From contig QNCF01000001.1 in assembly GCA_003644395.1 (NCBI GenBank), positions 1 through 35,686 on the forward strand: a DNA stretch of 35,686 nt, read 5' to 3'. The notes under the pieces were generated by a model. It did not search any database, was not told the origin of the DNA, and saw only the letters and a list, made by a program, of their open reading frames with translations. The DNA comes from Candidatus Omnitrophota bacterium (lineage in GTDB: Bacteria > Ratteibacteria > UBA8468 > B48-G9 > JAFGKM01). A program made the translations under genes and the position numbers. This document shows, one piece after another, positions 1-35,686 of the stretch. Numbering within the stretch: the first letter of the stretch is position 1; every line of letters starts with the position of its first letter.

Positions 1-1
1 A

Positions 2-115
2 AATATTGAATTATTCTTAAAAGGGAACAATCTCCTTGATACCTATTATGAAGAATTTTACTCTTATGGAACTGAAGGGAGAAGTATTTATGGTGGTTTA
101 ACAGTAAGATTCTGA
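2..115 (+). CDS. TonB-dependent outer-membrane receptor, C-terminal fragment (5' end lies outside the window)
   Basis: An open frame runs in from the window edge: NIELFLKGNNLLDTYYEEFYSYGTEGRSIYGGLTVRF-stop. A final beta-strand ending in a terminal Phe is the classic C-terminus of TonB-dependent receptors. The stop TGA (113-115) overlaps the ATG of the next gene (TGATG). It is absent from the ORF track because it has no start codon in the window. Confidence 0.55.
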   Translation, partial: NIELFLKGNNLLDTYYEEFYSYGTEGRSIYGGLTVRF

Positions 116-990
116 TGAGGAAATTTTTATTAATTTTATTTTCAGCTATATTTTTATATGGACAGAATTATAAAAGGGTTGTCTCTCTTGGACCATATAT
201 CACAGAAAATCTCCATCTTCTCGGAATAGATAAGGAGATAATTGGAGTAACGATACATGAGAGAGAAGAAAGGAAAAAGGGGAAGGAAATTATAGGGACT
301 TTATTGCAGCCAAATACTGAAAAAATCCTTTCCCTTAAACCAGATTTGGTAATAGCATCCAAGGAAGGAAATACACGCCAGAGTGTGGAGAAACTCAAAT
401 CTGTGGGATTGAAAGTTGTGGTAACTGGAGAAATATTTAATTTCAAGAGTATATGTGATAATTTTCTTTATTTGGCAAGGATTTTTAATAAGGAGAAGAC
501 TGGAAAAGAAATTGTAAAAAGGGAAAAGGAAAGACTGGAAAGATTAAAAAAGTTTTTTTCTAAATACAGAACGAAAAAGGTCTTCTTCTGCCTTGGAATA
601 AAACCACTTTTCACAGCAGGGGGTAAATCCTATATAGATGAAATGATAAGATTTGCAGGAGGTAAAAATATTTTTGGAGATATTAAAAGGAAATACATTC
701 CGGTAAGTTTTGAAGAAGTTATTAAAAGGGACCCTGATGTTATCATTCAGGTGAAAATGGGTTCTGACTTTTTATGGAATAAATTTGAGAATTTAAAAGC
801 TGTAAAAAATAATAGAGTTTTTAAAGTTGAACCAACCCTCTTCTGCAGTCCAACCCCGAAAAGTTTTGTTGATGCAGTTGAAAAGATTGGTAGATTAATC
901 CACGGAGAGAAAATTAAAGATGAAAAAATTAGTTATTTTAATTTTACTGGTGATTTTAAGTATAATTGCAGGTATTTGTTTAGGCTCTGA
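115..990 (+). CDS. Periplasmic substrate-binding protein of a BtuF/FhuD-type (cobalamin / iron-siderophore / heme class) ABC importer
   Basis: 291 aa with a signal-like N-terminus MRKFLLILFSAIFLYG. The blocks RVVSLGPYITENLHLLG, EIIGV and LKPDLVIAS are typical of this binding-protein class. It sits in an operon with a FecCD permease and an ATPase. The last 71 nt overlap the permease ORF. Confidence 0.75.
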   Translation: MRKFLLILFSAIFLYGQNYKRVVSLGPYITENLHLLGIDKEIIGVTIHEREERKKGKEIIGTLLQPNTEKILSLKPDLVIASKEGNTRQSVEKLKSVGLKVVVTGEIFNFKSICDNFLYLARIFNKEKTGKEIVKREKERLERLKKFFSKYRTKKVFFCLGIKPLFTAGGKSYIDEMIRFAGGKNIFGDIKRKYIPVSFEEVIKRDPDVIIQVKMGSDFLWNKFENLKAVKNNRVFKVEPTLFCSPTPKSFVDAVEKIGRLIHGEKIKDEKISYFNFTGDFKYNCRYLFRL

Positions 991-1873
991 ATTCCTCTCT
1001 CCTTTAAAGATTTTTAAGATAAAGTATCTTGAAGATTTTGAAAGGAAGATAATATTTGATTTAAGATTACCCCGTGTGATGGCTGGATTTTTCACAGGAG
1101 GTGGACTTGCAATTACAGGTGCTGTTTTACAGGGACTTTTAAAAAATCCACTTGCAGAAAGTTATACACTTGGAATTTCTGGAGGAGCGTCTTTGGGGAT
1201 ATGTATAGGTGTGATAATTGGTAAATACCTGTGCATCCCTTTATTTGGATTCATTGGCGGAATTATAAGCACACTCATAATTGTAATTGCTGGCTCAAAA
1301 AAGAATTTATCAAATCCTTCACTGATATTGCTTGGAGTAATCTTAAATTTCATCTTCTCTTCTTTTGTCCTTTTTATCCTTGCGATATCTGAAAGGGAAA
1401 GATTCCAGCAGAGTTTTTTCTGGCTTATTGGAGACCTTTCTTATTTTCCATATTTTCTTTTTAAACCAGCCATACTTATAATTCTGTTTTTCTCCATTTT
1501 CATCCTGACTTTTTCAAGGCAACTTGACATCATAAGCATTGGAGAAGAAAAAGCAAAAACCCTTGGAGTTGAAAGCGAGAAAGTTAAAAAGATACTTTTT
1601 ATTTTTTCTTCAATAATAACAGGAAGTTGTGTGAGCCTTGGAGGTATGATAGGGTTTGTCGGTCTTATCGTTCCTCATATTTCAAGAATATTTTTTGGTT
1701 CAGCCCATTTAAAAATTCTTCCTGTAAGTTTCATTCTTGGAGGGTGTCTTCTTACTCTTGCTGATACAATTGCAAGGACTGTAATAAGTCCGATTGAAAT
1801 CCCTGTTGGTGTAATAACGAGCCTTTTTGGTGGATTATTTTTCCTCTTCCTTCTTTTAAGGAAAAAGACCTGA
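920..1873 (+). CDS. FecCD/BtuC-family ABC transporter permease
   Basis: 317 aa, multi-TM. Family blocks: LRLPRVMAGFFTGGGLAITGAVLQGLLKNPLAESYTLGISGGASLG and GMIGFVGLIVPHISR. Confidence 0.85.
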   Translation: MKKLVILILLVILSIIAGICLGSEFLSPLKIFKIKYLEDFERKIIFDLRLPRVMAGFFTGGGLAITGAVLQGLLKNPLAESYTLGISGGASLGICIGVIIGKYLCIPLFGFIGGIISTLIIVIAGSKKNLSNPSLILLGVILNFIFSSFVLFILAISERERFQQSFFWLIGDLSYFPYFLFKPAILIILFFSIFILTFSRQLDIISIGEEKAKTLGVESEKVKKILFIFSSIITGSCVSLGGMIGFVGLIVPHISRIFFGSAHLKILPVSFILGGCLLTLADTIARTVISPIEIPVGVITSLFGGLFFLFLLLRKKT

Positions 1874-1874
1874 T

Positions 1875-2663
1875 ATGGAAGAGATTTTGAAAGTTGATGG
1901 AATTAATTGTGGTTATGGTAAAAAGCCTGTTCTTAAGAATATCTCTTTTTCGGTAAAAGAGGGAGAAATTGTTGGAATTATAGGGCCAAATGGTTCTGGT
2001 AAAACAACTCTTGCAAAAGTGATAAGCAGAAATCTGAAACCTTACAGTGGATATGTTTATTATAAAGGGAAAGATATATTCAAACTCCATCCAATTTTAT
2101 TTTCAAGACAAATTGCCTATCTACCATCAGATTTTGAGATTTATTTCCCTTATTCTGTTGAGGAATTTGTAAGCATGGGCAGATTTCCATACACAGGTAG
2201 ATTTGGAACTCTAAAAAAGGATGACAGGGAAGCAATTAATGAGAGTCTGCATCTTCTTGATATTTTCAATCTTAAGGACAGGAATGTTCAGGAACTTTCT
2301 GAAGGAGAAAAGCAAAGAGTCTTCCTTGCACAGGTCATTGCACAGCAGACTCCTCTTCTTCTTCTTGATGAACCTGTTTCTCATCTTGATATAGGATATA
2401 AATTCTCAATAATGGATTTATTGAAAAGGTTGAATAAAGAAAGAGGTATTACTGTTTTGATAATTCTCCATGACCTAAACCTTGCATCTGAATACTGTGA
2501 CAGGCTGATTCTTCTGCATAAAGGTTGTATTTATAAAGATGGAAGTCCTGATGAAGTTTTGGAATACAAGATTATTGAAGAAGTTTATGAAACAAAAGTC
2601 CTTGTATACAAAAATCCCTTCACAAATAGACCATATGTATTTGGAATACCTGAAAAAATTTAA
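1875..2663 (+). CDS. ABC transporter ATP-binding protein (FepC/BtuD-like)
   Basis: 262 aa with Walker A GPNGSGKTT, ABC signature LSEGEKQRV, Walker B LLLLDEP and H-loop ILHD. It starts 1 nt after the permease stop. Confidence 0.9.
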   Translation: MEEILKVDGINCGYGKKPVLKNISFSVKEGEIVGIIGPNGSGKTTLAKVISRNLKPYSGYVYYKGKDIFKLHPILFSRQIAYLPSDFEIYFPYSVEEFVSMGRFPYTGRFGTLKKDDREAINESLHLLDIFNLKDRNVQELSEGEKQRVFLAQVIAQQTPLLLLDEPVSHLDIGYKFSIMDLLKRLNKERGITVLIILHDLNLASEYCDRLILLHKGCIYKDGSPDEVLEYKIIEEVYETKVLVYKNPFTNRPYVFGIPEKI

Positions 2664-2688
2664 TAAAAATTGAGAAAGAAATTATAAT
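2660..2688 (+). promoter_or_regulatory. Possible sigma70-type promoter ahead of the six-paralog operon
   Basis: TTAATA (2660-2665), a 17 nt spacer, then a perfect TATAAT (2683-2688). The SD GGAGGTGGAGG follows at 2700-2710. The -35 is weak, and the AT-rich background makes chance matches likely. Confidence 0.25.
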
Positions 2689-2710
2689 AAACAATCAATG
2701 GAGGTGGAGG

Positions 2711-4090
2711 ATGAAAAGTGCTATTTATGAAAAAGTTGGTGTAAAGATTGTTTATGGAGCTCTTGTCCATAAAGGAACCCATGAAGGACCATGCAGAATA
2801 GGAGATAAAAAATCTTTATCTCTGGAGAATGAAAGAAAATTGGCTAAAGAGGATTTTTCAAATTTTGTAAAAGAAGTGGAAAGGAATATAAATAAGGAAT
2901 ATGCTGAACTGCTGGAACCTGTTTATATTGAATACTTTGAGGATTTCATTATAAAAGAGAGCGAATTTAAAAAATTAGAAAAAGATCTGGAAAATGTTGA
3001 TTTATTTCTTTTAAAAGGAAGAATCCCTGGCATTGAAAGGTATAAAAAACCTGTTTGTATGATTGGTAAGGGAGTGACAAATGTTGATGTTTCAGCATAT
3101 ATGAGAAGCAGAGGGTTTGAGGGTTACGCAATTTTTGATTTTAACCATCTTAATGATTTAATTTATCTGCTTAAAGTTAGAAAATCAATTAAAAAAACAA
3201 AAATATTGAGAATATCCGGTGGTGAAGAAATACCATGGGGAGTTGTAAGCAGTATATATGATTTTGAAAAAATTAAAGATAAATATGGAACAGAAGTTAA
3301 AACAATTCTTTTTGATGAGTTTTTTGGAGAAATGGAAGAAATAGAGAAAAAAGAAACAGAAGAGGCTGAAAAGATTTACAGTAAACTGGTTAAAGAAGCA
3401 GTAAAGGTACATATGAAGAAGGAAGATATAATTGGCAGTATTTATTTTTATTTAACAGCAAGAAGTTTAATGGGGAAATTTAACTGTAATGCTTTTACCT
3501 GCTCCTGTTTTGAACTTTGCAGTACACAGATTCCTGAAAAGAAAAAATTTACTCCATGTCTTACCCACACTCTTTTGAAAGATGAAGGGTTTCCCTCTTC
3601 CTGTGAAGAAGATATAAGTGTACTTCTGGCTATGGCTATTTTAATGTATCTTTCAAAAAAATCTTCTTACATGGGAAATCCTTATGTTGTGGATAAAAAC
3701 ATTTTAAGGATAATTCACGATGTTCCTGGAATAAAAATGAAAGGACTTGATAAAGAACCACTTCAATATGAAATAAGAAATTTTACAGTTGCTGGATGGG
3801 GAGTAAATATAAGGTATGATTTTTCTCAGGATAAAGGAGAAAAAGTTACACTTGCAAGATTTGATCCGCTTGGTGAAAAAATCCTCGTTGTGAAAGGGGA
3901 GATATTGAAAGGATTGAATTTCAATGAGATTGGATGTTCCTTAGGTGTTGAAATTAAAGTATCTGATGCAATGGAATATTTCAATAAGGCTGGAGATTTT
4001 GGCCACCACCTTGCCATGGTTTACGGAGATTATACAGAAAAGATTAAAAAACTTGCCAGATTGATGGATTTTGAAGTTGTTGAAGTTTAA
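2711..4090 (+). CDS. AraA/FucI-superfamily isomerase-like protein, paralog 1 (Asn-type)
   Basis: 459 aa, with SD GGAGGTGGAGG directly upstream. Core motifs: FTCSC, TPC-x14-CEED-x21-N (SSYMGNPYV), IIHDVPG, IGCSLGVEIKV, GHHLAMVYGDY. The CExD...MGN...H pattern aligns with the AEGD...FMED...H catalytic core of E. coli L-arabinose isomerase (recalled from memory). Confidence 0.7.
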   Translation: MKSAIYEKVGVKIVYGALVHKGTHEGPCRIGDKKSLSLENERKLAKEDFSNFVKEVERNINKEYAELLEPVYIEYFEDFIIKESEFKKLEKDLENVDLFLLKGRIPGIERYKKPVCMIGKGVTNVDVSAYMRSRGFEGYAIFDFNHLNDLIYLLKVRKSIKKTKILRISGGEEIPWGVVSSIYDFEKIKDKYGTEVKTILFDEFFGEMEEIEKKETEEAEKIYSKLVKEAVKVHMKKEDIIGSIYFYLTARSLMGKFNCNAFTCSCFELCSTQIPEKKKFTPCLTHTLLKDEGFPSSCEEDISVLLAMAILMYLSKKSSYMGNPYVVDKNILRIIHDVPGIKMKGLDKEPLQYEIRNFTVAGWGVNIRYDFSQDKGEKVTLARFDPLGEKILVVKGEILKGLNFNEIGCSLGVEIKVSDAMEYFNKAGDFGHHLAMVYGDYTEKIKKLARLMDFEVVEV

Positions 4091-4111
4091 TGGTTAAAAA
4101 AGGGGGTAATT

Positions 4112-5437
4112 ATGGATGGTGAGAAAAGTAAAAAGGTGCTTTACATTCAGATATTCGGGAATAAAACTGAAAATGTTGAAAAAGCAAAAAAGGAAATAAA
4201 AGAAATAGCAGGAGATATTGTTGAATTTTTGCCTGATGTTATTTTTGATAAAAAGATACCTTCAGATATCTCTCCTTATTTAAATATAAAAACAGATATT
4301 GTTGTGCCTTTATTTCTGGGACTTGATGTTGAACCATTTGCTTACATAAAAAAACCAATCATTTTATGGACAGAGGGCGGGTATTATGGAGCATGGTCAA
4401 AAGACCTCAATTCTTTTTTAACCTTAAAGGGAGCAGAAGTTTACCAGTTTATAACTCCATCTGAGGCCAGAGAGACATTGAAAGTTTTAAGAACAAGAAA
4501 AAGAATGAGTAAAAGTAAAATTTTATATTTTGGAGAAATGGCAGGAACAACTGCTCACAGAGACCTTTCTGGAGTGATAGGTTCTGACTGGAATCTGGAA
4601 AGGGTAAAGGATGTTTTTGGGTGCATCGTTAAACAGATACCGATGGATTATCTCTTAAAAGAAGTGGATAAAGTGAATCTGGATTCAGCAAAAGAAGAAT
4701 TTAAAGAATGGGAAGATAAAGTTGAGGATTTTGGAGATATAAGCAAAGATGGTTATCTGGAGGTTGTAAAATTTTATCTTGCAATGAAAAAAATATTAAA
4801 AGAACAGGATGCAGATGCATTAACAATAAACTGTTTATCAGATTTATTTAAGAAAAAATTCATTACACCATGCCAGGCTCTTGCAAAACTGAACGATGAA
4901 GATATACCAGCAGGTTGCGAAGGTGATCTGAACGCCTTGCTTACAATGATGGTTTTCCATTATACAACAGATACTCCTTCCATTATGGGAAATATTTATC
5001 TTTTCAGACCGGAAAATGGGCCTGGATTTCCACCTCCTGAAGTCAGAGTTGCTGATGCAAAAGAATACCTTTCTCAAAATAAAGCAAGATTCACTCATGA
5101 TGTAATTCCATTGAGAATTGCAAAAAGCAAATATTTTCTCACCACTTATCACAACAGTGGTAAAGGAATAACAGGATATGCTGAATTACCAAAAGGTGAA
5201 ATAACTGTTGCAAGAATAGGCCCAGAAGCAAATAGAATGGTGATTACAACTGCTGAAATTGTAGAAGTTGAAAAATCTGGACATTGTTCATTCTCTGCTT
5301 ATTTAAAAATGAAAAACCTTGAAGAATATCTGAGGCAAACATCATCAATTCACAATGTAATCACTTATGGGAACCATATAAGCGAAATAAAAAAATTGGG
5401 AAAAATAATGAATCTTAAAGTTGTTGAAATTGGATAG
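4112..5437 (+). CDS. AraA/FucI-superfamily isomerase-like protein, paralog 2 (Asn-type)
   Basis: 441 aa, SD GGGGG. Core motifs: LTINC, TPC-x14-CEGD-x21-N (PSIMGNIYL), FTHDVIP, GHCSFSAYLKM, IHNVITYGNH. Closest in motif wording to paralog 5. Confidence 0.7.
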   Translation: MDGEKSKKVLYIQIFGNKTENVEKAKKEIKEIAGDIVEFLPDVIFDKKIPSDISPYLNIKTDIVVPLFLGLDVEPFAYIKKPIILWTEGGYYGAWSKDLNSFLTLKGAEVYQFITPSEARETLKVLRTRKRMSKSKILYFGEMAGTTAHRDLSGVIGSDWNLERVKDVFGCIVKQIPMDYLLKEVDKVNLDSAKEEFKEWEDKVEDFGDISKDGYLEVVKFYLAMKKILKEQDADALTINCLSDLFKKKFITPCQALAKLNDEDIPAGCEGDLNALLTMMVFHYTTDTPSIMGNIYLFRPENGPGFPPPEVRVADAKEYLSQNKARFTHDVIPLRIAKSKYFLTTYHNSGKGITGYAELPKGEITVARIGPEANRMVITTAEIVEVEKSGHCSFSAYLKMKNLEEYLRQTSSIHNVITYGNHISEIKKLGKIMNLKVVEIG

Positions 5438-5450
5438 AAAGGAAGAAAAA

Positions 5451-6812
5451 ATGAAAGAATTAAATGTAAAGCCACTCCTTATTTATCAACTCCCTGAGAG
5501 AAAAAAACAGAGGAGCTGGCGTCCATGGGGAGGTATACAGACAGAGGATGATTTAAAGGAAGAGATAAATAGAATCAATAAAGAAATTGAAGAATTATTA
5601 CATAAAATAGAATTCCCGTGCAGGATATTGCCATTAACTCCAATTGACAGAAAAGATAAAATAGACAGCCAGGAGATTAATTATTCAGATGTTCTGTTAA
5701 TTTATGCAGCAGGTGGTTCTGTAGATATTTTAGATAAATTAACTTCTTATGGGAAACCTGTTATCTTTTTTATAAGGCATAGATCTGGGCCGATTTATTA
5801 CTGGTATGAAGTTATCCACCCGACTTTTCTCCGTAGAAAGACTGATGATATTTCAAGAGGAGATGTTGGTGTAGAAGATATAGTTATAGATGATTATGAT
5901 GAGATCTTATGGAGGTTAAGAAGCATTTATGGTTTAAAAAATACGATAGGGAAAAGGATAATTGCTGTAGGAGGGCCTTCTGGATGGGGAGAAATTTCTG
6001 GAAGAGATGCACCTTTTCTTGCAAGGAAGATATGGCACCTTGATATAATAGATTTTCCTTATCCAGAACTTGGAGAAAGAATAAAAAAAGAAAAGAATAA
6101 AATTTTAAATGAATGCGAAAGGAAAGCCAGAGAGTATCTCCAGCAGGGAAATATCACTCTTGAGACAGATGAGAAATTTGTAATAAATTCTTTTCTTCTT
6201 TATAAAATTTTTAAAGATTTATTGATTGAATACAAATCCGATGCAATAACAATAAATTACTGTATGAATACTATTATGCCTTTAGCAGAAACTACAGCCT
6301 GTCTCCCTTTGAGTTTACTCAATGATGAGGGATACCTCGCTTTCTGTGAATCAGATTTTGTTGTTATACCATCCGGTATCCTTTTACATCATATTTCAGG
6401 TAAACCAGTATTTCTTAATGACCCGACAACTCCTCATAATGGAATAGTAACTCTTGCTCATTGTACAGCACCGAGAAAGATGGATGGGAAAAATTATGAA
6501 CCAGCAAAAATAGTTACGCATTTTGAATCGGATTATGGAGCATCCCCAAAAGTTGAATTCAAAAAAGGACAGCAAGTAACAGTAATAGTTCCTGATTTCA
6601 GTGGAAAGTTATGGATAGGGTTTAAAGGGAAAATACTGGAATCCCCTTCCTTCCCTATATGCCGTTCTCAAGTAGAGGTGGAAATAGAAGGAGACTGGAA
6701 GAAATTATTGCAGAAGATGAGGGGATTTCACTGGATGATGTGTTATGGAGATTACCTGAAAGAAGTCGGATATGCATTGAAAAAAGTTGGTATAAAATTT
6801 GAAATTGTTTAA
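5451..6812 (+). CDS. AraA/FucI-superfamily isomerase-like protein, paralog 3 (Asp-type)
   Basis: The track ORF starts at TTG 5421. I prefer ATG 5451 (MKELNVKPLL), which follows AGGAAG. Core motifs: ITINYC, TAC-x14-CESD-x21-D (VFLNDP), LAHCTAP, ICRSQVEVEI, GFHWMMCYGDY. Closest to paralog 4. Confidence 0.7.
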   Translation: MKELNVKPLLIYQLPERKKQRSWRPWGGIQTEDDLKEEINRINKEIEELLHKIEFPCRILPLTPIDRKDKIDSQEINYSDVLLIYAAGGSVDILDKLTSYGKPVIFFIRHRSGPIYYWYEVIHPTFLRRKTDDISRGDVGVEDIVIDDYDEILWRLRSIYGLKNTIGKRIIAVGGPSGWGEISGRDAPFLARKIWHLDIIDFPYPELGERIKKEKNKILNECERKAREYLQQGNITLETDEKFVINSFLLYKIFKDLLIEYKSDAITINYCMNTIMPLAETTACLPLSLLNDEGYLAFCESDFVVIPSGILLHHISGKPVFLNDPTTPHNGIVTLAHCTAPRKMDGKNYEPAKIVTHFESDYGASPKVEFKKGQQVTVIVPDFSGKLWIGFKGKILESPSFPICRSQVEVEIEGDWKKLLQKMRGFHWMMCYGDYLKEVGYALKKVGIKFEIV

Positions 6813-6823
6813 TGGAGGAAAAG

Positions 6824-8200
6824 ATGGAATTAAGAATTTTAATTATTAAACCACCAAAACAATACCTTTCTGAAAAGGAGAGTGAAAAAGGTTATTGGGG
6901 ATTTGTAAGGTGTAAGAAGGATTATGAGGAGGAAAAAGAAAATATAAATAAGGAATTTAAAAATCTGGTCGGATCAATTAAAAAAGAAGGTATAGAGGCA
7001 AATCTTCTGCCAGCAATAGAAGTTGAAAATATAAGTGATTTATTAAAAAAAGAGAAAGAGATTAAAAAATCTGATGTAAATATAGTCTTAACAATATCCT
7101 GGGGTGGATGGTATTCCTGTGGAGATTTAATACATGGAATAGTTGCTTTATCAGATTATGTGATTTTCTATGATAGTTTTAAGGAGAATATATATGCGGG
7201 AACATTATTTAATCCACCTGCTTATAAATTGCTTGAAAAAAATGGACTTTCAGAAAAAATTTTTCTTGTGGAGGGAGATAAAGAGAAGATAAAAATTATT
7301 CTGAGAGCAATCTATTCATTAAAGAAAATTTCATCTTCAAATCTTGTATGTGTTGGCCCAATGAATCCACTGTTTGGAGGATGGTTTTCTTTTAAAAAAG
7401 GGACTGAAACTTTCGGGTATAAAACTGTATTCTACACATACGATGAATTTGTTGAGGATTTCAATAATTTCATGAAAGATAAGGATAAATGTAAAGAAGC
7501 AAAAAGAGTGATTGAAGAATTCATATCAAACTCAGAAGGAGTTATTGAACCAACAGAAGAAAAACTTCTCAGGGCGGGAATATACTACCTTGTTTTAAAG
7601 AAATATGTGGAGGAAAATGAATCTGATTGGATAACAGTAAACTGCTGGGGTAAACTTATTGAGACAACAGAATCCACACCATGTTTTGCATTTTCAAAAT
7701 TTAATGATGATGGAATAGTTGCAACATGTGAAGCCGACCCAACTGCCATGATTACCCATTATCTTATGAGACATATTTCCGGAAAACCAGCATTTTTTAA
7801 TGACCCAACTGTAAATGAAAAAGATGGAACACTTATACTTGCCCACTGCACCTCTCCAACAAAACTTCTTGGATTCAGTAAACCTCCATTTTCTTATCAA
7901 GTGAGAACACACCATGAATCAAATTATGGAGCAACTCCAAAACTTATATTTAAAGAAGGTAATGTGACAGTAACTGGATTATCTTTTGATATGGAGAAAA
8001 TGCTTATTTTAAAAGGAGAAGTTATTGGCAGTCCTGATTTAAGGATATGTCGGTCTCAGGTGGAGGTAAAAGTGAATAATCCATCAGAAATACTTGAGGA
8101 CTGGCAGGGTTTCCACTGGGTGCTTGTGTATGGAGACTATACTGAAGAGATGGAGATAATCTGCAAGATAAAGAAGATAAAAGGAATTGTTTATAAATAA
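6824..8200 (+). CDS. AraA/FucI-superfamily isomerase-like protein, paralog 4 (Asp-type)
   Basis: The track ORF starts at ATG 6812, which overlaps the upstream TAA. ATG 6824 (MELRILII) sits 5 nt after GGAGG and is the better start. Core motifs: ITVNC, TPC-x14-CEAD-x21-D (AFFNDP), LAHCTSP, ICRSQVEVKV, GFHWVLVYGDY. Confidence 0.7.
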   Translation: MELRILIIKPPKQYLSEKESEKGYWGFVRCKKDYEEEKENINKEFKNLVGSIKKEGIEANLLPAIEVENISDLLKKEKEIKKSDVNIVLTISWGGWYSCGDLIHGIVALSDYVIFYDSFKENIYAGTLFNPPAYKLLEKNGLSEKIFLVEGDKEKIKIILRAIYSLKKISSSNLVCVGPMNPLFGGWFSFKKGTETFGYKTVFYTYDEFVEDFNNFMKDKDKCKEAKRVIEEFISNSEGVIEPTEEKLLRAGIYYLVLKKYVEENESDWITVNCWGKLIETTESTPCFAFSKFNDDGIVATCEADPTAMITHYLMRHISGKPAFFNDPTVNEKDGTLILAHCTSPTKLLGFSKPPFSYQVRTHHESNYGATPKLIFKEGNVTVTGLSFDMEKMLILKGEVIGSPDLRICRSQVEVKVNNPSEILEDWQGFHWVLVYGDYTEEMEIICKIKKIKGIVYK

Positions 8201-8210
8201 GGAGGAGAAA

Positions 8211-9536
8211 ATGAAAGTAAGTATCCAGCCTGTAAATTTAATACCACCTCAAAAAGATATCTCTCAACTTCCAGTTTTAAGGGTGGAGACATGGATAAAG
8301 GGGCCAAAAAAACCAAGAAATTTAAAAAGAATAAAAGAGATACCACCGGAAGATGTAAGTATTGAAAAACTCTGTGAAAAGTTTGACTTTTTGGAAATTC
8401 TTCCTCCCGAAAATATCAGAAAAGTAAGCGATATTGATGGACTTAAAAGGGATGTATCTGCTTATATCATAAGCGGTTATGACCTTGCATTAGCAGGGGA
8501 GATAGCTAAACTTGGAAAGCCAGTTTTACCTTACTGGGATAACTGGGGATATGCATGGAATGGAAGATGGATAAAGGAAGCCAGTGATGAAGCTGGTGGA
8601 GTATGTTTCGTCCCATTTGGTTCTGAAGATATTGAGAAAATTATAAGAGTTTTAAGAGCATATACCTTCATAAGGGAAATGAGAGTATTATATATAGGAG
8701 ATATACCTTCAAACAGTGTTAAAGATGCAAATTATGATTTTACAGACCTTGAAACCAGATTTGGAATACAGTTTATCCACCTGAATTTTGATGATTTATT
8801 AAAAGCAGTTGAAAAAATAAGTGATGAAGAGAGTGGAAAAATAGCAAATCTCTGGAAAGAAAATGCAGAGATTCTTGATGGAAGAGAAAAAAGACTTAAA
8901 GATTATGCAAAAATATATTTGGGATTGAAAAAATTACTGGAGGAATACAATGCCAATGGTTTAACAGTTGATTGTGCTTTTTTACCGAATGTTGAACTTG
9001 TCCCATGTTATTCTTTTGGAATTCTGATAGATGAAGGGATACCATGTGGATGTGAAGGAGATACATCTGCTCTTTTGGGAATGAGCATACTTATGGGTTT
9101 ATCAGGAAAATCTGCATTAATGGGAAACTTATTTGAAAATAATACACATGATGATATTGAAAACAATGTAATTGTAATAAACCATGATGTTGTCCCTCCT
9201 TCTATGGGAGATGGGAAAGAAAAGATAAAATTGAGAGATTTCCATGCATCTAAAAAAGGGCTTACAGGATTTGTAAAACTTAAGGAAGGTGAGAAAGTAA
9301 CTATTGTTGGAATGGACAGGAAAGCAAGAAGAATCTGGTATAGCGAAGGCGAAATTTTATGGACAGAAGATACAGTCCATTGCAGAACAAGTATCGGTAT
9401 AAAAGTAAAAGATGCAAAAAGAATTGGAAAAGAAAGTTTTGGTCATCATCAGGCAATCTCTTATGGAAACCTATGTGATGAAATTGAAATGCTTGGAAAA
9501 ATATTTAAAATAGAAACCATAAATTTAGGAAAATGA
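8211..9536 (+). CDS. AraA/FucI-superfamily isomerase-like protein, paralog 5 (Asn-type)
   Basis: The track ORF starts at TTG 8187. ATG 8211 (MKVSIQP) follows GGAGGAG. Core motifs: LTVDC, VPC-x14-CEGD-x21-N (SALMGNLFE), INHDVVP, VHCRTSIGIKV, GHHQAISYGN. Confidence 0.7.
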   Translation: MKVSIQPVNLIPPQKDISQLPVLRVETWIKGPKKPRNLKRIKEIPPEDVSIEKLCEKFDFLEILPPENIRKVSDIDGLKRDVSAYIISGYDLALAGEIAKLGKPVLPYWDNWGYAWNGRWIKEASDEAGGVCFVPFGSEDIEKIIRVLRAYTFIREMRVLYIGDIPSNSVKDANYDFTDLETRFGIQFIHLNFDDLLKAVEKISDEESGKIANLWKENAEILDGREKRLKDYAKIYLGLKKLLEEYNANGLTVDCAFLPNVELVPCYSFGILIDEGIPCGCEGDTSALLGMSILMGLSGKSALMGNLFENNTHDDIENNVIVINHDVVPPSMGDGKEKIKLRDFHASKKGLTGFVKLKEGEKVTIVGMDRKARRIWYSEGEILWTEDTVHCRTSIGIKVKDAKRIGKESFGHHQAISYGNLCDEIEMLGKIFKIETINLGK

Positions 9537-9547
9537 GGAGGGGGAAA

Positions 9548-10858
9548 ATGGAAAAGGCGAAGGTAAAAGTTGTATTTCCAGCAGTTGAAAAAGGGCATCC
9601 TACCTGGCCATATATAAATTATGATGTTGAGAAAAGGGCAAAAGATGTGATGAGTATTCTGGAAAAGCAATTGCCTGAAATTGAATTTTCTTACCATGTT
9701 ATTTATGAAAAAGAGAAGGCAAAAAAATTGGTTGAGGAAGAAAAGGGAAGATATGATGGATATTTAGTCTATATGACATCAATGTGGACAGAAATACCGG
9801 AAACAATGGCGAAGATGGGAATCCCTTTAATTGTTGCAGATGAAATCTATTCTGGCTCTGGAGGATTGCTCAGAACAAACTCACTTGTAAAAAAAGAAAA
9901 TTTACCTGTTGTCTGTATTGGCTCTTCAAATTTCAATGATATTATAAAGGCTGTAAAATTATTTTCTGTAATGAAGAGGATGAGAGAATCAAAAATTCTT
10001 GTTGTTGCAGATGGGGAATCATGGGGAAGCAGCAATAGAAAGATAAAAAAGATAAAGGAAATTTTTGGAACAGATGTGATAAGAATGACTTCAGAGGAAT
10101 TAAATTCATATTATAAAAAAGTTGATAAAGAAAAGGCAGAAAAATATAAGGATAAATGGATAAAAGAAGCGCTGAAGGTTGTTGAACCCACAGAAGAAGA
10201 GATATTAAAATCAGCAAAAATGCATCTGGCAATTAAAAAAGCAATGGAAGATAAGAAAGCAGATGCAATAACAATTGATTGTCTTGGACTCTATTATTCC
10301 GGTAAACTTTTTGCTTATCCATGCCTTTCTTTCTTTGAATTAAATAATGAAGGTTCAACAGGTGTATGTGAGGCAGATTTAGATTCTGCAGTAACACAGC
10401 TTTTAATAAGGTATTTAACAGGAAGACCCGGTTATGTTTCTGACCCTGTCATTGATACCGCAACAAACCAGATAATTTATGCTCACTGTGTGGCAACCAG
10501 TAAAGTTTATGGCCCTGATGGTTTAAGCAATCCATATATAATACGTTCACATGCAGAAGACAAAAAAGGTGCATGTGTCCAATCACTATTACCGACAGGG
10601 GAGACAGTAACAACAGTTAAAGTGAGTTCCTTAGATAAAGCATTCTCTATACATACAGGTAAAACAATTGGGAATGTTGAGGATGAAAAGGGATGCAGAA
10701 CAAAACTGGCAGCAGAAGTTGATGCAGAAAAAATACTTAATAATTTCCATTTTGAAATATTTTCCTGGCACAGGGTAACTTTTTATGGAGATTACAGAAA
10801 AGAAATGATGGATCTTGCAACTCTTTATGGACTTAAAATTTATCAGGAAGATAAATAA
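9548..10858 (+). CDS. AraA/FucI-superfamily isomerase-like protein, paralog 6 (Asp-type)
   Basis: The track ORF starts at ATG 9533, which overlaps the upstream TGA. ATG 9548 (MEKAKVKVV) follows GGAGGGGG. Core motifs: ITIDC, YPC-x14-CEAD-x21-D (GYVSDP), YAHCVAT, KGCRTKLAAEV, SWHRVTFYGDY. Confidence 0.7.
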   Translation: MEKAKVKVVFPAVEKGHPTWPYINYDVEKRAKDVMSILEKQLPEIEFSYHVIYEKEKAKKLVEEEKGRYDGYLVYMTSMWTEIPETMAKMGIPLIVADEIYSGSGGLLRTNSLVKKENLPVVCIGSSNFNDIIKAVKLFSVMKRMRESKILVVADGESWGSSNRKIKKIKEIFGTDVIRMTSEELNSYYKKVDKEKAEKYKDKWIKEALKVVEPTEEEILKSAKMHLAIKKAMEDKKADAITIDCLGLYYSGKLFAYPCLSFFELNNEGSTGVCEADLDSAVTQLLIRYLTGRPGYVSDPVIDTATNQIIYAHCVATSKVYGPDGLSNPYIIRSHAEDKKGACVQSLLPTGETVTTVKVSSLDKAFSIHTGKTIGNVEDEKGCRTKLAAEVDAEKILNNFHFEIFSWHRVTFYGDYRKEMMDLATLYGLKIYQEDK

Positions 10859-10874
10859 TTAAAAAGGAGGGGAA

Positions 10875-11639
10875 ATGGATAGATTAATAGCAGGTATCCA
10901 GCTTTACACATTAAGGGGATTTTGCAAAGATTTAAAGGGGATAGAGGAGACTTTTAAAAAGATAAGGAAAATAGGATACAGGGCTGTACAGATTTCAGGT
11001 ATAGGAGAGATTGATTTTAAAGAGTTGAAGAAAATCCTTGATGATAATGGATTGTATGCATGTTCAACTCACACACCTTATGAGAGAATAATAAATGAGA
11101 CTGAAAAAGTTATTGAAGAGCATAAAATACTGGGATGTGAAGGTATTTTCTGCCCTGGGCTTCCAAAGGAATTAAGAAAAGGGAAAGAAGGATATCTGGA
11201 AGCAGCGAAAGAGTTCAAGAAAGTTATCAAAAAGATAAAGAAGGAAGGTCTTATCCTTGGATACCATAACCATGGCGTGGAATTTGAAAGATTTGGTAAA
11301 AAGACAGGACTTGAAATTTTACTTGATGGATGTAAAGAACTTGAAGTTGAAATTGATACATACTGGGTGCAGTATGGAGGAGGAGACCCTGCATACTGGA
11401 TAGAAAAATATTCAGGTAGAGTAAGCCAGATACATTTAAAGGATATGGGAATAATTGATAATAAACAGGTTATGCCTCCAATCGGTGAAGGGAATTTAAA
11501 CTGGGAAAGGATTATAAAAGCATGCAGGAAGGCAAAAGTTAAATATTGTCTTGTTGAGATTGATGAACCAACAATAGAACCATTTGAAGCAATTGAAAGG
11601 AGCCTTAAATTTTTGAAAAAATTTGGAATAAAGCCCTAA
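10875..11639 (+). CDS. Xylose-isomerase-like TIM-barrel protein (sugar phosphate isomerase/epimerase family)
   Basis: 254 aa, SD GGAGGGG. Typical family blocks: IQLYTLR near the N-terminus, GYHNHGVEF, VEIDTYW, IHLKD, LVEIDEP (metal-ligand-like E/D/H/E pattern). It is the last gene of the + operon. Confidence 0.75.
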   Translation: MDRLIAGIQLYTLRGFCKDLKGIEETFKKIRKIGYRAVQISGIGEIDFKELKKILDDNGLYACSTHTPYERIINETEKVIEEHKILGCEGIFCPGLPKELRKGKEGYLEAAKEFKKVIKKIKKEGLILGYHNHGVEFERFGKKTGLEILLDGCKELEVEIDTYWVQYGGGDPAYWIEKYSGRVSQIHLKDMGIIDNKQVMPPIGEGNLNWERIIKACRKAKVKYCLVEIDEPTIEPFEAIERSLKFLKKFGIKP

Positions 11640-12823
11640 ACTTTATTTTTTAATTTTTTGATAAGAACAGGTATTATTTCAAAGAGGTCTCCAACAATTC
11701 CAAGATTTGCCACTTTAAAGATTGGTGCATCCGGGTCTTTATTTATGGCTATTATATAATCTGAAGTCTGCATCCCTGCAAGATGCTGGATTGCTCCTGA
11801 TATTCCACATGCTATATAAACTTTTGGTTTAACAGTCTTTCCAGTCTGACCAACCTGATGAGGATATCCTATCCATCCTGCATCAACTGCTGCACGTGAA
11901 GCCCCAACAGCGCCACCAAGCAATTCAGCAAGTTCCCATATCATTGAAAAGTTTTTACCATCCCTCAATCCCCTGCCTCCAGATACTATTATTTCTGCCT
12001 CCTGTAAATCCACAACATTTTTTGTCATTTCCCTTTTTATAATCTTCACCCTTTTATTTACAGAAAATGATGAAAATTCTTCAATTATCAATTTCCCATC
12101 AGGGTTATCCTTAATTTTTGCTTCTTCAATAATTTTTGGTCTTATTGTTGCCATCTGGGGTCTGTGGTCTCTGCATACTATCTTTGCCATAAGATTCCCA
12201 CCAAATGTTGGCCTTATCTGTACAAGGAGTTTACTTTCATTATCAATATCTATTCCTGTACAGTCAGCTGTAAGCCCTGTTCCAATCCTTGCAGCGACTG
12301 ATGGAATGAAAGACCTTCCAGCCATTGTTGCTGAAGCAAGCAAGATAGAAGGTTTATATCTTTCAATAAGCTGGGAAAGGATATCAATATATGGTTCTTC
12401 CTGGAATTCTTCAAGTGAATCATCTTTCACAATATAAACTTTTTCCGCTCCCCTTTTTATAAGTTCCCTTCCCATCTCCTCAACATTCTTTCCGCCAATA
12501 ATAACCCCTGATACTTCTTCACCCAGTTTTTCTTTCAATTTCAAACATGCATTTAAAAGTTCAAAAGAGACAGATAACAATTTTCCTTTCTTTTGTTCTG
12601 CAAAAAACCATATCCCTTTATATTTTGATATATCTTTTTTCCTTTCCTTCTCTACAATTAAAATTGCATTTTGAGGACACTCCTTAACACATATACCGCA
12701 AAGCCTGCAATTCTCATTTATTACAATCTTTCCCTCTTTTTCCTCAATTCCACCGAATGGACATTTCTCAATACAGATTCTGCAAAGATTACATTTTTCA
12801 TAAAGAATTTTTATTCCCATCAC
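11636..12823 (-). CDS. etfA: Electron transfer flavoprotein alpha subunit with an N-terminal 2x[4Fe-4S] ferredoxin domain
   Basis: 395 aa. Two CxxCxxCxxxCP motifs (CNLCRICIEKCP, CRLCGICVKECP) are followed by the EtfA body: VSGGRGL, ASRAAVDAGW, QVGQTGKTVKPKVYIACGISGAIQH. There is a 4-nt start/stop overlap with etfB. Confidence 0.85.
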   Translation of the reverse strand: MMGIKILYEKCNLCRICIEKCPFGGIEEKEGKIVINENCRLCGICVKECPQNAILIVEKERKKDISKYKGIWFFAEQKKGKLLSVSFELLNACLKLKEKLGEEVSGVIIGGKNVEEMGRELIKRGAEKVYIVKDDSLEEFQEEPYIDILSQLIERYKPSILLASATMAGRSFIPSVAARIGTGLTADCTGIDIDNESKLLVQIRPTFGGNLMAKIVCRDHRPQMATIRPKIIEEAKIKDNPDGKLIIEEFSSFSVNKRVKIIKREMTKNVVDLQEAEIIVSGGRGLRDGKNFSMIWELAELLGGAVGASRAAVDAGWIGYPHQVGQTGKTVKPKVYIACGISGAIQHLAGMQTSDYIIAINKDPDAPIFKVANLGIVGDLFEIIPVLIKKLKNKV

Positions 12824-13611
12824 AATATACCCTGTTTTTTAAGTTCTTTTAAAATCTCATCTGCCATTTCTTCTGCACTCCCGCTTAATTTTCTTCCCTC
12901 TTTCTTCACCGTATGTTTCCAGATATCAATAACCCTTGTCGGTGAACCATCCTGTCCAAATCTCTCCTCATCTCCACCAATATCTTTTGCACCCCATTTT
13001 TTTATCTCTGCTTTTTTTGATTTTAAAAGCCCTTTAAGTGATGGTATCCTTGGCTCATTTATTTCTTTAACAACTGTAATTAAAACAGGTAGAGGACTTT
13101 TCAGTATTTCGTAATGGTCCTCAAGCAATCTTTTACATTCAATCTGGTTATTCTCTATGTTTATTATCTGACTCACATATGTGATAAATGGGATTTTCAA
13201 ATTTTCAGCAATTTCAGGCCCAACCTGTCCTGTACTCCCATCCATTGCTTCTTTCCCACATATGATGATATCAAAATTACCTATTTTTTTAATTGCACAG
13301 GAAAGTGTATATGAAGTAGCCAGTGTATCACTTCCAGCAAATTTCATATCTGTAAGTAATATAGCATCATCCACACCCATTGCTATTGCCTCCCGTAATG
13401 CACTTTCTGCCTGAGGAGGACCCATTGATATGGCTATTGTCTCTCCACCAAATCTCTCCTTCAATCTCAAACCCTCTTCAATTGCATACATATCATATGG
13501 ATTTATAATTCCTTTCACACTATCCCTCTTTATCCTTTTTGTCTCATTATCAATTTCAACTTCAAAAGTCTCAGGAACCTGTTTGATACAGACTATTATT
13601 CTCATCGTCAC
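12820..13611 (-). CDS. etfB: Electron transfer flavoprotein beta subunit
   Basis: 263 aa with RIIVCIKQVP, AISMGPPQA, KFAGSDTLATS and CGKEAMDGSTGQVGP. There is a 4-nt overlap with the upstream MocA gene. Confidence 0.85.
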   Translation of the reverse strand: MTMRIIVCIKQVPETFEVEIDNETKRIKRDSVKGIINPYDMYAIEEGLRLKERFGGETIAISMGPPQAESALREAIAMGVDDAILLTDMKFAGSDTLATSYTLSCAIKKIGNFDIIICGKEAMDGSTGQVGPEIAENLKIPFITYVSQIINIENNQIECKRLLEDHYEILKSPLPVLITVVKEINEPRIPSLKGLLKSKKAEIKKWGAKDIGGDEERFGQDGSPTRVIDIWKHTVKKEGRKLSGSAEEMADEILKELKKQGIL

Positions 13612-14585
13612 TTAACTGATTTGTAAACCATCTCTGTTAATCTTACAACTTTTTCAATAACTGAAAAATCTGTATTTGGTTTTTTATTATTCCTTATGCA
13701 TTCTATAAAATCCTCTGCTGGAGTTTTAACAGAAGGAGATATTTTCCTTATAGGGGAGGGGGATTTCTCACCATTGATATGTATATAGGAATCTTCTCCT
13801 GCACTGCTAACTTTAATAACTCCCTTTTCTCCCCATATAAGCAGTGCTTCTCTAAATCCAGGGTCTATCCCCAGAATTCCAAAATTTCCTATAGCACCCT
13901 CTTTAAATTTCACTATGAATGATGTGTTTATATCCACCTTCATACCACGGTAATCAATGAAAGAATATACATCAGAAGGTGTCAAATCTGTAAGGAAAAA
14001 TAACATTGCAAGGAAATGGCTTCCTGAATCCATAAGCTGTCCGCCACCTGATATTTCAGGGTCAAACCTCCATGTTCTTTTTGTCCTTTTTATAAGTTCA
14101 ATCCATCCCTGAGCAAGGTATCCACATACAAAAATTATCTTTCCAATCCTTCCATTTTTAATCTCCTCTCTTGCTCCAAGGAAAGTTCCGAGATAATGCC
14201 TCTGGTATCCAACAACAAACACCTTTTTCTTTTCCTCAAGTAATCTTTTAACTTCAGATAGTTCTTCAGAATTTATAACTGCAGGCTTTTCAACAAGAAT
14301 ATGTAAATTATTCTCTAAGGCAAGTTTAATCTGTGGAAAATGGTATTTATGTGGTGAGCATATTACAACTCCATCAATATTGCCACTTTTAATAATTTCT
14401 TCCTCTGAAGAATATATCCTTACATTCCCTGCATCTTTTGAAAACCTTTCAGAATTCCCTTTATCAGGGTCAAAAACTCCTGTTATTTTTACTCCATCAA
14501 TATTCTTCAGTACCTCCAGATGTTTATATGCTATTGAACCACACCCTATAAATCCAATCCTTATTTCATCATTTTTCTGGCACAT
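13608..14585 (-). CDS. Gfo/Idh/MocA-family NAD(P)-dependent oxidoreductase
   Basis: 325 aa with the N-terminal Rossmann motif IGFIGCGSIA, the EKP motif (ILVEKPAV) and a typical C-terminal alpha/beta domain. The start overlaps the upstream gene by 17 nt. Confidence 0.8.
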   Translation of the reverse strand: MCQKNDEIRIGFIGCGSIAYKHLEVLKNIDGVKITGVFDPDKGNSERFSKDAGNVRIYSSEEEIIKSGNIDGVVICSPHKYHFPQIKLALENNLHILVEKPAVINSEELSEVKRLLEEKKKVFVVGYQRHYLGTFLGAREEIKNGRIGKIIFVCGYLAQGWIELIKRTKRTWRFDPEISGGGQLMDSGSHFLAMLFFLTDLTPSDVYSFIDYRGMKVDINTSFIVKFKEGAIGNFGILGIDPGFREALLIWGEKGVIKVSSAGEDSYIHINGEKSPSPIRKISPSVKTPAEDFIECIRNNKKPNTDFSVIEKVVRLTEMVYKSVK

Positions 14586-17094
14586 CTTTTATAACCAATT
14601 TTCCTTCAGCATATGCTTTTCTAACTCTATCACAGTATTTACATTCCCCTTCAGGATGGCAGAGGATGATAGTTGGGTCTTTCCTCAACTCTTTTATTAT
14701 ACTCTTTACCAGTTCCCTTGCCCTCATTATCTTTACACGTGCTTTCCCAACCTTTCCCTCTTTCACTATTCCACTCTTTTTCCAGATGGGCTCCATCACT
14801 TCAAGCAATCTTCCAAACCCTGCTGTTGGCCAGTTTGTTAAATGGACAACCTTTACCTTTCCATTATCAAAAATACGGACATCTCCTTCTTCCAGATTTG
14901 ATGGTTCCATCAATTGCTGTGCATAATGGATTGTTGTATTTGATTCATGCCCAACACCAAGCAATAAAATATATCCATTCCATCTTACCAATTTATCAAT
15001 TGGGCTTCCAGGCCCAAGTGCAGGGCCAACTTTATGGTCTTTTGTTATTTCAACTGCTTTCCCACCTATAGCTGCTACTGAATGGGTTGGATGACGGCTT
15101 CTCACCGCATCTTTTCTCTTTCTGAAAACTTCTGTTAAAGTCCCAACAAAAGATGGGGAAGTCTCAGGGTCAAATACACCACCTACATATACTCTCCCTT
15201 CAAGTGTATGGGTTGGAACAATAACTGTTCCCTTTTTCCCAACAGTCTCTATCAAAGCATCTATAACTGTATTTGCTCCACCTTCAACATAACCGAGACT
15301 GCGGAGTGAAGAGTGGACCATCACAATATCTCCTTCCTTCAAACCAAGTTTCTTCAAATCCTTCTTTAAATCCTCCTTTGTAAATCCTTTCTCCTTAAGT
15401 CTCCTCTTCACATTTAATGTTTCAAGTAAATGGTTTATCCTTCCATACTCATCCTTCACCACTTTCTTTATCTCTTTTTTCAGAAATGAAATGTAATCTT
15501 TGAAATGGGAATGTTCTGCTTTTGGAACCAGTTTTAATAATGAATCAAAAGCCTCCATCTCCCTTTCCTTCATATAACCAATTTTCCTCTCAATATCATC
15601 CAGTAAAGATTCCTTATCCTGAATTTTATCCAATTTTGAGATATATTTTTCAATCTCACTGATTATCCTTACTTTCGCCCTGGAACACATCTCCTCAGCA
15701 AGCCATCGTGCTTCTTCTTTTCCGGCATTGGCAATAAAGTAAGCATATATAGCTGAAATTATTCCTGTTCTTTTCAAAGTTAAAGGGTCAATCTGGTCCG
15801 GTCTATCATATGAAGTATGATAGGTGAGGTAATCTATTCCTGTACTTAAACTTGGTGTGGGTACACCAACTGATCTATCAGAAAGGATTCTGCTTTCCGG
15901 TTCAATATATTCTCCTTTTATCCATCTGAAAGGTACTTCACTTTCTGGAGAATCTTCCCTTGAAAATTCCTGTGAGGATTTTTCCACTATCCATTCAAGT
16001 AAGTCATCAACAAAAGAGGGAGTATCCTGGTGGGCATGTGTCCTTCCAACTTTTAAAATTATATTTTTCTTTTTAGGGTCTATACCAACACAATCAAGGT
16101 TAAGTCCTGCTATTGTATTTTGAATTTTATCTTTATTATTTGCCAGATAAGAGGATATTCCAAAAAATTCTGCTCCAAGAAGGAATCTTATACTCCTTTT
16201 GGGAGGAGGCAATTTCCCCTTTTTAATCAATCTGTTCAAACACCTTGCAACTTCAAGTAATACTGCACAGCCAGAAGCATTATCCACTGCTCCAGGCTCA
16301 TTTAAATGTGCAACAAGTAAAATCTCTTCCTTCCCTTTCCCTGGTATTACACCTGTAACATTCCCTGTTACCCCTTCGTATATCTCACTATCTACATTTG
16401 CAAAAACTTTTACTTTTCCATATTTTTTAATTAAATTTTCAAGATATTCTCCGTCCCTTGGAGAGATTGAAAAAGCAAAACAATTTTTCTCAAATTTCCA
16501 TCCAAGTAAAAAATGCCACCTTACAGAATCAGGGATTTTGTATAGTTTATTTGATTTAAGATATAAATACCTTGCATCCTGTATTATACCAATAGCACCT
16601 TTTTCCACTGCCAATCTCATTATTGACCTTGCCAACTGGTGAGTAAAGATGATTTTTCCCTTCACATCAATACCTTCATAATCTTTTTCTTTCATTCCAT
16701 CAGGAATAAATACCACCTCTGCCTCTATTCCACCCTTTGGAGTTGGAGGCGAAAGAGAAATGACTGAACAGCGATTTTCACTGTATCTTGCCAAAACTTT
16801 CCCCTTTGCTTCTTCAGGATAAGTGATTATCAATTCACCTTCTTTAATTCTCCATGCAGAAGGCATAATATAATCTCCATATTTTGTTATTCCATCAGCA
16901 GGATAATCCAGTATCTCCACTCCACTTAAACCACTTTCTTTCAAATCATCCATACAGTATTTTGCAGCTTCATAATATCCTGGAGAATAGACCTCACGGT
17001 TAAAACAGAAAATTTCATATACAAGGCGGTAACATCTTTCCCTTGAAAACTCCAGTTCTATTGCATCATACAGATTTTTAAACTCTCTTTCCAT
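14569..17094 (-). CDS. Fusion protein: M28-like (aminopeptidase-like, DUF4910-type) N-terminal domain, helical linker, and AAC(3)-family N-acetyltransferase C-terminal domain
   Basis: 841 aa. N-terminal half carries M28-like motifs: LLVAHLNEPGAVDNASGCAVLLEVAR, LLGAEFFG, LNLDCVG, YHTSYDRPDQID. C-terminal ~270 aa match the aminoglycoside 3-N-acetyltransferase family: DIVMVHSSLRSLGYVEGGANTVIDAL, GTVIVPTHT, SRHPTHSVAAIG, GHESNTTIHYA. The tail contains CHPEGECKYC. Confidence 0.7.
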   Translation of the reverse strand: MEREFKNLYDAIELEFSRERCYRLVYEIFCFNREVYSPGYYEAAKYCMDDLKESGLSGVEILDYPADGITKYGDYIMPSAWRIKEGELIITYPEEAKGKVLARYSENRCSVISLSPPTPKGGIEAEVVFIPDGMKEKDYEGIDVKGKIIFTHQLARSIMRLAVEKGAIGIIQDARYLYLKSNKLYKIPDSVRWHFLLGWKFEKNCFAFSISPRDGEYLENLIKKYGKVKVFANVDSEIYEGVTGNVTGVIPGKGKEEILLVAHLNEPGAVDNASGCAVLLEVARCLNRLIKKGKLPPPKRSIRFLLGAEFFGISSYLANNKDKIQNTIAGLNLDCVGIDPKKKNIILKVGRTHAHQDTPSFVDDLLEWIVEKSSQEFSREDSPESEVPFRWIKGEYIEPESRILSDRSVGVPTPSLSTGIDYLTYHTSYDRPDQIDPLTLKRTGIISAIYAYFIANAGKEEARWLAEEMCSRAKVRIISEIEKYISKLDKIQDKESLLDDIERKIGYMKEREMEAFDSLLKLVPKAEHSHFKDYISFLKKEIKKVVKDEYGRINHLLETLNVKRRLKEKGFTKEDLKKDLKKLGLKEGDIVMVHSSLRSLGYVEGGANTVIDALIETVGKKGTVIVPTHTLEGRVYVGGVFDPETSPSFVGTLTEVFRKRKDAVRSRHPTHSVAAIGGKAVEITKDHKVGPALGPGSPIDKLVRWNGYILLLGVGHESNTTIHYAQQLMEPSNLEEGDVRIFDNGKVKVVHLTNWPTAGFGRLLEVMEPIWKKSGIVKEGKVGKARVKIMRARELVKSIIKELRKDPTIILCHPEGECKYCDRVRKAYAEGKLVIKDVPEK

Positions 17095-17842
17095 TTTCTA
17101 TTCTGTTAAGAAGGTAAATAATCTCATCCATATCCTGGAACCTTTCCTTAGGGTCTTCCTTTGTTGAAACTTCTATAATATGAGAAATCTCATTTGTAAT
17201 TGGGAAATTCAATTGAGAAAATATATTCTCCATACTTTTTCCAAAAGAATAGATATCCACTCTTTTATCAATCCTTCCCTGATAGACTTCAGGAGCAATA
17301 TATCCTCTCGTTCCACCAGAAGAAGGCGGATTTTTCCAGAAAATAAATCTCTTTTTCCTTGCAAGTCCAAAATCTGTAATCTTTACTTTTTTCAGAGAGT
17401 AGGAGAGTAATATATTTGAAGGATTGAAATCTTTATGGATGATACCCTTTTTATGAAGATAAGAAAGACCCAAAGCAGATTTTTTCAATATTTCTATAAT
17501 CTTTTCAAATGTGAATACTTCCTTTTTCGTTTTTATCATCTTATTCAGGTCAATATCCAGAAGTTCCATGAAAATAAAAAAATTTCCTTCATATTCCACA
17601 AAATCATAGACTTTTACTATATTCTCATGTTCAAGTGACATTGCAATATGTGCTTCATTTTTAAACCTTTTAATCTGCTCCTTTTCAATTCTTCTTGGAT
17701 GCAATACTTTAACAGCAATTACATTTCCAAAAGGAGGGTTAAGTGTAACACTTGTTGCTTTATAGACTGTGGAAAATCCTCCTGAACCAACCATCTCCTC
17801 AAGTCTGTATCCCTTTACCACAAATCCAGACCTTACCTTCAT
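17078..17842 (-). CDS. Hanks-type Ser/Thr protein kinase, catalytic domain only, with an atypical catalytic loop
   Basis: 254 aa with Gly loop GSGGFSTV, VAIK-type Lys in IAVKVL, catalytic loop HKDFNPSN (canonical HRDLKPxN), DFG (ITDFGLA) and APE (YIAPE). There are no extra domains or TM segments. The stop overlaps the start of the 841 aa fusion by 17 nt. Confidence 0.8.
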   Translation of the reverse strand: MKVRSGFVVKGYRLEEMVGSGGFSTVYKATSVTLNPPFGNVIAVKVLHPRRIEKEQIKRFKNEAHIAMSLEHENIVKVYDFVEYEGNFFIFMELLDIDLNKMIKTKKEVFTFEKIIEILKKSALGLSYLHKKGIIHKDFNPSNILLSYSLKKVKITDFGLARKKRFIFWKNPPSSGGTRGYIAPEVYQGRIDKRVDIYSFGKSMENIFSQLNFPITNEISHIIEVSTKEDPKERFQDMDEIIYLLNRIENGKRV

Positions 17843-17861
17843 TTTTTTGAAAAATCATTAC

Positions 17862-17889
17862 ATTTTAAACCATTTAAAATTTTTGTCAA
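17862..17889 (-). promoter_or_regulatory. Possible sigma70-type promoter for the kinase-to-etfA sub-operon
   Basis: Read on the minus strand: TTGACA (17889-17884), a 16 nt spacer, then TAAAAT (17867-17862), ending 19 nt before the kinase ATG. The -35 hexamer contains the TGA stop of the upstream gene. No SD lies between the -10 and the ATG. Confidence 0.35.
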
Positions 17890-18947
17890 TCCTTGCTTCT
17901 TTTAACTTTATATGGTAAAAGCCATCTTTTCCTTCTTATAAATGGTTCGTTTTTAAACCTCTGCTCAACAATACCTGCTTTTTCTAAGAAATTGAAACAA
18001 CTTCTCATGCAACCTCTGGAACCGCATATTCCGTAACTTCCTCCAACTCCCCATTTCTGTAAATAGGCATGCCCTTCAATTATATAACCTGACGGGAATT
18101 CTTCTGTCTTCCTCCATTTACCTGTGGAAAGACTCCAGCAGAATTTGTAAGCAGCTTCTTCTGAAAAATTCTGCTTCCTTGCATCTATGTTCCATCCTGG
18201 AAAGGATTTGTGGATGAAAGGAGAGACTCTTGAATCACCACCGTGATAACTTAAAGTGCATTTTCCAAGGTCAATATCTGCCCATTCATAAGTATAATTT
18301 TCTATCTTTATACTTACTTTTTTTCCTTCTTTTATGTGTGGTATTGCATTTGAAGGACAACCTTTAACACATTCCATACACCTTTTGCATATACTTCCAG
18401 GTTTTACAAGAGGGTCTGGTTCAACTTCAAGGTCTGTGATTATAGCATGCAATCTCTGTCTTGGCCCATATTTTTTTGTCAAAAAAACTTTGCTCCATCC
18501 AATCTCTCCAAGGCCAGCACAGACTGCTGCTATTCTTATTGCAAGATGGACATCTGGAGGTGGCTGATTTTCTCTCAATGGCTTTCCAGGTGGTTTCGCT
18601 TCAGGAACTCCTGAATAGTAAGGAACTGCTTCATATCCATAATCTTCAATGAAACAGGCAAGTTCATATAATGGGAGCTGGATGAAAAATGAGTTTAAAA
18701 GTCCATGGTAATCAAAATAAGTATAGGATACCCAGTTTGTCCCCTCCTCAATTCCGCGCCAGCCTCCCCTTAATATCCTTTTCCCCACAACTATGACTGT
18801 CTTTGCTTCTGGAAAAATACTTTTTGGATGCATATCTACTGGAGCATTTTCAAATCTTTCAATATTTGCAAAACCTATAAGGTCAAGTCCAAGTGAATAT
18901 GCAACCTCTCTTATTTTTTCTTTTGTCAATCTTTTTCCCATTTCCAC
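17886..18947 (-). CDS. QueG / reductive-dehalogenase-superfamily Fe-S protein (single module, long C-terminal extension)
   Basis: 353 aa. The block AAVCAGLGEIGWSKVFLTKKYGPRQRLHAIITDLEVEPDP, followed by CKRCMECVKGCPSNAI, matches the AGLGxxG...GxxxR...CxxCxxCxxxCP core of epoxyqueuosine reductase and RdhA-like proteins. Further Cys (CTLSYHGG, CGSRGCMRSC) could form a second cluster. Confidence 0.65.
   Translation of the reverse strand: MEMGKRLTKEKIREVAYSLGLDLIGFANIERFENAPVDMHPKSIFPEAKTVIVVGKRILRGGWRGIEEGTNWVSYTYFDYHGLLNSFFIQLPLYELACFIEDYGYEAVPYYSGVPEAKPPGKPLRENQPPPDVHLAIRIAAVCAGLGEIGWSKVFLTKKYGPRQRLHAIITDLEVEPDPLVKPGSICKRCMECVKGCPSNAIPHIKEGKKVSIKIENYTYEWADIDLGKCTLSYHGGDSRVSPFIHKSFPGWNIDARKQNFSEEAAYKFCWSLSTGKWRKTEEFPSGYIIEGHAYLQKWGVGGSYGICGSRGCMRSCFNFLEKAGIVEQRFKNEPFIRRKRWLLPYKVKRSKD
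18774..18830. repeat. 57-bp near-identical tract shared with 19601-19657 (copy A)
   Basis: tatccttttccccacaactatGactgtctttgcttctggaaaaatactttttggatg. It is 56/57 identical to copy B and encodes HPKSIFPEAKTVIVVGKRI on the minus strand. The flanking sequence is diverged. Confidence 0.9.
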
Positions 18948-19759
18948 ACAGACCTCTTTCTGAATTTTTCATTGAATAAATTTTTTATTCTTTTCTTCTT
19001 CTCAAGATGAGAAAGGCATGTTCTTGAACATAAAGCAGCTATTCTGTCTGGTTTTGCATCTTCATAATAAATATTTGGAAATACACCATTTTTACATATC
19101 CTGCACTTTTCCCATTCAATTTCTGCAACGACCATTTCCTTTCCACATATTTTTATTTTTCTTTCTTTTCCACCTATTGCATTAAGAGGACATATCCTCA
19201 CACATTCTTTACATAAATCACATATATTTTCTTTTTTTATCGGGTCTGGCTCTATCTCAGCATCGGTAATAATTGCCTGGAATCTCTGTCTTGGGCCAAA
19301 TTCAGGAGTTAAAAATATCCCGCAATATCCAATCTCTCCAAGACCTGCTCTTACTGCTGCATCTTCTATATCAATCAAAACATTTGGAGCAGGATACCCT
19401 TTCTTCACAGGTATCCCCATCGGTGGAGTATCTGGAGGAATATTCGGTAAAGGGACTGCTTCATATCCTCTATCTTCAAGAAATTCACTTATTTTAAAAG
19501 TCACCATTGCAAGGAACCTGTCTTCAAGCCAGATTCTTCCGTAAAATGAATAAATGCCAAACTGTGTCCCTTCCTCAACACCTCTCAGCGTCCCTCTTGT
19601 TATCCTTTTCCCCACAACTATAACTGTCTTTGCTTCTGGAAAAATACTTTTTGGATGGTGCTGTTTTTCAATCCCATCAAATCTTTCAATATTTGCTATT
19701 CCAATTAAATCTGCTTTCACCTTCCTTGCATACTCTTTCAATTCTTCTTTATCAATCAT
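18926..19759 (-). CDS. QueG / reductive-dehalogenase-superfamily Fe-S protein (single module, short form)
   Basis: 277 aa with AAVRAGLGEIGYCGIFLTPEFGPRQRFQAIITDAEIEPDP, CDLCKECVRICPLNAI, CRICKNG and CSRTC. It has a 4-nt overlap with the upstream gene and a 22-nt overlap with the downstream gene. Confidence 0.65.
   Translation of the reverse strand: MIDKEELKEYARKVKADLIGIANIERFDGIEKQHHPKSIFPEAKTVIVVGKRITRGTLRGVEEGTQFGIYSFYGRIWLEDRFLAMVTFKISEFLEDRGYEAVPLPNIPPDTPPMGIPVKKGYPAPNVLIDIEDAAVRAGLGEIGYCGIFLTPEFGPRQRFQAIITDAEIEPDPIKKENICDLCKECVRICPLNAIGGKERKIKICGKEMVVAEIEWEKCRICKNGVFPNIYYEDAKPDRIAALCSRTCLSHLEKKKRIKNLFNEKFRKRSVWKWEKD
19601..19657. repeat. 57-bp near-identical tract shared with 18774-18830 (copy B)
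   Basis: tatccttttccccacaactatAactgtctttgcttctggaaaaatactttttggatg. The single difference from copy A (19622 vs 18795) is a synonymous Val codon change. Confidence 0.9.
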
Positions 19760-21972
19760 TCCCTCCTCCCCTTAAATGGGCAAACTCTTATACATTCCTC
19801 ACATATATTTAAATGCCTTTTCTGCACTCCCCATTTCACTTTACTCACATTCCTTGCAATTTTCTCAATATCTATATTTTCAGAAATATTTATCTCAGGG
19901 TTTATCCCATAATATTTTGGCCCTTCCTCACCACTTAAACAATATCTTTTTGCCATGTCACATTTATAAAGGTCAATAACAGGATATTTAAAATCTATCC
20001 CTTCAAATTCAAAACTCACCGTTTCATTTTTTATCGCATCTGTTGGGCATGATGAAATACATAAATTACAGTCTTCACAATAATTTTTTCCATTATAGAG
20101 AGGGTCATCTTCAAAAAATCCATCTGTTAAAACAAAGATAAATCTCTGTCTCTGTCCAAACTTTTCAGTAATTATTACTCCATTCTTTCCAATATAACCG
20201 ATACCTGACAGGAAAGCCTCAAAGTTCCCTGTCCTTGCATCTGGGAGATAACCTCTTGAATTCTTTACATATGAATAAAAACCGGTGATTGAATGGGTGA
20301 GAGTAGCTTTATATCCATTTCCTTCAAGGAACTTTACAAGATTCAATCCAATATCCTTTAAAAGAAGGAGTGTCTCATAATGAGCATAGGCATAAGGGCT
20401 GACTGTTTCAGCAGGGGTTACCTTTGCAGTATCAATACATGCATCAGGGAAATGAAGACCGATTGCTATTGCAGATTTTCCATCCTCCAAATAATCTTCA
20501 AATTTTTTAATCTTTATTTTCCTTTCCCTGATTTCAGGAATAAATGGCCCATAAATCTTTCCCTTATCCAAAATCTCATAATAATTTTCTGGAATAAAAT
20601 TTCCCATCTTTTTTATAAATCTCTCATACCTTTCTTTTGTGAAAAATCCAACAAGGTCTGCTCCCTGATTTAAACAGAAATCTTTAATATCTTCCTTCCT
20701 CAAATTTCTCCTTCCTTTCTTACTTTCATATCTTACATTCGGAAAATCTGCTCCTGTAATAACTGTGGAAAAATAATAGTTTTTAACTTTACCTGTTATT
20801 TCCTGACCTATGAGTGAATGCGGGATATTGTAGGATGTGATTGAAGAATAGCCAGATATATCAAAAAGATGAGCAATTTTGAAAGACAAAAGGTTTAATC
20901 TTCTTTCAACTGAAGATAAAAGGTCAGGAGTTTCATTATCCACCTTAATCCCTATTGAGATTACGCTCTTCCCATCAGGTAAATGGTATTCGGGATGGAA
21001 ATAATTTGAATTTCTGAAATTATCAACAGGACAGGAGACAAAAATATCAATGAAGTTTTCTTCAACCATCTTTAAAATTTCATTTTTTAAAATTTCCGGT
21101 GATTTTTTTATCTCCTTTTTTCTCCTTGGAGCATCTGTATAATCTTTCTGATAGTACCTTTTCTGAGGAACCATACAGTATTTAAGGCACATCCCTTCTT
21201 CCCCACCTTTTATTCCATATTTTTCAAGATTTTCAAGAATTACTTCCTCATCAACTTTTTCAGGGATTGGAAGTGAAAGATTTAAAAGGAAATTCTCAGC
21301 CCAGGCACATCTCCACTTATTTATATCAGGGAATTCAAAAATCTTTCCCCCTATTTCAATTCTGTTTATCTTTTTCACTTCCTTTCTGAAAGCATCTGTT
21401 GGACAGTGCCTTACACATTCCATACACCTGTCACATAATCTTTCTCCTTCATACATTGGGTCAGGTAAAAGTTCAGCCTCTGTAATAACTGAAATCACTC
21501 TCTGCCTTGGGCCAAATTCAGGAGATAAAAAAAGACCGCTCCATCCAATCTCACCGAGACCAGCACAGACTGCTGCATATCTATGGGCAAGGTCTGGAGC
21601 AAAGGAAATTTTAAGGTCTTTATAAGGATAATATCTCCATATATTGGTTGAAGCAATAGGCAATGTTTTATATCCCTTTTTTTCAAGGAATATCGCCATT
21701 TTGAATGCCAAATCATCAAGAATTGGATTCATTGCTGCACTTTGCGTGCGATAAGGACCCATATCATGTGGGGTGGGATATCCTCCAAGTTCAACAGCAC
21801 AATCAAGATGGTGTATACCCATAACTATCACACTTTTTGCTTCAGGTAGCAGACCCTTTGGACTCATCCTTAAAGGTGCATTCTTAAATCTCTCAACAGG
21901 AGCAATTCCAACAAGGTCTGCTCCAAGTTTTTTGGCATAATCCTTAACTTCACTTGTAAGTTTTTCCTCCAT
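19756..21972 (-). CDS. Internally duplicated QueG / reductive-dehalogenase-superfamily Fe-S protein (two modules in one polypeptide)
   Basis: 738 aa. N-module: KKLGADLVGIAPVERF, AAVCAGLGEIGWSGLFLSPEFGPRQRVISVITEAELLPDP, CDRCMECVRHCPTDAF. C-module: NQGADLVGFFTKERY, LSGIGYIGKNGVIITEKFGQRQRFIFVLTDGFFEDDP, CEDCNLCISSCPTDAI, CEECIRVCP. Confidence 0.65.
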   Translation of the reverse strand: MEEKLTSEVKDYAKKLGADLVGIAPVERFKNAPLRMSPKGLLPEAKSVIVMGIHHLDCAVELGGYPTPHDMGPYRTQSAAMNPILDDLAFKMAIFLEKKGYKTLPIASTNIWRYYPYKDLKISFAPDLAHRYAAVCAGLGEIGWSGLFLSPEFGPRQRVISVITEAELLPDPMYEGERLCDRCMECVRHCPTDAFRKEVKKINRIEIGGKIFEFPDINKWRCAWAENFLLNLSLPIPEKVDEEVILENLEKYGIKGGEEGMCLKYCMVPQKRYYQKDYTDAPRRKKEIKKSPEILKNEILKMVEENFIDIFVSCPVDNFRNSNYFHPEYHLPDGKSVISIGIKVDNETPDLLSSVERRLNLLSFKIAHLFDISGYSSITSYNIPHSLIGQEITGKVKNYYFSTVITGADFPNVRYESKKGRRNLRKEDIKDFCLNQGADLVGFFTKERYERFIKKMGNFIPENYYEILDKGKIYGPFIPEIRERKIKIKKFEDYLEDGKSAIAIGLHFPDACIDTAKVTPAETVSPYAYAHYETLLLLKDIGLNLVKFLEGNGYKATLTHSITGFYSYVKNSRGYLPDARTGNFEAFLSGIGYIGKNGVIITEKFGQRQRFIFVLTDGFFEDDPLYNGKNYCEDCNLCISSCPTDAIKNETVSFEFEGIDFKYPVIDLYKCDMAKRYCLSGEEGPKYYGINPEINISENIDIEKIARNVSKVKWGVQKRHLNICEECIRVCPFKGRRE

Positions 21973-21975
21973 CTT

Positions 21976-22530
21976 CTACCTCCTGCTTCCTGGCTTTACA
22001 AGAGGAATACCTTTCTTACATAATGGGCATTCTGAAGGATGGTAATTTTTAATTTCCAGTTTAAGGAGGGACTTAACTGGATATGGGAATTCTGCTTTCC
22101 CTCTTTCAACAATACATCCTATACCAACAATCTCTCCTTTCTTTTCTCTCACAATCTCTATAACCTCCCCAACAGATAACCCTGTCGTTATAACATCTTC
22201 ACATATAAGAACTCTCTCTCCTTCAAGAATATCAAATCCTCTCCTCAATCTCATCTTTCCGTTTTCCCTTTCCGCAAATATACTCCTTGCTTTTAAAATC
22301 CTTCCAAGTTCATAGGAAAGTATTATTCCACCTATCGCAGGCCCTATCACAACATCTATTTTCTCATCTTTAAACATTTTTGCAAGTTGAAAAGCTATCT
22401 TTTCCCCATATTCCGGATACTGGAAAACAAGTGCTATCTGAAAATATTTATCTGAATGGAGTCCTGAAGATAGTAAAAAATGTCCTTTTAAAATTGCCCC
22501 TGTCTCTTCAAGAATTTTTTCAATATCCAT
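21976..22530 (-). CDS. pyrE: Orotate phosphoribosyltransferase
   Basis: 184 aa with GHFLLSSGLHSDKYFQ and the PRPP-binding loop VLICEDVITTGLS. Confidence 0.85.
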   Translation of the reverse strand: MDIEKILEETGAILKGHFLLSSGLHSDKYFQIALVFQYPEYGEKIAFQLAKMFKDEKIDVVIGPAIGGIILSYELGRILKARSIFAERENGKMRLRRGFDILEGERVLICEDVITTGLSVGEVIEIVREKKGEIVGIGCIVERGKAEFPYPVKSLLKLEIKNYHPSECPLCKKGIPLVKPGSRR

Positions 22531-23413
22531 TTTTTCTCCTTCCTTTAGTTTCAGAAATAAATAACTTTTCGTATTCCCTCATTAAATATTGTGTAATCGG
22601 GAAATTATCACTTTTAAATATCCCTTCTATCTCCCTTACAGGTAATATCCCGCAAAGTGTATTTGTAATAAATACTTCATCAGCATCCTTCAAAGAAGAA
22701 ATAGTATATTTTCCCTCTTCAAATTCAATATCCAGCCTTTCGCATATCTCCAGAACCAGATTCCTTGTTATCCCCTCAAGAATACCACATTCTAAGGATG
22801 GAGTGAAGAGTTTCCCTTTAATAATAAAGAATAAATTTGCAACTGTCGCTTCTGATATTTCTCCCTTACTGTTTAGAAGAATGGCATCATCATATCCTTT
22901 CATTTTTGCTTCAATTCTTGCAAGGACATTTCCTGCAAATGAAAGGGATTTCACTCTTGATAAAATTGATTTCTCATTTACATAAAAGTTTTTGCTCACC
23001 ATACACCTTATACCTTTCTGATAAAATTCATCAGGATATGGATGGTAAGGCCTTGCAATTATTAAAATAAAAGATTCCCTTTCATCCTGTGGGTCAAAAA
23101 ATAAAGGGGCTTTCCTCCATACATTTATTCTAACATATGCATCTTCTATTTTTGCTTTCTTTAAAAGTCTTATTATATCCTCCTCAACTTCCTCTTTTTC
23201 TTTATTTATTGAAAGATTGCAGAAGCAAGCATTTTTAACAAGCCTTTCCCAGTGGTGTTCCCATCTGAATATCACATAATTTCTCACCCTTAATGTATCA
23301 AAAATACCATCACCATAAAGAAATCCTCTCCATAAATCATCAATCGTTATATTTTTGAAAGGAATAATCTTTCCCTCAAACAAGCATTCTCTTAAATTCT
23401 CCTTCATTTTCAA
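22520..23413 (-). CDS. pabC: Class IV PLP-dependent aminotransferase-fold protein, probably aminodeoxychorismate lyase
   Basis: 297 aa with GDGIFDTLRV, GEISEATVANLFFIIKGKLFTPSLECGILEGITR and VFITNTLCGILPV. It overlaps the 3' end of pabB by 38 nt. The assignment versus a branched-chain/D-amino-acid aminotransferase rests on context only. Confidence 0.6.
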   Translation of the reverse strand: MKMKENLRECLFEGKIIPFKNITIDDLWRGFLYGDGIFDTLRVRNYVIFRWEHHWERLVKNACFCNLSINKEKEEVEEDIIRLLKKAKIEDAYVRINVWRKAPLFFDPQDERESFILIIARPYHPYPDEFYQKGIRCMVSKNFYVNEKSILSRVKSLSFAGNVLARIEAKMKGYDDAILLNSKGEISEATVANLFFIIKGKLFTPSLECGILEGITRNLVLEICERLDIEFEEGKYTISSLKDADEVFITNTLCGILPVREIEGIFKSDNFPITQYLMREYEKLFISETKGRRKNGY

Positions 23414-24785
23414 AACCCAGGGTTAAAAAGAATGCCTTTGCTTTCGTTATTGTCTCCTCATATTCCTTCTCAGGGATACTGTCCCAAACTATCCCGCCTC
23501 CCACAGGATAATAAAGTTTTTGACCTTTAAGGAGGATTGTCCTTATCATAATATTGAGCTCCATGCACCCGTTCAATCCAACATAACCGAAACTTCCTGT
23601 ATAGAAAGACCTTTTGGTAGGTTCGAGTTCCTCAATTATCTCCATCGCCCTTACTTTTGGAGCACCTGTTATTGAACCACCTGGAAATGTCGCTTTCAAT
23701 AAATCAACTGTATCCACCCCTTCTTTTAAAGTGCCTTCAATAAGGGATGTTGTCTGGTAAACTGTCCTGTATTTTTCAAGTATCCGCAATTTTTTAACCT
23801 TTACACTCCCAAATTCACATATCTTTCCAAGGTCATTCCTTTCAAGGTCAACTATCATTACAAGTTCTGCTTTATCCTTTTCACTTTTAAGAAGTTCACT
23901 TTTATAAATTATATCATCTGTTTTTGTCCTTCCCCTCGGTCTTGTCCCTTTCATAGGTCTTGTAATCACTGCCCTTCCTGTCTTTTTAATGAATAATTCT
24001 GGAGAATTTGAAAGGATTTTGAAATCTCCTGCATTGAAATATCCGGAAAATGAAGTTGGGTTTACATTCCTTATTTTCAGATATATATTTTCAGGGCAAA
24101 ATTTACCATCTGCTTCTATTCTCTGGGAAAAATTTATCTGGTAAACATCTCCATTTCTGATATATTCCTTTATTTTTTTGATAGACTCTATATATCTTGA
24201 TACCCTCATATTTGAAGATATTCCTTTGATTTCAACGGGTGTATCTTTCCTTTCCTTATATTTTCCAGCATTTTCAAATAGAGTTTTTATGTATTTATAA
24301 AATGAATTGAATTTCTTTCTATAAACAGACTCATTCCCATTTATATTTATCCCTGCCAAAACTGTCTTCTTCTCTCCATGGTCAAATATAAGGAAAAACT
24401 CATAAAAACATAAAAATATATCAGGGATATTTAAATCATCTTTTGAAATATCAGGGAGTCTCTCAATCTCCCATGCCAAATCATAAGAAAAATACCCAAG
24501 CCCACCGGGAGAGAAGAAAGGACTGGAAATATAGGAATATTTTTTCAAAAATTTATCAAGGATTATGAGAGGGTCTCCATTAAATCTTTTCACATCACCG
24601 AATTCCCACACAGATATATCCTTTCTCTTACTGGTAAATATTAAAAACGGCCTCAATCCCATCACTGAATAACTTCCCTTTGTTCTTTTACAACTATCAA
24701 GGTAGCAAAAATATCTTTCACAATTTAAAATTTTGAAAATTGAGGCTGGACAAATATAGGGAAGTTTTTTTGAGAAAATTTTCAT
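23376..24785 (-). CDS. pabB: Aminodeoxychorismate synthase component I (chorismate-binding enzyme family)
   Basis: 469 aa with NSPELFIK, TRPMKGTRPRG, MIVDLERNDLGKIC, FPGGSITGAPKVRAMEIIEELEP and RSFYTGSFGY. The pabB versus trpE call rests on the adjacent class IV lyase-like gene. Confidence 0.75.
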   Translation of the reverse strand: MKIFSKKLPYICPASIFKILNCERYFCYLDSCKRTKGSYSVMGLRPFLIFTSKRKDISVWEFGDVKRFNGDPLIILDKFLKKYSYISSPFFSPGGLGYFSYDLAWEIERLPDISKDDLNIPDIFLCFYEFFLIFDHGEKKTVLAGININGNESVYRKKFNSFYKYIKTLFENAGKYKERKDTPVEIKGISSNMRVSRYIESIKKIKEYIRNGDVYQINFSQRIEADGKFCPENIYLKIRNVNPTSFSGYFNAGDFKILSNSPELFIKKTGRAVITRPMKGTRPRGRTKTDDIIYKSELLKSEKDKAELVMIVDLERNDLGKICEFGSVKVKKLRILEKYRTVYQTTSLIEGTLKEGVDTVDLLKATFPGGSITGAPKVRAMEIIEELEPTKRSFYTGSFGYVGLNGCMELNIMIRTILLKGQKLYYPVGGGIVWDSIPEKEYEETITKAKAFFLTLGFENEGEFKRMLV

Positions 24786-25225
24786 TTCTCAAGTTTTTTT
24801 ATTTTATTAACCCTCCGCAGATGCCTGCCTTTAAGGAAAGGTGTCTCAAGAAAAACTTTTGTTATTTCCCATGCAAGTTCCTTTGCAATTATACGCCCAC
24901 CAAATGTAATAACATTTGCATCATTATGTTCTCTTGCAAGTTTGGCAAGGAAAGTTGAATTGCATAAAGCAGCCCTTACACCTTTAAATTTATTTGCTGT
25001 TATGCTCATTCCAATACCTGTTCCGCATATAAGGATACCCCTTTCAATCTCTCCATCAGAGATACTCTTTGCAACTTTCACTCCATAATCAGGATAATCA
25101 ACTGCTTTTTTAAATTCCGGCCCAAAATCAATCACCTCATATCCTTCTTTTTTAAGTTTATCTTTAAGATATTCTTTTATCTCAAATCCAGCATGGTCAC
25201 TTGCTATCCCTACTTTCATAAACAT
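24782..25225 (-). CDS. rpiB: Ribose-5-phosphate isomerase B (RpiB/LacAB family)
   Basis: 147 aa with MKVGIASDHAGFEIKEYLK and ILICGTGIGMSITANK. The true start may be the second Met, at 25219. Confidence 0.85.
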   Translation of the reverse strand: MFMKVGIASDHAGFEIKEYLKDKLKKEGYEVIDFGPEFKKAVDYPDYGVKVAKSISDGEIERGILICGTGIGMSITANKFKGVRAALCNSTFLAKLAREHNDANVITFGGRIIAKELAWEITKVFLETPFLKGRHLRRVNKIKKLEK

Positions 25226-26202
25226 ATCCTTTTTAAAACAATTTTTTCAATTTTTTCTTTTATTATGTCCCTTATCTGCCTGTAAAAAGAAAAATCTTTA
25301 CCTGCAGGGTCAGGAATATCAAGAACAGTTATCTTTTCTTCTGCTTCTGGTAAAAAACTTATTATTTTCTCCTTCTGCCTTTCTTCCATTACAAATATAA
25401 TATCTGCTTCTTCAACCTTTCTGAAATCAAGTGGCTGGGAGAAATCCTTTTCAATATTTATCCCTATCTCACTCAAAACTTTTCTTGTCTTGTCAGGTAT
25501 CTCCCCCTTATTTATAATTCCAACACCTGCTGATTCAACCTTTATCTTCAATTTATCTTTTATAATATCTTTAAGAATAGCCTCTGCAATTGGACTTCTG
25601 CATGAATTTCCCTCACATACAAATAAAATATTTCCTCTTAAAAGTTTCATCTTATCATTTACAAATTTCCATATGGTTGATTCCCTCCCATCCGTCCTTC
25701 CTCCATCAACAACTATATCAACTCTTTCCTTTAACTCTTCATCAATCTCATCAATGCAGGATGGAGAGTTTTCACCTGATAAATTTGCACTTGTGGAAGC
25801 AAGAATTTCAAAATGTTTCAGAACTTCAAGAAGAAATGGATGGTCTGGAATCCTTATCCCTATCTCATTGCTGGATGAGACAATGAAATTTATTTTTCTT
25901 TTTGCTCTGAATATAAAAGTATACCTTCCTGGCCACTTTTTCTTTACAAACTCTTCCTTCTTTCCATCAATTTCTGCAAACTTTTTTGCTTCTTCTATAT
26001 CTCTCACAAACCCTGTAAGTACTTTTTCTCTCTTTCTTCTCTTTACTTCAAATATCCTTTCTTTGGATAAATCATTCCATCCATCACATATTATCCCATA
26101 AACAGTATCTGTTGGAGAGATTACAATTTTCCCTTCTTTCAATCTCTTCACAATATAAGGGACAACATCCAAACCTTTATCTTTAATCTTTATCAATTCC
26201 AT
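25216..26202 (-). CDS. Fusion of an L-threonylcarbamoyladenylate synthase-like (Sua5/YrdC/TsaC) domain and a low-molecular-weight protein phosphatase domain
   Basis: 328 aa. N-terminal domain: ISPTDTVYGIICD, RIPDHPFLLEVL, STSANLSGE. C-terminal domain: P-loop ILFVCEGNSCRSPIAEA (CX5R-S) and the Asp loop DIPDPAG. Confidence 0.75.
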   Translation of the reverse strand: MELIKIKDKGLDVVPYIVKRLKEGKIVISPTDTVYGIICDGWNDLSKERIFEVKRRKREKVLTGFVRDIEEAKKFAEIDGKKEEFVKKKWPGRYTFIFRAKRKINFIVSSSNEIGIRIPDHPFLLEVLKHFEILASTSANLSGENSPSCIDEIDEELKERVDIVVDGGRTDGRESTIWKFVNDKMKLLRGNILFVCEGNSCRSPIAEAILKDIIKDKLKIKVESAGVGIINKGEIPDKTRKVLSEIGINIEKDFSQPLDFRKVEEADIIFVMEERQKEKIISFLPEAEEKITVLDIPDPAGKDFSFYRQIRDIIKEKIEKIVLKRICL

Positions 26203-26232
26203 ACCATCAGAATTTTACATAATTTATAAATT

Positions 26233-26889
26233 TTATGCCAGAAGAACAGAAAAAATCCCGACAAGGAATATTCCATCATATACTCCAGCTCCCCCTATAC
26301 TCATAACACCCGGATATTTACTGAGAGCAGGGAGATTCAATATATCTGCTCCTATAAGGACCCCAAGGACACCTGAGATATAGGCAACAGGTATTTTATT
26401 CTCTGGAGAAAGAATATATGCAAGGATTACAGAGACAATCGGTGGTATAAATGCAGGTATTGTAATTCCAACTCCTGGAACAACTTTTGATAGTTTAAAA
26501 CAAACAACAATTGAAATAATTGTTGCAAAAAATGTTGGTAAAAATGGAGCTTTCCTTATTAAATAAAGGCAGAGAAGAAGAGGGATAATGCATCCTCCAA
26601 GATTAATCGCTATTATCTGTTTTGTATGTATTTCAGGCATTCCAAATGGACGGAAAAGAAAGAAAATTTCTCTTTCTGGAGGGATTAAAACTGCTTCCTT
26701 AGAATATACAGGGATATTGATCATACTTCCTATGAGAGAAGCCAGAAGTATCAAAAATGCAAGTGTTGGAGGAATTCCAATTTTTGATAGTGCTATATTT
26801 ATTATCTCAATGTGTATTATGAAAAATAAAAATGGAAGGAGGATTATGAGAAGTAAAAGAAGAAGCAGAGAAAAAGGTAAAAATATCAT
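26233..26889 (-). CDS. Polytopic integral membrane protein (resembles DUF1614 family)
   Basis: 218 aa, almost entirely hydrophobic helices, with SD GGAG 8 nt upstream. The family call comes from recollection of the NLGGCIIPLLL and GADILNL type blocks and is weak. Confidence 0.45.
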   Translation of the reverse strand: MIFLPFSLLLLLLLIILLPFLFFIIHIEIINIALSKIGIPPTLAFLILLASLIGSMINIPVYSKEAVLIPPEREIFFLFRPFGMPEIHTKQIIAINLGGCIIPLLLCLYLIRKAPFLPTFFATIISIVVCFKLSKVVPGVGITIPAFIPPIVSVILAYILSPENKIPVAYISGVLGVLIGADILNLPALSKYPGVMSIGGAGVYDGIFLVGIFSVLLA

Positions 26890-26953
26890 TTTTAATTCTC
26901 CTTATATTAAAAGTAATTTAAACCTTTAAAAAATTTATGTCAAAATTTAAAAA

Positions 26954-26982
26954 TTGACTGGAAGATTGAAAAATTCTAAAAT
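26954..26982 (+). promoter_or_regulatory. Near-consensus sigma70-type promoter placing the transcription start at or next to the tolQ ATG
   Basis: TTGACT (26954-26959), a 17 nt spacer, then TAAAAT (26977-26982). The tolQ ATG is at 26991, and the 8 nt in between contain no SD (ttcctttgt). Confidence 0.4.
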
Positions 26983-26990
26983 TCCTTTGT

Positions 26991-27593
26991 ATGAATAATA
27001 TCTTCCTCTCAGCATGGAGACATTGCGATCTGGCAGGGAAAGCAGACCTTGTAATCCTTGGAATTTTCTCTCTTGTTTCCTGGTGTATTATAATTGAGAA
27101 ATTTTTTATTTTGAGAAGGGTAAGGAGAAATAACAAAATTTTCAAATCTTATCTTGAAAGAGGGGAAAAACCGCCTGATTTATTCTGCCCACTTTCAAAC
27201 ATTTTAAAATATGGACTTGAGAAAAATATTGATGATGATAAATTTGATGAATATATTGAGAAATTTGCTACAAACCAGCTTGAAGCCCTTGAAAGCAATC
27301 TGAGTTTTCTTGCAACAACATCTGCTATCTGTCCATTTCTGGGACTCCTTGGAACTGTTTGGGGGCTTCTCCTTGCATTTAATAATATGGCCATAACAGG
27401 TTCCTCATCAATAAAAGTTGTTGCATCAGGAGTTGCTGAAGCATTGATTACAACTGTTGTTGGTCTCATTGTTGCAATTCCTGCAGCAATAGGATATAAC
27501 TGGTTTTTAACTGTGATAAGAAAGATAGGAAGTGAAATTGAAATTCTTTTACCTGAATTAATATCTTTTATTAAAAAGAAAAGGAATGAATAG
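26991..27593 (+). CDS. tolQ: MotA/TolQ/ExbB-family proton channel
   Basis: 200 aa, three TM segments. The block PFLGLLGTVWGLLLAF...VAEALITTVVGLIVAIPA is typical of TolQ/ExbB. The tolQ call rather than exbB rests on the downstream tolB-pal context. Confidence 0.8.
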   Translation: MNNIFLSAWRHCDLAGKADLVILGIFSLVSWCIIIEKFFILRRVRRNNKIFKSYLERGEKPPDLFCPLSNILKYGLEKNIDDDKFDEYIEKFATNQLEALESNLSFLATTSAICPFLGLLGTVWGLLLAFNNMAITGSSSIKVVASGVAEALITTVVGLIVAIPAAIGYNWFLTVIRKIGSEIEILLPELISFIKKKRNE

Positions 27594-27990
27594 GAAATTT
27601 TTTGAAAATATAAATTCGCCACTTTACCAGATGAATGTTACAAACCTTGTAGATATTGCACTCACACTTGTAATTATACTGCTTATGATTTCACCTTTAA
27701 TTGAGCAGGGGATAAATGTCAGATTACCCAAATCAGCACCTTACAAAATATCTCCCAAAAAAAGTATCATAATTACAATTGCTCCAAAAAACCGTTATTA
27801 TATTGGAAGCAGAAGAGTCTCTTTAAGGCAGCTTTACAGAATCCTTAAAGAAAAGAAAAGACAGAATCCAGAAATTTCTATTATTGTAAAAGGCGATGAG
27901 AAAATATATTATGAGGAGTTGATAAAGGTTTTGAATATAGTTAGAAAATGCGATATAAAAAAGATAGGGCTTGCTACAAGACAGGAATGA
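27586..27990 (+). CDS. tolR: ExbD/TolR-family protein
   Basis: 134 aa with the single TM motif MNVTNLVDIALTLVIILLMI and a periplasmic domain with IIVKGDEKIYYEELIKVLN. It overlaps tolQ by 8 nt. The start could instead be the internal Met at 27631. Confidence 0.75.
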   Translation: MNRKFFENINSPLYQMNVTNLVDIALTLVIILLMISPLIEQGINVRLPKSAPYKISPKKSIIITIAPKNRYYIGSRRVSLRQLYRILKEKKRQNPEISIIVKGDEKIYYEELIKVLNIVRKCDIKKIGLATRQE

Positions 27991-28012
27991 AGACTATTAT
28001 AGAGGAGGGAAA

Positions 28013-29224
28013 ATGAAAAGAATATTTATCCTTTTTCTTCTCTTAACCCAAATTTCCTATGGCAGAGTGTTTATAAAAATAACAAAAAATTTTACAGAAA
28101 AAGCAGAGATTGTAATCCTTTTAAAGAAAAAACCAGATATATACTGGAGAAAATTTATCAAAACCCTTGCACAGGACCTTGAATATTCAGGATTTTTCAC
28201 AGTAAATGAGGCCAGATTTATAAAAAATTTGGAAGGTGAAAAGAAAAAATATTCAACAGAACTTTTACTTTATAATTTATCTGAAAATGGAAGGATAAAA
28301 TTTGTTATTGAGGACATTCTTGATAATAAAAGAATATTTGAAGATATTTTTACCCCTTTATCAAATCCAAGGGAATTTGCACATCTTTTAAATGATAAAA
28401 TTGTCTTCGCATTGACTGGAAAACCAGGAATTGCCAGTACAAAAATTCTCTTTGTCTCTGATAAGGATGGTTCGCACCAGATTTATTCAATTGATTATGA
28501 TGGTGAAAATATCAGGAAAATTACAAATGAAAAGTATCATCTTGCATTTCCAAGATGGTTCAGTAAAAATTCATTTCTCTTCATTTCTTATAAAGGTGGA
28601 TGGCCGAAAATTGTAAAATACAGTATATCCACAGGAAAAAAGGAAATACTTCTTGCCCATCCTGGATTAAATGCATGCCCTTCAATTTCAATCTCAACAA
28701 AAGAGATTGCTGCGGTTTTAAGTAAATCTGGAAACCCTGAAATTTATATAACGGATTTTTACGGGAATATTAAAAAGAGACTCACTTATTATAGAGGGAT
28801 TGACAGCTCCCCATCATTTTCTCCTGATGGGAAAAATATATGTTTTGTATCTGACAGACAGGGAAGTGCACAGATTTTCATAATGGATAAAGATGGCTAT
28901 AGAGTAAAAAGGATAAGTTATATATCTTCTTATTCAACCTGTCCAAGATGGTCTCCTGATGGTAATTTCATCGCTTATATTATTTTGAAAAGGAAAAAAT
29001 TTGGCATAGCAATTTATGAGGTTCCGACCGGAAAGACAAAAATTGTTGGAGAAAACCTTGGATGTGAAGAGATATCATGGGCACCTGACAGCAGACATAT
29101 AGTTTATACAAAATCAGATAAATTCCCCTCAACCTTATGGATTTTTGACATATATACAAAAGAAAAAAGAAGACTTACAGAAAGTAAATACAATGCTTTC
29201 AGCCCAAGCTGGTCATACAATTGA
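28013..29224 (+). CDS. tolB: TolB beta-propeller periplasmic protein
   Basis: The track ORF starts at TTG 27971. ATG 28013 (MKRIFILFLLLTQISYG, a signal peptide) follows GAGGAGGG. There are repeated propeller blades (SPSFSPDGKNICFVSDRQG, CPRWSPDGNFIAY, ISWAPDSRHIVY). Confidence 0.8.
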   Translation: MKRIFILFLLLTQISYGRVFIKITKNFTEKAEIVILLKKKPDIYWRKFIKTLAQDLEYSGFFTVNEARFIKNLEGEKKKYSTELLLYNLSENGRIKFVIEDILDNKRIFEDIFTPLSNPREFAHLLNDKIVFALTGKPGIASTKILFVSDKDGSHQIYSIDYDGENIRKITNEKYHLAFPRWFSKNSFLFISYKGGWPKIVKYSISTGKKEILLAHPGLNACPSISISTKEIAAVLSKSGNPEIYITDFYGNIKKRLTYYRGIDSSPSFSPDGKNICFVSDRQGSAQIFIMDKDGYRVKRISYISSYSTCPRWSPDGNFIAYIILKRKKFGIAIYEVPTGKTKIVGENLGCEEISWAPDSRHIVYTKSDKFPSTLWIFDIYTKEKRRLTESKYNAFSPSWSYN

Positions 29225-29268
29225 CAAATTTATGAATTATGGTAGTCTTTTTTAAAAAGGAGGGAATA

Positions 29269-29856
29269 ATGAGATGGCTGGTTTTCACATTACTTTTCCT
29301 CATTCTGGCAGGATGTTGTCCTAAAAAACCGATAAAGAAAGAGAGATTGCCCGAGGAGAAAAAAGAGAAGGAAGTTATTGAGGAGAAAGAGGAGAAGAAA
29401 GGTAAAGCAACTCCTGAAGAAGTCAAAAAAGCAATGAAGGGGGAGGAATTACCACAGAAAAAGATTCCTCAAAAGGTAAAGTTTGTAAGACCAGAAGAGT
29501 TAGGAGAGATTGAAAAGAATATTTTCCAGACAATCTATTTTGATTTTGATAAATATAACTTAAAACCAAATGCCCAGAAAGTCCTTGATAGAATTGGAGA
29601 ATACCTTCTTAAAAATCCTGAGAAGTTGATAATAATTGAGGGACACTGTGATGAGAGAGGAACAAAGGAATACAATTTGGTCCTTGGAGAGCAGAGAGCT
29701 CTAAGTGCAAGGAAATATCTTGTTATTAAAGGTGTTTCTCCAAAAAGGATTTTTACTGTAAGTTACGGAGAGGAAAAACCTGCTGACCCAAGACACTGTG
29801 AAGAAGCATGGGCAAAAAATAGAAGGTGTGAATTCCTTATTTCAAAGAATGAATAA
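29269..29856 (+). CDS. pal: Peptidoglycan-associated lipoprotein (OmpA-family C-terminal domain)
   Basis: The track ORF starts at 29239. ATG 29269 follows AAGGAGGG and gives MRWLVFTLLFLILAGC with the lipobox LAGC. The C-terminal OmpA-like block is IYFDFDKYNL...IIIEGHCDERGTKEYNLVLGEQRA. Confidence 0.8.
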   Translation: MRWLVFTLLFLILAGCCPKKPIKKERLPEEKKEKEVIEEKEEKKGKATPEEVKKAMKGEELPQKKIPQKVKFVRPEELGEIEKNIFQTIYFDFDKYNLKPNAQKVLDRIGEYLLKNPEKLIIIEGHCDERGTKEYNLVLGEQRALSARKYLVIKGVSPKRIFTVSYGEEKPADPRHCEEAWAKNRRCEFLISKNE

Positions 29857-30628
29857 AATTTATATCCTTTTCTTTGCTCTTCTTATATTCTGTGGATGTG
29901 AAACGATTGCAAAAAAGGAAGATATTCTGTATTTAAAAAACACATTTTCCTCCAAAATTAAAAAAATCAATAAAAAAATAGAGGATTTGGAAAGAGAAAA
30001 TAATAAAAAATTTGCATCAATCTCTGAAAATATTGAGGGTGTTAAAAATGAAATAAGGGAAGTTAAAGGGAAGATAGGGGAGGTTGAATATAATCTTTCT
30101 GAAAGGATAAATAAGGGGGAAAGGGAACAGCAAAATAAAAACTTTGAATTCAGAAGGGATATAGAGGCACTTAAAAAATCACAGAATGATATGGTCAATT
30201 CAATTACATTGCTCAATAAAAGTCTTTTTTCAATCCAGAAAGATATAATCAGTTTGAAAAATTCACAGAGAGAAATTACAGAGACTATTGGGAAGATATC
30301 AAAGATAATTGAAAAAGATAGAGAATTCAAAACTCAATTGAAAAAAGATATTGATAAAAAAATCCAGATATTGCTTGATGAGATAACAAGGCATGAAAGT
30401 CAGATTTACAATTTAAAACAGGATATTTTATCTCTGAGAAAGCAACTTAAAGAGATACCAAAGGAAAGAATATCTGAAGGAAAAGAAATTTATTATACAG
30501 TAAAGAAGGGGGATTGCCTTTATAAAATTGCAAGGAAATTCAACACAACTGTTAAAAAAATCAGAAAGAGAAATAAATTGAAGGGAAATACAATATATCC
30601 AGGGCAGAAACTGATAATTCCAAAATAA
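29849..30628 (+). CDS. Probable lipoprotein with a long coiled-coil region and a C-terminal LysM domain
   Basis: The internal ATG 29849 gives MNKIYILFFALLIFCGC (lipobox-like) and overlaps the pal stop by 8 nt. About 190 aa of heptad-like K/E/I/L-rich sequence follow, then the LysM block YYTVKKGDCLYKIARKFNTTVKKIRKRNKLKGNTIYPGQKLIIP. Confidence 0.65.
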   Translation: MNKIYILFFALLIFCGCETIAKKEDILYLKNTFSSKIKKINKKIEDLERENNKKFASISENIEGVKNEIREVKGKIGEVEYNLSERINKGEREQQNKNFEFRRDIEALKKSQNDMVNSITLLNKSLFSIQKDIISLKNSQREITETIGKISKIIEKDREFKTQLKKDIDKKIQILLDEITRHESQIYNLKQDILSLRKQLKEIPKERISEGKEIYYTVKKGDCLYKIARKFNTTVKKIRKRNKLKGNTIYPGQKLIIPK

Positions 30629-30647
30629 TTTGGCTCAACCCTTTTCC

Positions 30648-31787
30648 ATGAAGAAAATCGTTATTCTCGGCTCAACAGGAAGCATAGGTAAAAATACACT
30701 TGAGGTGATAAGAAAAAATAGAGAGAAATTTGAAGTGGTTGGACTTGCCTGTAAGGAGAATAAAAAACTCCTTTCAGAACAGATAGAGGAATTCAGACCG
30801 AAATATGCATATATTGAGAAAAAGGATGAGGATTTTTTCAAAAAATTCCCTTATGTGAAGTTTTTCTATGGGGATGAAGGTCTTGTTGAAATTTCAACTG
30901 TGGAAGATGCAGATTTGGTAATTGCAGCAATTCCAGGGATAAAGGGGCTTGCTGGTGTAATTGAATCTTTAAAAAAGGGAAAAACAATAGGGCTTGCAAC
31001 AAAAGAAATAATGGTTGTTGGAGGGAATTTCATAATTGAGGCTGCGAAAGATGGGAATGGTAAAATTCTTCCAGTTGATAGTGAACACAATGCAATTTTC
31101 CAGATTCTGGAGAATGAAAATATAAAGGATATTGAAAAGATTTATCTCACATGTTCAGGAGGGCCTTTGCTTGGAAGGGAAAATATAGAAGATGTTAAAA
31201 TTGAAGAGGTTATTTCACATCCTGTCTGGAAAATGGGAAAGAAAATAAGTGTTGATTCAGCAACCTTAATGAATAAATGTTTTGAAATTATTGAGGCTCA
31301 TTATCTTTTTTCACTTCCTCCAGAAAAAATAGATATACTGATACATCCTGAAGCAGTAATCCACGGTATTGTTGAATTCAAGGATGGCTTCCAGAAGGGA
31401 ATATTTTCACTTCCTGATATGAAATATGCGATAAGTTTTGTTCTCAATTATCCAGAAAGGGGGGAGAATTATTTTGGAAATTTAAGGCTGGAAAAGATTG
31501 AAAAACTTACATTTAAAAAGCCAGAAAGTAATTCTCCATGGCTTTTACTTGCAAGAAAATCACTGGAAGAAAAGGGTTCTTACCCTGTGGTTTTAAATGG
31601 AGCAGATGAGGAGGCTGTGGAACTTTTTTTAAAAGGTGAGATTAAATTCAGCCATATTATTAAAATTGTTCAGGAGACATTCTTTTCACATAAGAAAAGT
31701 GAGATATCTTCAATTGATGATATTTTTGAAATTAATAAGTGGGCACATAACCAGGCAAGGAAAATAGCAGAAAGGTTAAAATGTTAA
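30648..31787 (+). CDS. dxr: 1-deoxy-D-xylulose-5-phosphate reductoisomerase
   Basis: The track ORF starts at TTG 30630. ATG 30648 gives MKKIVILGSTGSIGKNTLEV (the canonical Dxr N-terminus). Also present: PVDSEHNAIFQ and HPVWKMGKKISVDSATLMNK. Confidence 0.9.
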   Translation: MKKIVILGSTGSIGKNTLEVIRKNREKFEVVGLACKENKKLLSEQIEEFRPKYAYIEKKDEDFFKKFPYVKFFYGDEGLVEISTVEDADLVIAAIPGIKGLAGVIESLKKGKTIGLATKEIMVVGGNFIIEAAKDGNGKILPVDSEHNAIFQILENENIKDIEKIYLTCSGGPLLGRENIEDVKIEEVISHPVWKMGKKISVDSATLMNKCFEIIEAHYLFSLPPEKIDILIHPEAVIHGIVEFKDGFQKGIFSLPDMKYAISFVLNYPERGENYFGNLRLEKIEKLTFKKPESNSPWLLLARKSLEEKGSYPVVLNGADEEAVELFLKGEIKFSHIIKIVQETFFSHKKSEISSIDDIFEINKWAHNQARKIAERLKC

Positions 31788-32854
31788 TCTCAATTATCAG
31801 TATAATTTTTCTTTTTTCAATAATAATATTTATCCATGAATTTGGGCATTTCTGGGTAGCAAAGAAGGTGGGTGTCAGGGTTGAAAAATTCTCAATAGGA
31901 TTTGGACCAAAGTTATTTTCTTTTAAAAAGGGAGAAACAACATACCAGATTTGCCTTTTACCTTTTGGAGGATTTGTAAAACTTGCTGGAGAAGAAAATA
32001 CAAAGAAGGATAAATTTGAAGAATGGGAATATATGGGAAAAAGTCCATTAGACCGCTCAAAAATAATTGTATCAGGTTCCTTACATAACCTTTTATTCGG
32101 ATTTTTCATCCTTATCTTTGTATATATGCTGGGTATTGATGGGTATGATGGAACGAAAATTGGAAGTTTATTAAAGGGATTCCCTGCAGAAAAATCAGGA
32201 TTGAAGGTGGATGATGAAGTAATAAGAGTAAATGGGGAAAGGGTGAGAGAATGGTACCAGGTGATTTTAAATATAAGAAAAAGTGTATCAAAAGACAGGG
32301 AGAAAGAGATTGAACTTGAAGTTAAAAGGAATGGAAAGATTTTGAAATTCAAAATAAAACCAGCACCTTATAAAGAAGAGGGAATGGAGAAACCCGTATA
32401 TATAATAGGTATTGGACCAAAAATAATAATTGAGAAATACAGCTTCCCGCATGCATTTCTCAGAGCATCAAGAGAATTTTATAAATTGATTTACAGTGTT
32501 TTCTTAAGTATTAAATTGCTCATTACAAAACAGGTCTCTCCAAAATTCATTGCAGGACCTGTTGGGATTGCAAAATGGACAGCAGAGATTGCACACCGTG
32601 GATTTACAAAATTCCTTTACTACCTTTCTTTCATATCAATCAACATTGGAATTATAAACTTATTCCCATTCCCGGTATTTGATGGAGGCCATCTCTTAGG
32701 ACTTATGGGAGAAGGGATATTGAGGAGAAGACCGAGCAGAAAGATGCTTGAAATATGCCAGTATATTGGAATTATCCTTTTAATATCCCTTGCTCTTTAC
32801 ATCACTTACAATGACATTTTAAGAATACTCGGAGAAAGAATTAAAGGTAAATGA
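31781..32854 (+). CDS. rseP: Site-2 zinc metalloprotease (M50, RseP family) with one PDZ domain
   Basis: 357 aa with HEFGHFWVAKK (HExxH) in the first TM, the PDZ-like GFPAEKSGLKVDDEVIRVNG, and the C-terminal NLFPFPVFDGGH. Confidence 0.85.
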   Translation: MLISIISIIFLFSIIIFIHEFGHFWVAKKVGVRVEKFSIGFGPKLFSFKKGETTYQICLLPFGGFVKLAGEENTKKDKFEEWEYMGKSPLDRSKIIVSGSLHNLLFGFFILIFVYMLGIDGYDGTKIGSLLKGFPAEKSGLKVDDEVIRVNGERVREWYQVILNIRKSVSKDREKEIELEVKRNGKILKFKIKPAPYKEEGMEKPVYIIGIGPKIIIEKYSFPHAFLRASREFYKLIYSVFLSIKLLITKQVSPKFIAGPVGIAKWTAEIAHRGFTKFLYYLSFISINIGIINLFPFPVFDGGHLLGLMGEGILRRRPSRKMLEICQYIGIILLISLALYITYNDILRILGERIKGK

Positions 32855-33900
32855 GGAGAAAGACAAGAAAGATAAAAGTCGGAAATTTATATATAGGTGG
32901 AGATGCTCCCATTTCAATCCAGGGAATGGCAAAAGTTCCGACATCAAATTTAAATGGATTGTTATCAGAATTCAGAAAGATGCTGAAAGAAGGTGCAGAG
33001 TTGATAAGGGTATCAATTACAAATGAAGATGAAGCAAAAAATATTAAAATTCTTAAAGAAAAATTCTCTGTCCCCATAATAGCTGATATACATTATGATT
33101 ACAGACTTGCAATATATTCAATTGAAAATGGAGCAGATAAAGTCAGAGTTAATCCAGGAAATATACCCAAACATGGGTTGAGAGAGATTGTAAATATGGC
33201 AAAGGAGAGAGAAATACCGATAAGGATAGGGATAAACTCAGGTTCTATTAAAATAAATGGTCCTCTTGTAAAAAGTATGGTTGAAACTGCAAAAGATACT
33301 GTAAAATTCTTCCAGGATTTAAATTTCCATTCCATAATCATCTCATTGAAAACACCATTTGTAAAGGAGACAGTAGAATGTTACAGGAAAATTTCAGAAA
33401 TTTTTGACTATCCATTGCATCTTGGAATCACAGAGGCAGGGAAGGGTTTTTTAGCAGAAGCAAAAACAATCGCTGGACTTGGAATCCTTCTGAATGAAGG
33501 GATAGGAGATACAATAAGGGTATCACTGACAGAATCTTCCGTAAAGGAAATAAGGATTGGAAAAGCAATATTACAATCACTCGGAATAAGAAGGTTTGAA
33601 CCTGAAATAATATCCTGCCCAACATGTGGGAGAATACAGGTGGATTTAAATGGTGTATTGAGAAAGGTTGAAAAGGAAATCAGAAAATTGGCAAAGGAAA
33701 ATCCAGAAATAAATAAACTCAAAATAGCAGTGATGGGATGTCCTGTGAATGGGCCAGGGGAAGCAAAACATGCAGATATAGGGATTGCTGGAGGGAAGAA
33801 AAAATTTGTGATTTTCAGGAAAGGAAAGATAATTGGAAGTTATCCTGAAGAGATAATAGTTGAAAAATTGATTGAGGAAATAAAAAAGATTCTATCTTAA
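32851..33900 (+). CDS. ispG: 4-hydroxy-3-methylbut-2-en-1-yl diphosphate synthase
   Basis: 349 aa with PISIQGM, ADIHYDYRLA, VRVNPGNI, LHLGITEAG, CPTCGR and MGCPVNGPGEA. ATGA overlap with rseP. Confidence 0.9.
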   Translation: MRRKTRKIKVGNLYIGGDAPISIQGMAKVPTSNLNGLLSEFRKMLKEGAELIRVSITNEDEAKNIKILKEKFSVPIIADIHYDYRLAIYSIENGADKVRVNPGNIPKHGLREIVNMAKEREIPIRIGINSGSIKINGPLVKSMVETAKDTVKFFQDLNFHSIIISLKTPFVKETVECYRKISEIFDYPLHLGITEAGKGFLAEAKTIAGLGILLNEGIGDTIRVSLTESSVKEIRIGKAILQSLGIRRFEPEIISCPTCGRIQVDLNGVLRKVEKEIRKLAKENPEINKLKIAVMGCPVNGPGEAKHADIGIAGGKKKFVIFRKGKIIGSYPEEIIVEKLIEEIKKILS

Positions 33901-34677
33901 ATATATATTCCACCAATCCTTTGAATATTTCTCATTCAACAATTTATCTTTCATCCTTATTTCTTCTCCATCAAGATTACCTTCCCTCAAATCACCGAAA
34001 ATCTCCTTAAAACTTTCTTTCAAAATTTCAGAAAATTCAAAAAAATCTATTTTTCTTCCAGTAATTTCAGAAAGGCATGTGGAACGGTATCCAAGTTCTC
34101 TCAATTTTTCCCTTGTATATTTTTCTGCAATTTTATACTCCTCTCCAATAGGGATTGAACCATGGATTAAAATCACATCCCTCCTTCTTTTCTGAGCATT
34201 CCCTCCTATCTTTCTGTTCCCAATAACAATATCATAATCCTCCTGAGACATAAAACAGAATGATGATCTCTTTCTGATCCTTCCACCAAAATCTATTGCA
34301 TATTTTGGAGAAAGTCCCATCTTTTCATAACTTCTCAATATAAAAGATGTAAGAACCTTGTAAGATTTTTTTACGCTTTCTGGATTACCTATATCTGAAT
34401 TGGAACATACAATTGAATATGTAACCTCATTTGCATGGTAAATCATACTTCCACCTGTAATTCTTCTTACAATGCAGATATTATCTCTCTTACACATTTC
34501 AAGATCAAGAATCTCATCTGTTTTCTGAGAATAACCTATGGAAAAACCATATGGTTTCCATCCATAAATTCTGAATGTTGGGATTCTTTTATTGAAATAT
34601 GAAAGGAATAGTGCTTCATCTATTGCCATATTTTCAAAAGGTGATAAAAAACCTGTAAAAATAAAACGCCATTCCAT
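33892..34677 (-). CDS. Lipoate-protein ligase / octanoyltransferase family protein (BPL/LplA/LipB catalytic domain)
   Basis: 261 aa with NMAIDEAL, RRITGGSMIYH, and GNRKIGGNAQKRRRDVILIHGSI containing the family Lys. Its 3' end overlaps the 3' end of ispG by 9 nt (convergent). Confidence 0.7.
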   Translation of the reverse strand: MEWRFIFTGFLSPFENMAIDEALFLSYFNKRIPTFRIYGWKPYGFSIGYSQKTDEILDLEMCKRDNICIVRRITGGSMIYHANEVTYSIVCSNSDIGNPESVKKSYKVLTSFILRSYEKMGLSPKYAIDFGGRIRKRSSFCFMSQEDYDIVIGNRKIGGNAQKRRRDVILIHGSIPIGEEYKIAEKYTREKLRELGYRSTCLSEITGRKIDFFEFSEILKESFKEIFGDLREGNLDGEEIRMKDKLLNEKYSKDWWNIYLR

Positions 34678-34678
34678 T

Positions 34679-35020
34679 TTAAAGAGAGAGTTTTCTCAGT
34701 TCTCTTTCTGAAAGACCAAGATAATGACCTATTTCATGGAGTAAAACCTTCCTGATTTTCTCCTCAAGTTCTCTTTCTGTTCTGCAATCCCTTTCTATTG
34801 TTGATTTGAAAAGGATTATCTTATCAGGCATCACAAGTGTATATCCTGGATTTTTCCTGCATGGGTATGGTATCCCATGATAAAATCCAAGAATATTTGG
34901 AGATTCAGGATTTTCTTCAACAAAAAATTCAATATTTTCAAGTCTGTCTCTTATCTCTTTTGGTAAAGAAAGCAATTCTCTTTCTACTATCTTTTCAAAT
35001 TTCTCTTTTGAAATTTTCAT
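34679..35020 (-). CDS. Small zinc metallopeptidase-family protein (HExxH, DUF1025/zincin-like)
   Basis: 113 aa with LLHEIGHYLGLSE near the C-terminus. The size and layout are typical of this small conserved family. Confidence 0.6.
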   Translation of the reverse strand: MKISKEKFEKIVERELLSLPKEIRDRLENIEFFVEENPESPNILGFYHGIPYPCRKNPGYTLVMPDKIILFKSTIERDCRTERELEEKIRKVLLHEIGHYLGLSERELRKLSL

Positions 35021-35060
35021 TTTGATATATTATATTACTTATAACGGAAGGAGGGAAGAA

Positions 35061-35686
35061 ATGATAATAATTGGAGAAAGGATAAATGCGACAAGGAAAA
35101 ATATAGCAGAAGCGATTGAGAAAAAGGATGAAGAATTCATAAAGAAAGAAGTAGAAAAACAGATAAAGTATGGAGCAGAATTTATTGATTTAAATGCAGG
35201 AACAGGGAAGGGAAATGAGAAAGAAGATTTAAAATGGCTCATAGATATCACTCAGCAGTTAGGTGAAATCCCAATTTCTCTTGACAGTTCAGATATAGAA
35301 GCTATTGAATACTGCATCCAGTTTATAAAAAGCAATGAAAAAATGATAAATTCAATTAATGGTGAGAAAGAAAAACTTGAAAAATTTCTTCCATTTATTA
35401 AAAATAACCCTGACTGTAAAATTGTTGCTCTTACAATGGATGATAATGGAATACCAGAAGATGTGGAAAAGAGAGTTGAGATTGCAAAAAAACTTATAGA
35501 TACACTTATGGAGAATGGAGTGAAGGGAGAAAATATATTCATTGACCCATTGGTTCAACCTGTAAGTGTAAATTCTAAAAATGGAATAATTTTCATCCAG
35601 ACATTGAAAAAGATAAAAGAGATTTTCCCTGATGTTAAAACAACATGCGGTCTTTCAAATATATCTTTTGGACTTCCAAAAAGAAG
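35061..35686 (+). CDS. Methyltetrahydrofolate:corrinoid methyltransferase-like pterin-binding protein (AcsE/MetH pterin-domain family), 3' end outside the window
   Basis: Not in the ORF track, because there is no stop codon in the window. ATG 35061 follows GGAGGG. My translation is MIIIGERINATRKNIAEAIEKKDEEFIKKEV...FIDLNAG...ISLDSS...MINSINGE...IFIDPLVQPVS...CGLSNISFGLPKR. The GERIN, DSS, NSI and SNISFGLP blocks are hallmarks of the pterin-binding (DHPS-like) barrel. Confidence 0.75.
   Translation, partial: MIIIGERINATRKNIAEAIEKKDEEFIKKEVEKQIKYGAEFIDLNAGTGKGNEKEDLKWLIDITQQLGEIPISLDSSDIEAIEYCIQFIKSNEKMINSINGEKEKLEKFLPFIKNNPDCKIVALTMDDNGIPEDVEKRVEIAKKLIDTLMENGVKGENIFIDPLVQPVSVNSKNGIIFIQTLKKIKEIFPDVKTTCGLSNISFGLPKR

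Follow-up and report, generated by a model that had tools for sequence, protein, structure and literature searches.

Why would a bacterial genome hold six related genes back to back, and do their products work as parts of one assembly, as successive steps of one pathway, or as separate enzymes? The question is raised by positions 2711-10858 of the window, i.e. the whole stretch of 35,686 nucleotides that was analysed; its host is a heat-loving, uncultured bacterium. Six consecutive open reading frames (ORFs) have been found there on the + strand, exactly where the earlier note on this DNA had placed them; the note had described them as old paralogs with a fold like that of L-arabinose isomerase (AraA) and L-fucose isomerase (FucI), and had suggested that they form either a heteromeric, possibly hetero-hexameric, assembly or a multi-step cascade.

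Layout of the array

P1 (2711..4090, 459 aa), P2 (4112..5437, 441 aa), P3 (5451..6812, 453 aa), P4 (6824..8200, 458 aa), P5 (8211..9536, 441 aa) and P6 (9548..10858, 436 aa) have all been recognised from their ORFs and SD sites, with an AF2 model in addition for P4 and a Pfam match for P5; all are assigned to one AraA/FucI-fold family with a cysteine tetrad (Cys-tetrad), and they occur in two flavours, G-N / H-D (P1, P2 and P5) and x-D / H-C (P3, P4 and P6). The spacers are, from P1 to P6, 21, 13, 11, 10 and 11 nt long, and every ATG is preceded, at 5-10 nt, by a GGAGG-like site; the tight coupling that had been claimed, with spacers of 10-21 nt and a separate SD site for each gene, is thus borne out by inspection of the ORFs, the spacers and the SD sites.

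The gene of a xylose-isomerase-like TIM barrel (10875..11639, + strand; AP_endonuc_2, Pfam E 4e-19; weakly IolE-like) starts 16 nt past the end of P6 and is probably the seventh member of the same transcription unit. On the other side, the BtuF/FecCD-type ABC transporter that is located upstream of the array, with a gap of 47 nt to P1, may or may not be part of the unit; the gap contains a promoter-like site (TTAATA-17-TATAAT, 2660..2688, + strand) with 10 of the 12 consensus positions, which is weak evidence, because such sites are no commoner in this region than in shuffled sequence. Neither the Rfam nor the tRNA scan of the whole window has given a match and, with no Rfam match, no riboswitch accounts for the regulation of the array. 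A GFO/IDH/MocA oxidoreductase (13608..14585, - strand; Pfam and NCBIfam matches, weakly IolG-like) is encoded in the convergent neighbouring unit, and is a possible functional partner of the array. Sugar kinases, sugar transporters and glycoside hydrolases are absent from the annotated genes in or beside the array.

A common core on the AraA/FucI fold

All 15 protein pairs are significant in BLASTP (E 3e-9 to 3e-49, identity 21-35%), and the columns T263, C266, C283, C298, E299, D301, H336, C409, H433, Y438 and G439 (P1 numbering) are invariant across the six, confirming that these are paralogs with a common C-terminal core. The motif that had been proposed for this core holds in part: the core columns are shared, but P1 reads T-C-S-C instead of [ST][IV][ND]C, and the final element is H-x4-YG, not H-x5/6-YG. 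The N-terminal halves are, as described, more diverged (mean pairwise identity 19.5%, against 28.2% in the C-terminal parts), with motifs that are kept inside the P4 subfamily, not across subfamilies; within the array, the closest sister of P3 is P4. DNA-level matches between the six genes are short and weak, the best being 113 nt at 68%, and therefore the array contains no nucleotide repeats, in agreement with the earlier reading.

The fold was examined with the AF2 model of P4 (pLDDT 93, pTM 0.92). Each of the 41 Foldseek matches at E<=1e-3 is an AraA, a FucI or a D-arabinose isomerase, the next match being at E 5e-3 with a TM of 0.14; AraA 4f2d is matched at E 9e-20 and TM 0.75, and the model matches AraA and FucI in all three domains, i.e. 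a pair of alpha/beta domains and a beta-rich domain at the C-terminus. With P1-P3, P5 and P6 each homologous to P4 at E<=1e-21, the AraA/FucI-like fold is upheld for the array. A profile built from P1-P6 retrieves AraA from the PDB at E 6e-5, and profile alignment supports the proposed correspondence of CExD...H with AEGD...H of AraA: the Glu of CExD is aligned with AEGD, and the last His with GGHH, while the equivalence of H336 with an AraA His comes from order and spacing only. The match that was expected from the Pfam profiles is above threshold in one of the six: P5 exceeds the cutoff of AraA_central (32.9 vs 24 bits), P1, P2 and P6 reach 13-17 bits, and P3 and P4 have no match.

P4 has its three-domain fold in common with AraA from E. 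coli (4f2d), G. kaustophilus (4r1p) and T. maritima (7cwv) at TM 0.75 and E about 1e-19, and the catalytic Glu of xEGD and the C-terminal His of AraA are alignable with P1-P6; however, identity is only 11-13%, the array proteins are about 40-60 residues shorter (436-459 vs about 500 aa), they have Asn or Asp as the second acidic ligand, unlike AraA, and the NCBIfam AraA profile scores at most 41 bits (best for P5) against a cutoff of 622. FucI (1fui, 4c20, 3a9r) also belongs to the same fold family as P4 (E about 1e-14, query TM about 0.72), with a target TM of 0.55-0.58 because FucI, at about 590 aa, is 130-150 residues longer than the array proteins; among its profiles, Fucose_iso_C (cutoff 29.3 bits) matches P1 alone, with 17.2 bits, and Fucose_iso_N1/N2 match none of the six. 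The JGI/PGAP names for family members are 'L-fucose isomerase-like' or 'fucose isomerase'.

The best-scoring curated NCBIfam profile for all six proteins is that of SftI (NF048012), which is alike in length (443 positions); the scores are 24-76 bits (54 bits and E 9e-15 for P1; E 1.6e-5 for P3) against an equivalog cutoff of 700, and the match covers both the central and the C-terminal domain of five proteins, and the central domain only of P2. By profile, SftI is the closest characterised relative of P1-P6. It is a proven stand-alone aldose-ketose isomerase, the sulfoquinovose isomerase, whose gene cluster also encodes an SF transaldolase, an SLA dehydrogenase or reductase, a sulfoquinovosidase and an exporter (Frommeyer et al. 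2020, PMC7491151); none of these partner families is found among the annotated genes of the window. P1-P6 are neither AraA, FucI nor SftI proper, and they belong to an uncharacterised AraA/FucI-fold clade that is set apart by four near-invariant cysteines. Our literature searches have returned no description of the Cys-tetrad clade or of such paralog arrays, and no assayed member.

Orthologs and neighbourhoods in other genomes

When grouped at 50% identity, the Cys-tetrad clade yields more than 1,000 clusters. P1-P6 fall in six distinct clusters that are common to other phyla, each with a separate ortholog group elsewhere (about 40-70% identity), and dozens of relatives from other phyla are closer to each paralog than any sister in the array. 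Orthologs of P1 (46-96% identity) occur in many phyla, those of P4 (41-85%) are mostly archaeal, and those of P6 (43-78%) are found in 80 metagenome loci; many of the P3 subfamily representatives (44-55%) have Tat-like leaders, and P2 is the rarest subfamily, with only 28 homologs at E<=1e-40 and a relative (P0316) that is 81% identical, on a 28.6-kb contig. These closer relatives abroad bear out the view of an old, retained expansion; together with the lack of DNA similarity, they lead us to reject a recent tandem amplification. Decaying duplicates are likewise rejected, since dN/dS is 0.09 for P1 (vs relative L033), 0.09 for P2, 0.16 for P3 and 0.11 for P4, and the catalytic positions are all kept; P1-P4 are under purifying selection.

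Loci elsewhere have been searched with subfamily alignments as queries, and solitary occurrence has been assessed for the P1, P2, P4 and P6 subfamilies. In about 25 of the 29 P4-anchored loci, the ortholog is the sole family member within +/-10 kb, adjoining e.g. GH42, GH38, GH31 or GH94 genes and PfkB-type kinases; 67 of the 80 P6-anchored loci have one family member only; and in the few distant contigs examined, the P1 orthologs are solitary, as is a P2 ortholog (46%) in the archaeal contigs L118-L122. Some solitary P1 orthologs occur in non-sugar settings, within an mla operon or between URO-D genes. Clusters of 2-4 paralogs are found in a minority of loci and in varying combinations (P1-P6, P6-P5-P3, P1-P4), and therefore co-location is favoured, not obligatory. 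A six-gene synteny shared across genomes is not borne out, the largest number of family members per locus outside the window being four (P4- and P6-anchored loci). A plasmid tBLASTN search with P6 has given one match. In Bacteroides finegoldii, the 'fucose isomerase' WP_237923544.1 (plasmid NZ_OY725936.1; 411 aa; identity to P6 about 30% across 64% of its length) carries the full signature C...C...CEGD...N...HC...T...CR...H, and its gene is a single one, not an array.

In relatives with a DNA identity of about 85%, a P5 remnant is followed by P2-P3-P4-P1 and then by unrelated genes; P5 (in relative L007 a decayed 3' remnant), P6 and the TIM barrel have been dropped from the locus. The neighbours of family members elsewhere are enriched in TIM barrels, sugar-binding proteins, MFS transporters, glycoside hydrolases and sugar kinases: an AP_endonuc_2-type TIM barrel is the commonest immediate neighbour (9 of 131), at distances of up to 3 kb from a family member, TIM-barrel genes occur in 8 loci and GFO genes in 6, and locus L116 has a family isomerase-like gene, a TIM barrel and a GFO/IDH/MocA gene all together.

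Separate enzymes, pathway or assembly

The reading that we prefer, at a probability of about 0.5, is that the locus encodes, as one co-transcribed battery, six separate metal-dependent aldose-ketose isomerases and a TIM-barrel enzyme, where we infer the isomerase chemistry, the different substrates, the homo-oligomers and the co-transcription. In its favour are the AraA/FucI fold of P4, the retained Glu/Asp/His positions, the profile kinship with SftI, the solitary orthologs of four subfamilies, the deep split between the six, the purifying selection on P1-P4 and the sugar-related neighbours of family members elsewhere. Each of P1-P6 comes from a different ancient branch of the four-cysteine clade, and would likely be homo-oligomeric, with a different sugar substrate; together, and expressed jointly with the xylose-isomerase-like TIM-barrel enzyme, they would convert scavenged monosaccharides of many kinds to ketoses for further metabolism. 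Counting against such a battery, genes for sugar uptake, sugar phosphorylation or glycoside hydrolysis are lacking at the array and several P1 orthologs stand in non-sugar contexts; moreover, the cysteines have no AraA counterpart at three alignable positions, which hints at chemistry or metal use beyond those of a plain Mn isomerase.

It is possible, though unlikely, that the six enzymes and the TIM barrel act sequentially on one substrate family, moving a carbonyl along the chain or inverting several centres, e.g. in a rare-sugar or inositol-like interconversion, in which case co-expression would serve pathway flux and not substrate breadth. The tight spacing with one SD site per gene would suit such a cascade, as would the recurrent clusters of 2-4 subfamilies, the recurrence of TIM-barrel and GFO/IDH/MocA partners, with all three kinds of gene in L116, and the weak likeness of the window's TIM barrel to IolE and of its GFO protein to IolG. 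A fixed cascade should, however, be co-conserved, and therefore the variation from locus to locus counts against it: order and combinations vary, most members are solitary, and P5, P6 and the TIM barrel are gone from the locus of close relatives.

The cysteines bring in a more doubtful alternative, different chemistry on the same fold, where the four residues may ligate a metal through their thiolates or hold an Fe-S cluster, or may be redox-active, and the clade would catalyse e.g. a dehydration or a redox-linked rearrangement, not a simple Mn-dependent isomerisation. C266, C283, C298 and C409 are retained in 295-299 of the 299 family members, in bacteria and archaea; one of them immediately precedes the catalytic Glu, three are located in the model where strands end or a helix begins in the central domain, in the region of the AraA active site, and at the three positions that are alignable AraA carries Phe, Gly and Ala instead. 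About 11% of the 299 members have a Tat-like leader, as is typical of proteins whose cofactor is bound before export, and the hosts are mostly anaerobes or thermophiles. Yet the AraA-type Glu/Asp/His set is wholly kept beside the cysteines: the Glu of CExD is present in 287 of the 299 members (96%) and its Asp in at least 99%, H336 and H433 are retained in 298-299, and P1-P6 all keep the Glu, the CExD Asp and both His; in the family, the second acidic position holds either Asn (215) or Asp (106). In addition, the spacing of the cysteines is not that of a classical cluster motif, and the B. finegoldii protein, which has the motif, is encoded beside a glycoside hydrolase, much as an ordinary sugar enzyme would be.

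Both AraA and FucI form hexamers, with active sites that include residues of the neighbouring subunit, and the six paralogs could accordingly form a mixed hexamer with active sites between unlike subunits, an assembly that the earlier note had put forward and that we now consider very unlikely. Six close-set genes with an SD site each, catalytic residues that are intact in all six, and family members that co-locate more than unrelated genes would are in its favour; however, four subfamilies (P1, P2, P4 and P6) are sole in their locus in many genomes and must therefore function without the others, the relatives with about 85% identity carry four genes, differently ordered, and a decayed P5, and outside the window the members of a locus number four at most. 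An obligate hetero-hexamer is unsupported because of these solitary orthologs and the differing four-gene array. Most improbable of all is a combination of these ideas, in which the clade would be a metallo-variant of the AraA/FucI fold, with an Fe-S cluster or thiolate-bound metal beside the Glu/His site, and six of its ancient branches would be co-expressed in this Calescamantes-like bacterium as mixed oligomers or a channelled pathway for an undescribed multi-step sugar rearrangement.

On present evidence, nothing in the array amounts to a novel type of molecular machine; its products have the look of individual enzymes rather than of a single six-part machine. The AraA/FucI fold is a source of industrial rare-sugar enzymes, e.g. 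for tagatose production, and only a few of its branches have been studied. The locus points to a large unstudied branch, found in archaea and in bacteria including gut Bacteroides, whose members share four fixed cysteines and are in some cases apparently Tat-exported, and whose sub-branches tend to sit adjacent; the window holds thermostable representatives of six of these sub-branches in one 8-kb piece, a handy starting set for the study of the branch and of the roles of its cysteines.

Genes and layout of the array

Six open reading frames on the + strand, P1 (2711-4090), P2 (4112-5437), P3 (5451-6812), P4 (6824-8200), P5 (8211-9536) and P6 (9548-10858), are separated by spacers of 21, 13, 11, 10 and 11 nt, and a GGAGG-like site is located a few bases 5' of every gene, with the ATG starts being those chosen in the earlier note; its description of six adjacent, tightly spaced paralogs, each with its own SD site, is thus borne out. 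A seventh gene, which encodes a xylose-isomerase-like TIM barrel, starts 16 nt after P6.

All 15 pairs of the six proteins are significantly similar (21-35% identity, E 3e-9 to 3e-49), while at the DNA level there are short, weak matches only. Their alignment contains 16 invariant columns, among them those of four cysteines, of Glu and Asp in the CExD motif, of two histidines and of the YG pair; the shared C-terminal motif that had been read from the sequence is present in all six, with two trivial corrections to its wording. As was also noted earlier, the N-terminal parts are more diverged, with a mean pairwise identity of 19.5% vs 28.2% for the C-terminal parts. An HMM built from P1-P6 has found no seventh family member in the window.

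An ABC transporter of the BtuF/FecCD/ATPase type (115-2663, +), i.e. of the vitamin B12, heme or siderophore class and not a sugar transporter, is located upstream of the array, with a gap of 47 nt to P1. Convergent with the array and downstream of a GFO/IDH/MocA gene, there is an electron-transfer flavoprotein pair (11636-13611, -), the alpha subunit of which is FixB-like, with a 2x[4Fe-4S] ferredoxin domain at its N-terminus; upstream of these genes sits an 841-aa fusion (14569-17094, -) of an M28 peptidase/DUF4910 region with an Antibiotic_NAT (aminoglycoside 3-N-acetyltransferase) domain. Three consecutive genes of 353, 277 and 738 aa (17886-21972, -) match the RDH/QueG (reductive dehalogenase/epoxyqueuosine reductase) Fe-S family well below cutoff, and the 738-aa protein appears to hold a pair of these modules; taken with the BtuF-like transporter, these weak matches lend the neighbourhood a corrinoid flavour. 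A 328-aa fusion of Sua5/YciO/YrdC and low-molecular-weight phosphotyrosine phosphatase domains is encoded at 25216-26202 (-).

Fold of the proteins and the cysteine signature

The AraA/FucI-like fold that was proposed for P1-P6 has held up, and we consider their place in the superfamily of L-arabinose isomerase (AraA) and L-fucose isomerase (FucI) to be established, because three results agree: a profile of the six proteins matches L-arabinose isomerases in the PDB at E ~1e-4, pairing CExD with the AEGD of AraA and the C-terminal histidine with the AraA GGHH; the P4 structure model, made from an alignment of P4 orthologs, is confident (pLDDT 93, pTM 0.92); and the matches of this model at E<=1e-3 are, in 41 of 41 cases, L-arabinose, L-fucose or D-arabinose isomerases, the top ones at TM 0.75 and 11-13% identity. 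The structural search has found no other fold close to the P4 model.

Within the superfamily, P1-P6 fall outside the named enzymes. AraA proper is ruled out by scores of at most 41 bits vs a cutoff of 622 with the NCBIfam L-arabinose isomerase model; membership of FucI proper was tested, and the six fall outside it as well; sulfoquinovose isomerase (SftI) gives the best NCBIfam profile for all six, but at 24-76 bits, far under its own cutoff of 700, and is likewise ruled out. The threshold of Pfam AraA_central is passed by P5 alone, and P3 and P4 have no relevant match. SftI, the closest characterised relative, works on its own as an aldose-ketose isomerase and also converts F6P and G6P into each other (PMC7491151).

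For the clade defined by the four near-invariant cysteines, a profile was run against 1.84 billion representative proteins, and the number of clusters is 1,041 with a limit of E<=1e-30 and 2,504 with E<=1e-10; no paper on the clade was found in the literature collection that was searched. Over 299 full-length members, bacterial and archaeal, the signature positions (P1 numbering) are C283, C298 and H336 (299/299 each), H433 (298), D301 and C409 (297 each), C266 (295), T380 (294) and E299 (287); at the second acidic position, members have either Asn or Asp. Every signature position is kept in all six window proteins, in two flavours: G-N with H-D (P1, P2 and P5) and x-D with H-C (P3, P4 and P6). 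The full signature also occurs in a Bacteroides finegoldii protein annotated as "fucose isomerase". In AraA, the three alignable cysteine positions are occupied by Phe, Gly and Ala. In the P4 model, three of the cysteines lie where strands end or a helix begins in the central domain, beside the catalytic Glu, and the fourth starts a strand of the C-terminal domain; we infer that all four would line the active site.

An N-terminal Tat-like (twin-arginine) leader is found in 32 of 293 full-length family members, confined to the P1-, P3- and P6-type subfamilies (e.g. P0049, P0051, P0052, P0057, P0061, P0084, P0112 and P0115), and in several of them a Cys-rich stretch (CC, CxCC or CCxC) precedes the RR motif; no such leader is present in any of the six window proteins. 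Export of an AraA-fold protein by the Tat route would be unusual.

Age and occurrence of the six subfamilies

Each of P1-P6 has its own ortholog group in other organisms, with identities that are typically 40-55% for the representatives of clusters and reach 60-70% in the nearest lineages, vs 21-35% among P1-P6; depending on the paralog, 36-173 collected outside proteins outscore the best sister of the array. Average-linkage clustering places P1-P6 in six different clusters, each common to other taxa, and its coarsest cut yields only seven clusters in the whole collection; the array therefore comes near to holding one member of every major branch of the clade. Local amplification is ruled out as the origin of the array, in agreement with the old, retained expansion that was proposed earlier. 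The genes that are retained in close relatives, P1 to P4, are under strong purifying selection (dN/dS 0.09-0.16). P4 has its nearest relatives almost entirely among archaea (Bathyarchaeia, Hadarchaeota, Thermoproteales), and its orthologs at 60-71% identity are almost exclusively archaeal, with Marsarchaeota included; the window is bacterial by its TolQ, TolB and FecCD genes, and a transfer of the P4 branch between domains is suggested.

Co-conservation of the six genes, the decisive question for the hetero-oligomer put forward earlier, does not hold: homologs are mostly solitary in the subfamilies considered (P1, P2, P4 and P6). The P4 ortholog is the sole family member within +/-10 kb in ~25 of 29 P4-anchored loci, examples of which adjoin GH42, GH38, GH31 or GH94 genes and PfkB-type kinases; the 80 P6-anchored metagenome loci contain one member in 67 cases, two in 10, three in 2 and four in 1 (29 single vs 7 multiple among loci >=9 kb); a distant P2 ortholog is solitary in five archaeal contigs. 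One solitary P1 ortholog lies between URO-D genes and another, 65% identical (L034:5511-8637 and L035), between mlaE and the mla ATPase gene of an otherwise standard Mla lipid-transport operon, an odd site for a sugar enzyme.

Where family members do cluster, the combinations vary: P1 and P4 are paired in a Kiritimatiellae MAG, Caldivirga has P4 together with a P6-like gene, and metagenomes show P1 next to P6 as well as the row P6-P5-P3. Relatives at ~85% DNA identity have the order MetE, MTHFR, a decayed 3' P5 remnant with stop codons, and P2-P3-P4-P1, with the P4-to-P1 junction seen in two independent samples; the remnant lies just upstream of P2, and the regions compared are L007:4707-4780 and the L007/L008 contig ends against window 9476-9547 and 2697-2741. 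The remnant and the direct P4-P1 junction are traces of reshuffling and gene loss that took place recently in the array. In a Calescamantes MAG with 86% DNA identity to the window over the 3' end of P1, HSP20 comes next after this gene, and then unrelated genes. With six genes, the array of the window is larger than any other of the family in the roughly 120 loci examined; this form is not conserved, nor is it required.

Among 131 immediate neighbours from 98 non-redundant loci, the families met are AP_endonuc_2 TIM barrels (9), Peripla_BP_4 sugar-binding proteins (5), MFS transporters and URO-D (4 each), GH28 and pectate-lyase-like proteins (3 each), and FGGY kinases, PfkB kinases, GH5, GH42 and GFO/IDH/MocA (2 each); 139 families are matched in all, and there is therefore no obligate partner. 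Within 3 kb of family members, TIM-barrel genes occur in 8 loci and GFO genes in 6. URO-D-family genes (uroporphyrinogen decarboxylase/methyltransferase-like) lie <=3 kb away in 5 loci, including L036/L037:7083-12516 (one place, two records), L014, L062 and L116, and in a Latescibacteria contig such a gene begins 3 nt after the P1 ortholog.

Candidate roles of the array

Fold, context and the catalytic set that P1-P6 keep together speak for sugar isomerase chemistry. The best explanation, to which we give a probability of about one half, is that P1-P6 would act as a co-transcribed battery of separate isomerases, together with the TIM-barrel enzyme. In AraA and FucI, the N-terminal domain of the neighbouring subunit helps to form the active site; the N-terminal domain of the P4 subfamily has conserved motifs that are absent from the other subfamilies, and different substrate preferences among subfamilies would fit. 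Against such a battery count the BtuF/FecCD-like transporter upstream, the lack of any kinase, sugar transporter or glycosidase among the annotated window genes adjoining the array, and the four cysteines, which it leaves unexplained.

A fixed cascade, which fits the tight spacing of the operon and the small clusters that recur elsewhere, is distinctly less probable, being weakened by the variable composition of those clusters. Somewhat more doubtful still is a Cys-dependent chemistry, with a putative Fe-S or thiolate-metal centre, to which the invariance of the cysteines and the Tat-like leaders would point. A hetero-hexamer of the six paralogs in this organism is improbable, as it fails on co-conservation and no observation supports it.

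The array is real and unusual in degree. What it represents is a variant within an already known superfamily of enzymes, and not a system of a new kind. Almost all branches of an unstudied clade are represented in it, and the proteins encoded in the window allow direct study of the four cysteines, of Tat export in some members and of the co-location of the branches.

Follow-up and report, generated by a model that had tools for sequence, protein, structure and literature searches.

Six tandem cysteine-rich relatives of AraA and FucI belong to two ancient subfamilies marked by Asp or Asn at one conserved position

AraA (L-arabinose isomerase) and FucI (L-fucose isomerase) are hexameric, metal-dependent aldose-ketose isomerases with active sites located at the interfaces between subunits. 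The structures used as references here are those of AraA from E. coli (PDB 2AJT, 4F2D) and Geobacillus (4R1P), and those of FucI from E. coli (1FUI) and S. pneumoniae (4C20-22) together with the Aeribacillus D-arabinose isomerase (3A9R). Two carboxylates serve in catalysis and metal binding, the first being E306 in AraA and E337 in FucI. The second carboxylate of the site is E333 in AraA and D361 in FucI, where it belongs to an Mn ligand set of E337, D361 and H528; the His metal ligands of AraA include H350 and H450. In AraA, the catalytic region lies at the interface between subunits, and F279 is a residue of the substrate pocket (PMC11172353). The same superfamily includes the sulfoquinovose isomerase SftI, an assayed aldose-ketose isomerase of the sulfo-SFT pathway (PMC11968277).

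The window, i.e., the whole stretch of 35,686 nucleotides analyzed, holds six tandem genes (P1 to P6) for proteins resembling AraA and FucI. They are called D-type or N-type below after the Asp or Asn found 24 residues past the Glu of a CExD motif.

115-2663, forward strand: BtuF/BtuC/heme-type ABC importer, three genes (binding protein 115-990, permease 920-1873, ATPase 1875-2663)
2711-10858, forward strand: six tandem AraA/FucI-like paralogs, from the ORF list
2711-4090, forward strand: paralog 1 (P1), N-type, GN...HD, 459 aa; codons C266 3506-3508, C283 3557-3559, C298-E299 3602-3607, D301 3611-3613, G322-N323 3674-3679, H336-D337 3716-3721, C409 3935-3937, H433 4007-4009
4112-5437, forward strand: paralog 2 (P2), N-type, GN...HD, 441 aa; codons E270 4919-4921, N294 4991-4993, H329-D330 5096-5101, H414 5351-5353
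5421-6812, forward strand: paralog 3 (P3), D-type, ND-P...HC, 463 aa as ORF, true start likely the ATG at 5451; codons E310 6348-6350, D334 6420-6422, H347-C348 6459-6464, H437 6729-6731
6812-8200, forward strand: paralog 4 (P4), D-type, ND-P...HC, 462 aa; codons E307 7730-7732, D331 7802-7804, H345-C346 7844-7849, H435 8114-8116
8187-9536, forward strand: paralog 5 (P5), N-type, MGN...NHD, 449 aa as ORF, true start likely the ATG at 8211; codons E290 9054-9056, N314 9126-9128, H333-D334 9183-9188, H421 9447-9449
9533-10858, forward strand: paralog 6 (P6), D-type, SD-P...HC, 441 aa; codons E280 10370-10372, D304 10442-10444, H318-C319 10484-10489, H413 10769-10771
10875-11639, forward strand: xylose-isomerase-like TIM-barrel protein (sugar isomerase/epimerase class; Pfam AP_endonuc_2, E 4e-19)

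The TIM-barrel gene begins 16 nt past P6 and is probably the final gene of the paralog operon; its family also adjoins relatives of the paralogs at three other loci (L005, L006, L153). The ABC importer ends 47 nt before P1 on the same strand, but it is of the cobalamin/heme/siderophore type rather than a sugar importer, and any functional tie to the isomerase genes would be tentative. Besides these two systems, Pfam scans of the neighboring genes revealed EtfAB and a GFO/IDH/MocA oxidoreductase.

Judged by predicted structures, the paralogs belong to the AraA/FucI superfamily at the level of its three-domain fold, and the membership proposed in the preliminary description is borne out over the full length of the models. 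The AlphaFold models of P4 (pLDDT 95.5) and P5 (pLDDT 92.0) matched AraA with TM 0.70-0.77 and FucI with TM 0.66-0.74 (Foldseek probability 1.00), and neither had a nearer match in the PDB. Of the solved structures, AraA is the closest in sequence (profile E 1e-4 to 2e-18), and alignment by hhalign (probability 95%) equates P5 E290, H333 and H421 with AraA E306, H350 and H450. The CExD motif aligns to the GEGD of AraA, its Glu corresponds to FucI E337 as well, and the C-terminal His (the P1 H433 column) aligns to FucI H528. Compared with AraA, the paralogs are only ~12-16% identical and ~40-60 residues shorter, the distance from the Glu to the second acid is 24 rather than 27 residues, the second acid position (its register uncertain by one residue) is Glu in AraA where the paralogs have Asp or Asn, and paralog Cys stand in place of F279, G290, G305 and a C-terminal residue. 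FucI shares the 24-residue spacing and an F-small-acid motif, family members with Glu at the column reading HFGE where FucI reads VFAD. However, FucI is longer (~590 residues, with additional N-terminal parts), its Mn ligand set holds no equivalent of the paralog His next downstream of the D/N column, and it has none of the four paralog Cys. The P5 profile gave no significant hhalign match to the FucI catalytic region. Among the Pfam FucI domains, Fucose_iso_C was hit by P1 only, with 17.2 against 29.3 bits, and Fucose_iso_N1/N2 by none of the paralogs.

None of the family members tested reached the cut-off of the curated AraA, FucI or SftI models. P5 alone passed the gathering threshold of Pfam AraA_central (32.8 vs 24), while against the NCBIfam AraA model (NF002795, cut-off 622 bits) it scored 42.4, P2 and P6 16-17, and P1, P3 and P4 gave no hit. 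SftI (NF048012), whose model of 443 positions is similar in length to the paralogs, was the top-scoring curated family for all six and for ten tested relatives (E 1e-5 to 2e-21). Its cut-off is 700 bits, and scores were 23.7-76.2 for the paralogs and 27-66 for the relatives; an SftI identity was rejected because of this difference (24-76 vs 700 bits). Genes for sulfoglycolysis (SftT transaldolase, SftR reductase, sulfoquinovosidase) did not turn up in the window when the neighboring genes were scanned with Pfam, and none of the neighbors was a transaldolase.

The pattern that drew attention to these genes was confirmed in every particular. By script, each protein has a single CExD (CEED, CEGD, CESD, CEAD, CEGD and CEAD in P1 to P6), and the residue 24 positions after its Glu is always Asp or Asn (N323, N294, D334, D331, N314 and D304), which reads N,N,D,D,N,D along the array. 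The contexts are SYMGNP, SIMGNI and ALMGNL in the N-types (P1, P2, P5) and VFLNDP, AFFNDP and GYVSDP in the D-types (P3, P4, P6), and the next conserved His tracks the split, being followed by Asp in the former (IIHDVPG, FTHDVIP, INHDVVP) and by Cys in the latter (LAHCTAP, LAHCTSP, YAHCVAT). The FucI spacing given in the preliminary description is likewise correct, with 24 residues separating E337 (ATENDS) and D361 (VFADV) in the E. coli MG1655 sequence. In a MAFFT alignment the six residues share one column and the following His is invariant, even with 22 extra residues inserted between Asn and His in P2; since a single homologous column is involved, chance does not account for the pattern. 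The paralogs are divergent, being 20-35% identical to one another, and best BLAST hits are reciprocal inside {3,4,6} and inside {1,2,5}, so the split also tracks overall similarity.

The wider family comprises 3,752 cluster representatives at E<=1e-3, and the distance from the Glu to the D/N column is 24 profile positions throughout. The column was occupied by D in 118, N in 75, E in four and G in one of 206 family sequences, the remaining eight being gaps that come from fragments; roughly half of the sampled family is D and half N. The residue before it is variable (G/S/N/A/T/V/Y). The CExD Glu is E in 185 and Q in nine of 198 sequences, and the two His are present without exception in the six paralogs and in ~198 family members. 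D is always paired with HC and N with HD in the P1, P2 and P5 clades; other N-types carry HA, HS or HN, and one clade is N...HC. A related Cys-poor subfamily with the signature GGSEL...GD...HC is without three of the four Cys and keeps the Glu, Asp and His. Free interconversion of D and N among orthologs, which the preliminary description had named as the case against its reading, does not occur: the column is D in 44/45 P4 orthologs, N in 80/80 P5 orthologs and D in 120/120 P6 orthologs (S-D-P and HC also 120/120), and a 276-sequence tree requires 14 changes by parsimony vs ~91 for shuffled states. The Asp/Asn split is the mark of two ancient subfamilies and not a point change, one signature being Asp, usually then Pro, with His-Cys, and the other Gly-Asn, usually with His-Asp.

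Both types are found as solo genes in sugar operons. P4-like orthologs in archaea stand alone next to GH42, GH38 or GH31 and PfkB, and one P6-like gene, from the largest orthogroup (3,463 hits), adjoins an FGGY kinase and a TIM-barrel gene. On the N-type side, archaeal P5-like orthologs adjoin Leloir genes and a sugar ABC transporter, as in Thermococcus, where a solo gene lies beside GalE-GalT-GalK and the transporter; solo P5-like genes also occur in Chloroflexota and Bacteroidota, and the solo N...HC clade in cultured Phocaeicola and Bacteroides. P2 orthologs (36-89% identity) are mainly solo, and at least seven loci carry a solo P2-like gene. Relatives resembling P1 (38-51% identity), in which N goes with HA, HN or HD, were found at L012, L046, L047, L092 and L121, and P3 orthologs at L007 (83%), L097 (61%), L015 (63%) and L154 (54%).

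These distributions bear on the reading in which the Asn-type proteins are no longer catalytic but serve the Asp-type ones as regulators, scaffolds or sugar-binding partners, which we now regard as very improbable. Asn is no general base, the column fits the position of the catalytic base in FucI, and some N/D gene pairs are conserved. However, the N-type P5 orthogroup retains the Glu, the His pair and the four Cys in 80/80 members at identities down to 39%, which would be unexpected for a degenerate site. N-types make up about half of the sampled family, with large orthogroups in both domains of life, many are the sole family member in a sugar-catabolic operon, and arrays differ freely in how many D and N genes they contain. 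Both subtypes look like working enzymes, rather than the six being three active and three inactive copies.

A pairing of D and N subunits in hetero-oligomeric isomerases (P5/P6, perhaps P2/P3), in which the active sites would be of two kinds, or one site catalytic and the other auxiliary, would suit the interface location of the AraA catalytic region (PMC11172353), yet we consider it unlikely. One N/D adjacency that recurs joins P5-like with P6-like genes. Among archaea, 17 species have a D-type gene directly upstream of a P5-like N-type, overlapping it or 2 nt off, and this D-type gene is nearest to P6 (30-34% identity vs ~20% for the remaining paralogs). The window shows the reverse order, with a 4-nt overlap of P5 and P6; at L155 a P6-like gene comes after an N-type gene, and a D-type follows a P2-like gene in L007, L045, L097, L104, L109 and L119. 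The archaeal pairs, however, represent one lineage and may reflect a single evolutionary event. P4-, P6-, P5- and P2-like genes often stand alone across several kb of flank, P6 has ~40 times as many homolog hits as P5, and the closest relatives of the window (L012, L092) combine a P5-like gene with a second N-type gene, no D-type being close by. The 3+3 pattern is not kept in other genomes, where related arrays are all-D (L154), all-N or mixed; 3+3 is therefore not a conserved stoichiometry.

The placement of the D/N column in the active site differs between the two references. Against FucI, the ungapped register that puts it on D361 is top-scoring (z 4.1). All profile alignments to AraA (HMM vs PDB, hhalign, hmmsearch with an 86-sequence profile, strand-block scan, GE/GD-clade profile) place it on D334, one residue past the catalytic E333, and the register holds in the strand-block scan with the column itself left out (z 3.3-3.9). 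By the FucI spacing, D-types have Asp and N-types Asn at the second carboxylate position; the AraA register is one off, so the D/N side chain may face away from the metal. It is possible, though doubtful, that the residue corresponds to D334 and lies on the other strand face, in a buried polar pair with the residue next to the His ligand (Asp/Cys or Asn/Asp); the split would then be a structural second-shell signature, and the second carboxylate would be absent from the family. Columns 323 and 337 co-vary perfectly, D always with C, as a contacting pair would, and DSSP strands in the P4 model (328-335, 340-345) slightly favor residue 330 opposite His345, although such parity arguments are weak given column-to-His loops of 13, 14, 19 and 35 residues. 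On the other hand, the register would set on E333 a variable column that is often Gly, Ala or Val, residues that cannot bind metal, the D/N column itself being invariably D, N or E. FucI has Val at the equivalent of AraA D334, so this position has no superfamily-wide role, whereas the acid position is kept throughout the superfamily, and the spacing is identical to that of FucI.

The cysteines raise a further alternative. C266, C283, C298 and C409 (P1 numbering) are nearly invariant in ~200 diverse members and in three orthogroups (45/45 for P4, 80/80 for P5, 119-120/120 for P6), three of them sit at AraA F279, in the substrate pocket (PMC11172353), G290 and G305, and D-types add a fifth beside the His ligand. 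Most of the hosts are anaerobes (Bathyarchaeota, Thermoprotei, Thermococci, Bacteroides/Phocaeicola, Bipolaricaulota, Anaerolineae). The enzymes might thus not be classical Mn/Co ene-diol isomerases, but have a Cys, Glu and His center (iron-sulfur or a thiolate-ligated metal), tuned by the D/N difference, for other sugar chemistry. We think this quite improbable, as the Cys-poor subfamily dispenses with three of the Cys and the neighboring sugar kinases, glycosidases and Leloir genes suit ordinary isomerase roles.

On balance, we lean towards a large, uncharacterized, Cys-rich branch of the AraA/FucI superfamily with two ancient subfamilies that are both working isomerases. Each paralog would act on its own substrate, and the window may encode a bank of six isomerases and a TIM-barrel isomerase/epimerase interconverting glycan-derived sugars. 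The D-type site would resemble that of FucI and AraA, with two carboxylates and His ligands, while the N-type Asn may bind the metal as a neutral ligand or take part in hydrogen bonding and the Asp after the His ligand may supply the second carboxylate. Such a relocation leaves the N...HC clade and the N-types with HA, HS or HN unexplained. The most intriguing feature of the family is the set of four invariant Cys missing from both AraA and FucI, because of which its active site may depart considerably from the textbook arrangement.

The six tandem AraA/FucI-like paralogs (P1-P6; AraA, L-arabinose isomerase; FucI, L-fucose isomerase) lie between an ABC importer and a TIM-barrel gene on the forward strand. 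With 47 nt between the end of the importer and P1, -17 to +21 nt among the paralogs themselves and only 16 nt downstream of P6, the spacing is tight enough for the ten genes to look like a single operon. P3 and P5 were originally called with TTG starts, and the in-frame ATGs at 5451 (P3) and 8211 (P5) are more likely the true starts.

Gene cluster and neighboring genes in the window
115-2663, + strand: three-gene ABC importer of the BtuF/BtuC/heme- or siderophore type (binding protein, FecCD permease, ATPase)
2711-10858, + strand: six tandem ORFs, P1-P6, of 441-463 aa each
10875-11639, + strand: xylose-isomerase-like TIM-barrel gene
11636-14585, - strand: genes running toward the isomerase operon, for EtfA (with a two-cluster ferredoxin domain fused to its N terminus), EtfB and a GFO/IDH/MocA oxidoreductase
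14569-17094, - strand: 841-aa fusion of an M28 peptidase/DUF4910 region and an aminoglycoside 3-N-acetyltransferase-like (Antibiotic_NAT) domain
17078-17842: Ser/Thr protein kinase gene, after the 841-aa fusion
17886-19759 and 19756-21972, - strand: two ORFs (353 and 277 aa) and a neighboring 738-aa protein

An importer of the BtuF/BtuC/heme type is odd company for sugar isomerases, and no comparable one was present in the related arrays L007, L092 and L155 (L numbers denote loci elsewhere that carry relatives of the paralogs). The GFO/IDH/MocA oxidoreductase has inositol 2-dehydrogenase as its top match, under the cut-off, and the convergent genes may form a module that oxidizes sugars or cyclitols and includes an electron-transfer flavoprotein. 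The 353- and 277-aa ORFs had no match in Pfam, and the adjoining 738-aa protein carries several 4Fe-4S ferredoxin-type motifs. The GC content of the window is ~33%, and Rfam identified no RNA elements in it. Among named sequences, the closest to P4, P5 and P6 come from archaea (Bathyarchaeota, 57-64% identity), with a few metagenomic sequences nearer at 70-86%, whereas the other genes in the window are bacterial (TolQ/ExbB, TolB-like beta-propeller, Sua5, RpiB, PabB-like). This combination of archaeal relatives and bacterial Tol system genes suggests that the P4-P6 genes were transferred between bacteria and archaea.

Pfam returned weak AraA_central matches, of which P5 alone was above gathering, and one weak Fucose_iso_C match. 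The best NCBIfam model for all six proteins was sulfoquinovose isomerase (SftI), which scored 24-76 bits where its cut-off is 700; the AraA model, with a cut-off of 622 bits, did not exceed 42. By sequence, the six thus fall outside every curated family. Structural modeling gave a clear fold assignment: the AlphaFold2 models of P4 (86-sequence alignment; pLDDT 95.5, pTM 0.94) and P5 (pLDDT 92.0) matched crystal structures of AraA (TM 0.70-0.77) and FucI (TM 0.66-0.74) over their full length, at 10-16% identity, and nothing in the PDB was nearer to them. Judged by these models, the six are clear members of the AraA/FucI fold. A profile search of 1.84 billion cluster representatives recovered 3,752 relatives at E<=1e-3, of which 1,053 reached E<=1e-30; no assayed member and no solved structure of the P1-P6 branch was found, and annotated relatives from a plasmid search carried generic names only. 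The six-paralog alignment held no conserved stretch of 7-10 columns, and related loci were searched with orthogroup alignments in its place. The solo N-type proteins of ten bacteria were tested as true SftI, and none of the ten qualified, so that no characterized enzyme could be assigned to either the D- or the N-type. Genes of the P1-P6 kind should not be annotated as fucose or arabinose isomerase.

The preliminary description had divided the paralogs by the residue 24 positions past the Glu of their CExD motif, Asp in D-types and Asn in N-types. Each protein contains a single CExD, and a scripted check returned N, N, D, D, N, D for P1-P6 and reproduced the quoted sequence contexts exactly in all six. 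The accompanying split at the next invariant His (HD in P1, P2 and P5; HC in P3, P4 and P6) was recovered with MAFFT, and the FucI spacing cited there proved correct, with E337 (ATENDS) and D361 (VFADV) 24 residues apart in the E. coli K-12 sequence. The third FucI site, H528, was confirmed in the same sequence, and the AraA counterparts are E306, E333, H350 and H450. All six D/N residues share one MAFFT column (column 323 in P1 numbering), the distance from the Glu is 24 profile positions family-wide, and the nearest paralogs by all-against-all BLAST fall within {3,4,6} and within {1,2,5}. The split is a homologous column and no coincidence.

Across 206 family sequences, C266, C283, C298, D301, H336, C409 and H433 (P1 numbering) are near-invariant, and the E299 column holds Glu in 185 and Gln in 9. 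Column 323 is Asp in 118, Asn in 75, Glu in 4 and Gly in 1; once 45 P4 orthologs are set aside, Asp and Asn are about equally frequent among diverse representatives. Asp at this column always occurs with HC and is followed by Pro at 324 in nearly every case, while the combination of Asn and HD is that of the P1/P2/P5 clades and always has Gly at 322. Other partners of Asn are HC (in a separate clade), HS, HA or HN. Within orthogroups the state is fixed: Asp in 44/45 P4 orthologs (41-99% identity), S-D-P...HC in 120/120 P6 orthologs (56-100%), and, in P5 orthologs (39-100%), Asn in 80/80, HD in 79/80 and Gly at 322 in 80/80. On a neighbor-joining tree of 276 non-redundant members, parsimony required 14 changes at the column; shuffled states averaged 91 and never needed fewer than 82. 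The free swapping of Asp and Asn among orthologs, named at the outset as the finding that would speak against the split, is therefore absent, and the data point to two stable active-site variants of one large, Cys-rich, uncharacterized branch of the superfamily.

A distant clade, in which the fourth cysteine is gone, has Glu (L135, L137, L143-L146, L148, L149, L152) or Asp preceded by Gly (L136, L138-L141, L147) at the D/N column. At L136 and L141 the distant-clade gene adjoins an AraA-like gene (TEGD...FVEY...GHD) with none of the cysteines.

Three of the four AraA ligands could be mapped cleanly onto the family. Alignment of the P5 orthogroup to AraA with hhalign (probability 95%) paired E290 with E306, H333 with H350 and H421 with H450; HMM alignments concurred and also matched the last His to FucI H528. 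With the single FucI sequence as target, the P5 profile found no match in the catalytic region. We consider it fairly probable that the D/N column is the equivalent of FucI D361 and AraA E333. Its spacing from the Glu is identical to that of E337-D361, the ungapped register scores top across the whole FucI sequence (z 4.1), and the Glu-bearing family clade reads ...TGQPAHFGE where FucI reads ...TGTAQVFAD. The column is moreover invariantly D/N/E, and the preceding one is frequently Gly, Ala or Val. However, all profile alignments to AraA, the closer relative, insert four residues rather than three, which places the D/N column on AraA D334 and the variable column before it on E333, and a strand-only scan favors D334 even with the column itself removed (z 3.3-3.9). 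Bridging subfamilies aligned to AraA again did not fix the register to one residue. Arguments from hairpin parity and DSSP limits in the P4 and P5 models favor neither register clearly; the loop from the D/N column to the His varies in length (13, 14, 19 or 35 residues).

Four cysteines are invariant in P1-P6 and nearly so in ~200 diverse family members; D-types have a fifth immediately after the His ligand.

Codons of the four invariant cysteines in P1
3506-3508, + strand: first Cys codon
3557-3559, + strand: second Cys codon
3602-3604, + strand: third Cys codon
3935-3937, + strand: fourth Cys codon

AraA and FucI have no counterpart of these cysteines; by HMM alignment, three of them take the place of AraA F279, G290 and G305, and F279 is a substrate-positioning residue described as a "substrate preference switch" (PMC11172353). 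Hosts of the Cys-rich family are mostly anaerobes. A disulfide role is unlikely for residues invariant in cytoplasmic proteins of both mesophilic anaerobes and thermophiles, and the four may possibly form an extra metal or iron-sulfur site. It would be a long shot to propose that the family is a new class of Cys-ligated (iron-sulfur or thiolate-metal) sugar-converting enzymes of anaerobes on the AraA/FucI fold, in which D and N subunits can form P5-like/P6-like pairs, a pairing conserved from bacteria to Thermoprotei, and so assemble into hetero-oligomers whose interface active sites are of two chemically distinct kinds.

The preliminary description had raised the question of whether other genomes keep the 3+3 pattern. 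They do not: array composition is fluid (all-D, all-N or mixed), and 3+3 is therefore not a conserved stoichiometry. L007 retains P2-P3-P4 at 83-89% identity, the closest P5 relatives (72-74%; L012, L092) lie beside a P1-like N-type gene with no D-type gene nearby, the L154 array has D-types only, and L155 and L121 combine N-types and D-types with a third, Cys-poor subfamily (GGSEL...GD...HC). Arrays differ even in close relatives (L007, L012, L092, L155), for which reason a complex of fixed composition, with six subunits or 3+3, was rejected. Only one of the four cysteines survives in the Cys-poor subfamily (GGSEL/GGTEL...GD...HC), which also lacks the ExD Asp but keeps the Glu, Asp and His.

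Copies of the Cys-poor subfamily within related arrays
L015: 3470-6678
L018: 2-997
L121: 2422-5448 and 15738-17093
L154: 8386-9810
L155: 1-2421 and 3945-4976

One pairing is found repeatedly: 17 archaeal species (Desulfurococcales, Thermoprotei, Thermofilum, Staphylothermus) have a D-type gene directly upstream of a P5-like N-type gene, with either an overlap or a gap of 2 nt, and this D-type is nearest to P6 (30-34% identity, vs ~20% to the other paralogs). P5 and P6 of the window overlap by 4 nt, in reversed order relative to the archaeal pairs. This hints at functional coupling of P5-like and P6-like proteins, possibly as a heteromer, although many solo occurrences speak against an obligate partnership.

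The suggestion that the Asn half of the set could be regulatory or scaffolding does not agree with the rest of the evidence. N-type residues elsewhere in the active site are invariant across deep divergence (P5 orthogroup), and N-types often stand alone in sugar operons. The first gene of a GalE-GalT-GalK operon in a Thermococcus MAG is a solo P5-like gene, transcribed away from a ribose/galactose-type sugar ABC transporter, and further solo P5-like genes occur in Chloroflexota, Bacteroidota and other Thermococci. Solo P2-like genes were found at no fewer than seven metagenomic loci (L098, L102, L103, L108, L110, L112, L113), where the flanks on either side ranged from a few kb to 8 kb, and cultured Phocaeicola and Bacteroides species, like Bipolaricaulota, carry solo members of a distinct N...HC clade. 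The evidence thus speaks against N-types as inactive partners, and catalytic death of half of the set is not supported. D-types, too, occur on their own: P4 orthologs (Bathyarchaeota, Thermoprotei) adjoin GH42, GH38 or GH31 glycosidases and PfkB kinases, and one P6 ortholog adjoins an FGGY kinase, a TIM-barrel gene and a GH5.

P5-like genes of Desulfurococcales and Thermococcus lie amid GalK, GalT, GalE and a ribose/galactose-type sugar ABC transporter at L094 (6628-9350) and L095 (8001-12433). Such embedding among Leloir genes and a sugar transporter points to a galactose-related substrate for P5-like proteins, for example a tagatose/galactose-type isomerization into the Leloir pathway.

The mechanism of the AraA/FucI superfamily relies on a metal and a pair of carboxylates. 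The six paralogs are probably metal-dependent aldose-ketose isomerases, each with a sugar specificity of its own, and the window would then hold a bank of such isomerases together with one TIM-barrel isomerase/epimerase. D-types probably retain the FucI-like carboxylate pair. In N-types the site would be altered, with the Asn serving as an uncharged ligand or as a partner in hydrogen bonding; the second carboxylate may come from the Asp of the HD motif, although this does not cover the N...HC clade.

Rare-sugar biotechnology (tagatose, ribulose, fuculose) leans heavily on this superfamily, and the analysis identifies a very large uncharacterized branch of it, with thousands of sequence clusters and abundant in Bathyarchaeota, Thermoprotei, Chloroflexota, Planctomycetota and gut Bacteroidota. 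The branch differs from textbook AraA/FucI in its four invariant cysteines, predicted at or near the active site, in its two stable active-site versions, one with Asn replacing the presumed catalytic carboxylate, and in its frequent expansion to arrays with as many as six or seven paralogs. The Leloir genes, glycosidases and sugar kinases nearby provide concrete substrate candidates. If the N-types are active, they would show that the AraA/FucI fold can isomerize sugars with an altered acid/base set, and may be a source of thermostable enzymes with new specificities; the interest would grow further should the cysteine site or the D/N heteromer prove true.

Follow-up and report, generated by a model that had tools for sequence, protein, structure and literature searches.

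The window, a stretch of 35,686 nucleotides from one uncultured sediment bacterium, contains two gene arrays that converge on one another between positions 2711 and 21972. The + array encodes six paralogues of about 450 residues (iso1 to iso6) followed by an AP_endonuc_2 TIM barrel. The − array, listed from etfA upward, encodes EtfA, EtfB, a MocA-family dehydrogenase, a fusion of M28 and AAC(3) domains, a kinase and three rdh genes, which by alignment comprise four QueG/RdhA-like modules. Together with the flank upstream of iso1 the features are:

1–114, +, 3′-terminal part of a BtuB-like gene for a TonB-dependent receptor; the rest of the gene, and a cobalamin riboswitch, fall just beyond the window edge
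115–990, +, BtuF-like binding protein (Pfam Peripla_BP_2; best NCBIfam match BtuF, below the curated cut-off)
920–1873, +, BtuC-like permease (Pfam FecCD; best NCBIfam match BtuC, below the curated cut-off)
1875–2663, +, BtuD-like ABC ATPase (Pfam ABC_tran)
2711–4090, +, iso1, Cys-rich AraA/FucI-fold protein, type A (GN...HD); the widely conserved one of the six
4112–5437, +, iso2, paralogue, type A
5421–6812, +, iso3, paralogue, type B ([NS]D...HC)
6812–8200, +, iso4, paralogue, type B
8187–9536, +, iso5, paralogue, type A
9533–10858, +, iso6, paralogue, type B; orthologue retained in the relative L090
10875–11639, +, AP_endonuc_2 TIM barrel, candidate Mn2+ 3-keto-glycoside beta-eliminase, AtOGE-like
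11636–12823, −, EtfA of CarE/LctC type with an N-terminal 2x[4Fe-4S] ferredoxin domain (Pfam Fer4, ETF, ETF_alpha)
12820–13611, −, EtfB of CarD/LctB type
13608–14585, −, Gfo/Idh/MocA NAD(P)-dependent sugar or cyclitol dehydrogenase (profile matches)
14569–17094, −, fusion of a DUF4910/M28 metallohydrolase-like domain and an AAC(3)-type N-acetyltransferase, 841 residues (Pfam)
17078–17842, −, stand-alone Hanks-type Ser/Thr protein kinase catalytic domain, 254 residues (Pkinase, E 2e-41)
17862–17889, −, candidate internal promoter, the best sigma-70-like match in the window (TTGACA-16-TAAAAT)
17886–18947, −, rdh1, QueG/RdhA-fold corrinoid and 2x[4Fe-4S] module (TIGR02486, E 2e-12, below the cut-off)
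18926–19759, −, rdh2, minimal module of 277 residues, conserved upstream partner of rdh1 (alignment)
19756–21972, −, rdh34, two fused QueG/RdhA-like modules, 738 residues (alignment)

All the genes of both arrays were found where a preliminary description of the locus had placed them, with the domains and the convergent layout that it proposed; EtfB had not been listed separately there. The stop codon of the TIM barrel gene (TAA) is at 11637–11639 and that of etfA, on the reverse complement, at 11636–11638. The reading frames are contiguous, overlapping or nearly abutting with no unrelated gene between them, and domain searches inside the block found no regulator, glycoside hydrolase or classical sugar kinase, in agreement with that description. 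Both arrays lack a clear boundary. On the + strand, genes continue from btuF to iso1 across a gap of 47 nt, in which no terminator was predicted, while the − array runs from a DUF1614 gene (26889) through sua5, rpiB, pabB, pabC and pyrE to rdh34 and on to etfA, its only real gap, between rdh1 and the kinase gene, being occupied by the sigma-70-like site. This site could be an internal promoter for the genes from the kinase to etfA, though as a lead only, with the whole scan at chance level. In the flank described as core genes, pyrE, pabB and rpiB indeed score above curated NCBIfam cut-offs; the presumed pabC encodes a class-IV aminotransferase and stays below every curated cut-off. GC3 is flat over the block and its flanks (0.22–0.30) and composition therefore lends no support to the label “accessory” that the block had been given. 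As the housekeeping genes pyrE, pabB, rpiB and sua5 are packed equally tightly, adjacency here is weak evidence either way.

The other flank, also taken for core, is tied to the block thematically through B12. In an assembly that is 99.4% identical in nucleotides to positions 1–4540 of the window (L173), a gene with Plug and TonB_dep_Rec domains ends at btuF and a cobalamin riboswitch (RF00174, 102.6 bits) is found upstream at L173:5239–5440. From these matches the genes at 115–2663 are predicted to be a corrinoid-type importer that closes a BtuB-BtuFCD operon under cobalamin-riboswitch control. At three other loci, too, rdh genes have Btu-type ABC genes nearby.

The six isomerase-like proteins share merely 20–30% identity with one another and match the AraA_central/Fucose_iso_C and SftI models weakly. 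Only iso5 passes the Pfam AraA_central cut-off (32.8 bits against 24), and it matches the NCBIfam AraA model with an E of 4e-11; iso4 matches SftI with an E of 2e-21, which is far under that model's cut-off. The AF2 model of iso1 (pLDDT 95) was matched by Foldseek to L-arabinose isomerase (TM 0.72, E 3e-19). Orthologues of iso1, 40–96% identical, occur in many phyla, and residues C283, C298, E299, D301, H336, C409 and H433 are invariant. An exhaustive search with iso4 gave 1028 representatives at E<=1e-10, the cysteines being conserved in 123–126 of 126 sequences. iso6 is 83% identical in nucleotides to L090:6593–7902. The six paralogues are part of a large uncharacterised branch of the AraA/FucI fold with four invariant cysteines.

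The TIM barrel shares 33% identity with AtOGE, a 3-keto-O-glycoside beta-eliminase; its best PDB match is 8BVK (E 2e-30, 33% identity over 223 residues), and the AtOGE residues His132, His134, Glu161, Asp163, His189 and Glu233 are all conserved. PDB relatives of the MocA protein include inositol dehydrogenases, DgpA and glucuronide-3-dehydrogenase. Isomerase-like, TIM barrel and MocA genes are co-located at three further loci (L089, L090 and L180), in L180 with an adjoining sugar ABC transporter. This recurrence as a unit in other bacteria suggests known 3-keto-glycoside chemistry, and in the window MocA lies across the junction from these usual partners. No pathway could be named for the block previously; the TIM barrel and MocA map to the described 3-keto-glycoside beta-elimination route.

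On the − strand, EtfA matches CarE (6FAH) over its full length with 377 bits, followed by LctC, while human ETF reaches only 182 bits; EtfB scores 215 bits with CarD against 92 bits with human ETF-beta. Among proteins of known structure the pair is closest to CarDE, LctBC and further bifurcating Etfs, at about twice the score of non-bifurcating ETF, and EtfAB is predicted to be of the electron-bifurcating CarDE/LctBC type. Domain searches of the window found neither an acyl-CoA dehydrogenase nor a GlcD-type Etf partner.

The fusion protein scores 194.6 bits with Antibiotic_NAT, 66 bits with Peptidase_M28 and 49 bits with DUF4910 in Pfam, its AAC(3) domain falling below the NCBIfam AAC(3) cut-off. 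At other loci its M28/DUF4910 homologues have MocA as a partner, together with an AAC(3) domain in fusion or a GNAT gene alongside, and published work connects DUF4910 proteins with amino-sugar N-acetyltransferases (PMC4000134). Acetylation or deacetylation of an amino sugar is the most likely function of the fusion. In the kinase, the VAIK-like Lys and the HKD, DFG and APE motifs can be read straight from the sequence; by its Pkinase match it is a Hanks protein kinase and not an APH-type or sugar kinase. With these domain assignments the list of chemistries in the preliminary description holds.

When rdh1 was searched with Foldseek, only PceA, NpRdhA and QueG were returned at E<=0.001 (E about 1e-8), with CblC just above the threshold. 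Homologues of rdh1 fall into 2376 clusters, and identity is still 67–87% between phylum-level groups, of which there are at least six (WOR-3, Firmicutes, Chloroflexi, Armatimonadota, Planctomycetota and Ratteibacteria). About 60 metagenome loci keep the rdh2–rdh1 pair, and at eight loci it is preceded by an rdh34 orthologue. Elsewhere the neighbours are usually regulators of the IclR (11), AraC (6) and LacI (3–4) families; others are FAD_oxidored, MocA, DegT, fucosidase, ThuA and, in L174, GH28. rdh34–rdh2–rdh1 is a widespread, very conserved and separate cassette. A housekeeping role, for example in QueG-like nucleoside or cofactor modification or repair unrelated to sugars, would explain such identity across phyla. 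QueG is among the two closest relatives that have been characterised, the cassette comes directly after sua5, rpiB, pabBC and pyrE in the window, a MiaB-like gene lies upstream of it at one other locus, and queE/queC lie 4–5 kb away in L174. We nevertheless consider such a role very improbable: the modules leave no room for the HEAT-like tRNA-binding domain of QueG, rdh2 having only 277 residues, the C-terminus of rdh1 is not a six-helix bundle, several paralogous modules occur per cassette, all of them here below the QueG equivalog cut-off, and the neighbours are mainly catabolic-type regulators and carbohydrate genes.

The two arrays had been proposed to form a single system, a proposal that their distribution does not support. 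Co-occurrence was counted per locus on contigs that are mostly short (median <10 kb), such that absence at the level of the locus is still compatible with co-occurrence in the genome. No iso, Etf or M28–AAC(3) gene was found at any of 83 rdh-cassette loci (718 kb; 31 loci of at least 10 kb), and no rdh or Etf gene at any of eight iso loci (130 kb). Neither iso nor rdh was found at 80 M28/DUF4910 loci and two looked up separately; at two of these, Etf-like genes lie several kb away. The combination is absent from the closest two relatives (84–86% nucleotide identity), where L088 shares only iso1 and L090 only iso1 and iso6. Thus, the operons, like the sub-modules inside them, occur independently and some genes map onto a known pathway, either of which, by the preliminary description's own account, would refute one undescribed system.

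It therefore seems improbable that both operons constitute an integrated, undescribed pathway tailoring or degrading an aminocyclitol or unusual (amino)sugar through isomerisation, dehydrogenation, N-acetylation, phosphorylation and B12-dependent low-potential reduction. The contiguity of the block fits such a pathway, as do the B12 importer and the B12-type reductases at opposite ends, which enclose the iso array, the position of MocA opposite its partners, the score of the AAC(3) domain, the DUF4910 link to amino-sugar acetylation and the DegT sugar aminotransferases near rdh cassettes at a few other loci. Besides the missing co-occurrence, however, the kinase is a Hanks protein kinase, the AAC(3) domain is below its cut-off and fused to a metallohydrolase-like domain, and the arrays run on into housekeeping genes. 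The aminocyclitol reading is weak, its only basis being the AAC(3) domain and the IolG and IolE matches, which are far under the curated cut-offs (110 against 355 bits and 43 against 290 bits). The carbohydrate half of that proposal is plausible, because of the AtOGE-like TIM barrel site, the triads of iso, MocA and TIM barrel, the DUF4910 link and the rdh neighbours (LacI, AraC, IclR, GH28, fucosidase, ThuA and DegT).

At the other extreme, the modules may be juxtaposed by pure chance and share neither substrate nor electron flow, with imported B12 going to the rdh cassette or to B12 enzymes from other parts of the genome, Etf serving a dehydrogenase encoded elsewhere, and the iso array consisting of ordinary sugar isomerases. 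Every module does occur independently, unrelated genes are packed as tightly, nothing in the GC3 marks an island and the top promoter-like site falls within the − array, dividing it between rdh1 and the kinase gene. Chance is still somewhat unlikely given the B12 theme at both ends, which recurs as Btu-type genes near other rdh cassettes, an orphan bifurcating Etf beside Fe-S/corrinoid reductases that need low-potential electrons, and MocA facing the TIM barrel and iso genes.

We favour, with a probability of roughly one half, a lineage-specific mosaic of at least four independently distributed modules in a compact genome over one conserved two-operon system. The riboswitch-controlled BtuB-BtuFCD flank, the bifurcating-type EtfAB lacking its usual partner and the Cys-rich AraA/FucI-fold branch are new relative to the preliminary description. 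For the mosaic we infer the substrates, the electron path and any cooperation as follows. The importer, partly beyond 2711–21972, would bring in corrinoid. In a sugar module split over the junction, MocA would oxidise a hydroxyl of a sugar or glycoside to a keto group, the Mn2+ TIM barrel would beta-eliminate the leaving group from the keto-sugar, and the six paralogues may isomerise or otherwise convert the freed sugars or keto-sugars. The four cytoplasmic corrinoid/[4Fe-4S] rdh modules would act on a small molecule, probably an aglycone or a compound derived from carbohydrate, by two-electron reductive elimination. EtfAB with its ferredoxin domain, in place of the FAD oxidoreductase of other cassettes, may couple NADH oxidation to electron supply for these reductases, the kinase and M28–AAC(3) fusion being probable local additions. 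The contiguity of the genes and MocA opposite the TIM barrel and iso genes count against the mosaic and would fit real cooperation of all the parts.

Each module resembles a known system. Oxidative 3-keto-glycoside cleavage in A. tumefaciens (GlycDH/AtOGE/AtHYD/Gfo), gut bacteria (DgpA/DgpBC) and Bacteroides (BT2157–2159) likewise pairs a MocA-family dehydrogenase with an AP_endonuc_2 TIM barrel, which here retains the His132/His134/Asp163/His189/Glu233 site; here, however, the two are on opposite strands, without hydratase paralogue, transporter or regulator, and the six attached AraA-fold paralogues are absent from every described version. Compared with AraA/FucI, the whole three-domain fold is alike in iso1 (TM 0.72 and 0.66), and alignment puts the CE(G/A)D motif on the metal-binding GAEGD of AraA and the C-terminal His on its conserved C-terminal HH motif. 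Identity is only 12–14%, though, and the second catalytic Glu seems to have given way to another residue. Four invariant cysteines surround the active-site motifs, of which C266, C283 and C298, in the aligned stretch, are not Cys in the matched AraA; unlike AraA/FucI, the proteins reach none of the curated equivalog cut-offs and occur as six divergent tandem copies. The rdh modules share with QueG and RdhA (PceA, NpRdhA) the corrinoid-binding core fold, the CxxCxxCxxxCP ferredoxin insert and the second-cluster Cys, but are shorter (277–353 residues) and lack the HEAT-like tRNA domain of QueG, the Tat signal or RdhB anchor of respiratory RdhA and the fused reductase domain of NpRdhA; they form a conserved multi-module cassette and are below the TIGR02486 and TIGR00276 cut-offs. 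EtfA matches CarE of Acetobacterium woodii end to end, including the 2x[4Fe-4S] domain, and EtfB matches CarD; in contrast to CarCDE (caffeyl-CoA reductase) and LctBCD (lactate dehydrogenase), there is no CarC-type acyl-CoA dehydrogenase or LctD-type flavoenzyme here, the neighbours being MocA and the corrinoid/Fe-S reductases. The importer has the gene order of BtuB-BtuFCD uptake operons, with RF00174, TonB-dependent receptor, Peripla_BP_2, FecCD and ABC ATPase, differing from the usual ones in that six isomerase-like genes follow after 47 nt.

The gene content of the block holds up closely: the open reading frame map and the Pfam and NCBIfam scans return almost exactly the genes that the preliminary description had listed for the two arrays, shown here with the nearby features.

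Features of the block and its surroundings
2660-2688 (+): promoter-like hexamer pair in the gap between btuD and iso1
2711-11639 (+): six isomerase-like paralogs of about 450 aa (iso1 to iso6) and an AP_endonuc_2 TIM barrel
11636-21972 (-): EtfA with a 2x[4Fe-4S] domain, EtfB, a MocA dehydrogenase, an 841-aa DUF4910/M28 and AAC(3) fusion, a 254-aa Hanks kinase domain, and three genes (rdh34, rdh2 and rdh1) with four QueG/RdhA-like modules
17862-17889 (-): promoter-like hexamer pair in the gap between rdh1 and the kinase
24782-25225 (-): rpiB
25216-26202 (-): Sua5/TsaC domain fused to a low-molecular-weight phosphotyrosine phosphatase domain
26991-33900 (+): Tol-Pal-like set (MotA_ExbB, ExbD, a PD40 beta-propeller TolB-like protein, OmpA/Pal and a LysM protein), then dxr, rseP and ispG

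The arrays converge on overlapping stop codons, TAA at 11637-11639 against the reverse-complement TAG at 11636-11638, and, as had been stated, no regulator, glycoside hydrolase or sugar kinase was found inside the block by the Pfam and NCBIfam scans. Neither array has a sharp edge. The minus array runs unbroken from DUF1614 (26889) through the Sua5-phosphatase fusion, rpiB, pabB, pabC and pyrE into rdh34, rdh2 and rdh1, with reading frames overlapping by 4-22 nt and a sole real gap of 43 nt between rdh1 and the kinase. The plus array is joined upstream to btuD across a 47-nt gap in which no terminator was predicted. As the arrays are packed straight into housekeeping genes and GC3 is flat (0.22-0.30) over the block and these flanks, tight adjacency is the rule here and carries little functional weight alone; in compact genomes adjacent operons can suggest pathways without backing from comparative data. 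Horizontal transfer was also considered on composition, which gave no supporting signal. The functions of Sua5, the phosphatase and rpiB also adjoin in Bacillus subtilis (ywlC-ywlE-ywlF). Amid promoter and terminator scans of the window that were overall no better than chance, the two short gaps are exactly where the top promoter-like hexamer pairs lie; the pair between rdh1 and the kinase is the best sigma-70-like match of the window, and both pairs hint at sub-operons. No RNA genes were detected in the window itself by Rfam and tRNA scans.

The window is one entire contig of 35,686 bp. Its source MAG was deposited as "Candidatus Omnitrophota bacterium" (locus tags DRP67_000xx), and for the block proteins checked the annotation reads "hypothetical protein". 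A copy with 99.4% identity is present in run SRR21024894. The GC content of the window is about 33% and the encoded proteins are rich in Lys and Glu. The nearest named relative of iso1 carries a Calescamantes label (89% at the amino acid level, over a partial protein) and that of rdh1 a WOR-3 label (84%), so that on these single-gene relatives the taxonomy is uncertain.

The preliminary description had proposed that the two operons form a candidate carbohydrate/aminocyclitol redox-transformation system, to be checked by their co-occurrence across genomes. In the loci compared the operons are separate. The 83 rdh loci (718 kb; 31 loci of at least 10 kb) contained no isomerase-like, Etf or M28-AAC(3) gene, the 8 independent isomerase-like loci (130 kb) had neither rdh nor Etf, and the 82 M28 loci neither iso nor rdh. 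One comparison contig, L088 (86% nucleotide identity), matches the window over iso1 alone and has unrelated genes downstream; a second, L090 (83-84%), matches over iso1 and iso6 alone, with other genes in between and no convergent reductase array. The full arrangement was seen only in contigs L001 and L173 and in ENA/NCBI contigs of the same 90% clusters, that is, in the same population. On these counts the operons, and the sub-modules within each, occur independently. There is no support for one conserved "aminocyclitol redox system". The block itself is real, and the best interpretation of it is a lineage-specific mosaic that combines four modules, namely a B12 import operon, a sugar oxidation/elimination/isomerisation module, a widespread corrinoid/Fe-S reductase cassette and an orphan bifurcating Etf, with two local additions. 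The assembled "system" probably reflects no more than local arrangement. A carbohydrate theme suits every module, and some of the parts plausibly cooperate, with B12 supplied to the reductases, the Etf serving the reductases, and MocA acting together with the TIM barrel and isomerase-like proteins. The parts of the block expose three sizeable annotation gaps, in the reductase cassette, a Cys-rich isomerase branch and the orphan Etf.

Both flanks had been taken for core genes. This stands for the 26991-33900 side, which is ordinary housekeeping, and fails for the ABC importer, which is a cobalamin uptake operon. The importer proteins match Peripla_BP_2, FecCD and ABC_tran, and the best NCBIfam models of the first two are BtuF and BtuC. 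Logan contig L173 (72.7 kb, 99.4% identity with the window) shows that the window starts with the final 114 nt of a TonB-dependent receptor upstream of the importer. The receptor is itself preceded, at L173:5239-5440, by a full-length cobalamin riboswitch that scores 102.6 bits with RF00174, where the gathering score is 31.5; this lies just outside the window, upstream of its position 1. The order is thus RF00174, TonB-dependent receptor, btuFCD-like genes and then directly iso1, and the importer is tied by its B12 theme to the four corrinoid-type reductase modules at the opposite end.

Among solved structures the TIM barrel is closest to 8BVK (E 2e-30, 33% identity over 223 aa), the Mn2+-dependent O-glycoside beta-eliminase AtOGE from Agrobacterium tumefaciens (PMC10628242). 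In the sequence alignment His132, the catalytic His134, Glu161, Asp163, His189 and Glu233 of AtOGE are all identical, and these include its metal ligands His132, Asp163, His189 and Glu233. The TIM barrel is predicted to have an AtOGE-type xylose-isomerase-like active site and is a candidate beta-eliminase, though AtHYD, a paralog of AtOGE, indicates that hydratase activity is also possible for similar TIM barrels (PMC10628242). MocA belongs to the generic Gfo/Idh/MocA dehydrogenases of sugars or cyclitols, and its solved relatives include inositol dehydrogenases, DgpA and glucuronide 3-dehydrogenase. Myo-inositol catabolism was rejected, with IolG (110.5 bits, cut-off 355) and IolE (43.2 bits, cut-off 290) far below the curated cut-offs and no IolB, IolC, IolD or IolJ-type domain in the window. 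Isomerase-like, TIM barrel and MocA genes occur together in three other places.

Other occurrences of the isomerase-like, TIM barrel and MocA genes
L089: iso1, URO-D, TIM, DUF6807, MocA, TIM
L090: RACo, iso1, TIM, MocA, unknown gene, iso6
Chlorohelix replicon: isomerase-like, TIM and MocA genes interleaved with a carbohydrate ABC transporter

Because of this recurrence the triad looks sugar-catabolic, and by sequence it looks like a unit for the known 3-keto-glycoside oxidation/beta-elimination chemistry, as a candidate activity. In the window the triad is divided by the convergent junction.

The six isomerase-like paralogs share only 20-30% identity and fall into type A (GN...HD; iso1, iso2 and iso5) and type B ([NS]D...HC; iso3, iso4 and iso6). 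The AF2 model of iso1 (pLDDT 95) matches L-arabinose isomerases over its full length at 12-13% identity. In the fold search it matched the E. coli, Geobacillus and Thermotoga AraA enzymes at TM 0.67-0.72 (E about 1e-19), followed in rank by FucI/D-arabinose isomerase (TM 0.65-0.69), and iso1 is predicted from this model to have the three-domain AraA/FucI fold throughout. Only iso5 passes the Pfam AraA_central cut-off of 24 bits, at 32.8 bits, and none of the six comes near the NCBIfam equivalog cut-offs (AraA 622, SftI 700), the best score being 76 bits. The metal-binding and catalytic residues of AraA are Glu306, Glu333, His350 and His450. In the sequence alignment the CE(G/A)D motif of the family lines up with the metal-binding GAEGD of AraA and its C-terminal His with the AraA HH motif; H336 is invariant, and at the level of sequence the position of AraA Glu333 appears to be N or D. 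Four family cysteines (C266, C283, C298 and C409, iso1 numbering), with E299, D301, H336 and H433, are invariant or nearly so in two sets, one of 39 sequences from many phyla and one of 126 including 120 representatives at 50% identity drawn from an exhaustive search. At the three of these positions inside the aligned stretch the matched AraA sequences do not have Cys. Every invariant residue is kept in all six window copies, so none looks degenerate. From this pattern we infer that the family may hold a thiolate-ligated metal or Fe-S site.

That search returned 1028 representatives of the iso family at E<=1e-10. The Cys motifs are kept in the members from the cultured bacteria Bacteroides finegoldii and Chlorohelix, the latter annotated as "L-fucose/L-arabinose isomerase family protein". 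The family is a large Cys-rich branch of the arabinose/fucose-isomerase fold, of about 1000 clusters at 50% identity, which reaches gut Bacteroides and is labelled there simply "fucose isomerase" (Bacteroides finegoldii). The nearby corrinoid genes had raised the idea of MttB-type methyltransferases for the six paralogs, an assignment set aside as Pfam, NCBIfam and the fold search give the AraA/FucI fold. A profile scan of viral_contigs with the iso alignment gave no match, and tblastn against plasmids recovered a single distant RdhA together with two genes of the iso family. In a raw count, 5 of about 10 independent contexts have iso1-type genes adjoined by genes linked to corrinoids or tetrapyrroles (Btu, RACo, URO-D, cobA/CbiX); in unrelated contigs, genes for RACo activase, the URO-D family and cobA/CbiX/sirohydrochlorin ferrochelatase lie at L090:431-2056, L082:7083-8231 and 11407-12516, L089:2615-3739 and L180:5114-7008.

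The reductase modules share an invariant CxxCxxCxxxCP motif and three further Cys, and all four match the corrinoid-binding core of PceA (HMMER, E 1e-11). A model of rdh1 (pLDDT 73) gave PceA, NpRdhA and QueG in Foldseek at E about 1e-8, then CblC at about 2e-3. These matches predict an RdhA-type corrinoid-binding core with two [4Fe-4S] motifs. A metagenome scan returned 80 rdh loci, about 60 of which keep the rdh2-rdh1 pair, often with an rdh34 ortholog ahead of it. There are 2376 homolog clusters of rdh1 at E<=1e-10, and sequences 67-87% identical to it occur in WOR-3, Firmicutes, Chloroflexi, Armatimonadota, Planctomycetota and Ratteibacteria MAGs. This identity over at least six phylum-level groups is at the level typical of core informational proteins, in a context that is variable and rich in regulators: 146 neighbouring genes of rdh cassettes included 11 IclR, 6 AraC and 3-4 LacI-type regulators, as well as FAD_oxidored, MocA, DegT, alpha-L-fucosidase, MFS and ThuA. 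In three loci the cassette has Btu-type ABC genes in its vicinity.

Reductase cassette of the closest named relative, and an associated protein
L174 (WOR-3) operon: IclR, rdh34, FAD_oxidored, rdh1', Cys-rich protein, rdh2, rdh1, DUF1284, GH28
L091:8076-9098, L174:8097-9128 and other rdh loci: cysteine-rich cassette protein (cluster c2)

The cysteine-rich protein (about 340 aa, no Pfam match) lies between rdh1' and rdh2 in 8 rdh cassettes and is not found in the window. The rdh2-rdh1 cassette, with or without rdh34, represents an annotation gap of more than 2000 sequence clusters with near-housekeeping conservation in at least six phylum-level groups. Nothing relevant was found in the literature on Calescamantes dehalogenases, on fucose-isomerase-like proteins with corrinoid or on QueG-like families.

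Along its whole length, including the ferredoxin domain with its two CxxCxxCxxxCP motifs, EtfA matches CarE from the caffeyl-CoA reductase-Etf complex at 377 bits, compared with 311 for LctC, 306 for the T. maritima and 298 for the A. fermentans bifurcating Etfs and 182 for human ETF. For EtfB the scores are 215 bits with CarD and 92 with human ETF-beta. By these scores EtfAB is predicted to be of the electron-bifurcating CarDE/LctBC type, closer to bifurcating than to non-bifurcating ETF. No domain of a partner (acyl-CoA dehydrogenase, LctD or FixC) was found anywhere in the 35.7-kb window, which leaves a bifurcating Etf without its customary partner. It may feed the corrinoid reductases, replacing the FAD oxidoreductase of other cassettes, and would then define a new acceptor class for flavin-based electron bifurcation.

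The kinase has the customary catalytic motifs and no additional domains. A defence system was rejected, as the kinase was the one protein with a PADLOC match, and the models it hit (mad6, PD-T4-6) were generic ones for kinases. The family of the M28/DUF4910 part is widespread, spanning Bathyarchaeia, Anaerolineae, Acidobacteriota and others, and the best non-self relative of this part is 45% identical; a profile scan of genome_contigs anchored on the fusion returned 80 loci but nothing closely related to the block. Two other contexts have the homolog together with MocA and an acetyltransferase, either as a fused AAC(3) or as a GNAT encoded next to it. At L172:1417-12112 the unfused 45% identical homolog accompanies a GNAT acetyltransferase, MocA, two Amidohydro_2 and three enolase-superfamily (MR_MLE) genes, a neighbourhood reminiscent of N-acyl-amino-acid racemase pathways. 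The pairing of M28 homologs with MocA or acetyltransferases also argues against a RiPP-like reading of kinase, peptidase and acetyltransferase, for which no intergenic gap is big enough to hold a precursor peptide gene. For the DUF4910 prototype CA_C2195 a role in modified-carbohydrate biosynthesis alongside amino-sugar N-acetyltransferases has been proposed (PMC4000134), and nothing else speaks for an amino-sugar reading. The AAC(3) domain scores 194.6 bits with Pfam Antibiotic_NAT and 156.7 bits with NCBIfam AAC_3, below the curated 270-bit equivalog cut-off, and aminoglycoside resistance was rejected on this basis. Unlike the stand-alone AAC(3) aminoglycoside N-acetyltransferases of about 260-290 aa, it forms the C-terminal third of the 841-aa fusion.

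It is also conceivable, though we consider it improbable, that the block is this lineage's working unit, joining the bifurcating Etf, B12 reductases, the MocA/OGE-like pair and the six Cys-rich AraA-fold enzymes. The CarDE-type Etf would then take the QueG/RdhA-like reductases, and not an acyl-CoA dehydrogenase, as its exergonic branch, and the B12-dependent reductases would carry out a reductive C-O (or C-X) elimination on a keto-sugar, cyclitol or aglycone made by the MocA/OGE-like pair and the six AraA-fold enzymes. Iso1 to iso6 may form a hetero-hexamer, possibly with an Fe-S or thiolate-ligated metal site. If true, this would be the first link of flavin-based bifurcation, corrinoid reductases and carbohydrate catabolism. 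The mosaic of independently occurring modules is the reading we prefer.

Within that mosaic the reductases can be set against two known families. One module matches QueG as well as PceA. Downstream of the WOR-3 cassette, at a distance of 4-5 kb (L174:15695-16947), are queC and a queE-like radical SAM gene, a placement that is relevant to a QueG-like identity though probably a coincidence. The scores with TIGR00276 (QueG; 31.6, 35.8 and 70.2 bits) are under the 200-bit equivalog cut-off and those with TIGR02486 (RdhA; 47.9, 45.3 and 84.4 bits) under 160 bits. In B. subtilis QueG a C-terminal HEAT-like tRNA-binding domain of about 130 aa follows the ferredoxin domain (PMC5175355). Rdh2, at 277 aa in total, is too short to hold one, and the last 120 aa of rdh1 were modelled mostly as coil with three short helices, so that QueG is ruled out on domain architecture by the missing HEAT-like tRNA domain. 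Unlike respiratory RdhA, the modules have N-termini that read without a twin-arginine (Tat) signal, and no gene for an RdhB-like small membrane protein was found adjacent. The modules are neither QueG nor respiratory RdhA.

Follow-up and report, generated by a model that had tools for sequence, protein, structure and literature searches.

The window (the whole stretch of DNA that was analyzed, 35,686 nucleotides) carries three adjacent, translationally coupled genes on its minus strand, called A, B, and C below. The original prediction had named three overlapping minus-strand genes here, and each was recovered as an open reading frame (Table 1). The start codon of B lies on the stop codon of A, giving an overlap of 4 nt (ATGA), and the overlap between B and C amounts to 22 nt if C starts at its GTG or to 16 nt if it starts at an ATG at position 18941, which would yield a protein of 351 aa and is the likelier start. 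A GGAGG-type Shine-Dalgarno sequence precedes each of the three starts. The genes belong to a tightly packed string of 13 co-directional genes, and the gap of 43 nt between C and a kinase gene holds the best promoter-like site on this strand (TTGACA-16-TAAAAT). This site, a consensus match, may mark the end of the A-B-C transcription unit; sigma-70-like sites in the region number 52, compared to 56 ± 5.8 in shuffled sequences, and are thus not enriched. Scanning the window for Rfam families and tRNAs gave no match and, in particular, no cobalamin riboswitch. No IclR/AraC regulator and no transporter adjoins A-B-C in the window. Elsewhere the window holds a BtuFCD-type importer and a Sua5/TsaC tRNA-modification gene, and A-B-C lie among housekeeping genes.

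Table 1. Positions of the A, B, and C genes, the segments of A, and a promoter-like site in the window.
Feature	Position	Strand	Description
Gene A	19756..21972	minus	738 aa ORF; member of a conserved ~740-aa family
A N-module (residues 1-290)	21103..21972	minus	complete core and Fe-S domain; Cys180/183/186/190, Cys222, Cys262/266
A middle segment (residues 291-425)	20698..21102	minus	vestigial cobalamin-binding core
A C-module (residues 426-738)	19759..20697	minus	complete core and Fe-S domain; Cys632/635/638/642, Cys671, (Cys724)/727/731
Gene B	18926..19759	minus	277 aa ORF; single module
Gene C	17886..18947	minus	353 aa ORF from GTG start; single module
Candidate sigma-70-like site TTGACA-16-TAAAAT	17862..17889	minus	consensus match only; best on strand

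Together, A, B, and C contain four complete RdhA/QueG-fold modules, two in A and one in each of the other proteins. Alignment bore out the shared core motifs that had been described: AGLG/AGIG..G, G(P/Q)RQR, D-P, and CxxCxxCxxxC are invariant across all four modules. A does hold the module twice, as proposed, with 27% identity between its N-module and C-module (E 2e-33; hhalign probability 100%); B and C are 48% identical (E 3e-66). The segment of ~130 aa that joins the two modules of A had been taken for a linker. However, residues 291-425 match residues 2-173 of the N-module (hhalign probability 98.9%, E 2.5e-17), and the order of helices and strands in this segment of the AlphaFold model matches that of the N-module core. 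The segment is a fifth, degenerate copy of the cobalamin-binding core, not a linker, and A is laid out as core 1 plus ferredoxin domain 1, the vestigial core, and core 2 plus ferredoxin domain 2. The vestigial copy has neither the AGLG/GPRQR motifs nor the Cys motifs, and no ferredoxin domain follows it. Conservation differs among the parts of A: the N-module is the most conserved (mean column conservation 0.73, with 100 columns at ≥90%; 0.75 for its core), the C-module scores 0.575, and the middle segment scores 0.44, with only 5 columns at ≥90%. C carries a highly conserved insert of 82 residues between an isolated Cys230 and Cys313-x3-Cys317. Both B and C end in basic, Lys/Arg-rich tails, and the first Cys motif is partly degenerate in the B family.

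A, B, and C belong to the RdhA/QueG (class III cobalamin/[4Fe-4S]) reductase superfamily, as had been predicted; profile, PDB, and structure searches matched only RdhA, QueG, and then CblC. In NCBIfam, the RDH model TIGR02486 (84.4, 45.3, and 47.9 bits for A, B, and C, respectively) and then the QueG model TIGR00276 (70.2, 35.8, and 31.6 bits) were the two top matches for all three proteins. Sequence and profile matches in the PDB were PceA (7e-16), QueG (2e-10), and NpRdhA (5e-6), with PceA aligning to the A N-module at E values of 1e-11 to 7e-16 and QueG (5d08) aligning to A residues 428-653 at 2e-10. The AlphaFold2 models of A (pLDDT 95.4, pTM 0.95) and C (pLDDT 93.3) both place a two-cluster ferredoxin domain after a CblC-like alpha/beta core. 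For these two models, the PDB chains found by Foldseek at E ≤ 1e-3 were all RdhA or QueG (46/46), followed by MMACHC/CblC. The likeness to MMACHC/CblC is at the level of the fold only and involves the core alone (Foldseek probability 0.94-1.0); CblC lacks a ferredoxin domain and works with flavin or glutathione. Corrinoid binding in class III has no diagnostic sequence motif, and the authors of the QueG structure predicted further families that could not be found by motif (PMC4646009). The most conserved stretch common to PceA and QueG, AGLGxxG...GPRxR, persists in each of the four complete modules, whereas the vestigial copy has lost it.

We judged separation from RdhA and QueG by curated-model scores and profile comparisons, with the QueGs of E. 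coli and of a Verrucomicrobiota genome (L025) as references. On TIGR00276, which has a curated cut-off of 200 bits, the two references scored 510.5 and 302 bits, respectively, whereas A, B, and C reached only 32-70 bits. QueG carries a C-terminal HEAT-like tRNA-binding domain after its ferredoxin domain (PMC5175355); in our alignment the last ~120 residues of E. coli QueG have no counterpart in any module, and neither the A model nor the C model contains a HEAT-like helical bundle. The catalytic D-Y-H and the Asp134-type loop above the corrin have been defined for QueG (PMC4646009), and the modules hold no D-Y-H at the aligned position of E. coli QueG, where the alignment, at 22-25% identity, is unreliable. 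In L025, the bona fide QueG gene lies 6 kb from that genome's own A cluster, so that the A family coexists with a true QueG there. Thus, none of A, B, and C is a housekeeping QueG, as the original prediction held. They nevertheless share with QueG (PDB 5D08, 5D6S) an alpha/beta cobalamin-binding core with a bacterial-ferredoxin domain behind it, the AG(L/I)GxxG...G and first CxxCxxCxxxCP motifs, and a cytoplasmic, monomer-sized design without a TAT signal. C has QueG among its best structural matches (Foldseek E 3e-9), and for the A C-module QueG is the best sequence match. Their multi-module or heteromeric organization and their neighborhoods of regulators and transporters set them apart from it.

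The cysteine signature differs as well. QueG ligates its clusters with eight cysteines in the pattern C-x2-C-x2-C-x3-C ... C ... C-x2-C-x3-C (PMC5175355), whereas all module families conserve seven, the missing one being the first Cys of the last motif. The A C-module in the window does have this Cys (Cys724), but only 9 of 20 family members share it. In the seven-Cys pattern, nothing corresponds to Cys240 of B. subtilis QueG, which ligates the corrin-adjacent cluster. By this pattern, the B12-proximal cluster would be held by three conserved cysteines only, one ligand short, and the redox chain may therefore differ from the textbook version.

Nor is any of the three proteins a classical respiratory RdhA. 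The curated cut-off of TIGR02486 is 160.35 bits, which all three miss, and PF13486 (the Pfam Dehalogenase domain) gave no match at E ≤ 1 for any of them. Because true QueGs reach 35-45 bits on TIGR02486, at least the scores of B and C fall within the range of cross-matches inside the superfamily. The original prediction had set respiratory dehalogenases aside for want of an RdhB anchor and a TAT signal, and our sequence scan agrees: A, B, and C have no RRxFLK-type twin-arginine motif in their first 60 residues and no hydrophobic or transmembrane segment (maximum 19-residue hydropathy, KD19, ≤1.37), and no small membrane ORF or RdhB lies near the genes, the sole unannotated ORF of ≥80 aa in 17.0-22.6 kb being antisense inside A. 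It is thus the missed cut-offs together with the absence of a HEAT domain, TAT signal, and RdhB that separate these proteins from QueG and classical RdhA. In RdhA, a catalytic Tyr with an Arg/Lys partner sits over the corrin. The respiratory enzyme PceA (PDB 4UQU; RDH complex 8Q4H) remains the best sequence match of the A N-module, across AVxAGLGExG...FGPRxR...CxxCxxCxxxCP, yet A, B, and C also lack the second CxxCxxxCP motif of respiratory RdhAs and lie outside organohalide-respiration gene clusters.

The catabolic RdhAs (NpRdhA, PDB 4RAS/6ZXU; BhbA; JtRdhA) resemble A, B, and C in being cytoplasmic and soluble with the same core and ferredoxin module, and NpRdhA is the top Foldseek match of A (E 1e-10). 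Like A, they carry a vestigial, cofactor-less duplicate of the core, which in their case mimics a dimer partner (PMC10463259). In contrast to them, A combines two complete modules with the vestigial core, in a different overall arrangement (TM about 0.27, rmsd above 20 Å over the whole chain), and A, B, and C have no PDOR-type reductase domain, fall below the RDH cut-off, and show no aromatic-degradation context.

Homologue searches indicate that A, B, and C represent three separate and widespread orthologous families. A has 531 homologues of 36-72% identity, nearly all full length, and its relatives occur in 348 species genomes spread over more than 10 phyla, gut Clostridia among them. For C, 2378 matches were obtained, and identity among the matches listed is at least 66% across phyla and reaches 87%. 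At E ≤ 1e-30, 378 clusters at 50% identity were matched. These families are common in herbivore-gut Clostridia and are named 'hypothetical' or, often, QueG in databases. We found no description of them in the literature, and none of the four groups in a survey of cold-seep RdhAs includes them (PMC12219181).

A and B-C usually occur apart and are adjacent in 14-22% of sampled loci. In loci centered on A, A stands alone in 55/74 and is joined by B and C in 10/74; in those centered on C, B and C were both called in 50/72, B-C only in 30/72, and A in 16/72. B is almost always directly upstream of C, and B-C also stand alone within long contigs of other genomes. Loci with the order A-B-C were found repeatedly in Omnitrophota, Planctomycetota/Phycisphaerae, and Ratteibacteria, and so this order is not special to the lineage of the window. 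An IclR or AraC regulator lies within two genes of A in 46/74 loci, and AraC (32), IclR (29), ABC permease (13), SBP (9), URO-D (8), and FAD_oxidored (8) families are the commonest among 277 non-redundant neighbors. Sugar-type ABC transporters come after the regulators as conserved neighbors, and glycoside hydrolases and sugar oxidoreductases also occur in the neighborhoods. No queuosine gene is among the commonest families in this census, nor do the loci have a consistent neighbor of the B12-binding, corrinoid-activase, or ferredoxin kind. In one genome (L099), PFOR subunits lie directly upstream of B-C, and L096 shows the same pattern of gene lengths. Apparent natural B-C fusions (ORFs of 624, 487, and 425 aa in L100, L144, and L136) were rejected as upstream ORF extensions in high-GC contigs, and a recurrent '397-aa neighbor family' looks, by its position, like an antisense ORF over B in high-GC loci. 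Larger arrays in other genomes contain a protein of ~343 aa (protein X), absent from the window, which does not resemble the modules (hhalign probability <1%) and has no Pfam or NCBIfam match.

We read the region as two separable, functionally linked units of one uncharacterized clade of the class III RdhA/QueG superfamily, which would use cobalamin and two [4Fe-4S] clusters. A would form one unit, with two complete modules clamped around the vestigial core as a built-in pseudo-dimer resembling the vestigial duplication of catabolic RdhAs. The B-C pair, translationally coupled and always ordered B then C, would form the other, most likely as a heterodimer, to judge from gene order; the PceA homodimer is a likely analogue of both arrangements. 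The large conserved insert of C would make up the substrate pocket. On balance, and by a small measure of belief over doubt, we take A, B, and C to be soluble, cytoplasmic corrinoid/Fe-S reductases that place low-potential electrons onto a small molecule, with cofactor and substrate both putative. In each module, the distal [4Fe-4S] cluster would take up electrons from a ferredoxin, for example from the PFOR found beside B-C elsewhere, or possibly from the ferredoxin-domain Etf of the window, and would pass them through the three-Cys proximal cluster to a presumed base-off corrinoid, reducing it to Co(I). Co(I) could then drive reductive C-X or C-O cleavage of a small, presumably imported molecule. 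The adjacent IclR/AraC regulators, sugar-type ABC transporters, and sugar-acting oxidoreductases in other genomes suggest inducible catabolism rather than a housekeeping or respiratory role. The identity of at least 66% across phyla among the listed C matches counts against this reading, because an enzyme conserved to this degree more typically has a universal or macromolecular substrate than a niche role in catabolism. The BtuFCD-type importer of the window favors the corrinoid reading; the ligand missing from the proximal cluster, the lack of a consistently neighboring corrinoid or ferredoxin partner, the lack of a cobalamin riboswitch, and the housekeeping surroundings of A-B-C in the window, with no regulator or transporter beside them, weigh on the other side.

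The alternatives differ in which of these observations they accommodate. The conserved seven-Cys pattern without a Cys240 equivalent, the cobalamin-less vestigial cores known in the superfamily (PMC10463259) and present in A, and the lack of a conserved corrinoid-handling gene nearby are compatible with corrinoid-free enzymes that lost cobalamin or bind flavin, as nitroreductase-fold relatives do, with chemistry at the three-Cys cluster (an open iron site or [3Fe-4S]) or a role only as an electron-transfer scaffold. We consider this unlikely, as AGLGxxG...GPRxR persists in exactly the modules that are complete, the next-best Foldseek folds are the B12-binding MMACHC/CblC proteins rather than flavin nitroreductases, and conservation within A peaks in the N-module core, which would be unexpected for a decayed cofactor site. 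Genuine cytoplasmic, catabolic, non-respiratory dehalogenases of natural organohalides seem quite unlikely: RDH is the best NCBIfam match of all three proteins, PceA is the best PDB sequence match, the absence of TAT and RdhB and the vestigial duplication (PMC10463259) recall catabolic RdhAs, and the families, with IclR/AraC next door, look inducible, but the RDH scores are about half the cut-off or less, at least those of B and C lie in the cross-match range shown by bona fide QueGs, the Dehalogenase domain is missing, the surrounding genes encode sugar transporters, glycoside hydrolases, and sugar oxidoreductases rather than aromatic or halo-organic pathways, and the families are common in herbivore-gut Clostridia.

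It is very improbable that B-C, or all three proteins, constitute a non-orthologous epoxyqueuosine reductase or another reductase that modifies nucleic acids or nucleosides. The frequent database name QueG, the unusual conservation of C, the basic tails of B and C, the housekeeping surroundings with Sua5/TsaC, and queD/queE-like genes 7-9 kb from B-C in one genome (L088) point that way; against it stand the low TIGR00276 scores, the missing HEAT-like domain, the bona fide QueG near an A cluster in L025, and the AraC/IclR, ABC transporter, and PFOR genes, rather than queuosine genes, that flank B-C. Finally, we give almost no credence to the proposal that a single QueG/RdhA-like gene underwent a recent lineage-specific expansion tied to the kinase, acetyltransferase fusion, MocA, and Etf genes. 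The four modules are indeed homologous and adjacent, with co-directional, tightly packed neighbors, but at 27-48% identity to each other they are old paralogues, and each is much closer to its own orthologues in other phyla (up to 72% for A and 87% for C). Among the neighbors proposed as linked, only a MocA-type gene recurs, in 5 of 84 related loci; the kinase, the M28-acetyltransferase fusion, and Etf have no homologue there, and we rejected the window's own neighbors as conserved partners.

To our knowledge, dehalogenation and epoxide reduction are the only chemistries established so far for the RdhA/QueG fold. An extension of the corrinoid-reductase reading, which we put forward as conceivable but doubtful, is that this clade would be a third branch, by function, of the class III B12 enzymes, distinct from both dehalogenases and QueG. 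It would be a cytoplasmic, modular system of corrinoid reductases built from A pseudo-dimers and heterodimers of the B-C type, reaching seven modules per operon in some phyla and having a three-Cys corrin-proximal cluster; it might carry out an undescribed reductive C-O/C-X cleavage of a glycan- or plant-derived metabolite under IclR/AraC control and would be widespread in uncultured anaerobes and herbivore-gut Clostridia. The clade is large and clearly separable from RdhA and QueG, and counts of 'QueG' or 'rdhA-like' genes in genome annotation and metagenomic surveys will misassign its members. The three-Cys proximal cluster and the chain of 2.5 modules would be novel variants of the class III redox chain, and the adjacent ligand-sensing regulators should report the substrate. 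The very confident structure models offer one experimental handle, and another is the presence among the carriers of a named, cultivable species, Victivallis vadensis (here in a MAG).

ORF calling recovered three adjacent minus-strand genes with RdhA/QueG-like modules (A, B, and C) at exactly the positions and lengths of the original prediction. The stop codon of A and the start codon of B overlap as ATGA, and the overlap of B with C is 22 nt if C begins at its GTG, or 16 nt if it begins at an ATG at 18941, which has a better-spaced Shine-Dalgarno sequence and agrees with the N-termini of homologues. These genes are part of a 13-gene, almost gapless minus-strand string running from 26202 to 11636. 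Of the promoter-like matches on this strand, the best falls between C and the kinase gene, in a gap of 43 nt; because such matches are no more numerous overall than in shuffled sequence, it gives no more than a hint that the genes from the kinase to Etf form a unit separate from A-B-C. No riboswitch was detected in the window. The predicted lack of a TAT signal and an RdhB anchor was borne out by scanning the genes and their surroundings, as we found no twin-arginine motif or hydrophobic segment in A, B, or C and no RdhB-like small membrane ORF near them.

Coordinates of A, B, C, and other genes of the window
Feature	Position	Strand	Description
A	19756-21972	minus	738 aa ORF
B	18926-19759	minus	277 aa ORF
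C	17886-18947	minus	353 aa ORF from GTG start
EtfB + EtfA	11636-13611	minus	EtfA with N-terminal 2x[4Fe-4S] ferredoxin domain
BtuFCD/FecBCD-type ABC importer	115-2663	plus	Peripla_BP_2, FecCD, ABC_tran
Six tandem, strongly diverged paralogues	2711-10858	plus	459, 441, 463, 462, 449, 441 aa
Xylose-isomerase-like TIM-barrel gene	10875-11639		follows the six-paralogue array
M28/DUF4910 peptidase-like + aminoglycoside 3-N-acetyltransferase fusion	14569-17094	minus	841 aa; PF02522, E 2e-57
Sua5/YciO/YrdC (TsaC-type) + low-molecular-weight phosphotyrosine phosphatase fusion	25216-26202	minus	

Alignment of the two complete modules of A (A-N, residues 1-290; A-C, residues 426-738) with B and C revealed invariant A-G-(L/I)-G..G, G-x-R-Q-R, and T..D-P motifs and seven cysteines, confirming the shared core predicted for all four modules. 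Pairwise comparison of A-N with A-C (27% identity, E 2e-33) likewise upheld the internal duplication of A; B and C are 48% identical (E 3e-66), and profile–profile comparisons among the module families gave 100% probability throughout. Residues 291-425 of A, previously described as a linker of ~130 aa, proved instead to be a decayed core-domain copy, matching core residues 2-173 in profile–profile comparison (probability 98.9%, E 2.5e-17) and having the same helix/strand order as the A-N core in the AlphaFold model. In this segment, the AGLG and GPRQR motifs have been lost and a ferredoxin domain is absent; its family conservation is 0.44, compared to 0.73 for A-N and 0.575 for A-C. A therefore has the architecture [core+Fd]-[vestigial core]-[core+Fd]. 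A vestigial, cobalamin-free core duplicate is already known from catabolic reductive dehalogenases, where it mimics the partner subunit in the PceA dimer (PMC10463259).

The two best NCBIfam models for A, B, and C were RDH (TIGR02486) and QueG (TIGR00276), and sequence and profile searches of the PDB returned PceA (7e-16), QueG (2e-10), and NpRdhA (5e-6). Pfam reported generic 4Fe-4S domains, a sub-threshold DUF1730 match, and nothing else. Very confident AlphaFold2 models were obtained for A (pLDDT 95.4, pTM 0.95) and C (pLDDT 93.3, pTM 0.91); for each, all 46 of the 46 PDB chains matched by Foldseek at E<=1e-3 were NpRdhA, PceA, an RDH complex, or QueG, and the next matches were to B12-binding MMACHC/CblC. 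Because the NCBIfam, PDB, and Foldseek matches agree, membership of A-B-C in the class III cobalamin/Fe-S reductase fold, and thus the predicted RdhA/QueG superfamily, is solid.

We detected 531 homologues of A (36-72% identity), nearly all ~740 aa long, covering 99-100% of A, and labeled 'hypothetical protein' or 'epoxyqueuosine reductase'; a near-identical GenBank entry is named 'hypothetical protein [bacterium]'. With each species represented by one genome, a scan placed relatives of A in 348 genomes, and the best 80 are from Omnitrophota, TA06, Ratteibacteria, Planctomycetota, Verrucomicrobiota, Kiritimatiellota, Lentisphaeria (including Victivallis vadensis), Spirochaetes, Armatimonadota, Anaerolineae, and many ruminant- and human-gut Clostridia. 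Victivallis vadensis and isolates of Oscillospiraceae are cultivable carriers. Searches with C yielded 2378 homologues; the 120 listed share 67-100% identity with it (BLASTP), with WOR-3, Firmicutes, Chloroflexi, Armatimonadota, Phycisphaerae, and Ratteibacteria among their sources, and the most distant of 17 aligned with MAFFT is 66% identical. A four-module profile matched 378, 2040, and 7276 clusters (50% identity) at E<=1e-30, E<=1e-10, and E<=1e-3, respectively. The spread of A and C over many phyla contradicts the lineage-specific expansion originally proposed.

To classify genes around A and C homologues, we applied family HMMs to the ORFs called in every fetched locus. Among 74 A-centered loci, A stood alone in 55, occurred with B and C in 10, and was accompanied by D, a further small RdhA-like family, in 11. 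The A-B-C order of the window recurs in L010, L026, L029, and L039. L001, L012-L014, and L030 carry larger A-D-X-(D)-B-C arrays, which include an unrelated protein, X, of ~343 aa. In 72 C-centered metagenomic loci, B was called directly upstream of C in 50, with B-C only in 30 and A also present in 16. Contigs of 57 kb and 90 kb carry B-C without A; L088, a contig of 1.2 Mb, probably does too, with a B-sized 288-aa gene directly upstream of C and an antisense ORF called in its place. Thus, A and B-C are two independent units, yet they adjoin each other much more frequently than unrelated genes would. In extended A operons elsewhere (L007 3783-6727; L001 12174-14131; L014; L030), D proteins (~300-350 aa, RdhA-like, with the seven-cysteine signature) form one or two extra small subunits, bringing the RdhA-type modules of an operon to as many as seven, and the unannotatable X adjoins D.

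The implied partnership with the kinase, acetyltransferase fusion, and Etf of the window was not supported. Across 84 related loci, the MocA-type oxidoreductase was the sole recurrent window neighbor, in five loci; the Ser/Thr kinase, M28/DUF4910-acetyltransferase fusion, EtfB, ferredoxin-EtfA, PRTase, PabB/PabC, RpiB, and Sua5 had no homologues there. An IclR or AraC regulator lay within two genes of A in 46 of 74 A loci, with IclR immediately upstream on the same strand and AraC divergent; examples of such regulator genes lie at L007 855-1622 and L049 9058-9882. These regulators also led a Pfam census of 277 non-redundant neighbors within two genes of A or B-C (AraC 32, IclR 29), followed by ABC permeases (13), sugar-type binding proteins (9), URO-D-like proteins (8), and PF12831 FAD oxidoreductases (8); GH20, Zn-ADH, and MocA recurred as well. 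Queuosine, RdhB/TAT, and corrinoid-protein genes were not among the commonest families in this census. This carbohydrate-type context suggests that the substrate may be a glycan- or plant-derived compound. One URO-D/MtaA-like neighbor is encoded at L137 1507-2559; the uroporphyrinogen-decarboxylase family includes corrinoid-dependent methyltransferases, and the association may therefore be meaningful. In L099 (2824-9050), the genes just upstream of B-C and in its orientation encode 2-oxoacid:ferredoxin oxidoreductase subunits and a tandem universal-stress protein; in L096, the oxidoreductase is assigned from matching gene lengths. This arrangement suggests reduced ferredoxin as a candidate electron donor.

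A, B, and C fail every testable criterion of QueG or RdhA proper, in line with the original view that they are neither the housekeeping QueG nor classical respiratory dehalogenases. On the RDH model they scored 84, 45, and 48 bits (curated cut-off 160), and on the QueG model 70, 36, and 32 bits (curated cut-off 200), compared to 510 bits for E. coli QueG and 302 bits for a bona fide QueG in a Verrucomicrobiota MAG (L025 18925-19893, minus strand). Since these true QueGs reach 35-45 bits on the RDH model, the scores of B and C are within the range of superfamily cross-hits. The HEAT-like tRNA domain of QueG is absent from all three proteins in alignment with E. coli QueG, and Pfam finds no Dehalogenase domain; the D-Y-H motif was not seen in the QueG alignment, whose reliability is poor in this region. 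Given these scores, the missing domains, and the gene neighborhoods, we consider it unlikely that A-B-C are true catabolic dehalogenases and very improbable that they replace QueG. The QueG gene of L025 lies 6 kb from an A-D-X cluster, showing that the A family coexists with true QueG.

QueG binds two clusters through eight cysteines, the distal one through C188/191/194/247 and the corrin-proximal one through C198/214/240/243 (PMC5175355). The A-N, A-C, B, C, and D families keep seven, as C-x2-C-x2-C-x3-C ... C ... C-x3-C, and differ from that arrangement in missing the Cys240 equivalent, which is present in A-C of the window (Cys724) and in 9 of 20 family members only. The first motif is partly degenerate in the B family, which has CxxC at the position of the isolated cysteine, and the second cysteine is Asp in some C homologues. 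From the isolated cysteine to the final C-x3-C, A-N, A-C, B, and C have 39, 55, 21, and 82 residues, respectively. The homologous 'Fd-insert' of QueG contacts substrate. As this stretch is long and almost invariant in C, we infer that C is likely to be the substrate-binding partner of the B-C pair. The main rival reading, that these enzymes lack a corrin and catalyze at the three-cysteine cluster, we consider rather unlikely. On balance, we lean toward a new clade of cytoplasmic corrinoid/Fe-S reductases in which A would be a covalent pseudo-dimer and B-C a heterodimer, ferredoxin or Etf would supply electrons, and a small-molecule substrate would induce expression in most genomes; here we infer the corrinoid, donor, B-C contact, and substrate.

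An EtfA with such a ferredoxin domain is characteristic of Etf systems that are low-potential or bifurcating, and the window Etf could plausibly donate electrons to A-B-C; it is not a conserved neighbor. Corrinoids, or alternatively iron chelates, could reach the organism through the ABC importer; only 114 nt of the window precede it, and no cobalamin riboswitch was detectable. The Sua5/YciO/YrdC part of the phosphatase fusion belongs to the t6A tRNA-modification family. The six-paralogue array is unusual: its members share 21-35% pairwise identity and are blank in Pfam except for a weak AraA_central match in one copy, and the two copies read through (2711-4090 and 4112-5437) carry a C-E-(E/G)-D motif that resembles AraA/FucI sugar isomerases.
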